A stretch of 64,000 nt of DNA. Source: a virus. Both the position numbers and the translations under genes were made by a program. Within the stretch, counting starts at the first letter, position 1; the number at the start of each line of letters is the position of its first letter. The DNA is taken from IMG/VR virus record IMGVR_UViG_3300005573_001011, positions 55,081 through 119,080 of that record; one strand, 5' to 3'. Below, one piece after another: positions 1-64,000 of this stretch. The notes under the pieces are model-generated. The model searched no databases. It saw nothing but the letters and a program-made list of their open reading frames with translations, and was not told the DNA's origin.

Positions 1-28
1 AGCACGAACTTCCTACCAGCAACATGAG

Positions 29-622
29 GTGAGAATAGTTATGGAAACTCAGTATAATCCTGAGTATCTTGAAAGTGTAAGAAAGTGGAAAACACCACAA
101 GACGTACTTAAATATATCGAAACGTTTTCGTATGCTTCTGAGTTTTTGCCAGATACGAAAAGGAATCTACAACTCTATAAGATCTACCATCCTAAAATGC
201 TTGATTTAGACACTCTATATAAAACAAGACGTGGAACATGTACTAACGTTTATTACTTCTTTGTAAAGACAGTAAATACGATTGACCCTTCCTATGCTGC
301 TTTTGCTATAACTATGACGTGGAGGGGTCCTTGGTCTGGTGTAAATAAGATTTGCTTCTGGTTTGAAGATTTTAAAGTCAAGAGTTTTCGTTGGACACCA
401 CAAGACGGTGGCAAACTCGTTTTAGATGAACCCTTCTCTTCTTTGGAGAGTGCTAGAGATTTCTACATAAGTATGGCAAAAGAGAGCTTAAAACCAAAAG
501 AGATACCTATAAAATACGGTATTTCGATTTTAGACATAAGAGTACTACGAGACCTAAAAATACAGCATGCATTAGAAGTTTTTGGTATAGACGATGGATA
601 TAGTATATACAGAAAGTTCTAA
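29..622 (+). CDS. transglutaminase-like protein, probably degenerate active site; paralogue of 11277-11801
   Basis: LYKTRRGTCTN aligns with VFSLKSGCCLD of the paralogue; shared PFxSL(E/D)S..DFY..M motif; the His and Asp of the triad are not evident. Confidence 0.5.
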   Translation: MRIVMETQYNPEYLESVRKWKTPQDVLKYIETFSYASEFLPDTKRNLQLYKIYHPKMLDLDTLYKTRRGTCTNVYYFFVKTVNTIDPSYAAFAITMTWRGPWSGVNKICFWFEDFKVKSFRWTPQDGGKLVLDEPFSSLESARDFYISMAKESLKPKEIPIKYGISILDIRVLRDLKIQHALEVFGIDDGYSIYRKF

Positions 623-1463
623 GTTTTATGTGGTTACCAATGAAGAAAGAGAAGAGGTAAAAAACTACCTGAAGAACAGTGGCAAGACCGTAGGCAGAGT
701 TGGAATTAGCGGTACTGTTCATGAAGGACATAAGTTTATTATAGAGACAGTTAAAAAATTGTACGATGTCGTTATTGTAGACTATGCTTCTTGGGTTCGT
801 TTAGTTTCTTCTCGCTTGTTTTCCAGTTTCGCACTTCCAAGTGCAGTCACTCCTCCTGATAAGGTAGTGGAGAGCCTTAAAAGGAATAACGTTAGCTTTG
901 ACTACTTTTTTTGTACTAATATAACTGAAAAAATTTCGAGAGAAACTAGTTTCTTTAGAAGTTACGAAAGTGAGTTTCGTAACGTGTTAAAAAAGCTTGG
1001 ATTTACGAGAACTAGCTTAGTAACACTATTGTGGCAAATTATAGTTGAAGAAGTAACCGGAGACACTGAAGAAGTTGGTCAGTCGTTTCTAGGTCCAAAA
1101 AATATTTTGATTGACCTTGTTTCGAAAGCTGTCGTTGGCCAGAATGCTAAGTATTTTCCAAACTATATTTGGAAATCCTATAGAGATCCGTCTACTTTCA
1201 CTCTTGAGTCAAGAACATCTTCATCTATCTTGCTCGGGAAAGTTGCTAGAGAAGCCTATTCCGAACTACTTCGTGGTAAGACTGATGCTAAATATTTTGC
1301 TAACCTTGGGTCTGAGTTTTATAGACAGGAACCAGGGTTTACTATAATAGACTACAAACGTCTGGAAAAAGTAGACCACGTAACAGATAATTGCGTTCTT
1401 GTTTTTTCTGAAGAAAACAAGTTCGACTACATTTTTATTAAAGACGGAATGATAATTTCCTGA
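594..1463 (+). CDS. pantoate-beta-alanine ligase (PanC)-like HIGH-family nucleotidyltransferase, divergent
   Basis: SGKTVGRVGISGTVHEGH resembles PanC GKxIGFVPTMGALHEGH; FLGPKN resembles FGEKD; YRDPSTFTLESRT resembles VRExDGLALSSRN. Confidence 0.65.
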   Translation: MDIVYTESSKFYVVTNEEREEVKNYLKNSGKTVGRVGISGTVHEGHKFIIETVKKLYDVVIVDYASWVRLVSSRLFSSFALPSAVTPPDKVVESLKRNNVSFDYFFCTNITEKISRETSFFRSYESEFRNVLKKLGFTRTSLVTLLWQIIVEEVTGDTEEVGQSFLGPKNILIDLVSKAVVGQNAKYFPNYIWKSYRDPSTFTLESRTSSSILLGKVAREAYSELLRGKTDAKYFANLGSEFYRQEPGFTIIDYKRLEKVDHVTDNCVLVFSEENKFDYIFIKDGMIIS

Positions 1464-1479
1464 GTTATGGAGAAACTTC

Positions 1480-2022
1480 ATGCAAAAAACTGGGTGTACT
1501 TGCGACTCTACATGCTATAATTTTTCCTGCTCTTGTAACACTACTTGCTATGGTTATCAAGCATGTCAGTACGGATGCGATAGTGGTTCGTACGGAGTGT
1601 CCTGTCCTTGTAATACTTCTTGCTATTCTTTTTCGTGTAGCTGTGATGCTAGGTGCCATAATTATGGTTGCACTTGCAATACGCTTTGCCATGGTTACCA
1701 AACATGTATGTACGGGTGCGATAGTTCTTGCTATAATTATGGCAAAGCATGCGAATGTGATACGACGTGTTATGGATATGTCCCATGTTCGTGCGACAAT
1801 ACGCGTTACGGGTATACATGCACATGCGATGGCTGGTGCGACTCGTATACTCCTTGCTCATGCTACGGCCCAGGATATACTGTATGCACTTGCTATACGA
1901 CATGTTATGGCTATTCCCCGTGCTCGTGCAATAATACGTGTTACGGATTTGTATGTACGTGCAATGCAACTTGTTACCAAGAAAGATTTGGTGCAGATGC
2001 TTTATCGTTCGAACTGTTCTAG
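1480..2022 (+). CDS. Cys/Tyr-rich repeat protein, about 14 CxCxxxCY-type units
   Basis: Units CTCDSTCY, CSCNTTCY, CPCNTSCY, CECDTTCY, CSCNNTCY, CTCNATCY etc.; GGAG upstream of ATG; lies directly after the PanC-like gene. Confidence 0.8.
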   Translation: MQKTGCTCDSTCYNFSCSCNTTCYGYQACQYGCDSGSYGVSCPCNTSCYSFSCSCDARCHNYGCTCNTLCHGYQTCMYGCDSSCYNYGKACECDTTCYGYVPCSCDNTRYGYTCTCDGWCDSYTPCSCYGPGYTVCTCYTTCYGYSPCSCNNTCYGFVCTCNATCYQERFGADALSFELF

Positions 2023-2145
2023 CGGAAGGCAGATCTTAAAATGGGTCGAAGTACTTGCCAGTAATGCAGAAGTTCTAACGGAAGATCTTTGAAAATTTTA
2101 GTAGACGAATACACGTTGGAATCTTAGTGATAAGGATTTATGGGC

Positions 2146-2178
2146 AAAAAAAAAGAGAAGCTTCTTTTAGCTTCTCTC
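2146..2178. terminator. intrinsic terminator hairpin of small-gene cassette copy 1 (T-tract on the minus strand)
   Basis: A9-GAGAAGC-ttctttta-GCTTCTC stem-loop. Confidence 0.7.
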
Positions 2179-2186
2179 TCTTGTCT

Positions 2187-2339
2187 CTACTCACGACGAA
2201 CCCACAACACATTGTTAGAGTCGATCGTGAACTTCCTATCGCTAGTCTCGATGATAACCTGCCCAGGTAGACTGAGCATTCTTACGACGTTCTTAAATCT
2301 TCTCGTAACTCCCGTCACATACTCAATTATTACGTTCAT
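2187..2339 (-). CDS. 50-aa small protein, copy 1 (MNVIIEYVTGVTRRFKNVVRMLSLPGQVIIETSDRKFTIDSNNVLWVRRE); absent from the ORF track
   Basis: AGGAGG RBS, ATG at 2339, TAG at 2187, downstream terminator; near-identical in-frame paralogue at 7688-7843. Confidence 0.85.
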   Translation of the reverse strand: MNVIIEYVTGVTRRFKNVVRMLSLPGQVIIETSDRKFTIDSNNVLWVRRE

Positions 2340-2373
2340 TTTCTGCCTCCTTTATTTTATTTTTCTAAATAGA

Positions 2374-2384
2374 AATATATATAG
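2374..2384 (-). promoter_or_regulatory. candidate phage promoter motif CTATATATATT
   Basis: Same 11-mer at 7642-7652 (+) and 56138-56148 (-), each a short distance upstream of a gene start. Confidence 0.55.
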
Positions 2385-2422
2385 CAAACTCATTTTTTAT
2401 AAGAAGCTAAAATATTGCAAGT

Positions 2423-2429
2423 GAACAAA
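2423..2429 (+). promoter_or_regulatory. candidate late-promoter motif GAACAAA
   Basis: Recurs in 10 intergenic gaps upstream of plus-strand operons. Confidence 0.6.
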
Positions 2430-2457
2430 TTGAAAAGAAGACGAAAAGGAGTGAAGT

Positions 2458-5400
2458 ATGAGAATCACTTGGACGGCGTTTTTGCACCCTTTTACTGCTA
2501 TGGGTGTAATTGCTGTAAACGTGGTTAGAGAACTTTCTAAGCTTGGTATAGACGTAGGAATAAATGTTTTAAACCCTTCTGAGTACTCTCCAACAGATTA
2601 TCCAACCGAGATCCAAAAAGCGGTAGAAAAAGGCTATAGAGAAGATTCTATTAACATCTTCTTTTCTTACCCAGACATCTATGGCAACGTTAGATGCAGA
2701 GTTAACGTTGGATTTACGGGTGCAGACTCTACAGAATGGTATCAAACAGGAGCTGACAAGCCTCCAGCACAGATCTGTAACGAACTAATGGATTACATGT
2801 TAACTCCATCTGAGTACAGTAAACGAATAATGCAAAACTGTGGTGTAGCTGTTCCAATAATAGTTTTCCCACATGGTGTAGATACTGATATATTTAAACC
2901 AGCAAATAAAACTTCGTCTGGGTTTAGATTTCTTTACATTGGTGAGTTATCTAGAAGAAAAGGAACGTTCGACTTAATTTCATGTTTCGATAAATTTAGC
3001 TTCGTTTATCCAGAAGCTACTCTTGTGCTTAGGGCTAATACTCATATGAAGTATTACGATGGCCAAGAGATAGAACGACAATGCCAGCAAAATAAGCAGA
3101 TTACAGTAGTATACGAGAACAGAGGCCAAGAAGACATTGCTAAATATATGCAGAATTCTGATGTTCTTGTCCATCCAACTAGAGCAGATTGGTTTGGAAT
3201 GCCTCCACTTGAAGCTTTAGCTTGCGGTATTCCAGTTATTGCTACAGCTTCTAACGGATACTACGAATTCCTAAAAGACTTTATAGTTCCAGTTAATTTT
3301 AGTTTACGAGAAGTTGGAAACGAGCACCCTTACTTAAAAGGTAAGTGGAATGTTATAGATAGAGAAGATTTACTTGCGAAAATGGTTTTTGCGTACAATA
3401 ATATAGAAAAGTTGACACAAAAGAGCAGGGAAGTATCTGAACGAATTAGAGAAGAATTTAGTTGGAAGAAAGTAGTAGAGAAGTACTTAGTACCATTTTT
3501 AGAAGAAGTTCACGAAAAGCATTTTAAGCGAGAATTAGTAAAAGTAGCGAAACAAGACAACTACAGAATTACAGTTGGGATCCCGACTAAAGACCGTCTT
3601 CTAGAACTCTCACTTCTCCTCATGTCTCTGCTAAACCAAACTTATAAAGATTTCGAAGTAATTATTGTTAACGACTGGTTCGGAAACATCTATGGCAATA
3701 CTACTCTAAATTCGATTATTAGAATGCTCAACGAAAATGGCAATACTGTTACGATTATCGAAGGTGAGAGAAGGGGCCCCCATATCGCTGGACAGAAGAT
3801 TTTAGATAATGCTAAAACTGAGCTAATCTTAAGACTTGACGACGATGTAGTTCTGCAGCCAAACTTTATAGAAGAGCTAGTTAACGCATACAAGGAACTA
3901 ACAAGTAAAGGAAAGAATGTTGCTGCTATTGGACCGATTTATCTTAATCCACATGAAGAGCTCCGCAAACAAGTCTTGCCTCAAAACATGACAAAGGAAG
4001 AGATGGAAAACTACGGAAAAGTCGTATGGGATGGAAGAAACTTATTTTTAACTGGGTGGATACAGATTAACATGCATCCTCGCAACGAACTAGTTAAAGT
4101 AGAGCACTTAAACTCTGGCTTCATGTATAGAAAGAGTGTTGGCAAACAGATCGGAGGGTTGAGAAAAGACTTGTCAATAGTCGGTCATAGGGAAGAAAGT
4201 GATTTCTCTTGGAGAATGCATAAAGCTGGCTACGAACTGTTCGTTTGCCCAACTGCTATCGCTTATCATTTTCATCCGATGATCGGTGGAATAAGAGAGA
4301 CAATGGGCAAAGCAATTGAGAAAGAGAACTGGGATAGAGACGAAACCCTCTTCTTGCAAACTATAGCAGGTGAACTTGGGGCTAAAGATCAGGTTGCGGT
4401 TGTGGTTCTCACTCATGGATCTGACCACATGAATTTGCGGATGCTCCTTGGAGATATACTTAAATTTACTAGTCACTCTCACGAACTTATTGTTGTCAAC
4501 AATGACTCAACGCCAGAATCTCATAGTGACATAGTACGTATAGAACAAGACGTAAAGTCTAGAATTACGAACTCGAAATTCTTTAATTTGCAGAAAGAAG
4601 TGTCGGTAAGCGAAGCTAGAAATTTCGGTGCAAAACAAAGAAGTGAGAAAAGCAAGTACATTTGCTTTATAGATGACGATGCCAGAATTCTTGGAAGATT
4701 TAGCCAAGAAGAAGATTGGCTAGACTTTTTGTGCAGAAAATTCAACGAACAACCCGATATAGCAGCAGTAGCACCAATTTACACGTGGTTCGACGACTTG
4801 AAATGCGACTGCGTTTCGGTGGCTTGCATGCTTACTTCAGTAAAAGTCTGGGAAGTTGTAGGAGGATTCGATCCAGTCTTCGGGAACTTGAAAAAGGGGA
4901 CATGGGGATATGAAGACGTAGACTGGAGTTATAGGGCACAGATACTTGGTTACAAACTAAAGTCAGTAGAGACGAACGCTTTTCCTTTTTACCATGGTGA
5001 CACCACATTTAAACCTAAGTCTGAGTTAATCCAAGCTGGACTAATTAAAGCTCGAGAACTGTTGCTAGCTAAATGGTCAAAACATGATACTGAGAAATTC
5101 TGCAGGACAACTTATCCTCTTACTCGAGAGCAGTTAGAACTTAGAGGAACGAAACTGAACTTAGGGTGCTACTTTATGCATTTGGATAACTTTATAAATG
5201 TAGACGTAAATCCAGACTGCGGTGCGGATCTTGTCCTCGATATAAGAGACTTAAAGAAGAACTTCCAGCCAAATTCAGTGTCTCTTGTTTTAGCATCTCA
5301 CGTTATAGAGCACTTCACTAAAGAAGAGGCTAAACAAATTCTACGCGACATTTACGACATCTTGCTACCTGGAGGTTTCTTAATTGTAGAAGTTCCAAAC

Positions 5401-5625
5401 TGTAAAAACTTAGATGAACGATTAGCTAAAGGAGAGATTGACAAGTGGACGTATGACATTTTCAAGGACGGATGCCCAAAGGGAGTAGCCCAGAAACATA
5501 AGGCTATGTACGAAGAAGACAGTTTGCGTGAACTTTTACAGAGTTGTGGTTTTACGAACTTAGTTAGAAATCCAATCGTTAGTAATAAAGAATCTGACTG
5601 TTTAAGAATAGATGCAAGAAAATAA
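2458..5625 (+). CDS. multidomain glycosyltransferase: GT4 + GT2 + GT2 + SAM-methyltransferase-like domain
   Basis: PHGVD and FGMPPLEALACGIPVIAT (GT4); VGIPTKDR..RLDDD and FIDDDA..EDVD (two GT2); KLNLGC..SHVIEH..PGG (methyltransferase). Confidence 0.9.
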   Translation: MRITWTAFLHPFTAMGVIAVNVVRELSKLGIDVGINVLNPSEYSPTDYPTEIQKAVEKGYREDSINIFFSYPDIYGNVRCRVNVGFTGADSTEWYQTGADKPPAQICNELMDYMLTPSEYSKRIMQNCGVAVPIIVFPHGVDTDIFKPANKTSSGFRFLYIGELSRRKGTFDLISCFDKFSFVYPEATLVLRANTHMKYYDGQEIERQCQQNKQITVVYENRGQEDIAKYMQNSDVLVHPTRADWFGMPPLEALACGIPVIATASNGYYEFLKDFIVPVNFSLREVGNEHPYLKGKWNVIDREDLLAKMVFAYNNIEKLTQKSREVSERIREEFSWKKVVEKYLVPFLEEVHEKHFKRELVKVAKQDNYRITVGIPTKDRLLELSLLLMSLLNQTYKDFEVIIVNDWFGNIYGNTTLNSIIRMLNENGNTVTIIEGERRGPHIAGQKILDNAKTELILRLDDDVVLQPNFIEELVNAYKELTSKGKNVAAIGPIYLNPHEELRKQVLPQNMTKEEMENYGKVVWDGRNLFLTGWIQINMHPRNELVKVEHLNSGFMYRKSVGKQIGGLRKDLSIVGHREESDFSWRMHKAGYELFVCPTAIAYHFHPMIGGIRETMGKAIEKENWDRDETLFLQTIAGELGAKDQVAVVVLTHGSDHMNLRMLLGDILKFTSHSHELIVVNNDSTPESHSDIVRIEQDVKSRITNSKFFNLQKEVSVSEARNFGAKQRSEKSKYICFIDDDARILGRFSQEEDWLDFLCRKFNEQPDIAAVAPIYTWFDDLKCDCVSVACMLTSVKVWEVVGGFDPVFGNLKKGTWGYEDVDWSYRAQILGYKLKSVETNAFPFYHGDTTFKPKSELIQAGLIKARELLLAKWSKHDTEKFCRTTYPLTREQLELRGTKLNLGCYFMHLDNFINVDVNPDCGADLVLDIRDLKKNFQPNSVSLVLASHVIEHFTKEEAKQILRDIYDILLPGGFLIVEVPNCKNLDERLAKGEIDKWTYDIFKDGCPKGVAQKHKAMYEEDSLRELLQSCGFTNLVRNPIVSNKESDCLRIDARK

Positions 5626-5770
5626 GGAATAATTTTAGTTGGTGAAGAGGCCTTAGTGATTAACAGACAAGATTTATGGACTATGAGAACTTATGCAGGA
5701 GACTGTTAAACCAAAGAAAGCGCAGTGGTGCGATTAGAAGAAGACCTGGGTCAAGGGAGGCATTAGACAA

Positions 5771-6553
5771 ATGAAAATTCCAGGAGTTTTGGTGGTTATT
5801 CCATTTAAGGGTAGAATCGACTTGTTGCAGGAAACGATAAAGAGTCTTACAGATATCTACGTTTCTGGGATGTGGTGGTCTCTAATACTTTGGGATGACG
5901 GAAGTACGGATGAAGAACTCAATACTTTGTGGAACTTAGCAAAGAGATTCTTAATAGTGAAACATGAAAACGTTGGCTACACGAACTCAGTGTATAATAT
6001 AGTAGAACTAGCCAAAAGAGATGCGTCTTTCGACTTCTTATTACTCTGTAATAGCGATGTCAAGCTTCACTTAAATACAATGTATTCATTATTAAATCGA
6101 GCTTTAAAGAACCCTAATGTAGCGGTAGTTGGCTGTAAAGTTCTTCACTATGGCAAAGACATTATCCAGCACACCGGAACAAGACTAGTAGATGGAGCAG
6201 TTACTGATCCTTACGTTGGTTTGCACAAGGACGACCCAAGCACTAAGTTTGTCGAAAGAAGGTTGTGGGTAAACGGATGTTGTGCTCTATACAGTCTAGA
6301 TATTCTTAGAAAAGAAAACTTAAATTTCAGCCTAGAATTTGCTCCGGCTTACTTTGAAGAAGCAGACTTAATGACACAGCTAAACCTAATGGGTTACTCG
6401 GTTCTTTACGAACCAAAAGCCATTGTAGAACATTTCGTTGGTGGAACAATGCATTTGCAAAAAGACAAGTTCGAGCCAGTGTTTTGGCAAAATTGGGAGA
6501 AGTACCAGAAAAAGTGGAAAAAATACTTTAATAGTAAGCAACTTCAATTTTAG
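5771..6553 (+). CDS. GT2-family glycosyltransferase
   Basis: VVIP, DDGSTD, NSD, WVNGCCAL and YFEEADL motifs. Confidence 0.9.
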   Translation: MKIPGVLVVIPFKGRIDLLQETIKSLTDIYVSGMWWSLILWDDGSTDEELNTLWNLAKRFLIVKHENVGYTNSVYNIVELAKRDASFDFLLLCNSDVKLHLNTMYSLLNRALKNPNVAVVGCKVLHYGKDIIQHTGTRLVDGAVTDPYVGLHKDDPSTKFVERRLWVNGCCALYSLDILRKENLNFSLEFAPAYFEEADLMTQLNLMGYSVLYEPKAIVEHFVGGTMHLQKDKFEPVFWQNWEKYQKKWKKYFNSKQLQF

Positions 6554-6562
6554 GAGACAAGA

Positions 6563-7627
6563 ATGCTGAGAGTAGCTTTCTATTCGAATAGAGTAAGATT
6601 CGACGGAGATTTCTTAGAAAAACGTGGTTTGGGAGGGTCTGAGAGTGCTCTTATAAACTTGACTACAGTATGGAAGCAAACGTTTCCAGAAGATTGTATC
6701 GTGGTATACAATTCACTTGAAAGAGAGACAAAAGAATTTAGTGGAGTTACTTACAAGAGTGTGCTAGACTTTAAGAGCGAGTGCAAAACATTCGATATAG
6801 ATGTCTTCATAACTCTCAGAGACACTGAACCACTTTTCGAACCTTTTATTGACACAAAGTTGCTACTTTTTTGGAGTCAGGACGATAGTAACGAAGCTGG
6901 AATTAAGACGATAGCAACAAACAAGTATTTGCAGGAGCGTTTGGACACGATCTTAGTAGTTAGTAACCATTCGTATAACGACATTAAACGTATTATTCCT
7001 ACAACTCCCTTAGTTTTACTGAGAAATGGGTATAGGGAAGACTGGGCTGACGATAGCAACATGCGCAGAGATCCAATAGCTGCTTATAATTCCACACCGT
7101 TTCGTGGCTTAAGCATTTTAGCGGAAGTATGGTCAGAAATTTATTGGAAGTGCATGCAGTTAGGAGTTAACCCAGAACTCAGGGTTTTTACTGGCATGTC
7201 GCTTTATCAGCTTCCAGATAGGCCTCAAGAAGAGCAGATCTATAACACTCTTAAGCAATTGCCGAAAGTCACGTTTTGTGGTGCAATACCTCAGCGAAAT
7301 CTTTACGAAGAACTGAAAAAAGTTAAAGTATTGCTTTACCCAAATACTTTTCTAGAAACAAGCTGTATGGCAGTGTTAGAAGCTTTAGCAAATGGAGTAT
7401 GGGTTGTAACAAGTAATTTTGGTGCTTTGCCAGAGCAAGTCGTAGATAAACGAAATGGTTTCTTAATTAGTGGTGACCCTAACTCAAGTGAGTATAAAAA
7501 AGAGTTCGTAGAAAAAGCAGTATACAGTCTTGTGCATAAACTCGAACCAGATAGTGTTGGATTAATCTTTAGCTGGCAAGAACAAGTCTGTTTTCTTCGA
7601 GACTACATATGCAAAATGCTTTCTTAG
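6563..7627 (+). CDS. GT4-family glycosyltransferase
   Basis: GLGGSE, STPFRGL, ETSCMAVLEALANG..GALPE. Confidence 0.9.
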   Translation: MLRVAFYSNRVRFDGDFLEKRGLGGSESALINLTTVWKQTFPEDCIVVYNSLERETKEFSGVTYKSVLDFKSECKTFDIDVFITLRDTEPLFEPFIDTKLLLFWSQDDSNEAGIKTIATNKYLQERLDTILVVSNHSYNDIKRIIPTTPLVLLRNGYREDWADDSNMRRDPIAAYNSTPFRGLSILAEVWSEIYWKCMQLGVNPELRVFTGMSLYQLPDRPQEEQIYNTLKQLPKVTFCGAIPQRNLYEELKKVKVLLYPNTFLETSCMAVLEALANGVWVVTSNFGALPEQVVDKRNGFLISGDPNSSEYKKEFVEKAVYSLVHKLEPDSVGLIFSWQEQVCFLRDYICKMLS

Positions 7628-7641
7628 AAAAAACTTGCAAG

Positions 7642-7652
7642 CTATATATATT
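7642..7652 (+). promoter_or_regulatory. candidate phage promoter motif CTATATATATT (cassette copy 2)
   Basis: TGCAA-G-CTATATATATT upstream of AGGAGG RBS and ATG 7688. Confidence 0.55.
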
Positions 7653-7687
7653 TATTATTGAAAAAATAAAGAAAGGAGGCAGTAAAA

Positions 7688-7843
7688 ATGAACGTGGTAA
7701 TTGAATACATAACTGGTGTTAGTAGGAGATTTAGTAATGTCGTAAGAATGCTCAGTCTACCTGGGCAGGTTATCATCGAGACGAGTGATGGTAGAAAATT
7801 CACGATCGACTCTAACAATGTGTTGTGGGTTCGTCGTGGGTAG
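7688..7843 (+). CDS. 51-aa small protein, copy 2 (MNVVIEYITGVSRRFSNVVRMLSLPGQVIIETSDGRKFTIDSNNVLWVRRG); absent from the ORF track
   Basis: AAGGAGG RBS, ATG 7688, TAG 7843; differences from copy 1 are mostly synonymous or conservative plus one 3-nt indel. Confidence 0.85.
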   Translation: MNVVIEYITGVSRRFSNVVRMLSLPGQVIIETSDGRKFTIDSNNVLWVRRG

Positions 7844-7852
7844 AGACAAGAG

Positions 7853-7880
7853 AGAGAAGCTAAAGAAGCTTCTCTTTTTT
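7853..7880 (+). terminator. intrinsic terminator of cassette copy 2
   Basis: AGAGAAGC-taaagaa-GCTTCTCT followed by a T-run. Confidence 0.75.
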
Positions 7881-7917
7881 TATCTTTTTTAAGAAAGAAC
7901 GGGAGGAGACAGTATAA

Positions 7918-8952
7918 ATGAGTGAAACGAAAGAGCAATTTGGCGAAAAAATTGACGTTTCTATTACTATTGACGAAGTAATGGGTAGAGCTAGGCCGTC
8001 AGAAGACAAGGCTTTCGTAATTATTCAAGATGGCGGTGTTGGTGACGCTATCTGTGCTACACCAATGATTGAGTCTGCTAGAAAAACTTACCCAAACAAG
8101 AAGATTATTGTTGGTTCTTCACATCACGAAATCTTAATTGGCAACCCGAATATTGACGTACTGTATAATTTAGCGTTTCCAGGAGACTTGTTTGAGAAGT
8201 GGGTCAAACCACTTAGGCACTTTGGGTCAGTCATAAAGAGAGATATCTATAACGAATGTGCTCACAAGTTATTTCCAGGACGATTAAGTAAAGTATGGTG
8301 CTGGTTGTATAACGTTCCCTATCCCGGGGATAACATTAGAGTTTATCTGTCAGACCAAGAAGATGCAGAAGCTAAGTATTTCTTAAAGTCATTTCCTAAA
8401 CCCGTTATTATTATTCATCCATTTGGAGCTAGACTAACGTTTAATCCTGAAGTTCAGATAACTGAAAATAAAGATTGGTTTGTAGACCGCTGGACTGAGT
8501 TAGTTAAAGTACTGAGCAAAGACTTCGACATAATACAAGTTGGGGGTCAAAAAGAGCAGCAAATACCAGGTGTTTCTTGCTATCTTTTGGGGTCGACTTC
8601 TTTAAGACAGACAGCTGCTCTACTGAAAAACTGCTTAACTTTCGTTTCTATAGATAGCTTTGTGGGTCACTGTGGTCCAGCTGTTGGTAAGAGGGGAGTT
8701 GTACTATTTGGAAGAAGCAATCCTTGGATCGCTGGTCATGAAGTAAACGAAAACGTATTTGTACCCAACTCGTGTGAGTTTAATGACCTCTTTTGTGGTC
8801 GTCCGCAAGGCTACTTTGGGGACTCAGAATTATATAAAGGGTCACTGAGACCATGGGCGTGCCCGCACCGTAGTTGTATGAGAGCAATTACGACAAATCT
8901 CGTTCTCAAACACTTATATAAGATAATAGATGTAGAGTTAAAGAAAAAGTAA
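7918..8952 (+). CDS. GT9-family (heptosyltransferase-like) glycosyltransferase
   Basis: GGVGDAICATP, IIIHP, KDW..W, SLRQTAALL..FVSIDSFVGH..VVLFG; Cys-rich C-terminus. Confidence 0.85.
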   Translation: MSETKEQFGEKIDVSITIDEVMGRARPSEDKAFVIIQDGGVGDAICATPMIESARKTYPNKKIIVGSSHHEILIGNPNIDVLYNLAFPGDLFEKWVKPLRHFGSVIKRDIYNECAHKLFPGRLSKVWCWLYNVPYPGDNIRVYLSDQEDAEAKYFLKSFPKPVIIIHPFGARLTFNPEVQITENKDWFVDRWTELVKVLSKDFDIIQVGGQKEQQIPGVSCYLLGSTSLRQTAALLKNCLTFVSIDSFVGHCGPAVGKRGVVLFGRSNPWIAGHEVNENVFVPNSCEFNDLFCGRPQGYFGDSELYKGSLRPWACPHRSCMRAITTNLVLKHLYKIIDVELKKK

Positions 8953-9131
8953 ACTGTTAGTATAGAGTCACGAGTAGACAAGAAGTGTGCAGAGCTACAC
9001 ACGGCTGCTTAGTGGTAGGAGGCGTCAGACTACCAGCTTCTTGTCTCTTTTTCATTTTTTTTTGCTTATTTCAGTAGAACAAACTATTGGGAGACGTGCA
9101 GCTTGCTTAACAGTTTTTTTGGAGGGAAAAC

Positions 9132-18700: not shown

Positions 18701-21700
18701 TTCCAGGTGCAAAATTAGAAGTTTCTGGTGGAAATATATTAGTAACCGCAACGAGTCCAACTGTTCAGCTTAGCGGTAGTATAACGAGTGGTAGATTTGG
18801 GCAAGATAGTGTCGGTAGTTTTATTGCATCGGACACAAACAGTGCAGCATTACGTTTTCTAACCAATAATGGTTCTCTAAATGAGTGGGTGAGAATAACA
18901 GCAAATGGCAGAGTCGGCATTGGAACGACTGGACCAACTAATACATTACATGTTGCTGGCACTTCAACCTACAATGTAGATAGTGGAATAGCTTTAAGAG
19001 TATCGGATGCAACGACAACAACGAAAGGGATAAATATTGGTTATGACACAAATCTTGATAGGGGCTTCTTACAGGCAGGAAACTTTGGACAATATTACAG
19101 TGACTTATTATTGAATCCAAATGCAGGCAATGTAGGTGTCGGAACGACGGCACCAAATGCTAAATTAGAAGTTGCAGGCACAATTAGAGCGACATCGTTT
19201 GCTAGTCCTCCAAGTGGTAGCGGGTCTAGCCTTGAGTTGGGTTGGAATGGAACATATGGCATAATTCAAGCCTACGATAGAACCGCAGATAGTGTAAAGC
19301 CATTGGTGCTTAATTACAATGGCGGAAATATAATAATGATTCCTACTGGTACTGGTAACGTCGGCATTGGGGCAACGAATCCAGGAGCAAGAGTAGATAT
19401 TGTTCCTTCGTCTTCGAGTGACGTAGTTTTCAGAACCAAATCTTTGCAGTCCACCGCTCCGCTTGGAACTGAACTTGTCTCAAATGGTAACTTTTCCACG
19501 GTTCCTGACACTTCTTGGACATGGGGCAGTGGGTGGACACATGATACGACAAATTTAGAAGCTGACCATACGCCTGGAAATACTGCTGCTTTAACGCAAA
19601 ACATTAATGTGGTTAATGGGCAGACTTATCACGTACAACTAACCATAAAAAATAGAACGGCGGGTTCAGTTACTCTTGACATAAATGGGGTTTATATTTA
19701 CCTCTATAGTTCAATCACTACTTTCGTTACTAACGGTACTTTTAGCCGCTCTCTCGTTGCTAACACGACAGGGTCGGCAACCTTGCGTATTACCCCAAGT
19801 TCCGATTTTAATGGTAGTGTAGATGATATTTCGGTCAAGCAAATTACTGGAGTTTCTCAACCCAATTTTAGTTTAGTGGATGATGCGAGTAGTGTGGTAG
19901 CTGAGTTGAGGGGGAAAAACTCTCTTAGTAATATCGGCTTGGGAACAGATTCTCTTCGCTACAACACGACTGGTTATAGTAATTGTGCGGTAGGTACGAG
20001 TGCTCTTTATAGTAATACTACTGGTTATGAGAATACTGCAGTAGGTACGAGTGCTCTTTATAATAACACTACTGGTTTTTTTAATACTGCGCTAGGTGCA
20101 AAAGCTCTTTATACTAATACTACTGGTATAGGGAACTTAGCATTAGGCAGAGAGGCTCTTTTTAGTAACACTACTGGTTATTATAATACTGCAGTAGGTA
20201 TGAGTGCTCTTTATAATAACACTACTGGTTATTATAATACTGCAGTAGGTATGAGTGCTCTTTATAATAACACTACTGGTTATTATAATACTGCGCTAGG
20301 TATAGGTGCTGGGCAGTACATTGCAGACGGATCATCCCCTAACCAAACTTCATATAATTCTGTCTATTTGGGTTATAATACAAAAGCATCGGCTAATGGG
20401 GATACTAATGAGATAGTAATTGGATATAATGCTACAGGAGCAGGAAGTAATTCTGTTGTTCTTGGAAACGACTCTATTACAAAGACTATATTAAAAGGCA
20501 AAGTCGGCATTGGAACGGCGGACCCCCCAGAGAAATTGACTGTCTATTCGCCATCTTCAACCGATGCTTTTATTCGTGTCTCCTCTCCAGATGGTTGTAA
20601 AGCAGGGATCAAGTTTGGTGAAGACCAGAATTCATCACAAACATGGGGACACAGAATTTTATACGATGGATATAACGATCTTGTTTTATTCCAAAATATT
20701 CGTAATACAGTAGTGAATGAGGTAATGGCTTTCGATAGTAGCAACAGGGTCGGCATTGGGACGACGAGTATGAATGTAAAGCTTGCTGTCAATGGAGCAA
20801 TAGAGTCACTTACAACACCTAGCAGTGACATGAATACAGCCGGACTTATTCTAAAAGACGAAACTACCAGCGGAAGATGGCAGGTACATTCGCATGGAGA
20901 CATACTTAGGATGTACAATGGTTCTATCGAAACCATTGTAGGGGAACAAACTTCAACAATACTTCTTAAGGAAAACATTGTCCCCTTAACTGGTGCCTTA
21001 GATAAAATCAAGCAATTACACGCCATCTCCTTCAAGTTTAAGCCTGAAATTTATGGCGGAAAACAGAGTATCGGTTTTAGTGCCGAAGAGGTGAGGAACA
21101 TTATACCAGAAGTCGTCACCATGGATAAAGATGGCGTCTATCCGATTTCTATTAACTACGGGTTGTTAAGCACAGTTGCAATTCAAGGTATTAAGGAGCT
21201 TTATGGAAAAGTCAGGGGTATTGAGACAACGGGACAAGGGAATCTAGTAATAAACCAAGGCAACGTCGGTATTGGAACGACTACTCCAGGTGGTTCATCC
21301 ACAGTTGGAACGAAAGTATTGTCTATTTCCGCCGGCACAGAACCAAGTGGCGGTGTAGATGGTCAGGTAAGTCTGTTTAGCAAGGATGTTTCTAATTCTG
21401 CAGAACTCTTCGTTATGGACGAAGCAGGAAACAAGACTCAATTAAGCCCACACCCTGGAGACTTCTTAGATAATCTACCAGTTGACGATAGGCCATATCC
21501 TTGGGCATACTTGGCTGAAAATGAGTATCTTGGAAAGAGGATAAAAGTAGATTTAGCGGGTTTGGTGGCCGCCATAGAGAAGTTGACTGGCGAGAAGTTC
21601 ATGTATATTGAAGACATTCCGCGACGGAATTGGGACGAAGATCAAGAAGCTCAAAGACTTGCTCGTGAGAAAGAAATACAAGCTGTCTTGCAACAGATAG

Positions 21701-21861
21701 CCGATCTTGAGCAGAAAATTGAATCTGAAGCAGACGCAGAAAAGAAGCAGGAATTAATCAAGCAGAAAGAGGAGATTGTCGTTCCAGAGCCTTATGTGAA
21801 GAAGAACCTGCCCAAGTGGATAGCTGCAAGACTAAGACAGGAGCAGATGTCTGAAGCCTAA
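12712..21861 (+). CDS. giant tail fibre/adhesin: collagen-like Gly-X-Ser repeats, two CBM5/12-like modules, C1q-like domain, 14 VGIGT modules, NTTG repeats, S74-type chaperone
   Basis: SGYSGI/EGLSG repeats; WDSTTTYYVNDVVYHEGSSYVC twice; GNVGIGTTxP repeats; LKENIVPL..IGFSAEEV..INYGLL..IQGIKEL. Confidence 0.85.
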   Translation: MLIQTFARGLSGYSGYSGIAGTAASSGYSGISGYSGYYGYSGYSGISGYSGIEGAEGLSGYSGFSGYSGVSGYSGIEGLEGLSGYSGVSGYSGISGYSGISGYSGIEGAEGLSGYSGISGYSGISGISGYSGYSGLEGIEGLSGYSGISGYSGISGYSGLEGAEGLSGYSGISGYSGISGYSGLEGVEGLSGYSGISGYSGLFGISGYSGISGYSGIEGTEGYSGYSGVSGYSGISGISGYSGVEGAEGLSGYSGIEGAQGLSGYSGISGYSGIEGAQGLSGYSGISGYSGIEGAQGLSGYSGISGISGYSGISGYSGISGISGYSGAQFVGSSGYSGISGYSGISGYSGISGYSGISGYSGITGISGYSGISGISGISGYSGISGYSGISGYSGIEGTEGLSGYSGISGYSGISGYSGISGYSGLEGAYSASGYSGISGYSGISGYSGLSGYKGLNWTGNWDSTTTYYVNDVVYHEGSSYVCVQENINQEPPNEDYWQLLALAGVPGYTSQQASMYRSGANQPIPNVTWTKVQLNAISFDPYNICNVSNYRIKPTEAGYYLVVGYGSIDLGSGNVFVVAIYKNGSLLVYGTDVALQSGIGYTRSIASQIVYMNGSTDYLELWCYQQSGTTRSLLSGSENTYLSIVSIAGPQGSSGYSGLSGYSGISGYSGIQGLSGYSGISGISGFSGYSGLEGTEGLSGYSGVSGYSGISGYSGISGISGYSGAQFVGSSGYSGISGYSGIEGVEGLSGYSGISGYSGIEGAEGLSGYSGISGYSGISGYSGISGYSGIEGVEGLSGYSGRSGYSGISGYSGIEGVEGLSGYSGISGYSGVSGYSGIEGLSGYSGISGYSGISGYSGVSGYSGIEGTEGLSGYSGISGYSGISGLSGYSGISGYSGISGYSGLEGVEGLSGYSGISGYSGISGYSGIEGVEGLSGYSGISGYSGYSGISGYSGVEGAEGLSGYSGASGYSGISGYSGIEGLSGYSGISGYSGVSGYSGISGISGYSGISGYSGLSGYKGLNWTGYWDSTTTYYVNDVVYHEGSSYVCIQENINQEPPNEDYWQLLALGGTSGYSGISGYSGISGYSGISGYSGIEGAEGLSGYSGVSGYSGVSGYSGISGYSGIEGAQGLSGYSGRSGYSGISGYSGISGYSGIEGVEGLSGYSGISGYSGISGYSGISGTSGYSGISGISGYSGIEGVGGLSGYSGISGYSGISGYSGIEGGQGLSGYSGISGISGYSGISGYSGVSGYSGISGISGYSGRSGYSGVSGYSGTSGISGYSGISGISGYSGAQFVGSSGYSGISGYSGCSGISGISGYSGISGISGYSGRSGYSGISGYSGISGYSGISGISGYSGVLPPGSSGQTLRHDGSNWVANSLIFNDGTNVGIGTTNPGAKLDVDGTIYGQSIRLNRPGDASYIYRDISETGNISIENYCGGINLETGTVGTDRASRIYIQSTGNVGIGTTTATGKFTIKAKDETYTGLLYMEASGSTNAWNMAFDSATAPNLWLQYNGSSTPIMLWRNDGSVGIGTTSPSNLLHVYGTSNIVARFERFTSGIANEGAIEVVGNDASNNKYSLYIGSSPSKGLIRTLQSVPLHFGVNSGINVTIDTSGNVGIGTTGPVANLHIQQTTGTGISLRRTGGEAIFQIVGDGGANYLAMDTATSNLYIGGTPTGAGGQYPTMTVGANNGNVGIGTTSPLGKLHIVYPEVCIPIFENNYGSGLGLNRILMKTYLQGYTYIEMNSNNQGTPFSWKIGLTDSADRFRILRESSEFLSILNTGNVGIGTTEPVGNLDIEATAVNTIGHLVVNRANYGGLGGELTIRNSAGGANAAGAIAFELDGSTAFGSDESNASNAEIRAVNNGILSNSTDLLFSNWSGSAENVNMIIRYNGNVGIGTTDPQAKLHIEGGGSGYVLRIGSSGASGIVNYAAGGGGTSTVSVFGRGGLDFNWGDASVRVYDTGATRLLKLGENAGSGQNVHVIMGINGNVGIGTTIPGAKLEVSGGNILVTATSPTVQLSGSITSGRFGQDSVGSFIASDTNSAALRFLTNNGSLNEWVRITANGRVGIGTTGPTNTLHVAGTSTYNVDSGIALRVSDATTTTKGINIGYDTNLDRGFLQAGNFGQYYSDLLLNPNAGNVGVGTTAPNAKLEVAGTIRATSFASPPSGSGSSLELGWNGTYGIIQAYDRTADSVKPLVLNYNGGNIIMIPTGTGNVGIGATNPGARVDIVPSSSSDVVFRTKSLQSTAPLGTELVSNGNFSTVPDTSWTWGSGWTHDTTNLEADHTPGNTAALTQNINVVNGQTYHVQLTIKNRTAGSVTLDINGVYIYLYSSITTFVTNGTFSRSLVANTTGSATLRITPSSDFNGSVDDISVKQITGVSQPNFSLVDDASSVVAELRGKNSLSNIGLGTDSLRYNTTGYSNCAVGTSALYSNTTGYENTAVGTSALYNNTTGFFNTALGAKALYTNTTGIGNLALGREALFSNTTGYYNTAVGMSALYNNTTGYYNTAVGMSALYNNTTGYYNTALGIGAGQYIADGSSPNQTSYNSVYLGYNTKASANGDTNEIVIGYNATGAGSNSVVLGNDSITKTILKGKVGIGTADPPEKLTVYSPSSTDAFIRVSSPDGCKAGIKFGEDQNSSQTWGHRILYDGYNDLVLFQNIRNTVVNEVMAFDSSNRVGIGTTSMNVKLAVNGAIESLTTPSSDMNTAGLILKDETTSGRWQVHSHGDILRMYNGSIETIVGEQTSTILLKENIVPLTGALDKIKQLHAISFKFKPEIYGGKQSIGFSAEEVRNIIPEVVTMDKDGVYPISINYGLLSTVAIQGIKELYGKVRGIETTGQGNLVINQGNVGIGTTTPGGSSTVGTKVLSISAGTEPSGGVDGQVSLFSKDVSNSAELFVMDEAGNKTQLSPHPGDFLDNLPVDDRPYPWAYLAENEYLGKRIKVDLAGLVAAIEKLTGEKFMYIEDIPRRNWDEDQEAQRLAREKEIQAVLQQIADLEQKIESEADAEKKQELIKQKEEIVVPEPYVKKNLPKWIAARLRQEQMSEA
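12736..16785 (+). repeat. coding low-complexity Gly-X-Y repeat (SGY/SGI/EGL triplets)
   Basis: Gly at every third residue over roughly 1100 aa, with heavily varied synonymous codons. Confidence 0.95.
19950..20300 (+). repeat. 42-bp/14-aa coding tandem repeat ALYxNTTGxxNTA(V/L)G
   Basis: About 8 units; two adjacent units identical at DNA level. Confidence 0.9.
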
Positions 21862-21970
21862 TGGAACCTGTAGAACAAACTTCTGGAATAGAATACTTAT
21901 CCTAAATGTTTATCTCACAAAATTTAAGGGATGACCAGTAAATTAGTCCAAGAATAAATTTAGTTAGACC

Positions 21971-22010
21971 ATTCCGCAACTACTATTTTTCAGTTTGGTT
22001 GCGGAATTTT
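21971..22010 (+). terminator. hairpin after the fibre gene, probable terminator
   Basis: ATTCCGCAAC...GTTGCGGAAT 10-bp stem followed by TTT. Confidence 0.55.
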
Positions 22011-22111
22011 ATTCGATAGAAGAGAACTTAGTTCTAAACTAAGATTTAGTGAAACTGAACCCGGGGGTGTAGAAGATGAAATAAGGGTTCAGTATAATAA
22101 AAGGAGGAAAT

Positions 22112-22300
22112 ATGACAATGACGACGAAAATTAAAGACAGAATCGAGGAGTTAAGGAAAGAGAATGATGCAGACAACCAGAAGCTAATTGAGTTAGAACA
22201 GAGGAAGAGTTTACTAATCCAGGAAATTTTGGTAAGGAATGGAAGAATTTTGGAACTAGAAAAACTATTGGATGAGACAGACCGAAAAGAAGCGGACTAA
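22112..22300 (+). CDS. small coiled-coil protein, possibly fibre-associated
   Basis: AGGAGG RBS; heptad pattern; follows the fibre gene. Confidence 0.7.
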   Translation: MTMTTKIKDRIEELRKENDADNQKLIELEQRKSLLIQEILVRNGRILELEKLLDETDRKEAD

Positions 22301-22474
22301 ATATAGCTAGAACAGCTATCGAACTTCCACCAAAAATTTGACTCTTTTACACTACAATGGAATAAGGTGTTTACGCTGCTATAGCATAATATTGAGGAAA
22401 GAGTGAATGACTTCTAGATCTGAGTTGGAGGTAAGAAGAGGAACAAATAAATAAAAGTCTAGGGAGGACAAAAG

Positions 22475-22948
22475 ATGGGAATAAAAGTTCTTAGGGAAAT
22501 ATTAGACGAAGAGATAGCTGATTTCGTCAATAAATTAAACGAGTTTTCGTTTCTACAAACAAGGTCATCTTGCTCAGGATACGGAGACCCAGAAACAGAA
22601 AACTCTAGGTCAGATGGAGTTAATAGAGTGTGGCGAGGACGACCATATATTTCGTTTTGGGTGCTCGAACCAGAAGCGTACCAGTTTGTCGAACATGTTA
22701 TGAGAGAACTAGTTTTCGACCACCGCGCTGCAGATGCTCCAGAAAAGCAGCCAGCATATGCAGAAAAACTAAGCAAGTTTGAAATACAAGACGATGGAAA
22801 GCAGCTTATCCACGCTACATTAGAGTGGAGAAACGACAAAATGGTAGTTAGTATCTATATAGATGACAGAGACCGAAACCCAGAAACAATAATGAAGATA
22901 TGGAAACTATTTGAGAGTGCTGTAGACTCTTACAAGACAAAAGGGTGA
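22475..22948 (+). CDS. hypothetical protein with TYW3-like N-terminal motif
   Basis: DEEIADFVNKLN..TRSSCSG resembles TYW3 D..I..L...IN....TTSSCSG; rest not recognisable. Confidence 0.45.
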   Translation: MGIKVLREILDEEIADFVNKLNEFSFLQTRSSCSGYGDPETENSRSDGVNRVWRGRPYISFWVLEPEAYQFVEHVMRELVFDHRAADAPEKQPAYAEKLSKFEIQDDGKQLIHATLEWRNDKMVVSIYIDDRDRNPETIMKIWKLFESAVDSYKTKG

Positions 22949-22992
22949 GAGTGTTAGATTGCTAAGTACAGTTAGAAAAAGGTGCGAGAAAA

Positions 22993-23886
22993 ATGAAATT
23001 TGTTTTTATCTTAACTTTGCTTGTCTTGCTTTTGGCGCCAGGTTACACTGCATCTTATGACAAATTTCACTCTCAGTTTCCAGGAGTTACTGATGAAAGA
23101 GATTTTGTCAATTTCGAAAACTGGATTGTAGAAGTTAAGACAGTCGGTTATGCGTTGGGTATTCTTCCTGAGAAGTTTAGAGGGAAAGAGAAGAGTTGTC
23201 TGAGCATCGGAACGTTTGAGTTACAAGCGAGTGGTTTCGTTGTGCAAGGCGGGTTTATAGTGGCAGCGAACCATGTAGTCTCACCTCACTACGTTCTTAT
23301 AAAGACAGATTACCACGTAGTTTGGAAAGTCCCAGTTACTAGTGTTCTTTCGAAAACTATAATTATTAATGAGTATATACCAGCTACTGTTATTTGGCAA
23401 GACGAAAAAGCGGATATAGCTGTCCTTCTCCCAGTGTACGACCGTAATATGACTCTAGAAGGAGTGTCCTTTAAGATGGAGAGTGCGGCCGTTGAGGAGG
23501 GTGATGCAGTTTCAATAGTAGTTAGAGAAGTGTTCGAAAATGGGGAGCGTGGCTCTTGGCACGAGATCAGACAAGGACGTGTTATATCGCCATATCCTCT
23601 TTCTGTATTTACTCCTGAGTTTGGAGACTTACACCTCTTAACTCAAGCTGAGTTAGAGCCAACGGACATAACTCATTCTACTACTCTCTACCCTGGAGAT
23701 AGTGGCTCGCCATTAATTGCTTACAAAGAAGGCGAACCCGTAATAGTTGGTGTTGTAACTAAAATGATAGCACTTCGTGTAACTCTAACTGATGTTGTAG
23801 TCTTTTACTATGCAACAAGAATAGACAAGGCAAAAAGATTTATTGAAGCATATATAGATTTACAGAGAAGGGAGAAAATAAATTGA
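22993..23886 (+). CDS. trypsin-like serine protease with signal peptide
   Basis: ASGFVV, AANHVV, ADIAVL, PGDSGSPL; hydrophobic N-terminus. Confidence 0.9.
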   Translation: MKFVFILTLLVLLLAPGYTASYDKFHSQFPGVTDERDFVNFENWIVEVKTVGYALGILPEKFRGKEKSCLSIGTFELQASGFVVQGGFIVAANHVVSPHYVLIKTDYHVVWKVPVTSVLSKTIIINEYIPATVIWQDEKADIAVLLPVYDRNMTLEGVSFKMESAAVEEGDAVSIVVREVFENGERGSWHEIRQGRVISPYPLSVFTPEFGDLHLLTQAELEPTDITHSTTLYPGDSGSPLIAYKEGEPVIVGVVTKMIALRVTLTDVVVFYYATRIDKAKRFIEAYIDLQRREKIN

Positions 23887-25337
23887 AGTTAGATTTTCCA
23901 ATTAGGTCCTGTACTATTGACTTAACTGAAAGATGCAACCTACGATGTAAGTACTGCTTTACTTATGGAGTGGGCAAGCGAGATTTAACTTTCGAACAAG
24001 GAAAAAAGACTATCGATTGGTTATTCCGCGATGAAGTAAGTCAAGCCGACGACATTAGTATAGATTGGTGGGGGGGTGAGCCTTTCTTAAAGTTTGACTT
24101 GATGAGACGCTTGAGTGACTATGTTTTAGAGAAAGCACATAAGACTAGGAAAAGAGTAATGATGGGTGGGACATCTAACGTTACTCTGTGGACACCAAAA
24201 GTAATCGATTGGATGAATAACCATAACATCTATTTCCTAATGTCTATAGACGGCGTTGGCGCAGCACAAGATACATTTAGACCGATGGCAGGGAAGAAAA
24301 AGAGCAGTTGGAACGTAATAAAGAGAAGATTGCCGTATATCGTTAGTAAGATTCCGTTTATAAAGTCTAGATCATCCCCTGCACCAGCAACGATACATCT
24401 TTTTGCAGATTCAGTAAAAGAGCTCTATAATACTTACAAGCTAAAAGACCAAACGTTTTCTCCAGTCTTCGAGATGGAGTGGACTGACGATAAACTCAAG
24501 ATAGCGAAAGAGCAGTTATTTGCACTAGCTGATTTCATGATTGAGTTAGCGAAGAAGAGTGAAAGACTAGCAGTTAAGCATTTTGACGATGGAGCAGCAA
24601 AGCTTGAAACGGGATCAATAAAACCAGAATGGCCATGTGGAGCTGGGAGGTTCTACGTTGGTATCGGTGTCGATGGATACATTTATCCATGTCATCGGTT
24701 TAATAAGTATGATCGGCCTGTAAGTGAGAAGTACTGTATTGGTAGTATAGACGAAGGAATTACTAGACCAGACTTAAGAGAACCGTTCTTAAAATTCTTA
24801 GACTTGGCACCTCCAGAGAAGTGCAAAAACTGTAAGTGGTACGGTAGAACGTGCAATATCGGCTGCTATGCTATTAACTTTGACTTAACTGGAAGCATCT
24901 TCACTCCTGGAGAAAATCATTGCAGATGGATGGAAGTGCAAGGTGAAGCTATTGAATACTTTTACAAGAAAATTAAAGAAAATAATCTACCGCTTCCAAA
25001 ACCGGCTTTTCCACAGCCACAAATAGGAGGAATGAGAATGGCAGGGTCATGTATATGCAACAATATGTGTTACTTAGAGGGAACTGAGAGAGAAGTAAAG
25101 ACAGTAGACTGGTCTACAGGATTCGCTTGTCAGTGCTATAACACGAACTACGCTGGTGGTTTAGCAGACCAAGCAAGGCAATTAACTCAAGAAGAGATGC
25201 TAAAGATTTCACCTCGTCCAGCTAGTCAGTATGAGCTATTACAGAAGTTGGTAAACAGACTAGACGAAATGCAAGAGACTAACAAGCAGCTTCTTGATGT
25301 GATTACGAAGCTCGCAAGTTCGTTAGCAGAAAAGTAA
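23883..25337 (+). CDS. radical SAM/SPASM protein with Cys-motif C-terminal extension
   Basis: CNLRCKYC, GGEP, CGAG..GYIYPCHRF, CKNC..C..GC SPASM cysteines; tail contains CICNNMCY and CQCYNTNY. Confidence 0.92.
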   Translation: MKLDFPIRSCTIDLTERCNLRCKYCFTYGVGKRDLTFEQGKKTIDWLFRDEVSQADDISIDWWGGEPFLKFDLMRRLSDYVLEKAHKTRKRVMMGGTSNVTLWTPKVIDWMNNHNIYFLMSIDGVGAAQDTFRPMAGKKKSSWNVIKRRLPYIVSKIPFIKSRSSPAPATIHLFADSVKELYNTYKLKDQTFSPVFEMEWTDDKLKIAKEQLFALADFMIELAKKSERLAVKHFDDGAAKLETGSIKPEWPCGAGRFYVGIGVDGYIYPCHRFNKYDRPVSEKYCIGSIDEGITRPDLREPFLKFLDLAPPEKCKNCKWYGRTCNIGCYAINFDLTGSIFTPGENHCRWMEVQGEAIEYFYKKIKENNLPLPKPAFPQPQIGGMRMAGSCICNNMCYLEGTEREVKTVDWSTGFACQCYNTNYAGGLADQARQLTQEEMLKISPRPASQYELLQKLVNRLDEMQETNKQLLDVITKLASSLAEK

Positions 25338-25362
25338 GACTAAAAAAGAGAGGTAGAAGTAC

Positions 25363-26124
25363 ATGAAAGTGAAATTACTCGTACTAGCAGCTATCTTCTT
25401 AGCTGTTAGTCCTTTCCAAGTAGAAGGACAGGATAAAATCCCAGCACAAAAGCCATGTCCGAAAACTACAATGGTCACCGATTGCTTGAAATGTCATGCT
25501 GTCGGTACATTTAAAGTTATCAGACCCCCGTCTGCTTTTTCTCACGTTGAGTTTCCTGTTGCTATGGAGTTAAGGCAGAGTGAAGACGGGAAAGTATACG
25601 GAATTTACAGACTACGAGACGTTAATGCAGACGAAGTAGATCGGTTCCTCTATTTCCTGAAGAGTGCAGGCATCAAGCATGCTGTAATCGAAATTTTCAG
25701 TCCCGGAGGTAGTCTCTTCGGTGCTCAAAAGATAGTTGCTCACATGGAAGAGTTCCAAAATTCTGGAGGAATTGTAGAAACTAGAATATATGGAGCTGCC
25801 TTGTCAGCTGGTTTCTACATATTTGTAGCAGGAACTAAAGGGTACAGATTTGTCCACCCGGATGCTGAGCTGATGTGGCATGAGCTAATATCTTTAGAAG
25901 GAGTTGGATTTGTCTTTAAAACTCCATCGGACTCCGAAGAGAGATCTAGGATCTTAAGACATCTTCAAGACGTTAGAAATTCGTATTTAGCTGCGAGGTC
26001 GAAAATAACTAAAGAAAAGCTTGACGAAATGGTTAGAAAAAGAGAGTGGTGGATGACGGGAAAAGATGCTATAAAGTATGGCTTTGCCGACGGCTACATT
26101 GGCATTAGCTCTAATAAAAAGTAA
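25363..26124 (+). CDS. ClpP-like serine protease with signal peptide and CxxCH motif
   Basis: FSPGGS, AALSAG (Ser), LMWHE (His), WMTGKDAIKYGFAD; CLKCH at 25483-25497. Confidence 0.85.
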   Translation: MKVKLLVLAAIFLAVSPFQVEGQDKIPAQKPCPKTTMVTDCLKCHAVGTFKVIRPPSAFSHVEFPVAMELRQSEDGKVYGIYRLRDVNADEVDRFLYFLKSAGIKHAVIEIFSPGGSLFGAQKIVAHMEEFQNSGGIVETRIYGAALSAGFYIFVAGTKGYRFVHPDAELMWHELISLEGVGFVFKTPSDSEERSRILRHLQDVRNSYLAARSKITKEKLDEMVRKREWWMTGKDAIKYGFADGYIGISSNKK

Positions 26125-26135
26125 GGAGAATACTA

Positions 26136-26708
26136 GTGCTTATTGTTTCTTCAGTCTTTGACAATGAAAACAATCCAGTCGTTGGTGAGTCAGATAGCAC
26201 AAGCTTAAAAATCATGAGAGAATCTGACGGATTTTTTTACGACTGGCATGACTCTACTTTCAAGAGTTCTGGATGGTTGGAAGTAGAGACTACAATGGAA
26301 GAGACGAGCCCAACGGTAGCTCCAGGATACTACCAGAAAAACGTCAACGAGAGTAGTTGGCAAGACGACGTTTACTTGTTAATCTTTAACTTTAACAATG
26401 GTTCGGTAATTGTAAATGGGTCTCAAGAAGCAGAAGTAGTAGATGGAAAGATAGTCAGTTTCTCAACGAGCGACAACGTAAAAGTTATTGCAGAAGACCA
26501 GAAAAGGTTGTTAGGGTTAGTGCATGAGAACATATTTATTGATAATACAGAGTACGACGCAACAGGAAATTTAATAGCAGCGAGAGTTAGAATTTACTCA
26601 GATGCAAGCTCTGTCGGAACAGACTTGAACGTTATAGGAACTTACACGATTCAAGTAGTTACATCTGGAGCTGGAAAGTTCGTTTCGTGGAGTCAGAGAA
26701 GAGAATAA
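26136..26708 (+). CDS. hypothetical protein, probably virion structural
   Basis: Acidic, beta-rich ORF in a plus-strand operon; AAGGAG RBS. Confidence 0.6.
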   Translation: MLIVSSVFDNENNPVVGESDSTSLKIMRESDGFFYDWHDSTFKSSGWLEVETTMEETSPTVAPGYYQKNVNESSWQDDVYLLIFNFNNGSVIVNGSQEAEVVDGKIVSFSTSDNVKVIAEDQKRLLGLVHENIFIDNTEYDATGNLIAARVRIYSDASSVGTDLNVIGTYTIQVVTSGAGKFVSWSQRRE

Positions 26709-26723
26709 AGGAGACATTTTTAA

Positions 26724-26915
26724 GTGCAACCAGTAGCAATAGCAACATTAGGAATGTTTTCCGGGGTTGGTATAGGAGTTGGCAGTAGTGGTCCTGTGCT
26801 AATTCCAGAAGAAAAGAAAAAACCAGTACTCCGAGTCTTGAATGTAGAAGTCTCCACTTCTGAGAGTTCGAATCAAGAATCTATTGTAATTCGGGGAGTT
26901 ATTAATGGAGACTAA
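26724..26915 (+). CDS. small hypothetical protein
   Basis: AAGGAG RBS, GTG start, tight operon packing. Confidence 0.55.
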   Translation: MQPVAIATLGMFSGVGIGVGSSGPVLIPEEKKKPVLRVLNVEVSTSESSNQESIVIRGVINGD

Positions 26916-26920
26916 AGTAC

Positions 26921-27589
26921 ATGCTGGAAATAAGCAGTTCAAAAAATAAGACTATAAAGTTTCAGATCGAGCTGTCTGGAGCAAACGTAGCAGAACTCGA
27001 CGGAAAGTTAAGGCTTATAATCGACAATGTTGAGTACGGCTTTCCTGTCCAGATCAGTTCTGAAACTATTGTAGCAGAACTACCAGCTTTAAATCAAGTA
27101 GTAAAGAAGTCTCTCAAAGAGGGAGACGAAATCGAAGGGAGACTTGACGTAGTAAGTGGTGACACGATTATAGTTCCCTGGACTGGTAAGTTCGTAATCA
27201 GGAATCCTTTAAAGTTAGAAGTAAAGTCAGTTGTGGGTGACGTAAAAGAAGTAAAGAAGCCTGCTCTAAGAGTAAAAGAAGCAGAGTCGTCTCCAGAGGA
27301 ACCTAAGAAAGAAAGAGTGAAGAAGAGTAAAAAACTAGACTCAGAAAAAAGTAAAAAGCTAAGCTCAGAAAAAGAAGAGAAGCTATTAGAAAATGTAAAA
27401 GTCACTAAAGAAATGGTGATGAGATTTATAGAGCTAAAAGGAACGAAGAACCCGAAGATGAAAGAAGTCATCTATAACAGAGCTTTGCAAGAAGCTAAAA
27501 GTGACGACCCAAAAGACGTCTTAATGAAGGTAGTAAACTTCTACAAGTCATTGAGGAAAAATAGTGAGCAAAAAAGTTTTGGAACTTAG
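26921..27589 (+). CDS. hypothetical protein with Lys/Glu-rich linker
   Basis: 222-aa ORF, GGAG RBS. Confidence 0.7.
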   Translation: MLEISSSKNKTIKFQIELSGANVAELDGKLRLIIDNVEYGFPVQISSETIVAELPALNQVVKKSLKEGDEIEGRLDVVSGDTIIVPWTGKFVIRNPLKLEVKSVVGDVKEVKKPALRVKEAESSPEEPKKERVKKSKKLDSEKSKKLSSEKEEKLLENVKVTKEMVMRFIELKGTKNPKMKEVIYNRALQEAKSDDPKDVLMKVVNFYKSLRKNSEQKSFGT

Positions 27590-27755
27590 TATTGGGTCTA
27601 TCTCTTTAGTTAAAAAGCAAGAAGTTAGTGAGCCAGACAAGTCTTATATAAATGAAGAAGCTACACAGAAATTTAAAACTTTGCAAGCACCCGTAAGAAG
27701 TAGGGAACTTGCAATTACTATTTGTAGAGAGAACAGAAAACTAGGGAGAGGATAG
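27564..27755 (+). CDS. small hypothetical protein
   Basis: Fills the gap between neighbours; GAGG upstream. Confidence 0.45.
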   Translation: MSKKVLELSIGSISLVKKQEVSEPDKSYINEEATQKFKTLQAPVRSRELAITICRENRKLGRG

Positions 27756-27756
27756 T

Positions 27757-27993
27757 ATGCCAGTGCCTAGTCTCAAGACAGCTATTGAAATCTTAAGAGA
27801 TTTCGACGTCGAGTCAGACTCCACCAGTGAACTTCGAAGAGCTGCTTCAATAGTTTTAGCAAACAATATAAGACCTAAGGACATCATGATTGCAATAGAC
27901 TTAATCGAAGATGAAGATTACGATGAAGCAGAAGAGCATATTGACAAAGCTATCGAAGATCTCGAAGAGATCTATAAAAAACGTGGTTATTAG
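27757..27993 (+). CDS. small acidic hypothetical protein
   Basis: GAGG RBS; helical acidic sequence. Confidence 0.65.
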   Translation: MPVPSLKTAIEILRDFDVESDSTSELRRAASIVLANNIRPKDIMIAIDLIEDEDYDEAEEHIDKAIEDLEEIYKKRGY

Positions 27994-28005
27994 AGGAGAA
28001 AAAAC

Positions 28006-28299
28006 ATGGCAACTGAGTTAGAACTAGTGGCCACAAAGTTCTTGAACGAGTTAGCTTCTGACTCTGCTTTTAAGACTCTGCTTTACTTTGGGGAACTGAT
28101 CGAAAACAAGCAAGATCCGGAAGCAGTCGAAGTTCGTTTGTATGAACAAATAGCTAATCTAGTAGAAGAGTTAAAGAGACTAGAAGCAAACGTAAGGAGC
28201 TACGTTCGAGAATGTAGAGGGACTCCCCTTGGCGACAAACTGAGTCAACTCTACGAAGAGGCATCTTTCGACGGAAGCGGCTCGCTTCTAAAAGACTAA
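28006..28299 (+). CDS. hypothetical protein
   Basis: GAGGAG RBS. Confidence 0.65.
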   Translation: MATELELVATKFLNELASDSAFKTLLYFGELIENKQDPEAVEVRLYEQIANLVEELKRLEANVRSYVRECRGTPLGDKLSQLYEEASFDGSGSLLKD

Positions 28300-28452
28300 C
28301 GACACTTTTCTTAAACACACCTGCATTAAGAAACTTCTACATTTTTTCCAGAATATTTTCAATATGTTACAAGAGTGAAAATCGTCTTTTTTAGTGGTTC
28401 GTTAGTATTACAAAGACTTCTTTCTGGTTAATCCAAGAGGGGAGATAACTCT

Positions 28453-28713
28453 ATGGAATCTAAGTGTTCTTTTTGTAAGATGATAAAAGAGAAAAAAGCC
28501 TGGGAGGAAGACGGATTTGTCGGTTTGTCGTGCACTCCCTGCAAGAATGTCTTTGTCACTTGCAGAGAACATAAGCCGAAACTGACGGAGCAAGAGCTAG
28601 AAAAGGCTAAAAAGATAGTACAAAAGCATCATCCAGATTTCGAAATAATTACTTTAAATGCGAATAGGAATCTGTGGCATTGGTACTGTTATGCTAGGAA
28701 GAAAGACAAATGA
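28453..28713 (+). CDS. small zinc-binding protein
   Basis: CSFC and CTPC pairs plus EH and WHWY. Confidence 0.6.
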   Translation: MESKCSFCKMIKEKKAWEEDGFVGLSCTPCKNVFVTCREHKPKLTEQELEKAKKIVQKHHPDFEIITLNANRNLWHWYCYARKKDK

Positions 28714-29432
28714 AAGTTACAGTTCTTGGAACATGCTGTTCTGTGCACTTTCCTCGCCCAGGATGCACTTGCAAATCGTGTAGAGATCCCATTTTTCACA
28801 GAAGAGTGCACTCGTCTATTCTCATAGACAATATAATGATTGACTGTGGAAAAGATTGGGTCGAAGTTCCAGATGTCGTTAAACATATCATTATAACTCA
28901 CTCCCATCCAGACCACGCCGGTGGCTTAAAATACAATCTAGACAAAGAACTTTACTTTTCTCCTGCTACGTTTAAAACTTTAAGAAACGTAGTAAAAATT
29001 CCTGACGAGAAACCTGTAGTTTTCTTAGAGTACGGTAACACTATCTTATTAAGACACAAAAGAGTTACTTTATTTCCAGTTTTACATTCCACTGTTGCAC
29101 CAGCTTCTGCAGTTAAAATAGAGAACCTTCTCTACTGCCCAGACGTTAGAGAGTTACTAGATAAGAGTGCTAGTCTGCATAAAGTAGATGTTTACATAGG
29201 TGACGGGTCGTCTTTAAAAAAGAACTTGTACTTCAAAGAAGGTATTGGTCATAAGTCTATGCTAAATCAGATGGAGATAGTAAAGGGAAGAGTCAAAAGG
29301 GTATACTTCACTCACGTAGGTCATATCGGGCTATCTCACGATGAAATTAATGACGAACTGCAAAAAGCTAATAAAAAATTTGGCTTTGTAGAAGTGAAAC
29401 TCTTGAAAGAAGGAGATATCCTGCTTGTATGA
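28710..29432 (+). CDS. metallo-beta-lactamase-fold hydrolase (PhnP-like)
   Basis: LGT..GCTCKSC, IDCG, THSHPDH, GH, FTH. Confidence 0.88.
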   Translation: MKVTVLGTCCSVHFPRPGCTCKSCRDPIFHRRVHSSILIDNIMIDCGKDWVEVPDVVKHIIITHSHPDHAGGLKYNLDKELYFSPATFKTLRNVVKIPDEKPVVFLEYGNTILLRHKRVTLFPVLHSTVAPASAVKIENLLYCPDVRELLDKSASLHKVDVYIGDGSSLKKNLYFKEGIGHKSMLNQMEIVKGRVKRVYFTHVGHIGLSHDEINDELQKANKKFGFVEVKLLKEGDILLV

Positions 29433-30118
29433 TGGATATAACGATGACTGCTACTGTGCGGCCAAACATTGTAGCACAAACTTTAGACTCGTTCTGTAAG
29501 AACCTCTTTAAAGATACTTCTAACTTTAGACTGATTATAAATATAGATCCAGTTGGTGAAAGAGACAAGACACAAGCAGACGTCTTGAATGTAGCTAAAA
29601 ACTTCTTTACACATGTGGTTTATAATTTTCCTCTTAAGCCAAGCTTTCCTAAAGCAGTAATGTGGTGTTGGCACCAAGTCAATCCAGACACAGATTTCTT
29701 CTTCCATTTAGAAGACGACTGGATTATCCTTCGAGAAACTAGAATAGACCACATGGTAAAAATAATGGAAAAACATCCGCACCTTGCAGCATTAAGGCTC
29801 AATAAGTTTAGTAGTCATCCAACTGCTAAAGATAATGAACGATGTTATTTTTACGATGCAAAACTTTCTCTAAACCCTAGCCTTATGAGAGTTTCGTTCG
29901 TAAAAGGTGTTCTTCCTCTCATGACGGAGAAAGAAAATCCGGAAAAGCAGCTTCGTAAAGGCCCGACAGAAAGAGGACAATTTGTAGCTAAGTGGAACTT
30001 TGGAGTTTATCTTGGAAGTGGTAGGTCTGCTCTTGTTCAAGACATTGGTAGACCTTGGTTAGAAAGAAGTCCCTTCCAAAGACAAACAGGGTTTCTGGTA
30101 TGGCAAAAGAAAGTTTGA
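29429..30118 (+). CDS. GT-A/GT2-like glycosyltransferase
   Basis: TATVRP, INIDP, FFHLEDDW, SLNPSL, DIGR. Confidence 0.75.
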   Translation: MMDITMTATVRPNIVAQTLDSFCKNLFKDTSNFRLIINIDPVGERDKTQADVLNVAKNFFTHVVYNFPLKPSFPKAVMWCWHQVNPDTDFFFHLEDDWIILRETRIDHMVKIMEKHPHLAALRLNKFSSHPTAKDNERCYFYDAKLSLNPSLMRVSFVKGVLPLMTEKENPEKQLRKGPTERGQFVAKWNFGVYLGSGRSALVQDIGRPWLERSPFQRQTGFLVWQKKV

Positions 30119-30795
30119 CTGTAGTTATTCCAACGTACGAACCTTTACTTTCAGATACAGCAGAATTGTGCACGCAGATTTCTAGAAATACTCTTTTGCC
30201 AGAGAAAGTCGTCATAATCGACAACACCGCTTCAAAGCAATTCGTCTGCCCGAAGTTAGACTTAGACTTAGAAGTAGTTTGGTTCGGCAAAAATATTGGA
30301 GTTAATAGATCTTGGAACTACGGACTTAGCATAGCAAAAACCACTTTAGTGTCAGTACTTAATGCTGATATCTTTCTACCACAGCGATTCTTTGAGAAGA
30401 TAGTCCAACCCTTTAGTGACCAGAGCGTTGGTATTGTAGTTCCACTTAGTACTACTAAAAGAGAAGCATTCAGCTTTTCTGAAGAATGTAGTGAAGCGAT
30501 AGCAACAGACTTTTTGGGTCGGCAGGGATGGGCATGGACAATTAGAAGAGCAGTTCTGGAAAAAGTTTCACCCATTCCAGAAGAGTTGCAAATGTTTTTT
30601 GGGGACGATTTTATTTTTGCTTGCGTGAGAGAACTTGGTTATAAAGTTGTTCTAGTTACGAACACTCTGGTTTTGCATAAAGTTGGTGTTAGTTCTAGTG
30701 TTGGTAGAAATACCGAAGTAGACAAGATCTATAAAAAAGAAAAACAAGAATGGAATAGAATTAAGCAAAATATAGGAGAGTATGTACGAAGATGA
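30100..30795 (+). CDS. GT2-family glycosyltransferase
   Basis: VVIPT, IIDN, NIGVNRSWNYG, LNADI, FFGDD; start placed at ATG 30100. Confidence 0.85.
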   Translation: MAKESLTVVIPTYEPLLSDTAELCTQISRNTLLPEKVVIIDNTASKQFVCPKLDLDLEVVWFGKNIGVNRSWNYGLSIAKTTLVSVLNADIFLPQRFFEKIVQPFSDQSVGIVVPLSTTKREAFSFSEECSEAIATDFLGRQGWAWTIRRAVLEKVSPIPEELQMFFGDDFIFACVRELGYKVVLVTNTLVLHKVGVSSSVGRNTEVDKIYKKEKQEWNRIKQNIGEYVRR

Positions 30796-31334
30796 CATCT
30801 TTTCAAGAAGCACTAAAAGCGAACAAATTCAATGAGTTTTCTCTATTTCTAGTTGAGCTTGTTAAAGTTATGAAAGTTCATACGTATGTAGAGCTTGGTG
30901 TCTCAAGGGGCTACACTTTTAATAAGATTTCCCCGCACGTGGAAAAAGCTATTGCCGTAGACATTACACCAATGCCGTATGTAGCAAGATTGCCAAACGT
31001 AAGAGTATACACGATGTCTACGCAAGATTTCAGTAAGGTATGGAAAGATCCGATTGACTTCTTATTTATAGATGCAGACCATAGAAAGGAAGCTGTCTTA
31101 AGAGACTTCTACCTTTTCTTACCCTATGTCAAGACAAATACTGGCTTAATTGCTTTGCATGACACTTTACCAGCTTATAGAGAACTGCTTGACGATAAGT
31201 ACTGTAGTAACGCATGGGAAGCAGTTAAGGAAATAAAAGAAGACCTGGGGAATACTATTGAAATGCTTTCTATTCCGAGTGGTTGGGCTGGATTAACTTT
31301 AGTAAGGAAAGTTTCAAAACCACTACTTTTTTAG
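30792..31334 (+). CDS. class I SAM-dependent methyltransferase (Methyltransf_24-like)
   Basis: YVELGVSRG, IDFLFIDADH, GLIALHD. Confidence 0.88.
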   Translation: MTSFQEALKANKFNEFSLFLVELVKVMKVHTYVELGVSRGYTFNKISPHVEKAIAVDITPMPYVARLPNVRVYTMSTQDFSKVWKDPIDFLFIDADHRKEAVLRDFYLFLPYVKTNTGLIALHDTLPAYRELLDDKYCSNAWEAVKEIKEDLGNTIEMLSIPSGWAGLTLVRKVSKPLLF

Positions 31335-31350
31335 CATGGAAGTGCGTTAA

Positions 31351-32011
31351 ATGGTAGAATGCGACTATGTGAAGACCGAGTCATTTCTAAGAAGCATTCT
31401 GGGGGGAAGAAACTTACATAGTAGCGACTGTCTCTAGAAGCAGAAGTTCTTTCTATGTGGTCGAGACACCTGCCGCAAGATTGAGACTTGATATTGTAGA
31501 TAATAACGACAGAACGGAAGAGAATATTCGACTAAGGAAAATAGCGGAAAGGAACAACGTTAACTTATCGAAACTATTAGTGTATTTTGAAATTGAAGGT
31601 AAAGTCTGTATTCTTACTGAGTGGATTGAAGGACAGACTCTTCTAGAGATCAGTTCTGCTGGTAAGGATACTCCTGACATGTATATCGAGTTTGGACGCG
31701 TAGTGGGAAAACTAAATTCTATAAAGGAAGGTGAATTAGTTTTAGCAAACCCAGATATAAGACTTTCGAACGTTGTTGTAAACAGTGTTGGAGATATCTT
31801 TTTAGTAGACCATGAAATGCTGCAACTCCTACGACTAGAGGAATTATGGGATTACCTGGCTAGAGCTATGTTGTGGAAGAAGTGTATGGGTGGCATTAAA
31901 GAAAGAGTTGAAGCTTTCCTATCTGGGTACTCTCAGTTTCACGACATAAAGCCGGTAACGGAGAAAATGCAATGGACAGAAACTATATCGTTAGAAAAGT
32001 ACAAGAGCTAG
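31351..32011 (+). CDS. APH/choline-kinase-like phosphotransferase; N-terminus separated by a frameshift at G6 31401-31406 (downstream ORF 31457-32011)
   Basis: LTEWIEG, NPDIRLSNVV and LVDHE kinase motifs; ATG 31351 joins the kinase frame if one G is removed. Confidence 0.6.
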
Positions 32012-32595
32012 CCCCGTGGTACCAGACAATCGACTTTGACGGAGTAGTAAGTAACAATAAAAATAAGAGTTCCATAGATGTGTGGAACAAAATTAAAACT
32101 TTTCTGCCAGAATCTCTCGAAGGTATGCGAGTTCTTGACTTGGGTTCTAATGCTGGATTATACAGCGTATGTGCTGCTCTATTAGGTGCGGAAGTCGTTA
32201 GCATAGAAGCTGTCGAAAAGTATTGTAAACAAGCTCTTTTTGTGCAAGAATTCTTCGAAAATAAGTACAAGAAAAAGCTAAAGATTACTAATATTATTTC
32301 TGACATCTTAGTTATAGACTTTAGCAAGCTTGGGAAGTTCGACTACATTTTTGCAATAGCTATATTGTATCATATAGGTTCGAACTTAAAAGATTCGAAG
32401 AAAACTTTAGATGAGCAAGTTAGAGTTATAGGAGAGCTGTGCAAGATAAGCAATAATATAATTGTGCGTTCCAGGGTTAGTGGTTATAGAGACGAGAAGT
32501 TCTTTATCGATGTGTTTTCTAAGTTTGGTTTCGAAGCTGTTAAATCGATTCCAGAAGTTGGTCGAACGTTAACGCTTTTTCAGAGGTTACAATGA
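31972..32595 (+). CDS. class I SAM-dependent methyltransferase (CmoB/DUF1698-like)
   Basis: PWYQTIDF, LEGMRVLDLGSNAG, FDYIFAIAILYH. Confidence 0.85.
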   Translation: MDRNYIVRKVQELAPWYQTIDFDGVVSNNKNKSSIDVWNKIKTFLPESLEGMRVLDLGSNAGLYSVCAALLGAEVVSIEAVEKYCKQALFVQEFFENKYKKKLKITNIISDILVIDFSKLGKFDYIFAIAILYHIGSNLKDSKKTLDEQVRVIGELCKISNNIIVRSRVSGYRDEKFFIDVFSKFGFEAVKSIPEVGRTLTLFQRLQ

Positions 32596-33158
32596 GACAT
32601 TCTATTAGGGCGTTTGTGAAAATAGTTTCCGAAGAAATTCCACTCTCAGAACCAATTTATGAGTTTGGCTCATTGCAAGTTCCTGGTCAAGAAAAATTTG
32701 CGGATGTGAGAGTGTTCTTTCCAGGAAAAGAGTACGTTGGTTTCGATTTAAGAAGTGGTCCTGGTGTTGACAAAGTTTTAGACGTTTACCATATAACTGA
32801 AGACTATTATGGGAAAGCTGGAACAATTCTTTGTCTTGATACAATTGAGCATTTTAGCGACCCTCTAAGGGCATTCGATATTTTCTTCAACGTTCTAAAA
32901 GACGACGGAATTCTCGTCGTTAGTTCGGTAATGGCGTTCCCAATACATAACTATCCTTGCGATTATTGGAGGTTTACCCCGCAAGGATTTCATCTTCTGC
33001 TCTCGAGATTTAAAGCTAGAGTAGTAGAGTCTGCTGGAAAAGAAGATTTTCCCCATACGGTAGTCGGCATTGGATTCAAGAAGACAACTCCAGACTTAAG
33101 TCGTTTTATCGAAAGATTGAAAACTTGGAAAGAAAGCTTGAAGAACACACACAAATGA
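32592..33158 (+). CDS. SAM-dependent methyltransferase
   Basis: EFGS, GPGVD, DTIEH, HNYPCDYWRFT. Confidence 0.85.
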   Translation: MRHSIRAFVKIVSEEIPLSEPIYEFGSLQVPGQEKFADVRVFFPGKEYVGFDLRSGPGVDKVLDVYHITEDYYGKAGTILCLDTIEHFSDPLRAFDIFFNVLKDDGILVVSSVMAFPIHNYPCDYWRFTPQGFHLLLSRFKARVVESAGKEDFPHTVVGIGFKKTTPDLSRFIERLKTWKESLKNTHK

Positions 33159-33257
33159 CTTTAAGCAAAAGAGGTTACTTAATCTGTAGAAATGCGAGCA
33201 AAGTAACTGAAAAAATTATTGAAACCAGTAGGAAAAGACGTTAGACAGGAGAAGAGT

Positions 33258-33599
33258 ATGAGAATGTGGAATGTAGATCCAAAACTCCTTTGCAGGCAGC
33301 ACTTGTTAGGCGAACACTTAGAGATGCACATGTTTTTGGGTTGTCTGAAGAAGGGTATAAGCTTGAAGGGTTATGTGGAAAAAGGGCTAGTTGAATTAGA
33401 CAAAATAGTAGCTAGACACGACGAGCTAGCCGCGGAGATGAGAGCAAGGGGATTTTGTCATAAGAGTGAAATAAGCTGCCAGCAAGATCCACTTTGGTTT
33501 GGAGGTTGCATTGATATTGCTAGAAGTTTGCAAGATCTCTCTGACCGTTGCGTTGTGTGTAAAAAAAGAATAGAACGAGAGTTAGTCCTGCTACACTAG
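33258..33599 (+). CDS. denV: pyrimidine-dimer DNA glycosylase / endonuclease V-like
   Basis: MRMWNVDPKLLCRQHLLGEHLEMH..RHDELAAEMRARGFCHKS; start placed at ATG 33258. Confidence 0.8.
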   Translation: MRMWNVDPKLLCRQHLLGEHLEMHMFLGCLKKGISLKGYVEKGLVELDKIVARHDELAAEMRARGFCHKSEISCQQDPLWFGGCIDIARSLQDLSDRCVVCKKRIERELVLLH

Positions 33600-33723
33600 A
33601 CTGATGGAAAATAGTAGAATGTTATGGGCATTTTAGAGTGTGAGTCTGCTAAAAAGTAAAGACCTTAGAAAAGATACTTGTCACTAAGGTTGACAAAATC
33701 ATTATCCAAAAGAGGTAAAAAAA

Positions 33724-34611
33724 GTGTTCACTCAGCTCTGGCGTAATCCAAACTGTAGGTTATGTTCGCTTTATAAGAATGCAGAACACGTCTGTTTAAT
33801 GGGTGTCGGGGCTATCCCAGCTGAAATTGCTATCTACGGAGAAGGACCAGGTAGAGACGAAGATAAAAAGGGAGAGCCCTTTGTCGGGATGTCTGGGAGA
33901 GTCATAACTAAAATCCTCGAAGACCTTGGCATTAGACGAGAAGATATTTTCATGTCTAATGTCGTTAAATGCAAAGTCACGGCACAAACTGGAAAGCCTA
34001 CTGAAGAACAGATTCATACATGTACTGAGGTGTACACTACTTGGGAACTTAGAAGAGTTAGACCAAAACTAATAATTTGTCTTGGTAAAGCCGCGTTATA
34101 TGGGATTACGAGACAGAAAGATAGTATCGAAAAGCTCCGTAGAACAGTTCTGAAGTCTGATGGAGAAAGGCGTATTCCGACAGTTGTAACTTACCACCCT
34201 GCTTTGAGTTTTCACAAAGGGAAAAAGATTGTTGAAGCAATACGAGACGACATAAGGTGGGCTATAGAAACAGTCTTAGGAAGGAAGATAACAATGAAAG
34301 TACGTGAGCAAAAAATGCCAAAACGTATTCCGCCGGGGAAATCGTTGTACGATAAGTATGTAAAAATGACCCCGACACAGTTAGATAAATCTATAAAAGA
34401 CTATGAGAAAGAAGCCGGAATCTCTCAAAAAGATTTACAGAGAACTCAGGCTCTACTGAAGTCTAGACCAAAACCAGAAATCGCTAAACCTATAACGAAA
34501 CTAAAACTAAGTGAAACTATTTCGCACTTGGTAGACTCATACTTGGAACAAGCTTGTCCTGGAAGCAAGGTCAGATCTGTGCGAAGAAGTTCTAAAGAAA
34601 GGAAAAAGTGA
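33724..34611 (+). CDS. family-4 uracil-DNA glycosylase with basic C-terminal extension
   Basis: CRLCSL, GEGPG..ED..GEPFVG.SG, NVVKC, ICLG, TYHPA. Confidence 0.9.
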   Translation: MFTQLWRNPNCRLCSLYKNAEHVCLMGVGAIPAEIAIYGEGPGRDEDKKGEPFVGMSGRVITKILEDLGIRREDIFMSNVVKCKVTAQTGKPTEEQIHTCTEVYTTWELRRVRPKLIICLGKAALYGITRQKDSIEKLRRTVLKSDGERRIPTVVTYHPALSFHKGKKIVEAIRDDIRWAIETVLGRKITMKVREQKMPKRIPPGKSLYDKYVKMTPTQLDKSIKDYEKEAGISQKDLQRTQALLKSRPKPEIAKPITKLKLSETISHLVDSYLEQACPGSKVRSVRRSSKERKK

Positions 34612-34614
34612 AAA

Positions 34615-34959
34615 ATGAAGTTTAGAACCGACTTCGTAACGAACAGTTCTTCAGCTAGTTTTATCTTGTTTGTGGAATCGACTGCCGCAAACAAGCAAGA
34701 GTTTGAAGAATCGCTAAAAAAACTTTTTGCAGAGTATAGTAGAGACTTTCAGAAAGAAGAGTCTCTTCCAAAAAGTGAGCAAATAAAGCACATTTTTGGA
34801 AGTCTCTATGCTATTAATGACATGACAATCATGTTTAATGACTACGATGACGTCCCCCACTACATGCGGTACATGCTTCTGAGACATCATATAGACGATG
34901 ACTTGCTAAAGTTTGGCATTAAGAGTTTAAAGTTGGAGATTGTCAGAAACCACATCTAG
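34615..34959 (+). CDS. FVTNSSS-motif family protein
   Basis: N-terminus MKFRTDFVTNSSSASFI is shared with 60876-61439 and 62994-63326. Confidence 0.8.
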   Translation: MKFRTDFVTNSSSASFILFVESTAANKQEFEESLKKLFAEYSRDFQKEESLPKSEQIKHIFGSLYAINDMTIMFNDYDDVPHYMRYMLLRHHIDDDLLKFGIKSLKLEIVRNHI

Positions 34960-35032
34960 CTACATGTTGCTATGAGAACAAAAAATAAATAACGTGTGGC
35001 TTATCTTGTAGCAAAAAATAGGAGGAAAAAAG

Positions 35033-35809
35033 ATGGGGATTAGGAAAAAGTTAAACATACTGATAGCTCTTAGAGAAGCTCTGTCCGAGCAACTCACGAA
35101 AAAAGAGCATAAGAAGTTTGTGCTCGAAGAAGCTTCAGACTACGAAGTTGTGCACTTAGTAGCGACTGGAAAGTTTCCGAAAGCGATAGCTGACTTAAAA
35201 GAAGAGTGGAGAGTGTTTGACGAAATTCGTCTTTATGTTTTAGAGAACTTCGGTAAATTCTGCGAGAAAGCTGGTGTCGAAGCTGCAGAAGAGTTTGTGC
35301 TTGAGTTCGATCCAGTTTCTCAGCTTGGTCTCTCTTCTTCGAAAAAATTCTTGGCTGAAAGTTACTTGATTGACGAGAACGGAAAGATAGTGTCTGAAGA
35401 TGTTCTTCGAGAAGTTGTAAATGTTGTAGAAAACTTGGAGGAAGGAGCAGCTGGTAAATTAATACGAGCGCCTTTAAAACTGATCAAAGGTGCCAAGAAG
35501 CCCGCTGCAACGAAAGCAGCTGCTACGCAAAAGTTGAGAAACGCGTTAGCAGATATTGGGCAAAGAATATCGAATGGGAAAAAAGCTCTGGCTCAGTTAG
35601 CCCAAAGGATAAAAACATCCTCTGGTACTGCAAAAGAGAGTTTAAAAGCTCAGCATAAGAAACAAGCAGAACACTTAAAGAAACTTAGAGCAAAACAAGC
35701 ACAACTAAAAGCAGAACTCATTAAGACAAGAGCCAGAAAAATAGCTCTTGGTGCTGGAGCAGCTGCTGGTGTCGCTGGTGCTTATGCCTACACGAAAAAG
35801 AAGAAGTAA
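35033..35809 (+). CDS. probable internal virion protein (acidic N-half, basic C-half)
   Basis: Paralogous to the next gene (FVLEEASDYEVVHLVATGK vs FFMKEATTHDLLSFLTCGK); GAACAAA motif and AGGAGG upstream. Confidence 0.55.
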   Translation: MGIRKKLNILIALREALSEQLTKKEHKKFVLEEASDYEVVHLVATGKFPKAIADLKEEWRVFDEIRLYVLENFGKFCEKAGVEAAEEFVLEFDPVSQLGLSSSKKFLAESYLIDENGKIVSEDVLREVVNVVENLEEGAAGKLIRAPLKLIKGAKKPAATKAAATQKLRNALADIGQRISNGKKALAQLAQRIKTSSGTAKESLKAQHKKQAEHLKKLRAKQAQLKAELIKTRARKIALGAGAAAGVAGAYAYTKKKK

Positions 35810-35859
35810 GTGAGGGTTGCCAAAAGTCTGTTTTCACTAACTTCTTTTTCAAATAAAAT

Positions 35860-36561
35860 ATGACAAGCAAAGCTTTTACAAATTCTTTAAGAGTTGCTGC
35901 GTCTTCTCTTTGCGAAGACAGACAGCTTGCACGATTCTTCATGAAGGAGGCTACTACACACGACCTCCTCTCTTTCTTGACCTGTGGTAAGCTCGTTAAA
36001 CGGAGTAGTCTTTTCTCAGAACTTTTCTTAGTGAGTGCTGTAAAAGAATCTGTTGCACAATGCTCGTGTTTGCTAGAGGGAATTGTTGAGAAAGATGTTG
36101 TCCAGGATTTTGTAGATGAGTTAGAGACACTTGAAAAGAGTGTGTTGCAAGAAGGCATTCGTTCGTGGCTTGCATCCAAACTTGGTTGGAAAATCGCTAA
36201 AAAAGCTGCTCTAGCTGGTGCTCTTGCAGCGGTTTTCCATACTACTGGAATTCCTATAGCGACGGGAATTCTTGTTGCTTTATTGATTTATGCAGCGTAC
36301 AAGATCTTTACGAGATACTTCTCAAAAGCTGCTAGAGCGTGTTGGGGCAAGTCTGGAAAAGAAAGAGCTCTTTGTATATTGTCGTATAAAGTAAACGCTT
36401 TAAAAGCACAAGAAAGAGAACTGCTCAGTTCTATGTCACTCTGTTCTAAAGCGAAACAGCCAGAGAAATGCAGGGAAGCGATACGAAAGAAGATTTCTAA
36501 AGTACGTGACAAAATAGACCGAGCGAGGAGTGAAGCAGCAGTTCTTAGACTCGAGTTCTGA
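35860..36561 (+). CDS. probable internal virion protein with hydrophobic hairpin
   Basis: VLQEG junction, then hydrophobic segment and Cys-containing basic tail. Confidence 0.5.
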   Translation: MTSKAFTNSLRVAASSLCEDRQLARFFMKEATTHDLLSFLTCGKLVKRSSLFSELFLVSAVKESVAQCSCLLEGIVEKDVVQDFVDELETLEKSVLQEGIRSWLASKLGWKIAKKAALAGALAAVFHTTGIPIATGILVALLIYAAYKIFTRYFSKAARACWGKSGKERALCILSYKVNALKAQERELLSSMSLCSKAKQPEKCREAIRKKISKVRDKIDRARSEAAVLRLEF

Positions 36562-36562
36562 A

Positions 36563-36778
36563 ATGAGAATAGAAGACATAACACCACAGAATGTGTTTAG
36601 CATTTCTTCGAGTGAGCTTAGTAGTTTGCATAGAAAAGTCCACCAGCTCTACGGAATGTTTAAGAAGACAAAGACAGCAAGTACAATTCTTACTCTAAAA
36701 AACAAGCACGATCTTATATCTAAAGAATTAGAAAAAAGAAAGTTTCCACACTCTAAGTCAGATTTGGAGGAGAACTAG
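36563..36778 (+). CDS. small hypothetical protein
   Basis: ATG immediately after the previous stop; stop overlaps the next start. Confidence 0.55.
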   Translation: MRIEDITPQNVFSISSSELSSLHRKVHQLYGMFKKTKTASTILTLKNKHDLISKELEKRKFPHSKSDLEEN

Positions 36779-37209
36779 TGCAAGCGATTTTAACTCGGTT
36801 TAGAAGTTCTGAGCAGGGAACTCTTGGCACTCTTTTTATCCCAGAAGTAAACTTCTCTTGTTACACTATAGAATTGCCATGGTTAGATAATAAACCACGT
36901 ATAAGTTGCATTCCAATTGGTGAATATAAAGTAATTCCATATTCTTCTGCTAAGTTCGGGCAGACTTATCTATTGCTAGGAGTTCCGAACAGAACAGGAA
37001 TACTAATACATACTGGTAATCTAGCTGGAGACAAGTCCAAAGGTTATATAACTCATTCCCAAGGGTGCATTCTCGTTGGGAAAAAGACAGGACTAATTAG
37101 CGGCCAGAAAGCGGTTCTCTTTTCTGTTTCTGCTATGGTCGAACTAAGATTAGCTGTTGGAAAAAATCAGTTTAGTTTAGTAGTGAAGGAGGGTTTGAAA
37201 GAATGTTAG
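36778..37209 (+). CDS. DUF5675-like protein (putative cell-wall enzyme)
   Basis: TLG.L..CYTIELPW..N....SCIP.GEY, VPNRTGILIHTGN, SQGCILVG. Confidence 0.75.
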   Translation: MQAILTRFRSSEQGTLGTLFIPEVNFSCYTIELPWLDNKPRISCIPIGEYKVIPYSSAKFGQTYLLLGVPNRTGILIHTGNLAGDKSKGYITHSQGCILVGKKTGLISGQKAVLFSVSAMVELRLAVGKNQFSLVVKEGLKEC

Positions 37210-37769
37210 AAATTCTAAGTGCGATTTTTGGTGGAGGTGCCACTGGTTTACTTGGTGGTGTTTTGACGAAAATTTTCGATTACTACACTAATAAGCAAAG
37301 ATTGGAGCAACTTAGAGAACAGTGGAAACATGAAGAAGCAATGCTAGAGAAAGAGTCTCAAAGAGACGTACTAATAGCTAAACAAGAAGCTGTAGCAAAA
37401 ATAGAAGCTGCAGAAGCAGAAGCTATGGCAGAATCGTTCAGGTCAGATAAAGCTTCGTATTCAGCAAGTCTTCCTTTTGCGCAACTTCCCCCTAGTGTCC
37501 AGAAGTGGGTTGCGATAGCTCTCGTATTTGTAGACTTCGTAAGAGGAATTACAAGACCTGGTTTGACGATCTACTTGTGTGCTGTTTCTACTTACTTCTA
37601 CATTAAGTTGCAGCAAATTCTAGCTCAAGCTGGGACTCCTATTTCTGCGGAACAGGCTTTCGAGTTGAGCAAAATGATTGTTGTAGCAATGCTTTACTTA
37701 ACAACCACAGCCGTTGGTTGGTGGTTTGCAAGTAGGACAAAGCTAAACGATATTATTCAGAAAAAGTAG
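37203..37769 (+). CDS. holin-like membrane protein
   Basis: GGGATGLLGG N-terminus, coiled coil, VRGITRPGLT, C-terminal TM ending WWFASR; adjacent to the DUF5675-like gene. Confidence 0.6.
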   Translation: MLEILSAIFGGGATGLLGGVLTKIFDYYTNKQRLEQLREQWKHEEAMLEKESQRDVLIAKQEAVAKIEAAEAEAMAESFRSDKASYSASLPFAQLPPSVQKWVAIALVFVDFVRGITRPGLTIYLCAVSTYFYIKLQQILAQAGTPISAEQAFELSKMIVVAMLYLTTTAVGWWFASRTKLNDIIQKK

Positions 37770-37817
37770 TTTATACTACTTTTTTGCGAAATAAAAAAAC
37801 GGAAGGAGAAAAAAACA

Positions 37818-38666
37818 ATGGAAAGAAAGGAATTAAGTAGAGAAGAACTGCATAAGAAGATTCTTTATCCAGTGGTTCGTGTACGGACAGAAAAAGCTGG
37901 CGGGTCGGGGACCATAATCTACTCAAAGCCAGATGCGAAAAATCCAGAAGAGTACTTGAACTTCGTTATGACGTGCGAACACGTTATAGACGACGCTATT
38001 ACCACGAAAGACGATTGGGATAGTCTTCTTAAAAAGCAGATCAAGAAAGAGTTTACAAAGCAAGTTCTTGTAGAAGCATTCGACTACGTCTACCTTTCTC
38101 AAGTGAATAGCATTAATTCTCATAAAGCGGAGATAGTAGCATACGACAAGCACAAAGATATCGCTCTTTTAAGAGTACTGACACCGAAGAAGTTCGAACA
38201 TGTAGCTGAAATAATTCCGAAAGAAAATATTCCGTCTATAAAATTGTTTACGAATGTTTACGCGTGCGGTTGTTCGCTAGGTCATGAACCGTTCGCTAAC
38301 TGGGGCCAGATTACTTTCTTGAGAGAAGACATCGACAACCAGCCATATATAATGAACAATGCTTCAAGTATATTCGGAAACAGTGGGGGAGCTTTATTCT
38401 TGGCTGAGACTGGACAGCAGGTTGGAATTTCGGCAAGAATTACTGGGTTACAACTGGGCTTCGGGTTTGACGTTATAACTTGGATGGGCTTTGCTATCCA
38501 CCCAGAAACGATCTATAAGTTCTTTGAAGAACAAGAACTGAGATTTATATTCGATCCGAACGACACTTACTGGGATGCCTTAGAGAGACGAAAAGAAAAA
38601 CAAGAGAAAGCACTAATGACGATGAGAGACGATAGCAAAGCAGAAACTCCTTTGACACCAAGGTAA
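37818..38666 (+). CDS. trypsin-like serine protease
   Basis: GSGTII, MTCEHV, DIALL, GNSGGALF. Confidence 0.9.
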   Translation: MERKELSREELHKKILYPVVRVRTEKAGGSGTIIYSKPDAKNPEEYLNFVMTCEHVIDDAITTKDDWDSLLKKQIKKEFTKQVLVEAFDYVYLSQVNSINSHKAEIVAYDKHKDIALLRVLTPKKFEHVAEIIPKENIPSIKLFTNVYACGCSLGHEPFANWGQITFLREDIDNQPYIMNNASSIFGNSGGALFLAETGQQVGISARITGLQLGFGFDVITWMGFAIHPETIYKFFEEQELRFIFDPNDTYWDALERRKEKQEKALMTMRDDSKAETPLTPR

Positions 38667-38721
38667 AAGATTACAGCTTAGTTAGTGTTGTAGAACAAAA
38701 TAATGGAGGGTACAATAGAAA

Positions 38722-39012
38722 ATGGATAGTCAGACTTTTGCGCTTGTGCTAGCTGGATTAGTCTCACCGTTTGTTACGTGGCTAGTGAAAAAAGTCTTTA
38801 GTAATCCCCAGAGTTACGGAGCTCTTTGGTTAGCTTTTGTCGTTTCAGTTGTTTTAGCTTTTATAGCTGAAGCTTACACAAAGGGCTTCACGGGTTTTCC
38901 GTCCATTCTTGAACCAGCTGCTATTGTTTCGTGGTTCGTCGATAAAGCACTTGTGGTTTTTGGCATTAGCCAAGTTGTTTACCAAAATTTAAAGTCTAAG
39001 TTAAGCTTATAA
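38722..39012 (+). CDS. small three-TM membrane protein (holin-like)
   Basis: Three hydrophobic segments, basic C-terminus, GGAGG RBS. Confidence 0.6.
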   Translation: MDSQTFALVLAGLVSPFVTWLVKKVFSNPQSYGALWLAFVVSVVLAFIAEAYTKGFTGFPSILEPAAIVSWFVDKALVVFGISQVVYQNLKSKLSL

Positions 39013-39031
39013 GTAGCGGAGGTATAAAAAG

Positions 39032-39271
39032 ATGTCTATACTTGACGAGTATTTAAGCTATGTAGAAGAAGCTAAGAAAAAGAGGAAGTTCTGGATTCAA
39101 AAAGCTATTGAGAAACCAGGTGCATTGCATAGAGCGCTTGGTGTTCCTCCTGGCGAAAAGATCCCGGCTAAAATGTTAAAAGTTAAACCGAGTGATTCAC
39201 CACGTCTAAAGAAAATGAAGATTCTGGCTCAAACTTTAAGGAAGATAGCAAAAAGACGAAAGAAAGGTTAA
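39032..39271 (+). CDS. small basic protein
   Basis: WIQKAIEKPGALHRALGVP..KIP..LAQTLRK; acidic leader ILDEYLSYVEE. Confidence 0.7.
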   Translation: MSILDEYLSYVEEAKKKRKFWIQKAIEKPGALHRALGVPPGEKIPAKMLKVKPSDSPRLKKMKILAQTLRKIAKRRKKG

Positions 39272-39729
39272 TGCATAAAGCTCTTTCTCTAACTTTTTTT
39301 TTGCTTTTCTCGCTAGTTTTTCAGTGCTCTGCTAGTTCTACACAAGAAACCAAAACTATCTTTTTCGAAAATGCTGGTTACTCGATTACAGTACCAGCTT
39401 GGGTTCCAGACTTCAGCAAGTGGTACGGTTCAGTTGTTTCAAAGAGAGTAGAGGGATCTCAAAGAATACTTATCTTCTGGCGTGCTAGCAACCCTCAAGA
39501 TAGTAGTCAAACTGTTTTCGCTCTCTCGATTGTAGACTTGAATAGTGAAACACCATGGAAAATCTTCCATATAGGTGTTAAAGATAGACAAAGGACAAAG
39601 CATTGCACAGATTTGCAGTTTCTTTCTACCTCACGCCAGTCTTTCTTCTTTACAGAAACCAAAGATTTTCCACCCTATGAAAGTGTTCTTAACTTACTCT
39701 TGTCGTTTTTGCCGTGTGTCTCCTTGTAA
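39271..39729 (+). CDS. exported hypothetical protein
   Basis: Signal-peptide-like N-terminus; start overlaps the previous stop. Confidence 0.6.
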   Translation: MHKALSLTFFLLFSLVFQCSASSTQETKTIFFENAGYSITVPAWVPDFSKWYGSVVSKRVEGSQRILIFWRASNPQDSSQTVFALSIVDLNSETPWKIFHIGVKDRQRTKHCTDLQFLSTSRQSFFFTETKDFPPYESVLNLLLSFLPCVSL

Positions 39730-39750
39730 AACATTACTTGTAGCTAGAGT

Positions 39751-39778
39751 GGGGCTCTCTTGAGCCCCAGTTTTTTTT
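39751..39778 (+). terminator. intrinsic terminator
   Basis: GGGGCTC-tctt-GAGCCCC followed by a T8 run. Confidence 0.85.
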
Positions 39779-39815
39779 CGGCCAATGCACAAGGTCAGCT
39801 TAGAACAAACTTTAA

Positions 39816-40013
39816 ATGAAGTTCCTAAAACAACAGTTCAAGATAAGAAAGCTCGATAAAAGGAGAGCTCGGAAACCTAGACTACGTATGCCTGTGCCAA
39901 AGCCAGGCTGGGCTTTTAAAGACAGAAAAAAGTACGATCGAAACGAAAACAAAGAGATAGAAAGAGAAGCTCTTCGTCTAGCTCTCAGCTCAGACAATGG
40001 AGTGGAGGAGTAG
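39816..40013 (+). CDS. small basic hypothetical protein
   Basis: 65-aa Arg/Lys-rich ORF just after a GAACAAA motif. Confidence 0.55.
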   Translation: MKFLKQQFKIRKLDKRRARKPRLRMPVPKPGWAFKDRKKYDRNENKEIEREALRLALSSDNGVEE

Positions 40014-40017
40014 CTGT

Positions 40018-40863
40018 ATGCAAAACCAAGACATTCTTCTTGAGTCGTACTTGCGGTTTTTGGACACGGAAGAAAAGTTTTTCATAGTGAACGAAGACTT
40101 GTTAACTAAGTCTAAAGAATGGTTAGAAAAGAAGAAAGAAGAGGTAGAACGAGGCTTTAGAAAGAATCTTGAATTACTCAAAAGATTTTTACTAAAGTAC
40201 GGTGTAGACGTAGAAAGAGTGTCTAGAAAAGCTAGACACTTGACACATACGATAAAGAGTGACTTAAAAGCTAGAAGAGATCCGAAAGACGTAGCTGCTA
40301 AAATTACTAAAGGAATGAAGAAGATAGTTCTCACGGAACTCAAATCTATTAAAGAGAGAAGTGGTGAACTAACTTTAGGAGAAAAAGTTATCGGAGCTAT
40401 TGTTTTAATGATAGGGCTACTAGTGGCACTGTTCGTTGTAGACCAACTAGTTGCACCATTAATTGGACTTGGAGCTGCCTCTCCTCTAGCTATTGCTTCT
40501 GCACCACTAGCTTCTTTTATTAGAATGTGCGTTATTGCACCACTTCTTGAAGAAACCTTTAAGAGAATTGCTGTCTTAAAAGATTATCCCTTCGTTTATA
40601 CGACAGTTTTCGGGCTGACAGAACTTGCACAGTACGTTGTAAGTGCTTCTGCTTTTGGTATGTCTCTTCCAGCTATGGTAACAGCAAGAGTACTATCGCT
40701 ATCTTTTCACTATCTAACGACACTAATTCAGTATCGTTTCCACAAGAAAGCCGAAGAAATAGGAGAAAAAGAGAAGAGCTATCTTGGATACATTATTGCT
40801 GTGGCTATTCACGCATCATGGAATAGCTTAGCTACTCTGTGCTTTCTTTTAGCACGACGATAA
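40018..40863 (+). CDS. PrsW/CPBP-like intramembrane glutamic/metalloprotease with soluble N-terminal region
   Basis: APLLEETFK (EExxK), FGLTE, SFH and IHASWN (HxxxN) in TM segments; start placed at ATG 40018. Confidence 0.7.
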   Translation: MQNQDILLESYLRFLDTEEKFFIVNEDLLTKSKEWLEKKKEEVERGFRKNLELLKRFLLKYGVDVERVSRKARHLTHTIKSDLKARRDPKDVAAKITKGMKKIVLTELKSIKERSGELTLGEKVIGAIVLMIGLLVALFVVDQLVAPLIGLGAASPLAIASAPLASFIRMCVIAPLLEETFKRIAVLKDYPFVYTTVFGLTELAQYVVSASAFGMSLPAMVTARVLSLSFHYLTTLIQYRFHKKAEEIGEKEKSYLGYIIAVAIHASWNSLATLCFLLARR

Positions 40864-40885
40864 GATTAAGTCTGGAGACTAAACT

Positions 40886-41782
40886 ATGCCTTTGTCGTCA
40901 ACTGTTCTTGTTCCAGACCTGCAATATTGGGTAAGTAAGTTTATTCTATCTAGCACTCTAAGCAAATACCAGATAGATGTTCCAGTTGAGCTTACAGAAA
41001 GTATTATGCAGGACTGTGGAGGTGACAAATCTTTTATTAGACTCCTTTTCGACGACAATTGGCCAAAGACTCAGACTTCGTACAGGTGGCTTTATAGAGA
41101 GCATACGACTAGGTTTAGTTGGCCAAGCACAATTCTAACGAGAATGATGGTTTACGCAAGGTCAGCTAAACTTTACATATGTGACTCTGACGATACTAGT
41201 GTTTGTAATGTAAATATTTTTAACTTGCAAGATGACGACTTAGAAATGCTAGATCGTCTTTTAGAGTATAGAGTTTTCGATTCAACATCTGTAATAGACG
41301 ATATAACTCTTGCGGGCCTTAGCACGAAACTCTCTAAGCTGATTTGGGTATTCTTGTCTGCAGTAATAAAAGGCGATTACTCTTCGTATGACAATACAGA
41401 CGTTTGGGCGACGTCTACTGTAGTTTTAGAAAACTGTTATGAAGCCTACGTTGTAGAGAAGATCTTTTCTCTAGTTTCTTTTAAAGATGCACTTATGGCG
41501 ACAATCTACTTTGGAGATTCTACATCCGAAGTTCTAACTTCTGCTGAAATAACCAGTCTCCAAAGTGTAACTGACAAAAAAGATAGAATTTACCAGTTTA
41601 GTGGAACTGGATATAAGTACATTTGCTATCCGTCTTACCTCGGTTCGAGTTCGTTTGTTGAGTCGAAGACAAGAATAGCTATTTCATTCCAAGATCCGTA
41701 TGAAGTAAATATTTCCGGAGTTAAGTACTTAGTTTACCGCTCTTCGAACGTTCTTGGAGCGATTAACATTAGATTAACCTAG
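40886..41782 (+). CDS. probable virion structural protein
   Basis: First gene of the baseplate-like block; repeated DSTS motifs. Confidence 0.55.
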   Translation: MPLSSTVLVPDLQYWVSKFILSSTLSKYQIDVPVELTESIMQDCGGDKSFIRLLFDDNWPKTQTSYRWLYREHTTRFSWPSTILTRMMVYARSAKLYICDSDDTSVCNVNIFNLQDDDLEMLDRLLEYRVFDSTSVIDDITLAGLSTKLSKLIWVFLSAVIKGDYSSYDNTDVWATSTVVLENCYEAYVVEKIFSLVSFKDALMATIYFGDSTSEVLTSAEITSLQSVTDKKDRIYQFSGTGYKYICYPSYLGSSSFVESKTRIAISFQDPYEVNISGVKYLVYRSSNVLGAINIRLT

Positions 41783-41834
41783 AAGCATGACTATTGACAA
41801 AGTCTCAGAAAGTGTTCTTCTTGAGGGGAGATAG

Positions 41835-44039
41835 ATGTTTACAATAGACGAGTTTTGGGCAATTCTAGAATTTCTCAAAAGTGGTGCAACAGAATCCACA
41901 GAACTAGACCGTTCGGTTTTTTCTGCTGCCCTTTCCGAAAAGTCCAAGACACAGAGCTACTTTTCAACAGTTCTAGACCAGCAAAGCTTTTCAACGCAAG
42001 ATTATCTTCGCCTTAAGAACTTCTTTGTCGATTGGTATTCTACATTTAAAACGATTCTAGCGTCACAGAAAACAGCATCGGACCCGCATTCGCTTCCAGC
42101 AAAACATATAGAGGAACTGTTTAGGAGTTTTGGATATACACAGAGTTTGGAGGAGCTTTCTTCTGCTGCTAAAGTAAACTTTTTCTTAGACTTAGTAAAT
42201 CTCTACAAGATAAAAGGCACTCCTTTATGCATTAGCAGAGTTTTATCTTACTTTGGTCTTAAACAAGTAGAGTTAGTCGAATACTGGCTACAGAAAAACG
42301 AATCTGGTAATCTTGTATTTAGAGCGGAGCTTGCTGTTCCAACTGTCGTACCTATTTCTCTTGGTTCTTATGACATAAGCTTTCATGACGCTGTTGCTGG
42401 TGACCCTCATTGGCTTCTAACTGAAAGTCAGATTGAAACACTAGTTGCTACTAATAAAATAAACTTACCATCGAAGTCACCATACTTTGGCATTAGAGCT
42501 TACTATGGAGTAGGCGATCTTTCTAAAATAATAGCGTGCCTAGAAAGAAGAATTCAAGACGACTACTTAAAGTGGAAGAATACAGGAACGAAAGTAACTG
42601 AAATATATTTGAAGCTAATTAAGACTAACGTCTCTCTTATGGAGCTGTACTTATCTTGTTGTTACTTACTTATAAATGCGTTTGGTGCACCGAAAGGAAC
42701 GATTGGGAATCCTTTCCTTTGCTATAATGGACCAGAGACATCAGATTGGGCAGAAGTATTTGAACTATATGATTCCTACATTGTGCGACCATCTTCTAGA
42801 CAAGAGAGAAAAGAAAAGTACGAAGAATGGACCGCACTTTTTACAAGACCTGTATCTGAGAACTTTTTAAAGTACGCTATCGATCCTGGAGAGAAACTTC
42901 AAGAAATAAATAGCAGTCTTAAGGAAGAGCTAGATAGTTGGGTTGCCAGTGGGACAGCGGAAACTTTACTGGCTTACTTCTTAAACGAACTGTCGTCATG
43001 GTTAGAAAGTAACATTTACGCAGAAACTTCGAACTTATCGTTATACACTGTTGGCAGTGGTTCCCTTTCTAACTTGTATAAAGTTCTGAACTTCTTTAAA
43101 CCTTATCGAGCCAGAATGCAATTTTCATACATTCTTCATACAGACAACCCACTGCTGGATTCTCTTATACAAGAAGATGTGGTAGAAGAAAGATACTCGG
43201 AGATTGCAGTAGATTGGGATAATGCAGACGCACTTCCAGGAATTTATCCAGGATGGCAGCCAAGCGGAAGGACAGTGGTAAGCGATCCTTCTCTTGGGGA
43301 AGGAAGAATAAAAAATATCTATGTGGATAGTGGGGGATCTATAAAAGCTGTCTGGTATGACTCTACCTCTGAAGAGTCCACTACTATTGTAAGCAACCCA
43401 CCTGCAGGTAGTCATAGAGTATATAATGTTTACCTTACAAATGAAGAGATGCTACCTCAAGGGAAGAAATTAGTTGTAGAGTTTGAGTCGACTCCAGTTT
43501 CTTCACCAGGAACAGCCACTACTGTTATAAGTCTTCCTCCGACTGGTGACTATATGATCTCCGAGATGCATATGAGTACCTCCGGGTTCGTTGTAATCTC
43601 GTATGAATCGATACCAGCGTCATGGTCTCTTGACTCAACTGCTGCTCTTTACTACTCTAGAAATACTTACGATACTGGTTCTTTCTTCGACAAAGGTGCT
43701 TCAATGGACTGGAGTTGGAAAAATAGAACTGGCTTCTTCGAGTACATCAGTCAGGAACTCTTCAGCATTTATAATTGCCATCCGCCGGACTCTACTTGCT
43801 ACGTTAGTTACGGTTACGAGTTTGCTGACAGCACAAATCTAGTAAGCTACTATCAATATGGTGGATTTACTAACTTCGATTGTGGTTGGTGTTTCGACAC
43901 ACCTTTCGCTAATGATTTGTGCTTACTAACAGTAATGTATACTCTTAGAGAAGTTACTATCTCGTCGTCAGGAGCTACTTCTGTACCCATTACCGTGAGT
44001 CCACCAGACTTCTATGGTAATTCCGATGGAGTAACTTAA
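41835..44039 (+). CDS. probable baseplate wedge protein
   Basis: LFRSFGY..DLVNLYKIKGT...I..VL..FG and late FFKPYRAR resemble myovirus wedge/tail-I-type motifs. Confidence 0.6.
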   Translation: MFTIDEFWAILEFLKSGATESTELDRSVFSAALSEKSKTQSYFSTVLDQQSFSTQDYLRLKNFFVDWYSTFKTILASQKTASDPHSLPAKHIEELFRSFGYTQSLEELSSAAKVNFFLDLVNLYKIKGTPLCISRVLSYFGLKQVELVEYWLQKNESGNLVFRAELAVPTVVPISLGSYDISFHDAVAGDPHWLLTESQIETLVATNKINLPSKSPYFGIRAYYGVGDLSKIIACLERRIQDDYLKWKNTGTKVTEIYLKLIKTNVSLMELYLSCCYLLINAFGAPKGTIGNPFLCYNGPETSDWAEVFELYDSYIVRPSSRQERKEKYEEWTALFTRPVSENFLKYAIDPGEKLQEINSSLKEELDSWVASGTAETLLAYFLNELSSWLESNIYAETSNLSLYTVGSGSLSNLYKVLNFFKPYRARMQFSYILHTDNPLLDSLIQEDVVEERYSEIAVDWDNADALPGIYPGWQPSGRTVVSDPSLGEGRIKNIYVDSGGSIKAVWYDSTSEESTTIVSNPPAGSHRVYNVYLTNEEMLPQGKKLVVEFESTPVSSPGTATTVISLPPTGDYMISEMHMSTSGFVVISYESIPASWSLDSTAALYYSRNTYDTGSFFDKGASMDWSWKNRTGFFEYISQELFSIYNCHPPDSTCYVSYGYEFADSTNLVSYYQYGGFTNFDCGWCFDTPFANDLCLLTVMYTLREVTISSSGATSVPITVSPPDFYGNSDGVT

Positions 44040-44040
44040 T

Positions 44041-44406
44041 ATGTCGTTTGTGCGATACTATGAAGATGGCAAAAGCGTAACTCTGGTTGCACCCCAACTT
44101 ACTCAAGACGGGCAGTATGTTTTTTGGAAGTGGGCAGTAAACGATGTTGAGTATGAAACGACTGAAGTTACTTTCCAGATTGACGGGTCTGACTATACGT
44201 GTATCGCTGCTTACGTACCTTTATCTCTTGATAGGACAATCTACCAGCAAGTAGTAGACTTCTCTGGGTCTAATGAGTTGACTATTTACCAAATTGTGCA
44301 TGACTTAGAGCCAGATGTAGAACTAACTGCTAGGATTTACCAAATTGTGCATGACTTAGAGCCAGATGTAGAACTTACTGCTAGAATTTACCAGGAGGTT
44401 GTGTAA
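44041..44406 (+). CDS. small structural protein with B-repeat-like domain and 17-aa tandem repeat
   Basis: RYYEDGKSVTLVAP..FWKW; paralogous start to 45587-46000. Confidence 0.65.
   Translation: MSFVRYYEDGKSVTLVAPQLTQDGQYVFWKWAVNDVEYETTEVTFQIDGSDYTCIAAYVPLSLDRTIYQQVVDFSGSNELTIYQIVHDLEPDVELTARIYQIVHDLEPDVELTARIYQEVV
44284..44393 (+). repeat. 51-bp tandem duplication (IYQIVHDLEPDVELTAR x2)
   Basis: Units 44284-44334 and 44335-44385 differ at two synonymous positions. Confidence 0.95.
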
Positions 44407-44935
44407 AGTGATTTATGCTACAATACAAGCTCTAGCTTACGAGAAAGACCGACTTGTCTACACTTATCCAGAAAAACAAGCTAATAGTTTAGTATCGAAT
44501 TTTATGAAGACGTTATACTCGGCAATGATTTGGAGTGATCTTAAAATTATTTCTACTGGCGGTAGTGAAGTTAGTGTAATGCCCATGTCAGGTATTTTTA
44601 CCCTTGTTGCATCTTCCAACGAAGGAATGAGAATTGGATCGGGAACTAATCCAGTTACGATGGCAGACTATCGTTTGCAGAGTGAAATAACTACAAACAT
44701 AATCTTTTCTAGTCATAATTTTGTTGTGTCTATCGTTAATGATGCCACAGCACGTCTAGAAATTACAAGGTCATTTACTAATACTTCTGGGTCATCGAGA
44801 CAAGTTAATGAAGTAGCGTTGTACACAAGAACTGGAGGAGATGTAGTTTACATGTTAGACAGGACTCTTTACCAAGCTACTATTCCAGCTTACGGAAGCA
44901 TAACAGTAACTTATCGTATATATACTGTAGTTTAG
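44399..44935 (+). CDS. virion/fibre-attachment protein, paralogue of 44950-45567
   Basis: ANSLV, IGSGTNPVTMADYRLQS, TRSFTN, NEVALY. Confidence 0.65.
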   Translation: MCKVIYATIQALAYEKDRLVYTYPEKQANSLVSNFMKTLYSAMIWSDLKIISTGGSEVSVMPMSGIFTLVASSNEGMRIGSGTNPVTMADYRLQSEITTNIIFSSHNFVVSIVNDATARLEITRSFTNTSGSSRQVNEVALYTRTGGDVVYMLDRTLYQATIPAYGSITVTYRIYTVV

Positions 44936-44949
44936 GGAGTTTTCTGCAA

Positions 44950-45567
44950 ATGACAGAGTATGATTTTCTTCTCGAGAGACTTAAGCAAGAAGACGAAAAG
45001 AACAAGATAGAAAAGAGCTTTCTGTCTGCAGAAATTGCATCTATTGTTTATGACTCTACTTCGCAAGAAATAGTGCGAATAATACCTTGGAAGAAAGCTA
45101 ATTCTTTAGTAGTACAATTTATCCGCATTCTTGCTATACAGATGTCCCAAGTTGCCTGGGTTATAAAGAAAACTAATGGTACTGACGTTAGTAGAGGACC
45201 AGGAGATGGAGCTTTTAGAGTTGTTTGTGGTGCTGGAACTACAGACCAAGGAATTGTAATTGGTACAGGAACAACTCCAGTAACACTATACGACTATGCA
45301 CTAGCCAGTCAAGTCATTACAAATGTCTACTATGGAAATACAACTGTTGCTTTAGAGAACCCTTCTGAGAATTGCTGGAGGAATCTCGTAACGAGGAGCT
45401 TTACTAACAATACTGGATCAGATCTCAACATAAAAGAAGTAGCCCTTTACTGCAAGTTTAATTTTGGCGATGTTGGCCCCTACTGTCTTGAGAGAAGTCT
45501 TTATAATGTTTCAGTCCCACATAGCTTATCTATACTAATATCGTACAGGATTGCCATCTACTTGTAA
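44950..45567 (+). CDS. virion/fibre-attachment protein
   Basis: ANSLV, IGTGTTPVTLYDYALAS, TRSFTN, KEVALY. Confidence 0.65.
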   Translation: MTEYDFLLERLKQEDEKNKIEKSFLSAEIASIVYDSTSQEIVRIIPWKKANSLVVQFIRILAIQMSQVAWVIKKTNGTDVSRGPGDGAFRVVCGAGTTDQGIVIGTGTTPVTLYDYALASQVITNVYYGNTTVALENPSENCWRNLVTRSFTNNTGSDLNIKEVALYCKFNFGDVGPYCLERSLYNVSVPHSLSILISYRIAIYL

Positions 45568-45586
45568 AATTTTATAGGAAAAACTT

Positions 45587-46000
45587 ATGAGTTTTAAACG
45601 ATACTATACAGATGGTACTAATGTAACTCTTACTGCTCTGCAGAATGTAGACGACTTAACGTTCCAGAAGTGGGAAGTAAATGGCGAAATCTTTACTACA
45701 AGAGAAGTTTCGTTTCTTGTGGATGGAACGAATTATGAGTGTACTGCTTTTTATACATCTGGACCAGGACCAGAACCAGAGCAGGAGTGGATAGGGTTCC
45801 TTTTCGGTGAGAGTGAGTATATGCAGTCCTCTACAGTGGATACCGTTTATGCAGATAACACAGCAGTGTACTTTGTCGGAACTAGATATTATGACGGTCT
45901 CTACAGAGACTGGGTTGAAAAAAGAAGTAGAGATGACGGTAGTCTAATATGGCGTCTTGAGTTTGAAGATTACTCTTCTGGAGGAGGAGGAGGTGTATAA
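45587..46000 (+). CDS. structural protein: B-repeat-like domain plus one propeller-like blade
   Basis: RYYTDGTNVTLTA..FQKW, PGPEPE linker, VEKRSRDDGSLIW. Confidence 0.65.
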   Translation: MSFKRYYTDGTNVTLTALQNVDDLTFQKWEVNGEIFTTREVSFLVDGTNYECTAFYTSGPGPEPEQEWIGFLFGESEYMQSSTVDTVYADNTAVYFVGTRYYDGLYRDWVEKRSRDDGSLIWRLEFEDYSSGGGGGV

Positions 46001-47089
46001 GTGAGGACGATATCTATTCTAGTGGATGGAGACTACTTCTACGTAACCCCAAATCGTTCTAGTGGTGTGCCTTCAAATTGGTTAAAGTACTTGGAAAAGA
46101 GAAGTATTACGAACTATGATCTAGTTTGGTCTCAGGAAATTCCAAAGGTTGCTTCTTCCGATTCTGGTTTGCAGTCGATTTGTCAAGACGATAGTGCTAT
46201 CTATACATTACAACAAACAGATACTAGCTACACCGTCAGGAAGTTTCTGAAGACAGACGGCTCTCCTAGTTGGACGCTAGAGCGAGATTTATCCGGAACT
46301 TTCCAAAGTCTCTACCCAAAAGTGTTGAGAAACCTTGGCGATTATCTATACATGTTTGCTGAGTGCTATTTAGCAGATTGGACACAACCTTGGTATATTG
46401 AAAAAATTAGGAAATCTGACCATACTGTAGTCGATTCTTACTTATGTGAAGTAGATATCTTCTATACAGGATTCGACATAAGCGACTACTTATATGTGGC
46501 TTTTAGACTTTCTAGTGAAGAAACTAGAGTTCACTTATGGTGTTTATCGCAGTCTTTTTCTGTGCAGTGGACTAAACAAATAGACCTTTCTGGCATAGAC
46601 TCTTTTACTTTCGAGACGATTTCTGTCAGTGGTGACTACATATGGGTGCCTGGTGAAGTATATACAAGTTCACCGCAAGCTTCTAAGAGAGGACTTTTAA
46701 AATGTAACAAGAGCGATGGTTCTCTTGTGGAAGCAACTTACGGAGATGATACAGTTAGCTATAGCACGACAATAAAGGGTTCGTATGCTACACCTGGAGG
46801 TAATATTTTCTCTAGTGGTGAATACAGGACTACAGTCTACAACGAATATCGTAAAATGTTTCTTCAAGCTGACAAACCACCTTGGCCCTGGTCGTCTGGT
46901 GACTGGATAATATGGACTGAACCATCCGGAAGTGCTTGGTTTGAGGGTGTGTTAGTAAATGATTATACTTCGTTCTATGTAAGCGGAACACGAATGGTTG
47001 GTGGCACACGATACGACCGACTAGAAAAAAGGTCGCTACTTACTGGAGAAGTACTTTGGAGTGTTGAATGGGAAGGATACGGCTTTTAA
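46001..47089 (+). CDS. beta-propeller-like protein (possible receptor binding)
   Basis: Repeated (E)KxxxxDGSxxW blades; GGAGG RBS inside the upstream Gly codons. Confidence 0.65.
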   Translation: MRTISILVDGDYFYVTPNRSSGVPSNWLKYLEKRSITNYDLVWSQEIPKVASSDSGLQSICQDDSAIYTLQQTDTSYTVRKFLKTDGSPSWTLERDLSGTFQSLYPKVLRNLGDYLYMFAECYLADWTQPWYIEKIRKSDHTVVDSYLCEVDIFYTGFDISDYLYVAFRLSSEETRVHLWCLSQSFSVQWTKQIDLSGIDSFTFETISVSGDYIWVPGEVYTSSPQASKRGLLKCNKSDGSLVEATYGDDTVSYSTTIKGSYATPGGNIFSSGEYRTTVYNEYRKMFLQADKPPWPWSSGDWIIWTEPSGSAWFEGVLVNDYTSFYVSGTRMVGGTRYDRLEKRSLLTGEVLWSVEWEGYGF

Positions 47090-47100
47090 GGAGGTAAATT

Positions 47101-47988
47101 ATGGCTACAAGACCAGTAGCTTACGGCTCCAACGAAGTCTTCGTTGCAGTATATCAGCCAACGAACCCGCCCAACAGATATCCGTGGAAGCGTTATCTTA
47201 AATCGTACGACAATGAAGGCTCTTTAAATTGGTCAGTAGAAATTCCACAGTGGATCGAAGACTACTTTGACGTATTTACGATCGAGGCAGATTACGATGC
47301 GGTTTATACAGCTCAGTCATACTGGGAAGGTAGTGGTGGTTACGGAATAAGGAGGTTCTACAAGAGCAACGGTGCATTAGATTGGACAAGAAGTTTTACG
47401 AGTGACTACCCTCCATTACCAATATTCATGAAATCTTATGAAGGGTACTTGTATGTTGGGGGCCACTCAACGGCTGGAAGTTGCCCGTATGCCACAATAG
47501 ATAAAATAAATATATCTACAAAGAGTTTAGTCACTTACTATTATGTAAGTACTGCTAAGGATATGTCTTTCGATGTCAATTACCAAGGGGTTTTTGTAGC
47601 TTATCGTCATTCGACAACGTACGACGTCTATATCCAAAAGAGAGATCACAACTTTGGATCAGTTTGGCAATTAGTTCCTACGAAAGATTGGTATAGAGCT
47701 TATCCTCAAGCAGTTTTTGTAGACCCAGCTGGTTACGTGCATGTTAGATGCACAGAAGAAAATACTAGTGGAAGCAAGAACTTTCTACATTTTGTTGTAA
47801 GTCAAAGTGGTTCTTTGCTATATACTAAAAGACAAAGCCCCGCTTTTGCTTACGACTTTCGCTGCACTGGAACAGTTAAAGAAGTTAGTCTTGGAGCGAC
47901 TTGGGGTTGCGGCCTTCTTAGGTTAACTCCAACAAGCCCACAAGTAGGTTATATTTCTGTAAACTTCCCAACCTCTGGGCCATCTTAA
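47101..47988 (+). CDS. beta-propeller-like protein, paralogue of 46001-47089
   Basis: EGSLNWSVEIP vs DLVWSQEIP; RFYKSNGALDWT vs KFLKTDGSPSWT; AGGAGG RBS. Confidence 0.65.
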   Translation: MATRPVAYGSNEVFVAVYQPTNPPNRYPWKRYLKSYDNEGSLNWSVEIPQWIEDYFDVFTIEADYDAVYTAQSYWEGSGGYGIRRFYKSNGALDWTRSFTSDYPPLPIFMKSYEGYLYVGGHSTAGSCPYATIDKINISTKSLVTYYYVSTAKDMSFDVNYQGVFVAYRHSTTYDVYIQKRDHNFGSVWQLVPTKDWYRAYPQAVFVDPAGYVHVRCTEENTSGSKNFLHFVVSQSGSLLYTKRQSPAFAYDFRCTGTVKEVSLGATWGCGLLRLTPTSPQVGYISVNFPTSGPS

Positions 47989-48182
47989 TTCACTAGACAT
48001 GCTCTCTACGTTTAAAGAATGCTTCCAAACCACTCCGGAAGAAGTCTAGACACTCCTTTATTAAATGAATAAAGAATCAATTTAGAGTACAGAGAACAAA
48101 TAGTAAAGAATAGAATAGCATCTTACCTTCTTAGAGAATGGTAAAAACGCTGTTCTAAAAAACTGTAGAAAGGAGAAGAATA

Positions 48183-49634
48183 ATGCCAAGAAGACATCAT
48201 CCAGAGTTTAAGAAATTTATTGTTTCCAATATTACAATGCCAACAAGAGAAATGTATGAGATTGCTAGAGTCAAGTTTGGTTACTCTGGAACATACCAAT
48301 CATTTATTACTTTAGTTTCTTTGCTTCGCCCCAAACCGCAGTATCCGACAAGCGAAAACAGAGGATTAGTAAACTACATATCCTCTAATTTGTCTAAGCC
48401 AACAAGAGAGTTATATGCAGACGCAAAACGTGAGTTCGGTTATACTGGCAAGTATTCTACCTTTAGAGGTTTGCTTTGGAGAGTAAGGACCCATATAGAA
48501 GCAGAAAAAAGTCATGCTGAGTCAGGCAGTGTTTCAACTAACCAGAATGAAGCAAGTAATTTTTCTAGTTTCGAAACTTCGTTTGGGCCAAGAGGCAGAA
48601 AAGAACTCAGCCAAGAAGACTTTATTCGTATTCTGAAAGCTAAAAGAGGTCACGCCAAGATTCTAGATTTGTGCAAGTTTTTTGAGTGCACACCCGGCGA
48701 GCTACTTAGTCTTGTAGAAAAAGAAAGACAGAAAGGAGTCGAGATAATAGTAGACGACGACTTCGTTTCTCTTTCAGACGGAACAATTACTGAGCAACCA
48801 GCTCCGTTAACTGAACCTCTTAGTAAAGATAGGGAGATAAAATTTGCAGTCGTTAGTGATTTGCATTTCGGATCTAAGTCATGTCAGATAACAGCTCTTA
48901 ACGAGTTTTGTGAAGACTGTAGGAACGAAGGAGTGAAGATTATTTTAGTGGCTGGAGATTGTGTCGCTGGATACCAAGTTTATAAAGGACAGCAGTATGA
49001 AGTCTATGCCGAAACCGCTAACGAGCAAGAAGAATCTCTATTGAGAAATCTTCCAACTGGATTTGAGTGGTACATCATGGGCGGTAACCACGACCAATCT
49101 TTTATAAAGAACGGTGGTGGCCACAATCCACTTTTTGTTGTTGCAGCAAGAAGGCCAGATATCACTTTCTTAGGTTTTGAGCAAGTAATTGTTCCAGTTC
49201 TACATGGTGTGGATTTGCTTATGTGGCATCCGAGCGGAGGTGGGGCTTATGCTTTGTCGTATAAAATGCAAAAGTTTATAGAGCAAAACGCATTTAAAGA
49301 GCTTAAGAAGATTACTTCATCCAGCAAAGATAAGCCAACTCTGAGATTTGTGGTGGCGGGACACTTCCATACAATGATAATGGCTATGTTTGGAAGTATC
49401 TGTGGTCTCCATGCTGGTTGCTTCGAAGGTGAGACTAGCTTTACAAGGAGTCGCGGTTGGGTTCCCCAAATCGGTGGTTGGATAATACACGCTTGGCTGA
49501 ACTCAGAAGGAAATTTAGAGAGCTTTATTCCTAGATGGTATGCGAAACGTGAGATAGAGAACGACTGGAAGAATTTCATTCATTCTTATAAAGACGAAAC
49601 CACAAAATTAAAGAAGCCTTTGTTTGAGAAGTAA
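48183..49634 (+). CDS. calcineurin-like metallophosphoesterase with duplicated N-terminal helical domain
   Basis: SDLHFGS, AGD, GGNHD, HP, GHFH; N-terminal repeat PTRE(M/L)Y..A...FGY.G.Y..F twice. Confidence 0.85.
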   Translation: MPRRHHPEFKKFIVSNITMPTREMYEIARVKFGYSGTYQSFITLVSLLRPKPQYPTSENRGLVNYISSNLSKPTRELYADAKREFGYTGKYSTFRGLLWRVRTHIEAEKSHAESGSVSTNQNEASNFSSFETSFGPRGRKELSQEDFIRILKAKRGHAKILDLCKFFECTPGELLSLVEKERQKGVEIIVDDDFVSLSDGTITEQPAPLTEPLSKDREIKFAVVSDLHFGSKSCQITALNEFCEDCRNEGVKIILVAGDCVAGYQVYKGQQYEVYAETANEQEESLLRNLPTGFEWYIMGGNHDQSFIKNGGGHNPLFVVAARRPDITFLGFEQVIVPVLHGVDLLMWHPSGGGAYALSYKMQKFIEQNAFKELKKITSSSKDKPTLRFVVAGHFHTMIMAMFGSICGLHAGCFEGETSFTRSRGWVPQIGGWIIHAWLNSEGNLESFIPRWYAKREIENDWKNFIHSYKDETTKLKKPLFEK

Positions 49635-49690
49635 GGAAGAGGAGGAAAGATGTCAGGGTTCACTTAGCGCACTTATAGGAGGAGCTAACA

Positions 49691-50137
49691 ATGGTACAGC
49701 AAATAAAGTTACCGCATCCTCTTAAAGGTGTTTTCGAGCAAGACGAAGATGTCTTGCTCGCTCTTTTTTTATTTACTTACTATCGAGATGAAATTAGAGA
49801 TGCAAAAGTTGGTATCGCTTACGTTATAAAAAACCAAATGACACATCCAAGATGGTGGGGAAAAGATCTCAGTTCAGTTATTCGAAACTATGGTTTGAAA
49901 GATAGTAAAGAAATATTGTTTCCTTTTAGAGTTGCAGAACCGGAAGTGTGGGACGAATGCTTTCTTATAGCACAAGGAGTGTTAAACGAGACAATTACAA
50001 ATCCAATAGATTCGTGTGATACTTTCTTTCACGAAAAGAATGTGCCGAAACGCTGGTACGCTTTATCGAGACCTGGTGTCTTTTTTTGCAAGTTGGGTAA
50101 CATAAACTTTTATAATGTTGAGTTAAAAAATGGATGA
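49691..50137 (+). CDS. SleB/Hydrolase_2-like cell-wall hydrolase homologue, catalytic Glu apparently lost
   Basis: LLAL..TYYRDE..KVGIAYVIKN...PRWWG..L..V, NPI....FH, LGNINFY. Confidence 0.6.
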   Translation: MVQQIKLPHPLKGVFEQDEDVLLALFLFTYYRDEIRDAKVGIAYVIKNQMTHPRWWGKDLSSVIRNYGLKDSKEILFPFRVAEPEVWDECFLIAQGVLNETITNPIDSCDTFFHEKNVPKRWYALSRPGVFFCKLGNINFYNVELKNG

Positions 50138-50456
50138 AACTAAAACTAAAAGAGAGGCATACAAGTACTTCAAGAAACTCTTGAAAACTCTTGATTCTTT
50201 GCCGTCAAGGAAAATCGTTTTCAAGAAGTTGCAGAAACATACATATGGGTATACTCATTTTCTAGACTCAGGAGGAATCGAAAAAATAGAGATCGACCAC
50301 ACGAAAGGGGAACTGCTAGAAACTATTGTTCATGAACTCTTTCATGCAATGTCTATACAAAAAGAGTTAGTTCCAAAGCTAGAAGCTTGGTGGATTAAGT
50401 ATTCCTCTTGGAAACAGAAAAAAACTTTGCTACAAAAGTTTCTATCCAAAAAGTAG
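50130..50456 (+). CDS. small HExxH zincin-like protein
   Basis: YG..IEID..ETIVHELFHA. Confidence 0.65.
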   Translation: MDETKTKREAYKYFKKLLKTLDSLPSRKIVFKKLQKHTYGYTHFLDSGGIEKIEIDHTKGELLETIVHELFHAMSIQKELVPKLEAWWIKYSSWKQKKTLLQKFLSKK

Positions 50457-50457
50457 C

Positions 50458-50509
50458 AAAAAAAACTAGCTAGATAGCTTAAGAAGGTATCTAGCTAGTT
50501 TCTTTTTTT
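50458..50509. terminator. bidirectional terminator between convergent blocks
   Basis: A-run, AACTAGCTAGATA..TATCTAGCTAGTT stem, T-run. Confidence 0.85.
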
Positions 50510-51024
50510 CCTACGTACTCTGCTATAACTTCAGCTAAGCTGCTAGACAAGCTTTTTGCGAGTTCCAAAGCTTCTTCTATCGAACTGGTGTCCGTCGGGT
50601 AGTCTAACAGTAGTCTGTCGGACAAGCTTTTTGCGAGTTCCGAAGCTTCTTCTTTCGAACTAGTGTCCGTCAGGTAGTCTAGCAGTAGTCTGACAAATCT
50701 TTCGAGATCTTTCTTCCGGCTTTCTGTAGACGTTAGTAGAGTAAGTCGTAATGTAGCTTCGAGAGCAGTTTTACATACCAGAGGAAGGAAGAGTTCCGCA
50801 CTTTTATAGTCACCTCTTCTAGCAAGTATGTACAATGCTTTCTCAATATCCATGCCGGAAGATGTCTTTATGAGTCTCTTTAGCACTCTTCTGTCAAGGG
50901 TAATTTTCGTACTGTTCATTCTTTTGCAATTGTAGGGAGCAGATGCAGGATTATTCTCACAACGTGGTCTCACGATGCAGTTAAAGCATGCCGAACCATT
51001 GATTACGTACTTAAGTAAACTCAT
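50491..51024 (-). CDS. CxxCIxxPxC-module paralogue 7
   Basis: LKYVINGSACFNCIVRPRC; internal duplication LLDYxTDTSSxEEAxELAKSLS. Confidence 0.8.
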   Translation of the reverse strand: MSLLKYVINGSACFNCIVRPRCENNPASAPYNCKRMNSTKITLDRRVLKRLIKTSSGMDIEKALYILARRGDYKSAELFLPLVCKTALEATLRLTLLTSTESRKKDLERFVRLLLDYLTDTSSKEEASELAKSLSDRLLLDYPTDTSSIEEALELAKSLSSSLAEVIAEYVGKKETS

Positions 51025-51540
51025 TTACGTAGTTTCTCCTTCTAGAGCAGACAGGATAATTGCCCACTTAACTTCGTGAATACCTTCTGGTGAAAGACTT
51101 TCGAGGATCTCTCTTGACGTATGCTTTGCTAAAATCCGTACTGTATCGAGATTTCCAAACAGTAACGCATTTTTAAGTGCTTTGCCATTGTCAAAGTTAG
51201 GGTCAGCTCCTAGAGACAACAGTAACCGTATGAGCTCTTTATTAGCGTCTTTACTTATATCTATAAGTAAAGCACTAAGTTGTCTAGGGGTTCTTAACAG
51301 CTTGTTATCGACAAGCACGTCTTGAAAGATGTCAAAAGCTTGTTCTTGATGACGAGCAAGTACAATCGACAAAGCAACTCTTATTTCGGTTTCGCTTGCT
51401 TCAGATGCCAAGACCCTAAATGTCTTTTTGTCTACTTTATCGGAGTATACGTGGTGGCACTCACTTTTGCTTCTACATATGGGTCTGCTAATGCAGTCAA
51501 AGCAAGCTGTTTCAAGAGCGTAGATAACTAAATCATTCAT
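51025..51540 (-). CDS. CxxCIxxPxC-module paralogue 6 with ankyrin repeats
   Basis: CFDCISRPIC; LIRLLLSLGADPNFDNGKALKNALLFGNLDTVRIL. Confidence 0.85.
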   Translation of the reverse strand: MNDLVIYALETACFDCISRPICRSKSECHHVYSDKVDKKTFRVLASEASETEIRVALSIVLARHQEQAFDIFQDVLVDNKLLRTPRQLSALLIDISKDANKELIRLLLSLGADPNFDNGKALKNALLFGNLDTVRILAKHTSREILESLSPEGIHEVKWAIILSALEGETT

Positions 51541-51549
51541 TTTTCTTCC

Positions 51550-52359
51550 TTATGAGGCATTTTCTTCTAGTATTTTTTCTAACCGCTCTGGAATGAATAC
51601 GAACCCGATCCGTGTCCGTTTTTCGATAGACGGTTTCGCTCCGAACTTAAGTAGTAGTTTAACCGCTTCTTCACTACGACGTCGAAGAGCAACTCTAAGC
51701 GGCAAGTCTCTCGTATTGTTCGGGTTTGCCCCTTCTAGTAAAAGAGTTTCCATTAACTTCAGGTCAGGAATGTAAGTGGCAGAAGCAAGCAAGACATCTT
51801 TAATTTTGCTTAGAGTTCCATTCTTTTTTGCTATTTCATAAACTTGGTTGAGCAACGTTTTCGCATACTTAGAAAATCTCAAAGTGTAGACAAAAATCGT
51901 GTCTAGTGTAATTAGCTTTTCTTTAAGGAGTTTTTCAATCGTATCTGGGGATGCCGTTGCTGCTATAAACTTCTTTTGCTTGTTGCTGAACTTTCGTAAT
52001 ACTCTTTTTGGAATCTTTCTACTTTCTATTAGAGCAGCTAACAGCTCTCTTTTTGTCAAAGCCATTGGAGGAATAGAGAAAGTAGTACTAGTGTCAATCC
52101 CGTAGTCTAGAATTAGCTTCACTATATTAGGTAGTTTTCTTGAAACTGCAGCATGAAAAGCTGCTAACCTTTCTGCTGGGGTCGAGTTCTTAAGAAGTTC
52201 TTTTACAGTTTTTACATTAACTTTGCTGCTTCTCACACCACACTTTATTGTTGAACTGGGCAAAGTGATTGTTACGATATGGCAAGATGGTCTTATAATA
52301 CATTGCGAGCACTTTGGTGAGTATATGTACTCTGCTAGAGTTGTATTCGTTTTACTCAC
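51550..52359 (-). CDS. CxxCIxxPxC-module paralogue 5 with ankyrin repeats
   Basis: CSQCIIRPSC; IVKLILDYGID, LLLEGANPN..PLRVAL..AVKLLLKFGA. Confidence 0.85.
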   Translation of the reverse strand: MSKTNTTLAEYIYSPKCSQCIIRPSCHIVTITLPSSTIKCGVRSSKVNVKTVKELLKNSTPAERLAAFHAAVSRKLPNIVKLILDYGIDTSTTFSIPPMALTKRELLAALIESRKIPKRVLRKFSNKQKKFIAATASPDTIEKLLKEKLITLDTIFVYTLRFSKYAKTLLNQVYEIAKKNGTLSKIKDVLLASATYIPDLKLMETLLLEGANPNNTRDLPLRVALRRRSEEAVKLLLKFGAKPSIEKRTRIGFVFIPERLEKILEENAS

Positions 52360-52626
52360 TAAAAATCTCCTTTTCTTTTTGGGGTTGTAAGTATTCTATG
52401 GCTTCTGTATTATAACCTATTCCAGTCTGGTAGTTTACTACACTTATCGACTATAATTCTAACTTTTGCTGAGTCGAGTAACACTCTTATAGTATGTTCT
52501 GTAAGTATGCTGCTATCAATATTATTCGAGAAAAAATCTAAAGCGTAGCCTTACTAACCATCGTTTGGATTTGTTCTTTGTCAAAAAGACTTTGTAGTTT
52601 AGCGTTGCTATTCTCCATCATGAGTA

Positions 52627-52680
52627 AGAGCCTCCAACTAGGTGTAGAGCTACTTCTAGTTTAGGAGGCTCTTTTTTTTT
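52627..52680. terminator. hairpin with T-run
   Basis: AAGAGCCTCC..AACTAG / CTAGTT..GGAGGCTCTT followed by a T-run. Confidence 0.7.
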
Positions 52681-52731
52681 CGTAGTGTTCTAACTCTCGG
52701 TGCTAAAACATAACCACACACATTTTTCTCC

Positions 52732-53124
52732 TTAGTAAAACCTGAGAGTTGTCTTAGCTCTATAGTTTAAGTGAGTGGCTTTCTTCCACAATTCGGGTTT
52801 CCATTCTACTAACGCTTGCATCGCGATAGAAAGACTTTCTTTATTGTACTCTAAAGCCTCAATGATCGTCTCGTTTGGAACTGGATATCTCCGAAGTTCA
52901 TTTTCGAGCTGTCTTTGTTCGTACGCAATCTTCGCTAAGAACTTATAAACCGCAGGAGGAGTATAAGGCCAGTTCCAGAAAATGTAATCGTTAAGAGCTA
53001 CGTGAGTCTTTTGGATCAAGTCAAAAGCTCGGTCGTAATACTCTCTGGCGCTACATTGAGCGAAAGAAAGTGTTGCACACAAAATGCAAAAGCTAACTAT
53101 TAAGGGTAGTATAACTTTTTTCAT
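52732..53124 (-). CDS. exported hypothetical protein
   Basis: Signal peptide MKKVILPLIVSFCILCATLSFA; AGGAGG RBS. Confidence 0.75.
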   Translation of the reverse strand: MKKVILPLIVSFCILCATLSFAQCSAREYYDRAFDLIQKTHVALNDYIFWNWPYTPPAVYKFLAKIAYEQRQLENELRRYPVPNETIIEALEYNKESLSIAMQALVEWKPELWKKATHLNYRAKTTLRFY

Positions 53125-53187
53125 TTTTCCTCCTTTCTTTGTGCTAGTAATTGTGTGTAGTAATGTATAGGGTTCCAGGAAATGCGG

Positions 53188-54018
53188 TTATAATGTGGGT
53201 GTTAAAGAAGCTGCTGCCTGCAAAAGTGACTCTACTTGTTTCGTTATTACAGGAAAGCCTATCCTCTCTAGAATTTTTCCTGCATAAATATGCCCACCTT
53301 GGAGCAGGATTTCGTTCACTGCTACTGTATTGCAATAGCGAACTGCCTGCCACAAGAGGCTTTCTAAGTTAGGGTTCTCTTTTTCTTTTGCTTTAGCTAG
53401 TAAAAGTTTGGCCATCCTAGATGACCGTACGCAGCCAATGGTCGAAAGCACTAAGTTTCCAAAGGAGTCGTCTGAGACTACGCCTAAAAGAGTTTCTACT
53501 GCTTCTACTTCGTCGGTCGTAACTCCGTATTTGACTAACTCTCGTACGAACCATTTCATACTTGTACAGTCATCGTTGTAGCCAGTCTTGCATATCAGTG
53601 TTACTATCTGCAGGACAACTTTCTTTATGGTGCGTTTTCTCCTGAAGTGGAACTCACTTATGGCATTCTTAACTGCTTCTTGTTTAGCATTGTCTGAAAC
53701 ACCAAGAGATAGTATTTGTCTAGCTATATCTACCCTGCTACATGTAAAGTTCTCTACTGAAGCCAAAGTCCTCTCACGAGAGCTTTGAGAGGCTAGAGGT
53801 AAAAGTTCCATTATGATGTCTTTGTATGCTCTTTTGTCGACCATCAAGTAGTAAAGAGTCTCGTCGATTGTCTTTTGGTCTGCAGTTTTACTAAGATTTC
53901 TTACAATATCTAGCTTTAGCTTTCCCTTTCTTTTCGAGCAAGATTCTTTACAACGAGGTAGTGCTATACATTCGAAGCACTGCGGGAATCTGGCGTAAGT
54001 GTACAGATCACCGTACAT
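53188..54018 (-). CDS. CxxCIxxPxC-module paralogue 4, helical-repeat body
   Basis: LYTYARFPQCFECIALPRCKESC; LLPLASQ motif. Confidence 0.82.
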   Translation of the reverse strand: MYGDLYTYARFPQCFECIALPRCKESCSKRKGKLKLDIVRNLSKTADQKTIDETLYYLMVDKRAYKDIIMELLPLASQSSRERTLASVENFTCSRVDIARQILSLGVSDNAKQEAVKNAISEFHFRRKRTIKKVVLQIVTLICKTGYNDDCTSMKWFVRELVKYGVTTDEVEAVETLLGVVSDDSFGNLVLSTIGCVRSSRMAKLLLAKAKEKENPNLESLLWQAVRYCNTVAVNEILLQGGHIYAGKILERIGFPVITKQVESLLQAAASLTPTL

Positions 54019-54877
54019 TGTTCTTCTCCTTTGTAGACCTTAGTAGTGAGATAAGTCCTTCTTGATTGCTCTCTTTAAGAGTCAGTTCTACGAGTTCTTT
54101 AGTTGGTTCTTCTTCTAAAAGAGTTTTTAGAATATGAGTTTTTTGCTCTGCAACTAGCTGACGGACTACTGACTTCCATTCTAAGATGTCAGACTCACCA
54201 GGTTTGTTGCAGTTGCTAAGAATAAGTTTAACCATTTCCACAGTCTTCGCTCGGGGAATCAGAAACGCTAAGCTTCGGACTAGCGGCCCAAATTTTTTTA
54301 AGAAGGTCTTAGCTACTTTTATCATGTTTTCTTCGTCTGCATATTTGACTGCATATGTGAGAAGTGTTTCCATAGTCGCAATACCAAGACAAGGAAAGAA
54401 GTCATGGATATGGCTGAGAAGAAGCTCAATTAGTAGTACTGACTTCTTTTGTACAAGTTCCCGAACATATCGACCCCGGGCATTAGGAATAGCAGTAGTA
54501 AAAGATGCTATTGCATAGTCGAAACATTCTTTTTTCACTGTATCTGCTAGGTTCGTTGTTGTCAGAATGACTTTTAAGATGTCGAAGTCGTATCGAAGTG
54601 TCGCATCTTTTACTAAGTATTCTTTTTTCGCTTGCGAAGCTAGTGGAATCAGTTTCAATAGCACTTCTCTGTAAGTTCTTCTGTAGTAAAGATACTCTAC
54701 AGACATGTCGATCTCTCTTTTGTCGCATTCAGGACTTTTAAGTAACTCTTCTATAATGCTTTGTCTTATTTTGCGATTCCCGGCCTGTCTGCAGGAAAGC
54801 GTAGACATATACTTACATGCTGGTGATGAAATGCACTCGTAGCAGCCAGGACTTGTTATGTATTTATACAGATTCAC
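54008..54877 (-). CDS. CxxCIxxPxC-module paralogue 3
   Basis: LYKYITSPGCYECISSPAC; LIPLASQ motif. Confidence 0.82.
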   Translation of the reverse strand: MNLYKYITSPGCYECISSPACKYMSTLSCRQAGNRKIRQSIIEELLKSPECDKREIDMSVEYLYYRRTYREVLLKLIPLASQAKKEYLVKDATLRYDFDILKVILTTTNLADTVKKECFDYAIASFTTAIPNARGRYVRELVQKKSVLLIELLLSHIHDFFPCLGIATMETLLTYAVKYADEENMIKVAKTFLKKFGPLVRSLAFLIPRAKTVEMVKLILSNCNKPGESDILEWKSVVRQLVAEQKTHILKTLLEEEPTKELVELTLKESNQEGLISLLRSTKEKNNVR

Positions 54878-55490
54878 TGGTTAACTCCTTTCCGTTTGCT
54901 TCTCTTTTTTTGCCGAACTTCTCTAAAAACATTTTTGCTGTGTCTGTCCATCCTAACTGAGTTACGAAGGATAGAAGAGCTTTTGTCAACTTTTTTGGTA
55001 ACGAAAAGTGATAGCCATAGTTAAGTAAAAGTCTTATCGTTTCAGCGGCTGCTACAGCTCGATATTCTTCTTGTTCTCTCCAATTTCTTCTATATGACAA
55101 GTGAATTTCAACAGCTTCCGCTAATTTGACAGCGCACTTTCTAACTACTCTACTCGATATTCTTCCAGACTGCAAGATTCGTTCCACTATGTCTAAAGAT
55201 GAAAAGTACCATTCTTCTAGATACTCTTCTCTGACTTTTTGCGAAGCTAACGGGAGCAAATACGAGAGGACTTTTTTATAGTCTGTCCTATAAAGAAGGC
55301 CAAGAGATCTTCGTAAAGATCTTAAAACTTCGTTAATTTCTTTTTGCTTTGAATTTTTAGCTAGTTTTCTAACGACCAGCAACTTAGCATTTGTGTACGT
55401 AGCTCTTTTGCAAGAGTCTTGACTATTGCATACTGGTAAAGAAATACACTCGTAGCAACCGGGGCTTGCCATGTATTCATGTAAATTCAC
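54864..55490 (-). CDS. CxxCIxxPxC-module paralogue 2
   Basis: LHEYMASPGCYECISLPVCNSQDSC; close duplicate of 55494-56099. Confidence 0.82.
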   Translation of the reverse strand: MNLHEYMASPGCYECISLPVCNSQDSCKRATYTNAKLLVVRKLAKNSKQKEINEVLRSLRRSLGLLYRTDYKKVLSYLLPLASQKVREEYLEEWYFSSLDIVERILQSGRISSRVVRKCAVKLAEAVEIHLSYRRNWREQEEYRAVAAAETIRLLLNYGYHFSLPKKLTKALLSFVTQLGWTDTAKMFLEKFGKKREANGKELTSESV

Positions 55491-55493
55491 CGG

Positions 55494-56099
55494 CTACCTC
55501 CTTTTTCGTTTGGTTCTCTTTTTTGCGAACTTCTCTAAAAACATTTTTGCTGTGTCTGTCCATCCTAACTGAGTTACGAAGGATAGAAGAGCTCTTGCCA
55601 ATCTTTTGGATAGCGAAAACTGGTGCCCACAGTCAAGTAAAAGTTTTATCATTTGAGTGGCTGCTACAGCTGCTTTTCTCCATTCTTTTCTATATAACAA
55701 GTGCATTTCAACAAGTACCGCTAATTCGGTAGCACATTTTTCGACGGCCATACTCGACATTCTTCCAGACTGCAAGAATTGTTTTGCTAAATCTAAATCA
55801 AGATATAAAATGTGCCATTTTTCTAGGTACTCTTCTCTGACTTCTTGCGAAGCTAACGGAATCAAATACAAGAAGACTTTCTTATAGTCTCTTCTAAGAA
55901 TGCCGTACCATCTTTCTAGAAATCTTAAAGCTTCGTCAATTTCTTTTTGCGTTGAATTTTTAGCTAGTTTTCTGACGACCCCCAACTTAATTTTTGTGAG
56001 CATAGCCTTTTTGCAAGGGTTTTGACTATTGCATACTGGTAACAAAATGCACTCACAGCAACCATAAAATTTAATGTAGTCAGGCAAGTTTAAATTCAT
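55494..56099 (-). CDS. CxxCIxxPxC-module paralogue 1
   Basis: LPDYIKFYGCCECILLPVCNSQNPC; AAGGAG RBS; CTATATATATT motif upstream. Confidence 0.82.
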   Translation of the reverse strand: MNLNLPDYIKFYGCCECILLPVCNSQNPCKKAMLTKIKLGVVRKLAKNSTQKEIDEALRFLERWYGILRRDYKKVFLYLIPLASQEVREEYLEKWHILYLDLDLAKQFLQSGRMSSMAVEKCATELAVLVEMHLLYRKEWRKAAVAATQMIKLLLDCGHQFSLSKRLARALLSFVTQLGWTDTAKMFLEKFAKKRTKRKRR

Positions 56100-56137
56100 G
56101 CAATGCTCCTTTACAAGTTAGTACTTTCCAAGAAAGG

Positions 56138-56180
56138 AATATATATAGATTGCAGCCGCCTCTTTTTGCGGGAGAACAAA
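56138..56180. promoter_or_regulatory. divergent promoter region: CTATATATATT (minus, 56138-56148) and GAACAAA (plus, 56174-56180)
   Basis: Same back-to-back arrangement as 2374-2429. Confidence 0.6.
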
Positions 56181-56270
56181 TTAACAAGTGGTGGGTTAGC
56201 TGCCCTATGCGACTTTAAAAAAACTAAAACAAGTCTCTAGTCGCGAGACTTTAGAAAGGAGTAAGCTACC

Positions 56271-57014
56271 ATGTTTAAGAATAACTTTGTTGTGGCAATT
56301 AAGTGCGGTGGTATTCTGAGAGAAATAGATGGAAGTGTAATGCTTCCTTTCAACTCAGAGTACTCTATTTTGCTAAAGAACCTCGATTCAAGAAGAGCAG
56401 TTGCTAAAGTGTCGATCGACGGTCAAGATGTATTATGCGGGCACTCACTAGTAATTCACCCTAATTCTGAGTTCGAACTAGAGGGGTTTCTACTGCCAGA
56501 TCTTACTGTTAGAAACAAGTTCAAGTTCGTCCAGAAAACGGAAGACATCGTAAGGCACAGAGGAGACAGAGTGGACGATGGAATCGTTAGAGTCGAGTTC
56601 AATTTCGAAAAAGTTCCCCAAACTACGCTAGTTTGGCATTGGATCTACAAACCTTATTATCCTTGGGTAGAACCGGTTCCAATAGTCATCCACAATACCT
56701 ACGCTGGCGGTTCAACTACGAATCGAGCCTTCACTTGCACTACTCAGCAAGCATCATGTAGCTCCAACTTAGCTGCTGACGAAGGAATTACTGTTGCTGG
56801 TTCACCTACGAAGCAAACTTTCAGTAACGTAACCGTTAACCAATTAGAAGAGACTTCTACTGTTATTACGATAAAATTAAGAGGAACAACTCTTTCTGGT
56901 AAAGTTGCAGTGGAGCCCCTTGTAACTAAGAGCAAGACTGTGTGCCCAACTTGCGGAAAGAAGTCACGATCAAGTGCTAAGTTTTGCTCTAACTGCGGAA
57001 CGTGTCTAATTTAG
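56271..57014 (+). CDS. hypothetical protein with C-terminal double zinc ribbon
   Basis: CPTCG..FCSNCG; AAGGAG RBS. Confidence 0.8.
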   Translation: MFKNNFVVAIKCGGILREIDGSVMLPFNSEYSILLKNLDSRRAVAKVSIDGQDVLCGHSLVIHPNSEFELEGFLLPDLTVRNKFKFVQKTEDIVRHRGDRVDDGIVRVEFNFEKVPQTTLVWHWIYKPYYPWVEPVPIVIHNTYAGGSTTNRAFTCTTQQASCSSNLAADEGITVAGSPTKQTFSNVTVNQLEETSTVITIKLRGTTLSGKVAVEPLVTKSKTVCPTCGKKSRSSAKFCSNCGTCLI

Positions 57015-57109
57015 CAGCAGTAAAACATTTAGCTAGCTCGCCACTTCTGGCTTCCGCTTCGATATAGAACAAAAATAAAAGGGTTCTACACTTTTTTCGA
57101 GGGGAGAAG

Positions 57110-57772
57110 ATGGATAAAAAAGAAAATATACTAATTGTTGCAAAAGAGCGGTATAGTGAGTGTCTTTCTGACGACATAAAAAGTCGCAACAGAGAGCAGA
57201 AAAAACCAGCTGGTTTCGTAGAAATATTCGAGATAGAGAAAGATGGGTCTCAAAAGAAGTTATACGAAAAAAGCAATCTGGTTGTTTATCAAGGGAGAGA
57301 AGCAGTTCTTTCTCGAACGTTTAATATAACTAATCCATCTATTGGCCCAACGAAGGATGAATTTTTATGCTGGTTTGGCCTTGGTGATGGCGGATGCAAT
57401 CCTGGTGATCCACTAGATCCTATACCTCCAACGAATAAAGATACGGATTTAGTTAGTTCTGTTGCTATAAGCACAACAGATGCTACTTGTGCTGATTTTT
57501 ACGACGGAGCTTACCACAAACACCCGTTCGATTCAGTTGAGTTTTTACAAGATCCTGATAACGACAATTCTTGGATTATATCTAGAATAACTATAACCAT
57601 TTCGTCAGAAGACGCTAACGGTGAGAACTTAAACGAAGCTGGGCTCTTCGTTGCAGCGAGTGATGAAGGAGGATATGCTGGTCCGTTCCACCTGTACGCT
57701 AGAATTACATTCCCAACTATTGTAAAGTCGTCTTCAAGACAACTTCTTTTCGTATGGTACTTATACTTCTAG
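57110..57772 (+). CDS. baseplate/tail-associated structural protein
   Basis: SNLVVYQGRE, FGLGDGG, NEAGLF, ARITFPTIVK..W; next to the sheath gene. Confidence 0.7.
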   Translation: MDKKENILIVAKERYSECLSDDIKSRNREQKKPAGFVEIFEIEKDGSQKKLYEKSNLVVYQGREAVLSRTFNITNPSIGPTKDEFLCWFGLGDGGCNPGDPLDPIPPTNKDTDLVSSVAISTTDATCADFYDGAYHKHPFDSVEFLQDPDNDNSWIISRITITISSEDANGENLNEAGLFVAASDEGGYAGPFHLYARITFPTIVKSSSRQLLFVWYLYF

Positions 57773-57840
57773 TTTCTAAAAGGAGACGTTTAATTTAGAG
57801 TGAAAAAATAGCGTAGATAAAAAATTAGGAGAGGAAGAAT

Positions 57841-59790
57841 ATGGCAAACATTTCACCAGGGGTCTATACTAAAATTACTGACCTCTCGACTTATGTCTCA
57901 GAAGTTCCAGGAACGATAGGATTTATCGCAGCTTTAACGGAAAAGGGAAGAGATAATGAACTAGTTTTTCTGGGGTCGAGAAGCGAGTTAATTTCCGAAT
58001 TTGGTGAGCCAAACATCTCCCTGTACGGGAAAAACTTCGGTCAAGGGCTTTATTGTGCTTACAATTACTTGGGTGAAGCTGGGTCTTTGTACTTCATGCG
58101 AGTTCTCCCAAGTGACGCAACTTACTCGAATTTGCGGTTATTAGCTGATTACGAAGCTTCTGACTCTACAGCTACTATTACTTTCGACTACGTAAGTAGT
58201 CTTAACACGAAAAACGAAATTAAGACAAATTTGGAAGCTTCTGGTACATCAGTAATCGGGATCTTTTACCCGATTGGAAGAGGGGTCTACTACAATGGAT
58301 TAGCGATACGATTAACGAAACATGCGAATCCAGTTCTAAGTGGTATTTATATTCTCGACGTTTATGAGAAGCAAAGTGACGGTAGTGACGTTATTATAGA
58401 GTCGTTCGAAGTTTCGTTCGACCCAAAAGCTACCGACTTGAACGGAGATTCACTCTGGATTTCTTACGTTTTAGAGACGTATTCTGACGTACTAAGATTC
58501 GATATGGTAACTTCAAGCGGTGACTATACTAGCGGCTACGACCTTATTGTGAAGACTTACGACAAAGAAATTGGTACTGTTTCAGTAAACTTAACTAATG
58601 GAAGTGCCTCAATTACAGACAATAAGCAAAACTTCTCAGATTGGTCGTACGTTAGCGGAACAACTTACAACTATTTAGTAATAGCAAAAGATTCCAGAGG
58701 AACAACGATATGGGGTTGGCTTGGAACTGCTAGTGGTCCTGGTTACGAGACTTGTACAATTCACGACGATAGAATAGTTGCTACTTCTTCTCAGAAGTGG
58801 AATGGTGATGTAGCTTCCTTCGATACGAATGGACCCATTACGTATGAAGTTAAAAAGGCTTTTGGAGAAATAGAAAATGCGTTTGTGTCCGCGGAACCAG
58901 CTCCTCTAAAAGAAGGGTCTGACGGAAGCTTAATATCGAGTGGTGGGACTTTAAATACTACTGTTGCAACTGAAATTCTTTCTCAAGCGTATGCTGGAAC
59001 AATAGACGATAAAGTTCTCGATACTGAAAACATCTACTTTAGCATTGTATTCGATTGTGGCTACCCAACTTCTGTGAAACAGTCTGTTTCTACTTTAGCA
59101 CAGACACGAAGAGATTGTGTGGCGATTCTTGACAATGGAGACAACGCAACGTTCGAAGCCTCCATTGCAAAGAGAACAAGTGACCACACTTTCAATACTT
59201 ACTTCTGTGCTCTCTATGAAGAGTACAATAAGATCTACGACACATTTACTGGTCAGGACATCTGGGTTTCACCAGTTTACCATATGTCTTACATATTGCC
59301 GAGAAACGATAGAGTGTCAGAAATATGGTATGCGGCTGCTGGATTTAATAGAGCTGCAATTGACACAATAAAAGAGCTTCGATTTAATCCAAAGCTCGGG
59401 CAAAGAGACCAGATGTACTTAAAGCAGATAAACCCGATAGTTAAGTTTGCCCAGGGATACACTCCATGGGGGCAGCTTACAACCCAGAGCAAACCAAGTG
59501 CAATGCAAGATCTCAATGTAGTTCGGTTAGTACTGTATGTCAAGAGAGCTCTAGAACAGTATTGCAGAAACTACGTTTTCGAAATGAATGATAGCATCAC
59601 TTGGAACGCAGTTAAAGTTGATGTAACTAACTTCTTAGAAGACGTGCGTCAGAAGAGAGGGTTATATAGCTACTCGGTAGAAGTTGGTGCGAGCGACTAC
59701 GAAAAGAAACGCAAGACATTCCATGTTAATGTAATATTAGAACCAACACGAGTGAGCGAGAAGATCGAACTCAACTTCTTCATCAAGTAA
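57841..59790 (+). CDS. contractile tail sheath protein
   Basis: ISPGVY..DLS, FGEP, RRDCVAILD, WYAAAGFNR, RDQMY..QINPI, WGQLT, LNVVRL..FEMND. Confidence 0.95.
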   Translation: MANISPGVYTKITDLSTYVSEVPGTIGFIAALTEKGRDNELVFLGSRSELISEFGEPNISLYGKNFGQGLYCAYNYLGEAGSLYFMRVLPSDATYSNLRLLADYEASDSTATITFDYVSSLNTKNEIKTNLEASGTSVIGIFYPIGRGVYYNGLAIRLTKHANPVLSGIYILDVYEKQSDGSDVIIESFEVSFDPKATDLNGDSLWISYVLETYSDVLRFDMVTSSGDYTSGYDLIVKTYDKEIGTVSVNLTNGSASITDNKQNFSDWSYVSGTTYNYLVIAKDSRGTTIWGWLGTASGPGYETCTIHDDRIVATSSQKWNGDVASFDTNGPITYEVKKAFGEIENAFVSAEPAPLKEGSDGSLISSGGTLNTTVATEILSQAYAGTIDDKVLDTENIYFSIVFDCGYPTSVKQSVSTLAQTRRDCVAILDNGDNATFEASIAKRTSDHTFNTYFCALYEEYNKIYDTFTGQDIWVSPVYHMSYILPRNDRVSEIWYAAAGFNRAAIDTIKELRFNPKLGQRDQMYLKQINPIVKFAQGYTPWGQLTTQSKPSAMQDLNVVRLVLYVKRALEQYCRNYVFEMNDSITWNAVKVDVTNFLEDVRQKRGLYSYSVEVGASDYEKKRKTFHVNVILEPTRVSEKIELNFFIK

Positions 59791-59857
59791 GAGTAAGGTA
59801 GCAAAATAGAAGTAAAAGTTTCTGGTGAGAGTAAAAAAAAGTAATAGAAAAAACTGT

Positions 59858-59902
59858 CAGCTAGCGAGGAAGTTTTCCTAGATCCTCGCTAGCTGTTTTT
59901 TT
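59858..59902. terminator. terminator after the sheath gene, between convergent blocks
   Basis: CAGCTAGCGAGGA..TCCTCGCTAGCTG stem plus T-run. Confidence 0.85.
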
Positions 59903-59952
59903 CATATAGAATCTTAGCTTCCCACAACCCCATACTCTTTTTCCCTTCATAA

Positions 59953-60078
59953 CTATTCTTCCACTAATTCTTCTGAAACTCTGGACTCTACTTGGTTACA
60001 AATGTAATTGACTGCATTTACTATTATATTACGAGCTCTTTCAGTAAACTCCTTTAGACATATTAAACACTTCGTCAT
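59953..60078 (-). CDS. possible 41-aa ORF (MTKCLICLKEFTERARNIIVNAVNYICNQVESRVSEELVEE)
   Basis: ATGA overlap with the amidase stop; no other support. Confidence 0.3.
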   Translation of the reverse strand: MTKCLICLKEFTERARNIIVNAVNYICNQVESRVSEELVEE

Positions 60079-60752
60079 TTTTCAATAACTCCATGAGATT
60101 GTTTAACTTCGAGAAACTTTATAATACCAGTGCTAATCGCAGAAGTCAAATTATCTTGTACGTCTTCCCTATTAAGAAACAGTTCTTCTCTAAGGTTCTT
60201 TATTATGCCGCACTCTATAAGAATAGATGGACACTCAGTTTTAAGTACTACTAGCTTGTTGTTCTGGAAGATACCGTAACTTTGGCTATGTGTTGTAAAT
60301 GTCCTTGTATAATGGAGTGCTGGAACGAAGTCTCTTGAAGTCATTTCTCTACCGACAAAGTGGGCTAGCATTAGACTGTCGTAGAAACTTCCGTTGTTTC
60401 TTGAGACAAAGATGGAAAACCCTCGATATCGGTAGACATAGGGAAGCAAACTTTTTCTAACGGAATCATGGTGAATCGAAACTAAGACAGTGCTTCCTTT
60501 CTGAGTTGCGATCTCAGCTCTGTTTCTAGTAGGTTCGTCAAGAATAAGAAAGCACTTGACGCCAGCTTGTTCTAGTTTTGTCTTAATCCCTTGTGAAACT
60601 CTCCTATTGTATACTACTTCTGGAACGCCAGAAGCACTAATACATCCTGGATCTTTTCCTAGTTGGTGTCCGACGTCAATAGCTACGAGCGCGAAAGAAC
60701 TAGTGCAGAGAAGGCAAAGCACCGGGATACAAACTAGTATTTTAGTTGTCAT
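60075..60752 (-). CDS. N-acetylmuramoyl-L-alanine amidase (Amidase_3) with signal peptide
   Basis: IDVGH, E..YN, VSIHHD, LVVLK..PSILIECG. Confidence 0.9.
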   Translation of the reverse strand: MTTKILVCIPVLCLLCTSSFALVAIDVGHQLGKDPGCISASGVPEVVYNRRVSQGIKTKLEQAGVKCFLILDEPTRNRAEIATQKGSTVLVSIHHDSVRKSLLPYVYRYRGFSIFVSRNNGSFYDSLMLAHFVGREMTSRDFVPALHYTRTFTTHSQSYGIFQNNKLVVLKTECPSILIECGIIKNLREELFLNREDVQDNLTSAISTGIIKFLEVKQSHGVIEK

Positions 60753-60875
60753 TTTCTTTTCTTTCTTGGAGTAAGGGAAATTTTCCCGTACAAGCTAGAT
60801 AGAATCTTGAAAAGTTTAGCTTCTTTCCTATTGCGGATCGCATAGTCAAGAATTGTTTTTCTTATTCTTTCTAAA

Positions 60876-61439
60876 TCAAGGATTTCTTCGTTGCTGTGCA
60901 TCTTTTTTACTCCGTATTTTTGACACTTTTTGCTTCAGCTTCCGAAACTGGCTTTTCCACTTTTCTTCTTCGGATATTAAATTCCGTGCCAGCTTCCGAA
61001 CCCGACTTTTCCACTTCTTTTCTTCTTCGATATTAAATTCCGCACCAGTTTTTATTTTGCCATCTTCTAGGTCTAGAAACACTTCTCTCTCAACTCTTTC
61101 TAGAGTATCCATATTAGACTTAACTTCGAACTGCGAAAAAGTGTTATCCCATGAAATATTTTGGCACGTAGAGATCATAACCATAACATCATGACTTCCT
61201 TTGTAAATGAAAGTAGTGTAATTTGGAGTCCACGGGAAGATTACGTTTATTTCAGAGAACTTATTGTCTTCTATAAACTTCATTACTTTTTCTTTTGAGA
61301 AATGATCTTCTGTATGAAGAAACTTAAATTCTTCGTAAAATTTTTTCGCGAGAAGTTCGAGAGCTTGTATAGTAGTGAGTCCTCTTAAGACAAAACTTTG
61401 CGAAGAACTATTCGTCACAAAGTCAACTTTTATTTTCAA
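60876..61439 (-). CDS. FVTNSSS-motif family protein
   Basis: MKIKVDFVTNSSSQSFV; GGAGG RBS; C-terminal EEEK(K)WKS..RKL duplication. Confidence 0.8.
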   Translation of the reverse strand: MKIKVDFVTNSSSQSFVLRGLTTIQALELLAKKFYEEFKFLHTEDHFSKEKVMKFIEDNKFSEINVIFPWTPNYTTFIYKGSHDVMVMISTCQNISWDNTFSQFEVKSNMDTLERVEREVFLDLEDGKIKTGAEFNIEEEKKWKSRVRKLARNLISEEEKWKSQFRKLKQKVSKIRSKKDAQQRRNP

Positions 61440-61464
61440 TTGTTGTCCTCCCTTTTGCTACTTC

Positions 61465-61680
61465 TCAAGTTTCTTGCAGCAGTAATTTGTCGAGTTCTTT
61501 AGCTAAGTCCGTGGCTATCTCACATACGATAGCCATCGATTCTTCTTCGTCACTCGAAACACAGTTAACAATTTTCTGTAATCTTTTATTCTCTGTAATT
61601 ATATCGAAGATCTTTATTCTAGTTTTGTTTTGCAGCTCCTGTGCTTTGCTTTCCATTTTTCCTTCTCCTCTCTTAAGCAT
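61465..61680 (-). CDS. small hypothetical protein
   Basis: Helical ORF; likely starts at MESKAQ after GGAG. Confidence 0.55.
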   Translation of the reverse strand: MLKRGEGKMESKAQELQNKTRIKIFDIITENKRLQKIVNCVSSDEEESMAIVCEIATDLAKELDKLLLQET

Positions 61681-61696
61681 ATTTTCGAGAGTGAGG

Positions 61697-61732
61697 TATT
61701 GGCAGGTAGTTTTTTAGTCTAACCTGCCAATA
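61697..61732. terminator. hairpin (terminator or processing site)
   Basis: TATTGGCAGGT..ACCTGCCAATA 11-bp stem. Confidence 0.55.
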
Positions 61733-61740
61733 TCCTTATG

Positions 61741-61953
61741 TCATTTGCCATGCTTAGTGTCCAGTTCATTTACCAACTCTTGTGAAGCTCGAAGTATCTC
61801 TTTTTCTTCCACTACTCCAGTTAAATCGAGCCCTCTTAAGATAGCAATCTTGATGAGTTCTCGCCTGAGGAACGACATCTCTTTATAGTATATTCTAGCT
61901 AGAACCCATCCCAATGCACAGAAAATGAGAAAAACGTACGCTAAAACACTCAT
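61741..61953 (-). CDS. small single-TM membrane protein
   Basis: N-terminal hydrophobic helix; AGGAG RBS. Confidence 0.65.
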   Translation of the reverse strand: MSVLAYVFLIFCALGWVLARIYYKEMSFLRRELIKIAILRGLDLTGVVEEKEILRASQELVNELDTKHGK

Positions 61954-62005
61954 TTTTCAGCTCCTTTTTTGTGCCACACAAAACGTTCCTGTATCTGGGC
62001 AGAGC

Positions 62006-62986
62006 TTAGAAGATGGCGAACGGACATTGGTTTGGCTCTTCTTGAAGTAGAGACCTGGTCCTTGCAAAGACTTCACTATTCCAGGCAGATCTTATTGTGC
62101 TATTAGTTAGAGGAATTGCGGTATCGTTTCCTGCAAACGAACAAGGCTTTAACTTCATATCTGGAGTTATGTAAGCTGACATTCTGGCGGCTTCGCACGT
62201 ATCGATACACTGCATCTGCTTCTCACTAAAACATTTTGCCTCCGTCAGTATAGAACATACAAGACATGAATCCAAACCTACAGAAAAAGAACATTTTGCA
62301 TTTACTAGTGCCGCCGCAAATTCTTTTACTTGGTCTTTGCTAAGGCAGTTGCTTTTTAAGCTTACACCTCTTCCAACGGGCTTAAAGAGTAGGAATATTA
62401 CTGCGTTAAGGTTGTCTATGTCCACATTGCTATTCCATACGTCTTCACCATTTAGCAGTCTTATTGCTTTCTGGAGGCTTGCTGAAGACAAAACCATGTG
62501 GATATTTGTCTTGATCTTAGCTTGTTGAAGTATCCGGATTGCACTATATGTAAATTCTTTTCCATAGTCACTAACCGCTACTGCACCCACATACTCTTTA
62601 GAAATACAGGCATGTTTTTCGCTGAAGTCTCTGCCAGAGGTAGTGTAGTTTGGGATAACACCTTTTTCTCGAGTGTACTTAAGGATTTCTTCGAAATCAG
62701 CATGTTGGTCTGGGTCACCCCTACCACCTAAAGCCACTTGAGTTACGTAGGGTGAAGATTCGTCAATGATTTTTTTATACTTTTCTAAAGACATATTTTC
62801 TTGTCTTTCTTCACCCTGGTAGCAGAACGAGCAGTTTCCTTTACACTCTCCCATGATTCCTATATCCAGAAGAGAAGGGAATTCGAGAGAGAAGGGGTCG
62901 TCGTAACCGTTAATTCCGGTTCTAATCTCTAGACCACTTCTCTCATCGAAGATAATTGCATAGCTTTTCGTTCGTATTATCTTCAT
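62006..62986 (-). CDS. radical SAM protein with short twitch/SPASM-like C-terminus
   Basis: CKGNCSFC, QVALGGRGDP, PNYTTSG, CEAARMSAYI..PCSF..CP. Confidence 0.9.
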   Translation of the reverse strand: MKIIRTKSYAIIFDERSGLEIRTGINGYDDPFSLEFPSLLDIGIMGECKGNCSFCYQGEERQENMSLEKYKKIIDESSPYVTQVALGGRGDPDQHADFEEILKYTREKGVIPNYTTSGRDFSEKHACISKEYVGAVAVSDYGKEFTYSAIRILQQAKIKTNIHMVLSSASLQKAIRLLNGEDVWNSNVDIDNLNAVIFLLFKPVGRGVSLKSNCLSKDQVKEFAAALVNAKCSFSVGLDSCLVCSILTEAKCFSEKQMQCIDTCEAARMSAYITPDMKLKPCSFAGNDTAIPLTNSTIRSAWNSEVFARTRSLLQEEPNQCPFAIF

Positions 62987-62993
62987 TAACAGC

Positions 62994-63326
62994 TTACCTC
63001 AGAAACTCGTGAAAAGACCATTTCCACGATTTACTTTCGCCACCCTCTCTCAAGACGTAGTCATAGACGTGACCAACTATCGTTCCATCTTCGTCACCAA
63101 AGACGCAAATTCTAGTTTCTCTTGGTCTAAAAAGAATATTGTTTTCTTCAACTGACTTTAAGAATTCTTCTTCCGTGTAGTTGTAGCTATAGTAGTGATT
63201 AAAATCGTGGAGTAGGTGTATGTTTTCTTTTGCAAAATCTACTAGTGTCTTTTCGGTTTCGCTAGTATTGGTAATAATATATGAAGTAGATGAACTGTTA
63301 GTTACAAAACTTCGTCTAAGTTTCAT
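62994..63326 (-). CDS. FVTNSSS-motif family protein, directly upstream of the radical SAM gene
   Basis: MKLRRSFVTNSSSTSYII; AGGAGG RBS; 7-bp gap to the radical SAM start. Confidence 0.82.
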   Translation of the reverse strand: MKLRRSFVTNSSSTSYIITNTSETEKTLVDFAKENIHLLHDFNHYYSYNYTEEEFLKSVEENNILFRPRETRICVFGDEDGTIVGHVYDYVLREGGESKSWKWSFHEFLR

Positions 63327-63492
63327 GTTGACCTCCTAGCGACTCAACTATAAACGATATACCGCCAGCTACTACGTATGCAGCAGCGATGAGGCCTAAG
63401 AAGAGAACTAAGAAAACATACCAGAAGATTGCTACAATTACAAGGCATATGGTAGCTGCTACTTTAGTGATAAGCCAGTTTCTCCAGTCCAT
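63316..63492 (-). CDS. small membrane protein
   Basis: Long hydrophobic stretch; start at MDWRN after AAGGAG. Confidence 0.6.
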   Translation of the reverse strand: MDWRNWLITKVAATICLVIVAIFWYVFLVLFLGLIAAAYVVAGGISFIVESLGGQHET

Positions 63493-63502
63493 AGTGTCTC
63501 CT

Positions 63503-63985
63503 TTAGCTAAGAGCTGAACCCAATGCAACTTGACTTTCATCCAGTTTTGGCTTGCTTCTAACTTCGTTCGGTGCAGTCATATTAACTAAAATTCGTACAT
63601 GTGGGTCGCCATTCCACTCTACGCTTAGACCTTGCTCTTTAAGAGCTCTTACTACTAACTCACCAACCTCTTTAGTTGGCAAGCCAATTTTTCCGTGTTC
63701 ACTTGAATCTATACTTCCATAAGCTAAGTACATCTCACCGTACTTCCAAATGTTGTCTTCGTCTTGCTTGTGCCAGAAAACACAGCCTTTAATTCTTTTG
63801 ACTTTCTCTTTCGGCAGATTCGAAACGTAAGATGCAATCTCAAAGCCAGCACAACTTGAGCAGCAGAGGAAGTTCGCTCTTGCAATGAGCCCCTGCTTGC
63901 GTAAGCTTTTAAATGCCTCCAATACTAATTTCCTGTTTCTTGCAACAGTAGAATTTGTACTAAATTTTGGTCTTGACATCATCAT
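63503..63985 (-). CDS. DUF6891-like hypothetical protein
   Basis: AFKSL...GLIARANFLCCSSC..FWHKQD..G..VEWNGD...RI pattern, recalled from memory. Confidence 0.6.
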   Translation of the reverse strand: MMMSRPKFSTNSTVARNRKLVLEAFKSLRKQGLIARANFLCCSSCAGFEIASYVSNLPKEKVKRIKGCVFWHKQDEDNIWKYGEMYLAYGSIDSSEHGKIGLPTKEVGELVVRALKEQGLSVEWNGDPHVRILVNMTAPNEVRSKPKLDESQVALGSALS

Positions 63986-64000
63986 TTTCTCCTTTCTGGT

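Follow-up and report, generated by a model that had tools for sequence, protein, structure and literature searches.

Enzyme-made thioethers have so far been known from small secreted peptides, the QhpC subunit, and archaeal CrpA (2026). In the PapB/PapA (freyrasin) system, the radical SAM/SPASM enzyme PapB is reported to form Cys–Asp or Cys–Glu thioethers in a peptide substrate (PMC10739248, PMC9413430). The streptococcal RaS-RiPP enzyme NxxcB is described as making a Cys–Asn β-thioether in an NxxC motif, with Asp tolerated (PMC9389541); its substrate NxxcA is short, bears a leader, and is controlled by quorum sensing. QhpD, by the account in PMC13692751, installs Cys–Asp and Cys–Glu thioethers in a protein subunit rather than in a natural product and relies on both an RRE and the QhpC leader; QhpC itself is a small subunit bearing three cross-links; it lacks a tandem repeat and is no component of a virion. 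The same article (2026) describes CrpC of Methanococcus voltae as a SPASM radical SAM enzyme with a predicted RRE, which places ranthionine cross-links on Cys-rich CrpA—a protein with a leader-like N-terminal region of 47 residues and ten tandem copies of a 17-residue Cys motif (C-x-x-Q/D).

As described there, CrpC/CrpA sets a precedent for protein-sized substrates and is the system closest in concept to the phage locus reported here, where a protein-sized repeat would likewise be the substrate; it is archaeal and cellular, however, with a repeat unit and length unlike those of our locus, and the words "phage" and "viral" are absent from the main text of PMC13692751. PapB represents the best-matching family for the enzyme of our locus, and both are radical SAM/SPASM proteins. 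In contrast to PapA, the putative substrate here is leaderless, 180 aa long (up to about 1200 aa in relatives), and built on a CxC[N/D]xTCY motif with three Cys per unit, and it belongs to a phage tail module rather than to a peptide gene cluster. The likeness to NxxcB/NxxcA is one of motif only ([N/D]xxC), and the SCIFF substrate is a short Cys-rich peptide. We propose that the 180-aa protein is probably a leaderless structural rod of a tail-fibre module, cross-linked by radical SAM thioethers, and on our best reading neither a secreted RiPP nor a metallothionein; gene linkage and the kinship of the enzyme family are together what suggests the cross-links.

The window, by which we mean the whole stretch of DNA analysed, comprises 64,000 nucleotides (positions 55,081 to 119,080 of IMG/VR record IMGVR_UViG_3300005573_001011). 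Its source contig is an estimated 38% complete and comes from a large uncultured phage. The repeat gene and its immediate surroundings contain the following features:

1469..1472, + strand: GGAG ribosome-binding site, read from the sequence, 7 nt upstream of the ATG of 1480–2022
1480..2022, + strand: coding sequence of the cysteine-repeat protein, 180 aa, ATG start
1494..1725, + strand: 91-nt super-unit in two copies (1494–1584 and 1635–1725), 74% identical to each other
1978..2019, + strand: non-repeat C-terminal tail QERFGADALSFELF, residues 167–180
2154..2177, + strand: terminator-like hairpin, then a T-rich run, 132 nt past the stop of 1480–2022

The initial annotation had pointed to this ORF as a Cys-repeat polymer of about 14 units, and the observation stands, down to each of the seven units it quoted. 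The protein contains 39 Cys (22%), 23 Tyr, and 22 Thr, arranged in 12 CxC[D/N/Y]xxCY units plus two variant C[Q/M]YGCDS units. The CxC units start at residues 6, 17, 42, 53, 64, 91, 103, 114, 126, 136, 148, and 159, with spacings of 11 (five times), 12 (three times), 10 (once), 25, and 27 residues; each of the two long gaps houses one variant unit. The consensus, C-[S/T]-C-[N/D]-x-[T/S]-C-Y-G-[Y/Q]-x(1-2), spans 11–12 residues, and each turn of this length conserves three Cys and one Tyr. Over 10,000 residue shuffles, C.C...C (10 occurrences in the protein) averaged 1.67 with a maximum of 8, and [N/D]xxC (12 occurrences) averaged 4.07 ± 1.70 with a maximum of 11. The Cys pattern exceeds chance.

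The units have also diverged in their codons, as annotated: across 66 unit pairs, mean identity is 0.58 for nucleotides and 0.50 for residues, identical residues share a codon in just 151 of 330 cases, and Tandem Repeats Finder reported nothing on 1480–2022. The 91-nt super-unit, each copy of which comprises two CxC units and one variant unit, is the only larger DNA repeat of the gene. Because the first unit begins at residue 6, the protein has no N-terminal leader, and it closes with a short non-repeat tail; both features had been claimed for it. The tail is disordered in the AF2 model, and comparable aromatic tails (KYAPDVWL[LF]Y, Y[ER]YPW[TS]) close other stand-alone or C-terminal forms of the repeat. 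The terminator-like hairpin is weak evidence by itself, one having been found against 1.2 expected in shuffles. An overlapping 180-aa ORF at 1550–2092 was rejected as a frame shadow; Cys-free shadow ORFs likewise lie beside repeat genes elsewhere. Searches with the 180-aa protein returned no Pfam or NCBIfam family match and no PHROG match.

Repeat matches number 24 among 1.84 billion representative proteins. A scan of 185,579 species genomes with alignment A1 yielded two pattern matches, neither of them related; tblastn of the repeat protein against 50,697 GenBank phage records (low-complexity filter on) gave no match, and the ESM Atlas gave no usable one. The repeat is a rare module confined to phage DNA. 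Elsewhere it sits in J-type central tail fibres, baseplate-like proteins, and other large phage proteins, at about 2 to 47 copies per carrier, and in most relatives it is internal to proteins 250–1200 aa long. The non-repeat parts of some carriers account for matches to phrog_31 (central tail fibre J; E = 5e-39 and 5e-35) and, in one case, to the baseplate protein phrog_7378 (E = 2e-11); weak tail or adsorption PHROG matches occur in only 5 of 30 further carriers. Unit copy number appears to set rod length in phages.

This distribution bears on the metallothionein-like protein that had been offered as one identity for the ORF. A Cys content of 22% with CxC motifs would suit a metal-sequestering protein, and nothing beyond that composition spoke for one. 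Neither Pfam nor NCBIfam yielded any match for the sequence, although metal binding may occur without one; the family is found in phage DNA only, set within tail proteins; and the strict periodicity, the conserved Tyr, Gly, and Asn/Asp, and the predicted β strands are unlike metallothioneins. We regard this identity as scarcely credible.

In this genome, a collagen-like fibre gene is followed by genes for a LamG protein, a 126-aa phrog_9017 fibre protein, and two enzymes, and then by 1480–2022, which shares its strand with the collagen-like fibre, LamG-domain, and phrog_9017 genes and whose GGAG lies 16 nt downstream of the stop of a PanC-like gene. The 126-aa protein, encoded at 54727–55104 of the contig, shares 52% identity with its counterpart directly before the stand-alone repeat gene of another locus, L011. 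The repeat gene is located in, and closes, a tail-fibre gene module. This context, together with the repeat's presence in J-type central fibres and baseplate-like proteins, supports the fibre or tip component that the initial annotation had suggested, in its structural rather than its metal-loaded aspect. The PanC-like and transglutaminase-like partners it had named were rejected as core components, since homologues are absent from 14 related loci and from a clustering of 22 contigs.

The AF2 model of the 180-aa protein (pLDDT 64.7, pTM 0.47) places two short strands in each unit. Its top VIA matches are all β-solenoids or β-rolls (Z 7.6–10.9, rmsd 4.3–10), including CbpF (Z 10.9), UspA1 (Z 9.7), TibA (Z 8.2, rmsd 4.3 over 157 residues), and MpAFP (Z 7.6, rmsd 4.6); Foldseek with the same model returned nothing at E ≤ 0.001. 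The likeness to YadA-type heads, TibA/Ag43, RTX β-rolls, and β-helical antifreeze proteins lies in the narrow β-solenoid fold of the model, at sequence identities of only 2–12% and middling model confidence, and a shared solenoid fold type is no sign of relatedness. For a 498-aa fibre with embedded repeats (L008; 7-sequence alignment), mean pLDDT was only 48.6. The solenoid matches use Ca2+ or hydrophobic cores, enzyme-made thioethers not being theirs; β-solenoid rods of this kind are also stabilised by disulfides.

Disulfides or bound metal could hold the structure here, with Cys-rich antifreeze β-helices as a parallel, while the radical SAM enzyme would do other chemistry, on this protein or another—for example epimerisation, a C–C or Tyr cross-link, or an oxidation of the Cys-to-formylglycine type. 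The three conserved Cys and one Tyr per turn and the solenoid-like model would fit such an arrangement. An odd number of Cys per unit does not pair off neatly, however, and the occupancy of unit position 4 over 151 units (N in 97, D in 36, Y in 14) shows an N/D alternation more in keeping with a thioether acceptor than with a metal ligand. Given the acceptance of Asn and Asp reported for NxxcB, N/D at position 4 points to this position as the likely thioether acceptor.

The same position admits a reading in which the fibre module is glycosylated, its N-x-T/S sequon being used by the downstream glycosyltransferases and its Cys serving the fold only. T or S occupies position 6 in 72 of the 97 units with N at position 4, and four glycosyltransferase genes (GT4/GT2 fusion, GT2, GT1, and GT9-like) lie downstream at 2458–8952; such genes border the repeat in L099 and L007 too, and the hyper-glycosylated β-helix of TibA is among the better structural matches. 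Yet 23 of the 37 units whose fourth residue is D keep T/S at position 6. Because T/S persists with D, it is not bound to an Asn sequon, and we therefore rank the sequon reading low. A Pfam glycosyltransferase stands beside the repeat in three places—L007 (1 of 10 viral loci), L099 (1 of 2 metagenome loci), and the window—whereas the radical SAM enzyme is near-universal. Glycosylation, which would be compatible with cross-linking, is a highly improbable account of the module.

The enzyme that would cross-link the rod is encoded further along the window:

23883..25337, + strand: radical SAM/SPASM enzyme, proposed maturase of the repeat protein
25050..25151, + strand: two repeat-like units in the C-terminal extension of the enzyme (CICNNMCY at residue 390, CQCYNTNY at residue 416)

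This enzyme is a radical SAM superfamily member with a SPASM domain. PF04055 (Radical_SAM) reaches 34.1 bits (cut-off 29.5), PF13186 22.4 bits (21.5), and TIGR04085 42.5 bits (27). CxxxCxxC occupies residues 18–25, followed by the SPASM domain (about 252–347) and the C-terminal extension; C18, C22, and C25 are invariant across nine orthologues, and the orthologue alignment also gives six invariant Cys in the SPASM region (252, 270, 314, 324, 328, and 347). The top NCBIfam families are PapB (NF047865; E = 1.6e-61), the nif11-type (5e-44), and the CXXX-repeat type (3e-41), with QhpD fourth (TIGR03906; 5.9e-41) and then SCIFF (TIGR03974; 3e-39). Among the best 25 of 58 matches listed, the best families are all Cys-thioether maturases; the NxxcB model is absent from those 25. 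A database search with the enzyme recovered 164 homologous proteins, none informatively named, and 50,697 GenBank phage records held no close orthologue (best 28% identity).

All of these family scores fall below their NCBIfam cut-offs. PapB reaches 208.4 bits against 340, and four orthologues score 198–252 bits on NF047865, also under 340; at 208 bits the enzyme is, by NCBI's rule, not a PapB-family member. Scores under every cut-off mean that the reaction could differ from thioether formation, which favours a solenoid held by disulfides or metal; that the enzyme's best families all form thioethers on Cys-containing peptides argues the other way. The repeat-like units in the enzyme's tail bear on the same choice. 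The C-terminal extension carries the substrate pattern once or twice in 8 of the 9 orthologues aligned and in 97 of 113 homologues, and CxCxxxCY there could be a metal- or cluster-binding unit instead of a substrate site, again in keeping with a metal-held solenoid.

The N terminus of the enzyme distinguishes it from leader-dependent maturases. Its best solved structure is 5wgg/5why (E = 1.7e-24), which we take to be the SCIFF maturase CteB (PDB title: "Radical SAM domain protein"); the radical SAM core and SPASM region align, the alignment begins at chain residue 96, and the N-terminal domain of CteB has no counterpart here. Matches to models of leader-dependent maturases likewise begin at model positions 75–96. 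The ORF cannot be extended upstream, and 108 of 113 homologues have CxxxCxxC beginning by residue 40. No N-terminal recognition domain (RRE) was found on the enzyme, nor any PqqD match among the scanned neighbours (window ORFs and viral loci). The enzyme thus appears RRE-less, although a divergent, separate RRE may exist.

Repeat and enzyme occur together whichever is taken as the starting point. Starting from the repeat, phrog_1802 radical SAM genes stand 0–3 genes away in 8 of 10 viral loci scanned, and BLASTP detects an orthologue of the window enzyme in 11 of 14 repeat loci (E = 1e-29 to 1e-98 at 31–38% identity). Among repeat loci of an independent metagenome collection, the enzyme subfamily is present in 39 of 68, lying less than 1 kb from the repeat in 29 of those 39, and in 21 of the 25 loci of at least 5 kb—the co-occurrence with SPASM enzymes that the initial annotation had proposed to look for. 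The four long loci without the enzyme are L099, L126, L129, and L148; a group of short contigs with 6-unit proteins also lacks it within the at most 4.9 kb available. Starting from the enzyme, with an alignment of nine orthologues as query (a search with the single enzyme sequence found nothing), we find a close orthologue, defined as at least 31% identity, on 17 non-redundant viral contigs, of which 15 encode a repeat protein; the exceptions are L026 and L027. Another 60 loci have radical SAM genes that are no more than distantly related; none of them contains this repeat, and 4 contain other Cys patterns.

Clustering of 657 ORFs from the 22 contigs placed the enzyme in 21, the repeat in 20, and the next family in only 8. 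A family of about 240 aa adjoining the enzyme, found in only 8 of the 22 contigs, was rejected as a partner, HMM search having found no counterpart in this genome. The repeat is tightly, not absolutely, linked to one radical SAM/SPASM subfamily. Here the enzyme gene lies 22 kb from the repeat gene, against 0–4 kb in most relatives, and this distance is a further point for a disulfide- or metal-held solenoid with an enzyme acting elsewhere. Such a solenoid would, however, leave the tight and often adjacent linkage across unrelated phage types unexplained, and we judge it unlikely. The repeat's place in the fibres of other phages and a near-constant enzyme of cross-linking type together suggest a tail part that is probably chemically stapled.

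The initial annotation had further proposed a multi-core, RiPP-like substrate. As far as this means a substrate of the SPASM enzyme, two-way co-occurrence and kinship to thioether maturases favour it; in the usual RiPP sense it fails, as the leader is absent, the enzyme lacks an N-terminal domain for recognition, and the repeat is internal in most relatives. By extension, the 180-aa form could be a free, possibly released product outside the virion, for instance a polymer with antimicrobial or host-modulating action that is cut into its units. In favour of this, the protein is small and made up of repeats, its short, distinct C-terminal tail could be a follower or recognition peptide, the other known settings of its enzyme family are RiPP pathways, and peptidase genes flank the enzyme (trypsin-like, 22993–23886; ClpP-like, 25363–26124). 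Those peptidases are not kept beside the enzyme in other contigs, however, and neither a leader or RRE nor a transporter gene was found among the window ORFs scanned. Unit follows unit directly, and no cleavage site is conserved between them; elsewhere the repeat is internal to tail and baseplate proteins, and its gene here, the last of a tail-fibre module, retains an L011-type neighbour. A free product is, on this evidence, quite unlikely.

We return to the stapled rod as the preferred reading. In the model we draw from sequence—substrate role, thioether, joined residues, fold, and virion presence alike—the 180-aa protein would be a phage-specific structural repeat in stand-alone form, folding as a narrow β-solenoid rod with one unit per turn and forming part of the tail-fibre apparatus. 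The RRE-less enzyme at 23883–25337 would staple it before or during assembly. A 5′-deoxyadenosyl radical would abstract hydrogen from a side-chain carbon of the acceptor, as in PapB, NxxcB, QhpD, and CrpC; the acceptor would most likely be the Asn/Asp at unit position 4, which forms the 12 [N/D]xxC motifs with the position-7 Cys. A cluster-bound Cys thiolate would next close the thioether. Stapling along the array would yield a redox-independent, protease-resistant rod.

More tentatively, and with appreciable doubt, we entertain a wider reading: that unrelated phage lineages—jumbo myoviruses, J-fibre siphovirus-like phages, and TAG-recoded phages—thioether-staple a length-tunable, host-binding solenoid, and that the tail units of the enzyme itself replace an RRE. 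Each 11–12-residue turn would carry one or more staples, and the CxCxNMCY...CxCYNxxY units of the enzyme's tail would dock onto or template the growing repeat stack. The 180-aa protein would then be the module encoded alone, the simplest natural substrate.

In the literature searched, with subscription journals and supplements outside the search, no paper ties radical SAM/SPASM enzymes to cross-linking of phage fibres or virions. In one article the label "antibiotic synthesis gene" is given to a radical SAM "maturase" of a phage (PMC12801897), and another deals with other systems (PMC7159879). If radical SAM thioether chemistry is indeed at work on the phage particle, the locus would supply a leader-independent, repeat-directed maturase together with a 180-aa all-substrate protein, a pair handy for enzymology and for engineered cross-linked rods. 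For the phages themselves, the finding bears on fibre stability where disulfides cannot form and, if true, would give a function to an orphan radical SAM gene group of uncultured phages. It would add a new kind of virion maturation to proteolysis and to the isopeptide chainmail of HK97.

Two genes of the window anchor the analysis, the repeat gene and the radical SAM/SPASM gene proposed to encode its maturase:

1480–2022, + strand: coding sequence of the 180-aa repeat protein, with its start 16 nt past the stop codon of the preceding gene
7 nt 5′ of the repeat-gene ATG, + strand: GGAG, read from the sequence
2154–2177, 3′ of the repeat gene: terminator-like hairpin, weak (1 found vs. 1.2 expected)
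23883–25337, + strand: radical SAM/SPASM enzyme, with CxxxCxxC at residues 18–25 and a SPASM domain

The repeat protein contains 39 Cys, 23 Tyr, and 22 Thr. Its 12 CxC units, spaced 10–12 residues apart, begin at positions from residue 6 to residue 159, and each of two longer gaps between them holds one variant unit, C[Q/M]YGCDS. The first unit follows immediately on the N-terminus, MQKTG, and the C-terminal end is QERFGADALSFELF. Such a pattern greatly exceeds chance expectation: there are 10 occurrences of C.C...C (shuffle mean 1.67, maximum 8; 10,000 shuffles) and 12 of [N/D]xxC (4.07 ± 1.70 in shuffles). Judged from their DNA, the units are old and have diverged—Tandem Repeats Finder reported no repeat in the gene, nucleotide identity between units averages 0.58 pairwise, identical residues share a codon in 151 of 330 cases, and a 91-nt super-unit is present twice in copies 74% identical. 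The initial annotation's description of a leaderless unit array with a tail and diverged codons was borne out in every detail.

A Cys-free 180-aa ORF in another frame (1550–2092, + strand) overlaps the repeat gene; because comparable shadow ORFs accompany repeat genes at other loci, we regard it as arising from the codon pattern of the repeat. A near-identical gene copy lies on a 1.9-kb metagenome contig (L095:69–605; 96% by tblastn). Visual comparison shows a T65N difference and a short altered stretch, residues 82–94, that lacks one residue and Cys84; every CxC cysteine is retained.

No Pfam, PHROG, or NCBIfam model matched the repeat protein. Relatives were recovered by a word-indexed protein search (6), among 1.84 billion representative proteins (24 matches at E ≤ 0.001), and at 14 loci on viral and 68 loci on metagenome contigs; none were found in 185,579 species genomes. 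One of the 24 matches, P0013, was judged spurious, its repeat being unrelated. The consensus, drawn from 151 units in 14 proteins, is C1-[S/T]2-C3-[N/D]4-x5-[T/S]6-C7-Y8-G9-[Y/Q]10, with a period of 11–12 residues. At position 4, 97 units have N, 36 have D, and 14 have Y; at position 6, 77 have T and 26 have S; C7, Y8, and G9 are present in 129, 113, and 83 units, respectively.

Arrays of about 2 to about 47 units occur as leaderless all-repeat proteins (the window protein, 180 aa; those of loci L003, 204 aa, and L007, 185 aa; and the homologue P0022, 79 aa), as C-terminal arrays following a globular N-terminal domain and ending in Y[ER]YPW[TS], or as mid-protein arrays inserted within 340–1200-aa proteins. 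Where the non-repeat parts of carriers can be named, profile matches identify them as tail parts: central tail fiber J at L013 and L014 (phrog_31; E 5e-39 and 5e-35) and a baseplate-like protein at L009 (phrog_7378; E 2e-11). Five of 30 further carriers gave weak "tail" or "host range and adsorption" PHROG matches, and the remaining carriers matched nothing. Stand-alone repeat proteins look like split versions of repeat-bearing fibers. A 126-aa protein of the window is 52% identical to the protein directly 5′ of the stand-alone repeat gene of L011, the window's LamG protein resembles one encoded two genes ahead of the L003 repeat gene, and the small protein preceding the L007 repeat gene has the N-terminus common to the fused form P0009. 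Set beside these tail-part carriers, a free RiPP-like product is an improbable reading of the repeat protein, and a metallothionein, for all its 39 cysteines, a barely credible one.

The main result is that the repeat is linked to a single radical SAM subfamily. Starting from the repeat, 8 of 10 viral loci scanned had a phrog_1802 radical SAM gene 0–3 genes away, and orthologues of the window enzyme (31–38% identity) were present in 11 of 14 repeat loci; L009, one of the three loci without it, proved to have the enzyme 17 kb off on its contig (L018). In the reverse direction, searching with a nine-orthologue profile gave 79 viral loci, comprising 19 with close orthologues (17 non-redundant contigs) and 60 with distant relatives only. 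Co-occurrence of the arrays with SPASM enzymes, which the initial annotation had proposed to look for, is strong both ways: 15 of the 17 contigs encode a repeat protein (missing in L026 and L027), and an independent metagenome set holds the enzyme in 39 of 68 repeat loci, or 21 of 25 when restricted to loci ≥5 kb. The repeat was found in 0 of the 60 loci with distant relatives only, four of which carry other Cys patterns. Clustering of 657 ORFs from 22 contigs placed the enzyme in 21, the repeat in 20, and the next most widespread family in 8. In 29 of the 39 enzyme-holding metagenome loci, no more than 1 kb separates the enzyme from the array; the 22-kb distance in the window is an outlier. 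Because carriers of the pair span J-fiber phages, two other jumbo contigs (L025 and L028), and TAG-recoded phages, whole-genome shared descent does not explain the pairing.

At L110, L111, L151, L152, and L129, TAG is apparently read as a sense codon; enzyme genes of the TAG-recoded carriers are intact under table 15 (E 1e-66 to 1e-84) but fragmented under table 11, and L129 has a 1610-aa frame open under table 15 only. A ~240-aa family without a Pfam match (L003:8623–9366 and relatives) adjoins the enzyme in 8 of 22 contigs and has no counterpart in the window phage's genome. Some of the more distant radical SAM genes have other Cys repeats nearby (L035:12795–13670; L052/L054:2454–3191), one a CTCNCNY array after a globular domain and one a CKCKCK array in a 246-aa protein. 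The C-terminal part of the latter we take, by eye, to resemble an endosialidase-chaperone (Peptidase_S74) domain.

The best NCBIfam matches of the window enzyme were PapB (1.6e-61), nif11-type, CXXX-repeat type, QhpD, and SCIFF, every one a family of maturases joining Cys to another residue, with scores under all family cut-offs (e.g., PapB, 208 vs. 340 bits). The best solved structure was 5wgg/5why, whose alignment begins at chain residue 96. Since upstream extension of the ORF is impossible and the cluster motif begins within the first 40 residues in 108 of 113 homologues, the subfamily lacks the N-terminal recognition domain that leader-dependent maturases have, in keeping with a leaderless substrate. 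After the SPASM domain, CICNNMCY and CQCYNTNY (25050–25151) match the unit pattern of the repeat protein and are followed by an amphipathic helix; of 113 homologues, 97 carry such units, as do 8 of the 9 orthologues aligned. They may act in recognition or templating, serve as a pseudo-substrate, or bind metal. Some homologues (P0032 and P0145) are 737–845 aa long with intein or Hint domains (PF14890 and PF07591; precomputed Pfam).

The window covers positions 55081–119080 of a 119-kb viral record with an estimated completeness of 38%. The source phage is a large myovirus, with a tail sheath sharing ~30% identity with the sheaths of phiR1-37 and AR9/PBS1. The genes around the pair are as follows:

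Start of the gene order leading to the repeat gene, same strand: gp23-like major capsid protein
Contig 51222–53438, upstream of the window, after the capsid gene, same strand as the repeat gene: 739-aa collagen-like tail fiber
After this fiber, same strand: 404-aa LamG-domain protein
After the LamG gene, same strand: 126-aa protein matching PHROG 9017 "tail fiber protein"
Between the 126-aa and PanC-like genes, same strand: 197-aa protein
Last gene before the repeat gene, same strand: 289-aa PanC-like protein with an HxGH motif
2458–8952, right after the repeat gene: four glycosyltransferase genes
11262–12697, after the glycosyltransferases: second transglutaminase-like and PanC-like gene pair
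12712–21861: 3049-aa collagen-like tail fiber with CBM5/12 modules and a Peptidase_S74 intramolecular-chaperone domain near its C-terminus
22993–23886, overlapping the enzyme start by 4 nt: trypsin-like peptidase
25363–26124, next gene after the enzyme: ClpP-like protease
62006–62986, − strand: second radical SAM protein, 326 aa (phrog_7293), unrelated to the window enzyme

The 326-aa protein weakly matched NCBIfam tungsten-cofactor and mycofactocin maturases, and no ORF of the 119-kb record besides the repeat gene is Cys-rich in such a pattern. Neither protease gene is conserved beside the enzyme in the other contigs of the 22-contig clustering. Two paralogous cassettes, in which the gene for a small transglutaminase-like protein precedes one for a PanC-like HxGH nucleotidyltransferase, lie directly 5′ of the repeat gene (29–1463) and before the 3049-aa fiber (11262–12697); their PanC-like members share 32% identity over 112 aa (E 2e-13), and their transglutaminase-like members are barely alike (E 0.054). 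The initial annotation had counted both proteins as partners of the repeat, yet no homologues were found beside the repeat genes of other phages (14 related loci; 22-contig clustering).

One gene of the glycosyltransferase block encodes a 1055-aa protein in which GT4, two GT2 domains, and a methyltransferase are fused, and another is GT9-like (heptosyltransferase family). Glycosyltransferase genes flank repeat genes in the window, L099, and L007, and most units contain N-x-T/S, which could then be a glycosylation site; T/S at position 6 is kept, however, where position 4 is D, and we consider this reading very unlikely.

The N/D alternation at position 4, three residues after Cys1 and three before Cys7, would by analogy suit a thioether acceptor of the NxxcB/PapB type. 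NxxcB is reported to join Cys to the β-carbon of Asn in NxxC, with Asp tolerated (PMC9389541); PapB joins Cys to Asp or Glu (PMC10739248, PMC9413430), QhpD does so inside a protein subunit, and CrpC likewise on a Cys-rich repeat protein (both PMC13692751). In some relatives the enzyme is present as two or three paralogues, which could, speculatively, correspond to the three Cys per unit. Disulfide or metal stapling of the same cysteines, with a different role for the enzyme, is conceivable but unlikely.

Our literature search turned up no account of phage particles being cross-linked by radical SAM enzymes. The closest published concept is CrpC/CrpA (2026, PMC13692751), a system that differs in having an RRE and a leader-like region; the words phage and viral are absent from the main text of that paper. 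We class the window's repeat gene as the simplest form of the putative substrate in the enzyme–repeat system.

An AF2 model of the repeat protein (pLDDT 64.7, pTM 0.47) shows each unit as two short strands and the tail as disordered. Foldseek returned nothing significant with this model, and the top VIA-align matches were all β-solenoids and β-rolls—YadA-type heads, TibA, Ag43, RTX, and a β-helical antifreeze protein. Because of the maturase analogies, the N/D at position 4, and the solenoid-like model and matches, we propose that the repeat protein is probably a stapled solenoid rod of a tail-fiber module, its stapling chemistry being predicted.

Follow-up and report, generated by a model that had tools for sequence, protein, structure and literature searches.

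INTRODUCTION

To our knowledge, radical SAM enzymes that form thioethers are known almost solely from small, leader-bearing peptides. In CteB, of the SCIFF pair CteB/CteA (structures 5WHY and 5WGG), the leader is bound by an N-terminal RRE, and the seven-Cys layout of the SPASM domain leaves one auxiliary-cluster iron free for a substrate Cys. PapB, whose partner PapA is the short, leader-bearing peptide of the ranthipeptide freyrasin, is described as joining a Cys thiol to the beta-carbon of Asp in repeated CX3D motifs, with other CXnD spacings tolerated (PMC9413430). Modification of a whole protein by such an enzyme has been reported only recently, in one archaeal system, where the SPASM radical SAM enzyme CrpC of Methanococcus voltae installs ranthionine cross-links on the large Cys-repeat protein CrpA (PMC13692751). 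The same free auxiliary-cluster iron is stated there for CrpC, which carries an RRE, while CrpA has a 47-residue leader-like N terminus and 17-residue repeats. A different arrangement is found in borosins of the OphMA type, N-methyltransferases that carry the substrate core, which becomes the product, at their own C terminus (PMC7878506).

For phages, the gene lists of PMC12801897 merely name a "radical SAM maturase" among cyanophage genes. We found no published phage radical SAM enzyme that acts on fiber repeats, though Supplemental Data set 1 of PMC13692751, a list of Cys-rich proteins associated with radical SAM enzymes, might include viral examples. Here, we describe a viral SPASM enzyme that belongs near these systems, lacks an N-terminal RRE, and carries a conserved, repeat-like Cys module at its C terminus.

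RESULTS

A SPASM radical SAM enzyme without an N-terminal RRE

The 64,000-nt stretch of viral DNA analyzed here (the window) had been read earlier, from its letters alone, as encoding a radical SAM/SPASM enzyme. This original prediction is borne out by matches to both Pfam domains above their cut-offs.

23883 to 25337, + strand: radical SAM/SPASM enzyme gene, 484 aa, TTG start
23934 to 23957, + strand: CX3CX2C radical SAM cluster motif (C18, C22, and C25), from the sequence and the homologue alignment
24636 to 24923, + strand: SPASM domain with seven conserved Cys, from Pfam, TIGR04085, and the alignment

The start codon overlaps the stop codon of the upstream gene as TTGA, and the N terminus lines up with the MKKLDFPI of homologues. 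Scores of 34.1 bits for Radical_SAM (PF04055; cut-off, 29.5) place the protein in the superfamily, and those for SPASM (PF13186, residues 252 to 318; 22.4 bits against 21.5) and TIGR04085 (42.5 bits against 27) place it in the SPASM subfamily. Among 115 homologues, C18, C22, and C25 are kept in 96%, and the SPASM residues C252, C270, C314, C317, C324, C328, and C347 in 98 to 100%. The AlphaFold2 model has a mean pLDDT of 90, and a structure search returned CteB (5WHY) as the closest fold (E = 3.8e-22; TM, 0.63 to 0.71), with which the enzyme also shares the seven-Cys SPASM layout.

The top NCBIfam matches are all maturases of Cys peptides, namely PapB (208 bits), nif11-like (151 bits), CXXX-repeat (142 bits), QhpD (141 bits), and SCIFF (135 bits), with every score under the curated cut-off. 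PapB is the closest family, its model NF047865 being matched from position 2 to 329 of 330, but the 208.4 bits fall short of the 340 that define membership. The same holds for the SCIFF maturases (TIGR03974; 135 bits against 425) and for the CrpC family (TIGR04463; 44.3 bits against 525). Because all the maturase family scores lie below their cut-offs, a thioether product would be an extrapolation.

The enzyme differs from CteB and CrpC at its N terminus. Only 17 residues precede the CX3CX2C motif, the RRE-bearing SCIFF, QhpD, and nif11 models align only from their positions 75 to 96 onward (position 96 for SCIFF), and Pfam finds no PqqD-like domain (RRE) in the protein. From these three observations we conclude that there is no N-terminal RRE, so that the enzyme departs from canonical RiPP radical SAM maturases, in which this element binds the leader.

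Association of the enzyme family with Cys-repeat genes

The original prediction had also linked the enzyme to a Cys-rich polymer encoded 22 kb away. The genes considered here are the following.

29 to 1463, + strand: transglutaminase-like gene and PanC-like ligase gene, directly 5' of the polymer gene (Pfam Pantoate_ligase match weak)
1480 to 2022, + strand: 180-aa Cys-repeat protein (the polymer), with nine strict and 11 relaxed CxCxxxCY-type units; probable substrate
2458 to 5625, + strand: 1,055-aa multidomain glycosyltransferase/methyltransferase, directly 3' of the polymer gene
22475 to 22948, + strand: 157-aa protein with only faint TYW3-like similarity
22993 to 23886, + strand: Trypsin_2 protease (E = 1.1e-8) with a signal-peptide-like N terminus; its stop overlaps the enzyme start
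25363 to 26124, + strand: ClpP-like protease (E = 4.5e-17) with a signal-peptide-like N terminus and a CxxCH motif

The proposed link held up when relatives were compared, as they place CxCxxxCY-repeat genes beside members of the enzyme family. With a repeat ORF counted where at least three CxC(N/D)xTCY-type units were present, such ORFs lie near the enzyme in 24 of 50 family loci, compared with 2 of 110 other radical SAM loci, and always on the strand of the enzyme; by BLAST, relatives of the polymer occur in 24 family loci. After removal of redundancy, 18 of 34 loci have a repeat ORF within the examined flanks, and in 6 of the 34 it is 6 to 34 nt from the enzyme gene. The other 16 have none in the examined flanks, which are short in 11 of them. 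In an unbiased clustering of neighbors, the polymer family was the commonest (31 of 44 nonredundant loci).

The closest long relative, locus L087, has the gene order transglutaminase-like, PanC-like, enzyme, 157-aa protein, and two polymers, and hence holds as one cluster what is spread over 22 kb in the window. The 157-aa protein, which sits between enzyme and polymer in relatives, is 67.5% identical to its L087 counterpart (L087:11441-11911) and has homologues in L088 and L085 as well. In these same three loci, homologues of the transglutaminase-like and PanC-like genes adjoin the enzyme or the polymer, as parts of the same conserved module. Homologues of the glycosyltransferase/methyltransferase (51 to 52% identity) lie directly 3' of polymer genes in L091, L092, and L098. 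Judged by these neighborhoods, the link between enzyme and polymer is strongly supported.

The homologue search returned 235 proteins, and when 185,579 prokaryote species, each represented by one genome, were scanned for the tail motif, only one locus turned up, on a contig that itself looks viral; the family, with more than 200 members, thus appears to be virus-borne. Its neighbors are Cys-repeat fiber and tail proteins in at least two kinds of phage: here a large phage with a contractile tail, and elsewhere SU10-like structural modules. In L002, SU10 MCP and adaptor genes belong to the structural module that contains the enzyme-repeat pair, and the repeat proteins of two other loci bear phage tail domains (Collar in L083 and Phage-tail_3 in L105). 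Across loci, the repeat proteins are leaderless, with lengths of 150 to 1,068 aa and arrays of up to 46 repeats. The polymer units offer Cys and Asp/Asn at short spacings, which is comparable with the motifs linked by PapB, but unlike PapA, a short peptide with a leader, the repeat proteins are leaderless, some with phage tail domains. The putative pairing of a SPASM enzyme with a Cys-repeat protein instead of a peptide resembles CrpC/CrpA; CrpC/CrpA is cellular and archaeal, whereas the present enzyme is viral.

AlphaFold2 gave no readable fold for the 180-aa polymer (mean pLDDT of 36.5 from an 11-row alignment). Some insect antifreeze proteins form a beta-solenoid with 12-residue Cys repeats, and by analogy one idea is that the polymer might do so too.

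The two proteases that flank the enzyme, one on each side as originally noted, were considered as leader peptidases and rejected. Both look exported, judging by eye from their signal-peptide-like N termini, and we found no homologue of the trypsin-like gene in the enzyme-family loci. The ClpP-like protease is 74.7% identical to an L087 homologue 1.7 kb upstream of the enzyme; L087 is the only relative in which a homologue of it is near the enzyme.

A conserved, repeat-like Cys module in the C-terminal tail

Beyond the SPASM domain, the enzyme continues with a tail.

24987 to 25046, + strand: variable Pro/Gly linker (residues 369 to 388), with AGGAGG at 25025 to 25030 and in-frame ATGs at 25032 and 25038
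25047 to 25181, + strand: 45-residue Cys module (residues 389 to 433), from the homologue alignment
25050 to 25073, + strand: unit 1, CICNNMCY (residues 390 to 397)
25128 to 25151, + strand: unit 2, CQCYNTNY (residues 416 to 423)
25227 to 25334, + strand: predicted C-terminal amphipathic helix (residues 449 to 483), from AlphaFold2 and the alignment

The two Cys units behind the SPASM domain and a Pro-rich linker are thus where they had been described. The linker is poorly conserved (column conservation of 0.06), with pLDDT below 50 for residues 378 to 389, whereas the module reaches 0.52, the same value as the catalytic core. Both units are found in 95 of the 115 homologues; C390, C392, N394, C416, C418, and Y423 are each conserved in at least 90% of the sequences, and the module contains invariant non-Cys residues as well. 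The helix is predicted with a pLDDT of 81 to 94, is variable in sequence, and is missing from some homologues. An ending in a coiled coil had been proposed, of which AlphaFold2 supports the long helix, while coiling would be a further assumption. The module lies outside the 330-position PapB model, in which respect the enzyme differs from PapB. It matched nothing in Pfam or the PDB under an E value of 0.02, and the ESM Atlas, queried with the tail and with the polymer, gave no usable match.

The tail units do resemble those of the polymer, which include CSCNNTCY and CTCYTTCY, as claimed in the original prediction (hhalign probability of 66% and E = 5.6e-5 over 20 columns). Across the 119,080-bp record, the strict motif CxCxxxC[YH] occurs only in the polymer (nine times) and in the enzyme tail (once), so that chance does not account for the shared motif. 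Two L087 polymer units satisfy the tail-specific signature, and unit 1 resembles a terminal "CYxE" repeat. Nonetheless, tail and polymer units differ systematically, at positions 1, 3, 4, and 5. At position 3, 84% of polymer units have N/D, whereas 63 to 68% of tail units have Y; at position 5, polymers have T and tail unit 1 has M/L. The positions that differ are those most likely to be acceptors.

These differences, together with a conservation like that of the catalytic core and the invariant non-Cys residues, speak against the earlier proposal of a maturase to which a precursor-like peptide is fused as the tail; the pattern is that of a functional domain and not of a variable core peptide. 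Nor is the tail a separate gene elsewhere, as that proposal had allowed: in 163 loci its signature occurs 28 times within the ORF of an enzyme but in no small ORF of its own, and a word-based search of low sensitivity found no stand-alone tail homologues of 54 to 174 aa. RiPP precursors have a variable core and are separately encoded or released, and the tail departs from them in conservation and in separateness. We therefore read the Cys module, from its sequence pattern, as a probable integral, repeat-like domain of the enzyme and not as a peptide for release.

A conserved set of five Cys could also do nothing but bind metal. C390, C392, C396, C416, and C418 would then hold a structural zinc or an additional Fe-S cluster that transfers electrons, and the polymer repeats would be metal-binding knuckles as well or their likeness superficial. 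The fixed spacing of these Cys, the conserved acidic and aromatic residues that accompany them, conservation on a par with the catalytic core, and the positional differences from the polymer, which argue against a true substrate copy, would all suit this explanation, and Cys-rich proteins beside radical SAM enzymes, with CrpA as the example, have been proposed as metal binders (PMC13692751). Yet family members that lack one or both units retain all seven SPASM Cys, so that the family does not require the module as a cluster site. We looked in tail-less members for extra core Cys as substitute ligands, with no clear pattern (C285 is present in 43% of the family). In addition, the pLDDT falls below 50 at residues 418 to 427, around unit 2, lower than is usual for a compact metal knuckle, and the module has no match among known metal-binding families or solved structures. 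The CxC...CxC arrangement is moreover a nonstandard spacing for an Fe-S cluster or a zinc ribbon and counts against metal binding. We consider a purely metal-binding tail unlikely.

Alternatively, the enzyme might cross-link the units in its own tail, either in cis or across an oligomer mediated by the helix, with the modified tail serving as a stapled domain or being released by a protease. Borosins, which also have a substrate-like sequence at the C terminus, are a precedent for a precursor fused to its own modifying enzyme (PMC7878506). The substrate-like motif is C terminal here too, behind a flexible linker, with N394 and Y397 invariant beside the Cys, and the upstream protease gene is translationally coupled to that of the enzyme. 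Against self-modification, the module is far better conserved than core peptides usually are, the seemingly exported proteases are not conserved neighbors save for the ClpP-like one in L087, and the abundant adjacent repeat proteins are more obvious substrates. In contrast to borosins, then, the tail would be a conserved domain and separate repeat proteins the likely substrates; self-modification strikes us as quite improbable.

Returning to an integral domain that may engage the repeats, members with unit 2 only or with no Cys unit still adjoin repeat genes (L006, L007, L105, and L014), which means that the association can do without the module. A complex prediction of the core (residues 1 to 384) with the tail (residues 385 to 484) gave a score of 0.01 and a mark of 0.32 and counts neither way.

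A possible internal start in the closest clade

The tail had further been suggested to be translated separately, from its own ribosome-binding site. The AGGAGG is indeed followed, after a 7-nt spacer, by the in-frame ATG at 25038 (M386), from which a 99-aa product would extend to 25337; the other in-frame ATG nearby, at 25032, corresponds to M384. As to conservation, Met is present at the internal start in 11 of 13 proteins of the closest clade, 4 of 8 of whose genes have a strong SD ahead of it, and in 19 of 99 proteins of other clades. DNA reads from four runs gave near-identical contigs, unchanged at 25025 to 25040, which at a divergence of ~1% is uninformative for the internal start.

If ribosomes of the close clade also start at this ATG, a free protein of module plus helix would be made, which might work together with the full-length enzyme, for example via the helix that they have in common, and serve the repeats as adaptor or chaperone; such a nested gene is compatible with the explanation favored below. 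Apart from the AGGAGG and its spacing, several observations are in its favor. Seven of the 10 AGGAGG sites in the window with an ATG 4 to 10 nt on are starts of ORFs of at least 50 aa. The internal ATG is the sole one in frame with an SD of at least 5 nt in the window gene (1 of 14), L082 (1 of 17), L087 (1 of 18), and L088 (1 of 29), and the Met is kept in the close clade although the linker is otherwise unconserved. Two database ORFs, P0121 (109 aa; three contigs, the longest of 4,742 bp) and P0131 (104 aa), begin exactly there, and P0121 is without a near-identical full-length partner, the best being P0002 with 65% identity. A viral sequence scan with P0121 found none.

On the other hand, the SD arises from a GGA-GGN pair of Gly codons; as GGA accounts for 50% of the Gly codons in these genes, about half of all Gly-Gly dipeptides produce GGAGG in any case. 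In L083 and L086, the Met is there without an SD, while L084 and L085 have GGAGG at 13 nt. Outside the close clade, the module is retained although the Met is not beyond chance and there is no SD/ATG. Further short matches in the database begin at the Met of NMCY and are clearly truncated calls, and P0121 and P0131 may thus be artifacts too. Taken together, we regard a nested gene in the close clade as possible but doubtful.

DISCUSSION

From the observed domain architecture, conservation pattern, and gene association, we infer a chemistry, a substrate, and a role for the module, and we lean, with confidence only a little better than even, toward a phage-specific CteB/PapB-like enzyme that cross-links the repeats of fiber-type proteins and is made as one polypeptide with the tail as an integral domain. 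Such an enzyme would install Cys-derived cross-links, most likely thioethers, in the 11- to 12-residue CxC(N/D)xTCY repeats of leaderless phage fiber-type proteins; in the window, its target would be the 180-aa polymer. In place of an N-terminal RRE, the family carries its C-terminal extension of variable linker, Cys module, and variable amphipathic helix. The module, as two degenerate copies of the substrate repeat, may engage the repeat array, either as the partner or mimic of a repeat or by filling the active site between one substrate and the next. The SD and ATG ahead of it might, in the closest clade, yield the short isoform of 99 aa in addition.

A more specific version, which we put forward tentatively and think unlikely, has the module as a built-in, nonreactive repeat copy that pairs with or caps the growing Cys-repeat array of the leaderless fiber proteins, both in its fused form and, in the closest clade, as the separate 99-aa protein. 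If true, substrate mimicry would replace the logic of leader and RRE and allow the enzyme to work along as many as 46 repeats, which would amount to a new recognition principle for radical SAM enzymes and a new enzymatic hardening of phage fibers.

If the enzymes of this family do cross-link repeats, it would mean that phages build or stabilize their virion fibers by RiPP-type chemistry. Lacking leader and RRE but bearing a repeat-like module, they make substrate recognition directly testable, and the family could supply leader-independent cross-linking enzymes for protein engineering. The locus thus points to an undescribed way in which phages may harden their fibers and to an undescribed mode of substrate recognition by an enzyme of this kind.

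Enzyme gene, domains and class

The enzyme, a 484-residue radical SAM/SPASM protein, begins with a TTG that overlaps the stop codon of an upstream trypsin-like gene (TTGA), and the MKKLDFPI start of homologues aligns with its N terminus. Both Pfam domains, Radical_SAM and SPASM, score over cut-off. The features that drew attention to this frame are present as originally noted, namely CICNNMCY (residues 390 to 397) and CQCYNTNY (416 to 423) in the tail, and an AGGAGG 7 nt ahead of the ATG at 25038. Across the entire 119-kb record, CxCxxxC[YH] in its strict form is confined to nine copies in the gene for the Cys-repeat protein, termed the polymer, and one in the enzyme tail.

Features of the window
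29-2022 and 22475-26124, the two blocks of the conserved module
1480-5625, polymer and 1055-aa glycosyltransferase (GT) protein
12712-21861, collagen-like tail fibre, 3049 aa
23883-25337 (+), enzyme ORF, 484 aa, TTG start
57841-59790, tail sheath

The top NCBIfam matches are Cys-peptide maturases throughout (PapB, 208 bits; nif11-like, 151; CXXX-repeat, 142; QhpD, 141; SCIFF, 135), with every score far under the curated cut-off. Among solved folds, CteB, which makes thioethers in SCIFF peptides, is the closest (E = 3.8e-22), with anSME next. CX3CX2C and seven SPASM cysteines (252, 270, 314, 317, 324, 328, and 347) are kept across 115 homologues. As CX3CX2C lies only 17 residues from the N terminus and models of RRE-bearing families align only from model positions 75 to 96, the enzyme lacks an RRE. 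It would resemble PapB, CteB, and CrpC in mode of action but falls under the membership cut-off of each family and is without the RRE and leader logic that they use. In the literature searches, no publication dealt with phage fibre repeats being modified by radical SAM enzymes.

AlphaFold2, given a 115-row alignment, models the core confidently (mean pLDDT of 90 for the enzyme). In the tail, pLDDT is below 50 in the linker (378 to 389), about 80 at 391 to 410, below 50 at 418 to 427, and about 85 at 431 to 440, and residues 449 to 483 form a long helix.

Distribution of the enzyme family

A protein search with the enzyme gave 235 matches, with 41 to 57% identity in a close clade and 31 to 39% in the remainder; most are of metagenomic origin, and several lie on contigs 100 to 300 kb long. 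The window itself, the final 64 kb of a 119,080-bp record (38% complete by CheckV), encodes a tail sheath and a giant fibre and therefore derives from a large contractile-tailed phage. A second radical SAM gene, unrelated to the enzyme, lies near the window end (62006-62986, minus strand; phrog_7293, E = 6e-34).

Features of related loci (L) and database proteins (P)
L002:7533-13817; L091:190-3953; L092:1382-6531, tandem enzyme paralogues
L002:11246-12049; L006:11191-12015; L007:11113-11880; L009:11238-12065; L015:11245-12036; L093:8285-9085, protein of ~265 aa
L085:912-6106; L087:7445-16734; L088:11045-15586, conserved module
L091:6639-10302; L092:9521-12889; L098:5318-8953, polymer and 1055-aa GT protein
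L086:8921-11284; L088:7077-9611; P0005; P0009; P0118; P0127; P0132; P0135, intein/homing-type family members

When one genome from each of 185,579 prokaryote species was scanned for the tail motif, a single locus was recovered, L164, a 9,770-bp contig of viral-looking gene content that is binned with a Thermoplasmata MAG and begins with a variant Cys-repeat ORF. P0135, also of the family, is annotated from a Methanogenium MAG. Archaea may be among the hosts of the family, or the binning may be wrong. The enzyme gene is also a repeated target of inteins or homing endonucleases, as several members of 726 to 1096 aa have intein/HINT Pfam matches or a LAGLIDADG annotation. Some phages carry tandem paralogues, four in L002 and two each in L091 and L092, whose tails differ in type, some with both Cys units, some without any, and some without the helix.

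Linkage of the enzyme to Cys-repeat genes

We gathered 160 loci that surround enzyme relatives and scored ORFs with at least three CxCxxxC[YHF] units as repeat ORFs. These are found in 26 loci, every time on the same strand as the enzyme, and in 24 of 50 loci with an enzyme of the same family versus 2 of 110 with more distant radical SAM genes. Among 34 non-redundant loci with a complete enzyme ORF by a simple pattern, the available flanks contain a repeat ORF in 18 and none in the other 16, of which 11 have short flanks. In six loci (L083, L084, L085, L093, L102, and L105) the repeat ORF lies 6 to 34 nt from the enzyme gene, and in two of five further whole records searched there are weak repeat matches just 5' of it. 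Unbiased clustering of same-strand ORFs from 44 non-redundant loci likewise places the polymer family as top neighbour (31/44). The runner-up cluster is present in 10/44. Directly 3' of the enzyme in 10 of 44 family loci lies a protein of ~265 aa without a Pfam match; missing from the window, it is an additional candidate partner within its clade.

The 115,681-bp contig of L087 encodes an enzyme 56% identical to that of the window, preceded by ClpP-like, small, TGase-like, and PanC-like ORFs and followed by a 157-aa protein and then two polymers, one of 1068 aa and one of 342 aa. Its ClpP-like protein is ~75% (74.7%) identical to window 25363-26124, and its 157-aa protein is 67.5% identical to 22475-22948. 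Genes separated by 22 kb in the window thus form one cluster in the closest long relative. The shared module, consisting of a TGase-like protein, a PanC-like ligase, the radical SAM enzyme, the 157-aa TYW3-like protein, and one or two Cys-repeat proteins, is unbroken in close relatives, with portions also in L088 and L085, and is split in the window into two blocks 20 kb apart. Together, the locus counts, the neighbour ranking, and the L087 cluster support the predicted link between enzyme and polymer. Two side observations concern the window blocks: a second TGase-like/PanC-like pair lies between them, ahead of the giant SGYSG fibre, and the ClpP-like protease (25363-26124) has a signal-peptide-like N terminus and a CxxCH motif.

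The repeats are not free peptides, being N-terminal, central, or C-terminal in proteins of 150 to 1068 aa. The L083 repeat protein has a phage tail Collar domain (E = 1.5e-15) and that of L105 a Phage-tail_3 domain (E = 1.9e-12), while in L002 SU10-type capsid and adaptor genes precede the four enzyme paralogues and a repeat protein. The consensus of 352 windows, recurring every 11 to 12 residues, is C-[ST]-C-[ND]-x-T-C-Y-G-Y.

The tail module as a probable constrained domain

Among 115 aligned homologues, 95 have both Cys units in the tail, 16 a single unit, 3 no unit, and 1 three units; the one-unit class is set by the search pattern, and several of its members carry variant units. Conservation reaches at least 90% at C390, C392, N394, C416, C418, and Y423 and 83% at C396. 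Mean column conservation is 0.52 in the module (389 to 433), 0.52 in the catalytic core, and 0.57 in SPASM, with 0.06 in the linker and 0.12 in both the post-module segment and the helix. Module and helix vary independently: in some homologues the protein stops directly behind the module, and in others only the helix is present. The tail had been predicted to be a precursor-like peptide; conservation equal to that of the catalytic core is instead the pattern of a constrained domain and not that of a variable core peptide.

Tail and polymer units have C0, C2, Y7, and to some extent C6 in common. They differ at position 1 (hydrophobic in the tail versus S/T), position 3 (Y in 63 to 68% of tail units versus N/D in 84% of polymer units), and position 5 (M/L in tail unit 1 versus T), and position 4 is an invariant N in tail unit 1. 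Profile comparison pairs unit 1 with the final polymer unit and its follower (66% probability, E = 5.6e-5, 20 columns). CYxE, as in unit 1, is frequent among terminal polymer units (7 of 24 by our count), versus E at the corresponding position in 7% of all CxC windows. Searches with the Cys module returned no Pfam or PDB relative. The overall pattern is that of a constrained domain that either arose from the substrate repeat or converged on it. Rival explanations for so conserved and repeat-like a module are that the tail binds metal or that it is a self-substrate of the enzyme.

Internal start within the enzyme gene

A third rival is that the tail is a nested gene. AGGAGG (25025-25030) precedes in-frame ATGs at 25032 and 25038, with a 7-nt spacer to the latter. 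In the close clade, Met lies 3 to 6 residues ahead of the first tail Cys in 11 of 13 proteins; outside it, Met occurs within 8 residues in 19 of 99, about chance level. At the DNA level, read in eight close-clade genes, AGGAGG lies 7 to 10 nt ahead of the internal ATG in four (the window gene, L082, L087, and L088), where this is the sole internal in-frame ATG with a Shine-Dalgarno (SD) match of at least 5 nt (1 of 14, 17, 18, and 29, respectively). In L084 and L085 a GGAGG lies 13 nt away, and in L083 and L086 no SD accompanies the ATG. The AGGAGG/ATG pair is present in half of these genes. As the SD is encoded by Gly-Gly codons (GGA GGN) and GGA makes up 153 of 304 Gly codons in close-clade genes, the SD alone is no more than a Gly-Gly linker predicts. 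On the plus strand of the window, 10 AGGAGG sites have an ATG 4 to 10 nt on; 7 are at starts of ORFs of at least 50 aa, and the site at 25025-25030 is the only one deep within a long frame.

A module profile run against 1.84 billion representatives gave 27 matches, all enzyme-type proteins or short ORFs, the latter mostly truncated calls. P0121 (109 aa) and P0131 (104 aa) start exactly at the internal Met. As P0121 is found on three contigs, of up to 4742 bp, and no near-identical full-length partner was recovered, it may represent a naturally split form. Across 163 loci, the tail-specific signature occurs 28 times within enzyme ORFs, twice within L087 polymers, and never as a small separate ORF. 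Separate translation from the internal start is thus not a property of the whole family, while within the close clade the sequences make it plausible.

Proposed mode of action

The enzyme would bind SAM and three clusters, and, on the model of CteB, a repeat Cys would come close to an auxiliary cluster. A neighbouring residue would then lose a hydrogen to the 5'-deoxyadenosyl radical, leading to a thioether; by unit conservation, the candidate acceptors are N/D (position 3), T (position 5), and Y (position 7). Since leader and RRE are missing, recognition must stem from the repeats themselves, and the conserved repeat-like module on its flexible linker is the obvious candidate for substrate recognition. 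Oligomerisation of the enzyme, or the tethering of a short isoform to it, may be the task of the variable helix.

Directly 3' of the polymer genes, the window and three relatives encode a protein of 1055 aa that combines GT4, GT2, and methyltransferase domains (51 to 52% identity), and polymer units mostly contain N-x-T, a sequon-like triplet. Judging from this arrangement, the repeats may be glycosylated as well as cross-linked. The thioether-forming reaction would recur along arrays of 3 to 47 units, and the tandem paralogues of L002, L091, and L092 would fit several distinct cross-links per unit.

Follow-up and report, generated by a model that had tools for sequence, protein, structure and literature searches.

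A short N-terminal tag on unrelated phage proteins and its association with a radical-SAM enzyme

Why should three proteins of one phage begin with the same short motif and then continue so differently? The question is raised by a 64-kb stretch of DNA (the window) from a 119,080-bp phage record that is about 38% complete. The window holds one radical-SAM enzyme gene and three ORFs with the shared start, or tag (Table 1). An earlier, sequence-only reading took the motif for a recognition or modification tag, and suggested Asn-Ser cleavage or conversion of a serine by the enzyme. Genomic association, together with structure prediction, now supports part of that proposal: the tag is probably a handle for the enzyme and a likely site of modification, and the three ORFs would be clients of a tag-plus-enzyme module.

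Table 1. Tagged ORFs and enzyme gene in the window
Feature	Coordinates	Strand	Length (aa)	N-terminus in translation	Tag position or family
Tagged protein 1 (P0001)	34615-34959	+	114	MKFRTDFVTNSSSASFI	tag, 34615-34665
Tagged protein 2 (TTG start, pI 9.4)	60876-61439	-	187	(M/L)KIKVDFVTNSSSQSFV	tag, 61389-61439
Tagged protein 3 (P0003)	62994-63326	-	110	MKLRRSFVTNSSSTSYI	tag, codons 1-17 (63276-63326)
Radical-SAM enzyme, SPASM/twitch-like C-terminal domain	62006-62986	-	326		PF04055, phrog_7293

The tag and its bearers

The three ORFs starting with MKx(R/K)xxFVTNSSSxS(F/Y) are, as first noted, exactly three, now counted over the whole record. A six-frame search for FVTNSSS finds only these sites, in window and record alike; tag profile A5 recovers the same three (49.7, 48.1, and 40.3 bits; E 5e-14 to 4e-11 per genome) and none other at E<=1; and the back-translated pattern has 3 matches, versus 0 in 100 dinucleotide-preserving shuffles. 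All three carry F7 and N10-S11-S12-S13 within residues 1-18.

The families behind these ORFs differ in size. For tagged protein 1, whose body is predicted to be alpha/beta and ferredoxin-like, residues M1, K2, and D6-F16 are invariant in 9/9 family members. Tagged protein 2 has a GGGAGG Shine-Dalgarno sequence ahead of its TTG start, and a basic, repeated C-terminal tail; the database has just two relatives of it, one being the window's own and the other at 87%, and its body groups in one BLASTP cluster with two tagged ORFs, from loci L022 and L034. The body of tagged protein 3 represents a conserved family of ~110 aa (motifs FGDEDG and DYxLRxGGESKSF) with 107 relatives, most of them full length. 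Residues N10, S11, S12, and S13 are invariant in 30/30 members of this family, which were gathered through full-length homology and not through the motif. The earlier statement that the three proteins share little else is correct for pairwise comparison, but profiles reach somewhat further: hhalign of the two window families having relatives aligns the first 49 columns, and only these, with 98% probability.

The tag consensus is M-K-(I/V/L)-(K/R)-x-(D/G)-F-(V/I)-(T/S)-N-S-S-S-x-(S/A/C)-(F/Y)-(I/V)-(I/V), 16-18 residues long. A 36-column tag profile matches 28,831 cluster representatives, and 140 of the best 150 matches begin at residue 1. The motif lies exactly 6 residues past the start codon in 151/169 matches (from 49 loci and the phage's own genome). 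Related phages have co-directional arrays of up to nine tagged ORFs. The bodies are diverse: BLASTP sorts 153 tagged proteins into 51 clusters, of which 31 are singletons, and no Pfam family is common to the 119 proteins scanned. Lengths run from 61 to 232 aa (median 125); most of the proteins are acidic, and some are zinc-ribbon-like.

Association of tag and enzyme

In the window, the stop codon of tagged gene 3 lies 7 bp ahead of the enzyme's ATG, confirming the adjacency noted at the outset, and a GAGG precedes that ATG inside the end of the tagged gene. The co-occurrence anticipated between motif and radical-SAM subfamily proved strongly positive in both directions. Starting from the tag, the enzyme is found within 6 kb and on the same strand at 15/49 loci, and elsewhere in 11 more records, for a total of 26/42 tag-bearing virus records. 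Every record of 46% completeness or more has it (7/7), and the 16 that lack it reach no more than 45%. Starting from the enzyme, 60/80 loci have tagged ORFs within 10 kb and 19-20/80 have none. These ORFs number 158, with 157 on the enzyme strand and 79 within 1 kb, mostly directly downstream.

Carriers of the module include uncultured myoviruses and T4-like coliphages, as well as Asgard, Patescibacteria, and Spirochaetia bins. In prokaryote genome bins, 10/17 enzyme loci carry tags (25 in total). At some of these loci the neighbours are MFS, LacI, or ABC genes instead of phage genes, and none of the 10 neighbouring ORFs scanned beside Spirochaetia enzyme-tag pairs was recognised as a phage gene. 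Linkage in an operon is not obligatory, because distant clients occur: 27 kb separate the gene of tagged protein 1 from the enzyme gene, and the two are on opposite strands, while coliphage RB43 has one enzyme (ORF169c) and two tagged clients (ORF116c and ORF121c) about 20 kb from it.

The tag also varies with the enzyme. At type A enzyme loci 156/175 tags are D6/T9 and none G6/S9, and at type B loci 64/71 are G6/S9 and none D6/T9, although shared phage ancestry partly confounds this co-variation, as it does the co-occurrence, and just two enzyme clades mean few independent events. The window enzyme is type A, and the window tags are D/S6-T9, as at other type A loci. Among unrelated bodies, identity at variable tag positions is 0.459 within a record versus 0.398 between records (reached by 0/300 label shuffles), and residue 5 is identical in 22.5% versus 10.1% of comparisons. 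Identity at third codon positions of the tags is not higher within records (0.514) than between them (0.518).

Because co-occurrence runs both ways and the offset from Met1 is fixed on unrelated bodies, a recognition or modification handle is supported; the Asn-Ser cleavage or Ser conversion proposed alongside it falls outside this support.

The enzyme and its relatives

The strings QVALGGRGDP and PNYTTSG, quoted earlier as marks of the subfamily, are both in the enzyme ORF. The enzyme, from one divergent radical-SAM family, matches PF04055 (E 4.1e-8; 34.0 bits, over the cut-off of 29.5) and phrog_7293 (E 6.2e-34). The Pfam SPASM match (E 0.013; 16.2 bits) is under its cut-off of 21.5, and SPASM occurs in 17-65% of members of the atlas neighbour clusters. 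No NCBIfam model reaches its own cut-off, and the Pfam and NCBIfam output contains no RRE/PqqD-like leader-binding domain. The cluster motif C48-x3-C52-x2-C55 is invariant in 14/14 aligned homologues, with CX7CX2C spacing in some; four C-terminal cysteines (C241, C264, C282, and C321) are likewise invariant. Among solved structures a profile search matches only SPASM/twitch proteins: BtrN (E 2.3e-7), SuiB (5v1q, E 3.3e-6), and SkfB (6efn, E 8.8e-4).

SuiB and SkfB are the sole solved peptide-modifying relatives in that search. Like SuiB/SuiA (streptide) and SkfB/SkfA, the module has a radical-SAM core with a probable C-terminal Cys-rich auxiliary-cluster domain, and an enzyme encoded beside several putative substrates with a common N-terminal recognition sequence. 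RiPP maturases act on short peptides, whereas the clients here are of at least 51 unrelated kinds, 61-232 aa long, and apparently folded in the models; the conserved part lies at the extreme N-terminus and probably holds the reaction site itself. A RiPP system with a short precursor peptide was rejected on client length (median 125 aa) and confident folded models.

BtrN, the best solved radical-SAM match, is a twitch-domain dehydrogenase with one auxiliary cluster that converts C-OH to C=O. Its substrate is a small aminoglycoside intermediate and not a protein, and the similarity spans only about 50 residues of the C-terminal auxiliary-cluster region (query 274-325). Serine chemistry on full-size proteins has its nearest precedent in the anaerobic sulfatase-maturating enzymes (anSME/AtsB), radical-SAM/SPASM enzymes that alter a Ser or Cys within a short motif of an entire protein. 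anSME has two auxiliary clusters, whereas the four conserved C-terminal cysteines of the window enzyme would be enough for one. An anSME/sulfatase system as such was rejected: the tag, N-S-S-S-x-(S/A/C)-(F/Y), lacks the sulfatase motif (C/S)-x-(P/A)-x-R; sulfatase families match 0/119 tagged proteins; and no anSME model is among the 20 NCBIfam matches of the enzyme at E<=0.1.

A further likeness comes from the KpAvs2-Avap1-Avap2 defence operon (Bechon et al. 2024, PMC11564622). There the radical-SAM protein Avap1, whose role is unknown, is accompanied by the gene for Avap2, a small accessory protein with a binding partner, defined by an HHpred match to DUF6375. By hmmscan, DUF6375 (PF19902) matches 0/119 tagged proteins at E<=0.01, where HHpred would reach further, and none of the three window proteins at E<=1; it is over cut-off in 0/5 genomes holding the enzyme-tag pair. 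The KpAvs2 pair also neighbours an Avs2 STAND NTPase, and the scanned window ORFs showed no STAND gene.

Predicted structures and a possible mechanism

AF2 models were obtained for tagged proteins 3 and 1 (pLDDT 88 and 84). In both, the first residues (1-10 and 1-9, respectively) are the sole segment under pLDDT 50: near-invariant in sequence, yet unpacked in the monomer. A strand follows, at residues 13-20 in protein 3 and 12-22 in protein 1. Both bodies are predicted to be generic ferredoxin-like folds (best VIA Z 4.1 with rmsd 4.5 over 88 residues, and Z 6.0 with rmsd 3.4 over 80). The outcome named beforehand as refuting a tag, that the motif is simply a core strand, thus applies to its second half, SxSFII, which forms strand 1 in both models, but not to residues 1-10. 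Free-tag behaviour is predicted only for residues 1-10 plus NSSS, and part of the tag's conservation could be structural, because its second half is an ordinary core strand on a generic fold.

A mechanism can be sketched on this basis. On the enzyme, residues 2-9 would dock as a free amphipathic strand and the invariant N-S-S-S turn would face the SAM cluster; residues 14-20, as strand 1 of the body, would anchor the tag. The enzyme might then take a hydrogen off one serine, with the single auxiliary cluster as electron sink, leaving the serine altered. Our preferred guess is oxidation to a formylglycine-like aldehyde, as with dehydrogenase-type anSME and BtrN; it draws on nothing more than the invariance of the serines and a weak resemblance to enzymes of the dehydrogenase type. 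Epimerisation or a cross-link would be alternatives. The modified proteins would probably serve host take-over or counter-defence. A broader and rather doubtful extension is a general phage tag-and-modify system, in which one compact enzyme recognises a universal N-terminal peptide and puts a reactive or protective group (such as a formylglycine-type aldehyde at one of the invariant serines) on dozens of unrelated whole effectors. A single maturase could then serve phages in arming a reshuffled set of take-over or anti-defence proteins, and bacteria and archaea would use the same handle in conflict systems of their own.

Alternative explanations

The tag might instead be a docking peptide and nothing else, on interchangeable adaptor or regulatory subunits that bring various targets (host proteins, nucleic acids, or small molecules) to the enzyme or turn it on or off, the true substrate lying elsewhere. 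Co-occurrence, co-orientation, and co-variation fit this too; many unrelated bodies would suit a set of adaptors; and the KpAvs2 operon (PMC11564622) pairs a radical-SAM partner of unknown role with a small protein that binds another protein. Even so we think it unlikely: N-S-S-S invariance (30/30 in the family defined by full-length homology) exceeds the usual need of strand docking, and the nearest solved relatives include the peptide maturases SuiB and SkfB, although BtrN, as the best radical-SAM match, has a small-molecule substrate. Another reading makes the motif the conserved first hairpin of one highly divergent, unmodified superfamily, which hitch-hikes with the enzyme in related phages. 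Strand 1 (residues 12/13-20/22) in both models, the two ferredoxin-like bodies, and the 49 aligned columns agree with this. It is nevertheless quite improbable, given an association that extends from myoviruses and T4-like coliphages to Asgard, Patescibacteria, and Spirochaetia bins; best-conserved residues (1-10) that are unpacked in either model; and bodies of 61-232 aa, some zinc-ribbon-like, that have no family in common.

In phage T4, an N-terminal targeting sequence sends internal proteins into the head. Their loci are hyperplastic arrays of unrelated small proteins with about 10 common N-terminal residues, much like the tagged arrays; T4-like phages are among the module's carriers, and the first 9-10 residues are free in the AF2 models. 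The tag could then be a capsid-targeting or processing signal, with Asn-Ser cleavage, that directs diverse small proteins to the head to be injected, and the radical-SAM gene a mere neighbour in an accessory region. This is very improbable, however, since the tag tracks the enzyme and not capsid genes (7/7 of the more complete records, with tags directly downstream), its variant follows the enzyme clade, and the pair also stands alone in cellular contigs, as in Spirochaetia amid MFS, LacI, and ABC genes. Hardly credible, finally, is a DNA- or RNA-level element (a recombination hot spot or translation-initiation cassette) with the amino acid motif as by-product. The motif is always at gene 5' ends in tandem arrays, as such an element might be, but S11-S13 switch freely between AGY and TCN codons (S12, n=153: TCA 50, AGT 44, TCT 28, AGC 18, TCG 8, TCC 5); the residues do not change, yet their third codon positions are close to random (entropy 1.3-1.8 bits); and tags of one record share third positions no more than tags of different records. 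The tag is under selection at the protein level.

Implications

No published description of a tag-plus-radical-SAM module was found in the literature. If the enzyme modifies the tag, the module would be a post-translational system for whole unrelated proteins, working through a portable 16-residue handle. About 29,000 sequence clusters contain the tag, and carriers of the module are uncultured myoviruses, T4-like coliphages, and some bins of archaeal or bacterial origin. Were the tag modified, a very large block of phage "hypothetical proteins" would gain a first hint of function, radical-SAM/SPASM enzymology would gain a new substrate class, and enzyme-directed modification of proteins would gain a short tag that can be genetically encoded. 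The RB43 module, with its single enzyme and two clients in a coliphage, is directly testable in E. coli.

Rare natural fusions (P0127 and P0133) have a second tag, lacking its Met, inside the protein; the tag may not need to be at a free N-terminus.

A radical-SAM enzyme and its tagged neighbors

The sequence-only reading had noted three ORFs that share the N-terminal motif MKx(R/K)xxFVTNSSSxS(F/Y), here called the tag, and had placed one of them beside a radical-SAM gene. Both observations hold. The back-translated tag pattern has three matches against none in 100 shuffles, and a six-frame scan of the window and of the whole 119,080-bp record finds FVTNSSS at only three sites, each heading one of the tagged proteins (clients 1, 2, and 3). 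Client 2 starts with TTG, preceded 7 nt upstream by the Shine-Dalgarno sequence GGGAGG, and carries the tag at its usual offset. The enzyme ATG lies 7 bp past the end of client 3, whose last stretch contains a GAGG, and the enzyme matches Pfam PF04055 above cut-off (E 4.1e-8, 34 bits).

The source record, which has tail sheath and amidase endolysin genes, is a myovirus. It is about 38% complete (CheckV), and therefore further clients may lie outside it. A megablast of positions 40000-64000 against the phage collection found no cultured close relative, and tblastn with client 3 (P0003) found no match among cultured phages. For the majority of the remaining large ORFs in the plus-strand block, PHROG gives no match at E<=0.001. 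Two short ORFs with hydrophobic stretches share the minus-strand run of client 3; each has at most weak family matches.

Features of the window, with coordinates and strand
Feature	Position	Strand	Description
Client 1 (P0001)	34615-34959	+	114 aa, begins MKFRTDFVTNSSSASFI
SbcD-like metallophosphoesterase	48183-49634	+	weak PHROG match
Protease-like family	37818-38666	+	weak PHROG match
Tail sheath	57841-59790		
Amidase endolysin	60075-60752		
Client 2	60876-61439	-	187 aa, begins (TTG)KIKVDFVTNSSSQSFV
Client 2 C-terminus	60876-61060	-	basic tail with imperfect direct repeat EEEKKWKSRVRKL / EEEKWKSQFRKL
Inverted repeat	61700-61735	-	perfect, GGCAGGT...ACCTGCC, past the 70-aa ORF and between enzyme and client 2; without a T-run, hence absent from the terminator scan output
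70-aa ORF	61741-61953	-	hydrophobic stretches
Radical-SAM enzyme	62006-62986	-	PF04055; phrog_7293
Client 3 (P0003)	62994-63326	-	110 aa, begins MKLRRSFVTNSSSTSYI
74-aa ORF	63316-63540	-	hydrophobic stretches; 11-bp overlap with client 3 start

One tag on many bodies

Client 3 has 107 database relatives at E<=0.01, nearly all full length and at 40-65% identity. An alignment of 30 of them shows invariant N10, S11, S12, and S13, together with D30, Y46, D78, G85, and R93 and the family motifs FGDEDG and DYxLRxGGESKSF. Because these 30 were gathered through similarity of the entire protein, the constant N-S-S-S cannot be put down to choice by motif. Client 1 has nine relatives, in which M1, K2, and D6-F16 are invariant; client 2 has a single relative, at 87%, besides its own entry. 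When the families of clients 3 and 1 are compared profile to profile, the alignment covers columns 1-49 and no more (probability 98%, E 3e-13).

Scanning IMG/VR with the client 3 alignment yielded 49 loci, which together with the source genome hold 169 tag motifs, 151 of them exactly 6 residues past a start codon. The distinct tagged ORFs that are 60 aa or longer number 150 and all lie on the query gene's strand, and co-directional arrays reach nine small ORFs (for example, at locus L044). The bodies, taken from residue 19 to the end, are diverse: BLASTP at E<=1e-4 sorts those of the 150 and of the three window proteins into 51 clusters, of which 31 have a single member, with the client 2 body joining two others and the client 1 body one. 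No Pfam family is matched by more than one of the 119 tagged proteins scanned. Lengths range from 61 to 232 aa (median 125), and the median pI is 4.8, with 76% below 5.5; client 2 departs from this with a pI of 9.4. Neither Pfam nor NCBIfam gives a significant match for the clients, and their sole PHROG matches are weak and N-terminal, to phrog_7397 (E 0.025 and 0.0067). In the ESM Atlas, client 3 matches unnamed viral clusters only.

A tag profile of 36 columns, built from 90 diverse tags, matches 28,831 cluster representatives (50% identity) among 1.84 billion at E<=0.001, starting at residue 1 in 140 of the 150 best hits. Sequence comparison shows the motif to be a widespread N-terminal tag across unrelated bodies. 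The twelve top-scoring proteins (P0122-P0133) have two tags apiece; most look like adjacent genes read through, the internal tag beginning MK. In P0127 and P0133 the second, internal tag lacks the Met, and true tandem fusions may exist.

AlphaFold2 gives confident bodies for clients 3 and 1 (mean pLDDT 88.2 and 84.0), with values below 50 confined to residues 1-10 and 1-9, respectively. Both models place residues 12/13 to 20/22 in strand 1 of a small α/β sandwich. The motif would accordingly have two halves: a highly conserved decapeptide with the NSSS turn, predicted to be unpacked in the monomer, and a strand that probably belongs to the body fold. The idea that the motif is a mere core strand thus fits its second half, whereas the first 9-10 residues stay unpacked. 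Searches with the models returned low similarities: for client 3, a best VIA-align Z of 4.1 (rmsd 4.5, 88 residues, Cas6/RRM-like arrangement) and a best Foldseek PDB E of 1.2; for client 1, a best VIA Z of 6.0 and a best Foldseek E of 6.8e-3. Both bodies seem to have only a generic ferredoxin-like or RRM-like resemblance, which gives no functional lead.

Selection on the tag acts on protein rather than DNA. Among 153 tags, S11 is encoded by AGT (92), AGC (29), TCA (13), TCT (11), TCC (4), and TCG (4), and S12 by TCA (50), AGT (44), TCT (28), AGC (18), TCG (8), and TCC (5); third positions are near random. Such codon usage rules out a recombination site, an RNA element, or a DNA-level repeat as the source of the motif. 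At variable tag positions, tags of the same type on unrelated bodies are more alike within a record (identity 0.459; 213 pairs) than between records (0.398; 4,424 pairs), and no label shuffle out of 300 reached this excess. Residue 5 agrees in 22.5% of within-record pairs versus 10.1% of between-record pairs. Third-codon identity shows no such rise (0.514 within, 0.518 between). This modest effect would fit joint adaptation of all a genome's tags to one partner, not recent gene conversion.

Tag and enzyme travel together

The check proposed beforehand was co-occurrence of the tag with the radical-SAM family, and it came out positive in both directions. Starting from the tag, an enzyme homologue lies within 6 kb, invariably on the same strand, at 15 of the 49 loci. 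The other virus records number 32; 27 were searched whole and 5 left out of the count, and the enzyme lies elsewhere in 11 of those 27, giving 26 of 42 tag-bearing records with an enzyme. The enzyme is present in all seven records of at least 46% completeness, and completeness is at most 45% in each of the 16 that lack it.

In the reverse direction, the single enzyme sequence had no match in IMG/VR, and its 14-sequence alignment (A4) then found 462 relatives. Among the best 80 loci (up to 10 kb on each side), 60 contain at least one tagged ORF. They hold 158 tagged ORFs, 157 of which share the enzyme strand; 79 lie no more than 1 kb from the enzyme and 122 no more than 3 kb, nearly all downstream. 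One of the 20 tag-free loci has a variant tag, EVTNSSS, right after the enzyme, and others have different neighbors. The two-way genomic association supports the proposal of a recognition or modification tag; in the models, half of the motif is also an ordinary core strand. In record G015 (that of locus L021), the enzyme homologue is split into two parts separated by about 860 bp (C1:10048-10599 and 11458-12072); the first has TGA and TAA stops inside the match, and an insertion, an intron, or gene decay may be the cause.

The enzyme itself matches phrog_7293, a family of unknown function (E 6.2e-34), and its Pfam SPASM match (E 0.013) is below cut-off. No NCBIfam model reaches cut-off, the best partial matches being SPASM-type maturases. 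Among solved structures it matches BtrN over the C-terminal region (E 2.3e-7), SuiB over almost the full length (E 3.3e-6), SkfB (E 8.8e-4), and viperin (E 0.003); a PPR-repeat match was discarded as spurious. In the Atlas it neighbors radical-SAM/SPASM clusters from viruses and a few from bacteria, among them longer proteins (410-543 aa). Fourteen homologues share the cluster cysteines C48, C52, and C55; a preceding stretch of about 40 residues (F13, G18, G24); and four C-terminal cysteines: C241 (DSC), C264 (CE), C282 (PCSF), and C321. These four suggest one auxiliary cluster in a twitch-like domain.

Enzyme sequences are of two types: A (GIMGxC...CxxC), which includes the window enzyme, and B (EISTxC...CxxCYK). 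Of the 175 tags at the 65 type A loci, 156 carry D6/T9 and none G6/S9; of the 71 at the 22 type B loci, 64 carry G6/S9 and none D6/T9. Such matching is what recognition would predict, although two types amount to two lineages and hence few independent events. Complex prediction for enzyme and client 3, run without controls, scored 0.43, 0.19, and 0.31; the median of 0.31 sits next to the mark of 0.32 and speaks neither for binding nor against it.

What the enzyme might do

The comparisons establish an N-terminal tag conserved at the protein level, borne by unrelated bodies and strongly associated, in both directions and in orientation, with one radical-SAM family; a capsid-targeting signal is an unlikely role for such a tag. 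Functional coupling of tag and enzyme is very probable, and direct binding and modification of the tag by the enzyme is moderately favored. In the mechanism we envisage, residues 2-9 of the tag would bind the enzyme in strand form, with the NSSS turn entering the active site and hydrogen being abstracted from a tag serine. The product, at a guess, would be a serine-derived carbonyl, because the invariant functional groups are limited to three serine hydroxyls and the asparagine, and because the nearest single-auxiliary-cluster relatives (BtrN and, by analogy, anSME) are dehydrogenases. Even so, serine oxidation in particular is a rather doubtful specification; epimerisation, a cross-link, or Asn-Ser cleavage of the tag are alternatives. 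Since the clients are small acidic proteins in arrays within accessory regions, we suggest that they may act in host take-over or counter-defence.

Two known systems invite comparison. RiPP systems use one maturase for several substrates sharing an N-terminal recognition sequence, as the module probably does, but the clients here are apparently folded proteins of many kinds and no RRE was detected. With anSME and the sulfatases the likeness would be a target serine within a motif of a whole protein, but the tag lacks the sulfatase motif. The module belongs to neither, and no curated family claims the enzyme; the module would be a form of radical-SAM/SPASM maturation whose range of whole-protein clients is unusually wide. 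The KpAvs2-Avap1-Avap2 operon contains a radical-SAM protein and a DUF6375-like partner, described as having an unknown role (PMC11564622). DUF6375 was found in none of 119 tagged proteins or the three window proteins, and above cut-off in 0 of 5 genomes; kinship with Avap1/Avap2, compared through this family match alone, may be a lead.

Beyond uncultured viruses

Prokaryote genome bins contain 17 enzyme loci (Asgard and other archaea, Patescibacteria, Spirochaetia, and others), ten of which hold 25 tags. Two Spirochaetia loci have the enzyme-tag pair in a neighborhood of MFS, LacI, and ABC transporter genes. On a 793-kb Asgard contig (L130:5834-7819, plus strand), the enzyme directly follows an OLD-like AAA_15 + TOPRIM gene, with a convergent tagged ORF. 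At locus L131 a 1,293-aa ORF, whose sole match is a weak one to WD repeats, comes after the enzyme.

The enzyme also occurs, at about 30% identity, in 172 cultured phage records, mostly T4-like phages of Klebsiella, Enterobacter, Cronobacter, Citrobacter, and Escherichia. In coliphage RB43 (AY967407.1; L147/L148) it is encoded by ORF169c; some 20 kb from that gene, ORF116c and ORF121c each begin with a perfect tag. The literature searched yielded no published description of the tag or of the tag-enzyme module, and the interest lies in a very large tag family, without a description found there, that is testable in RB43. In that phage ORF168c overlaps the 3' end of ORF169c and reads like the CP motif region of the enzyme C terminus, suggesting a frameshift or an annotation split in the record.
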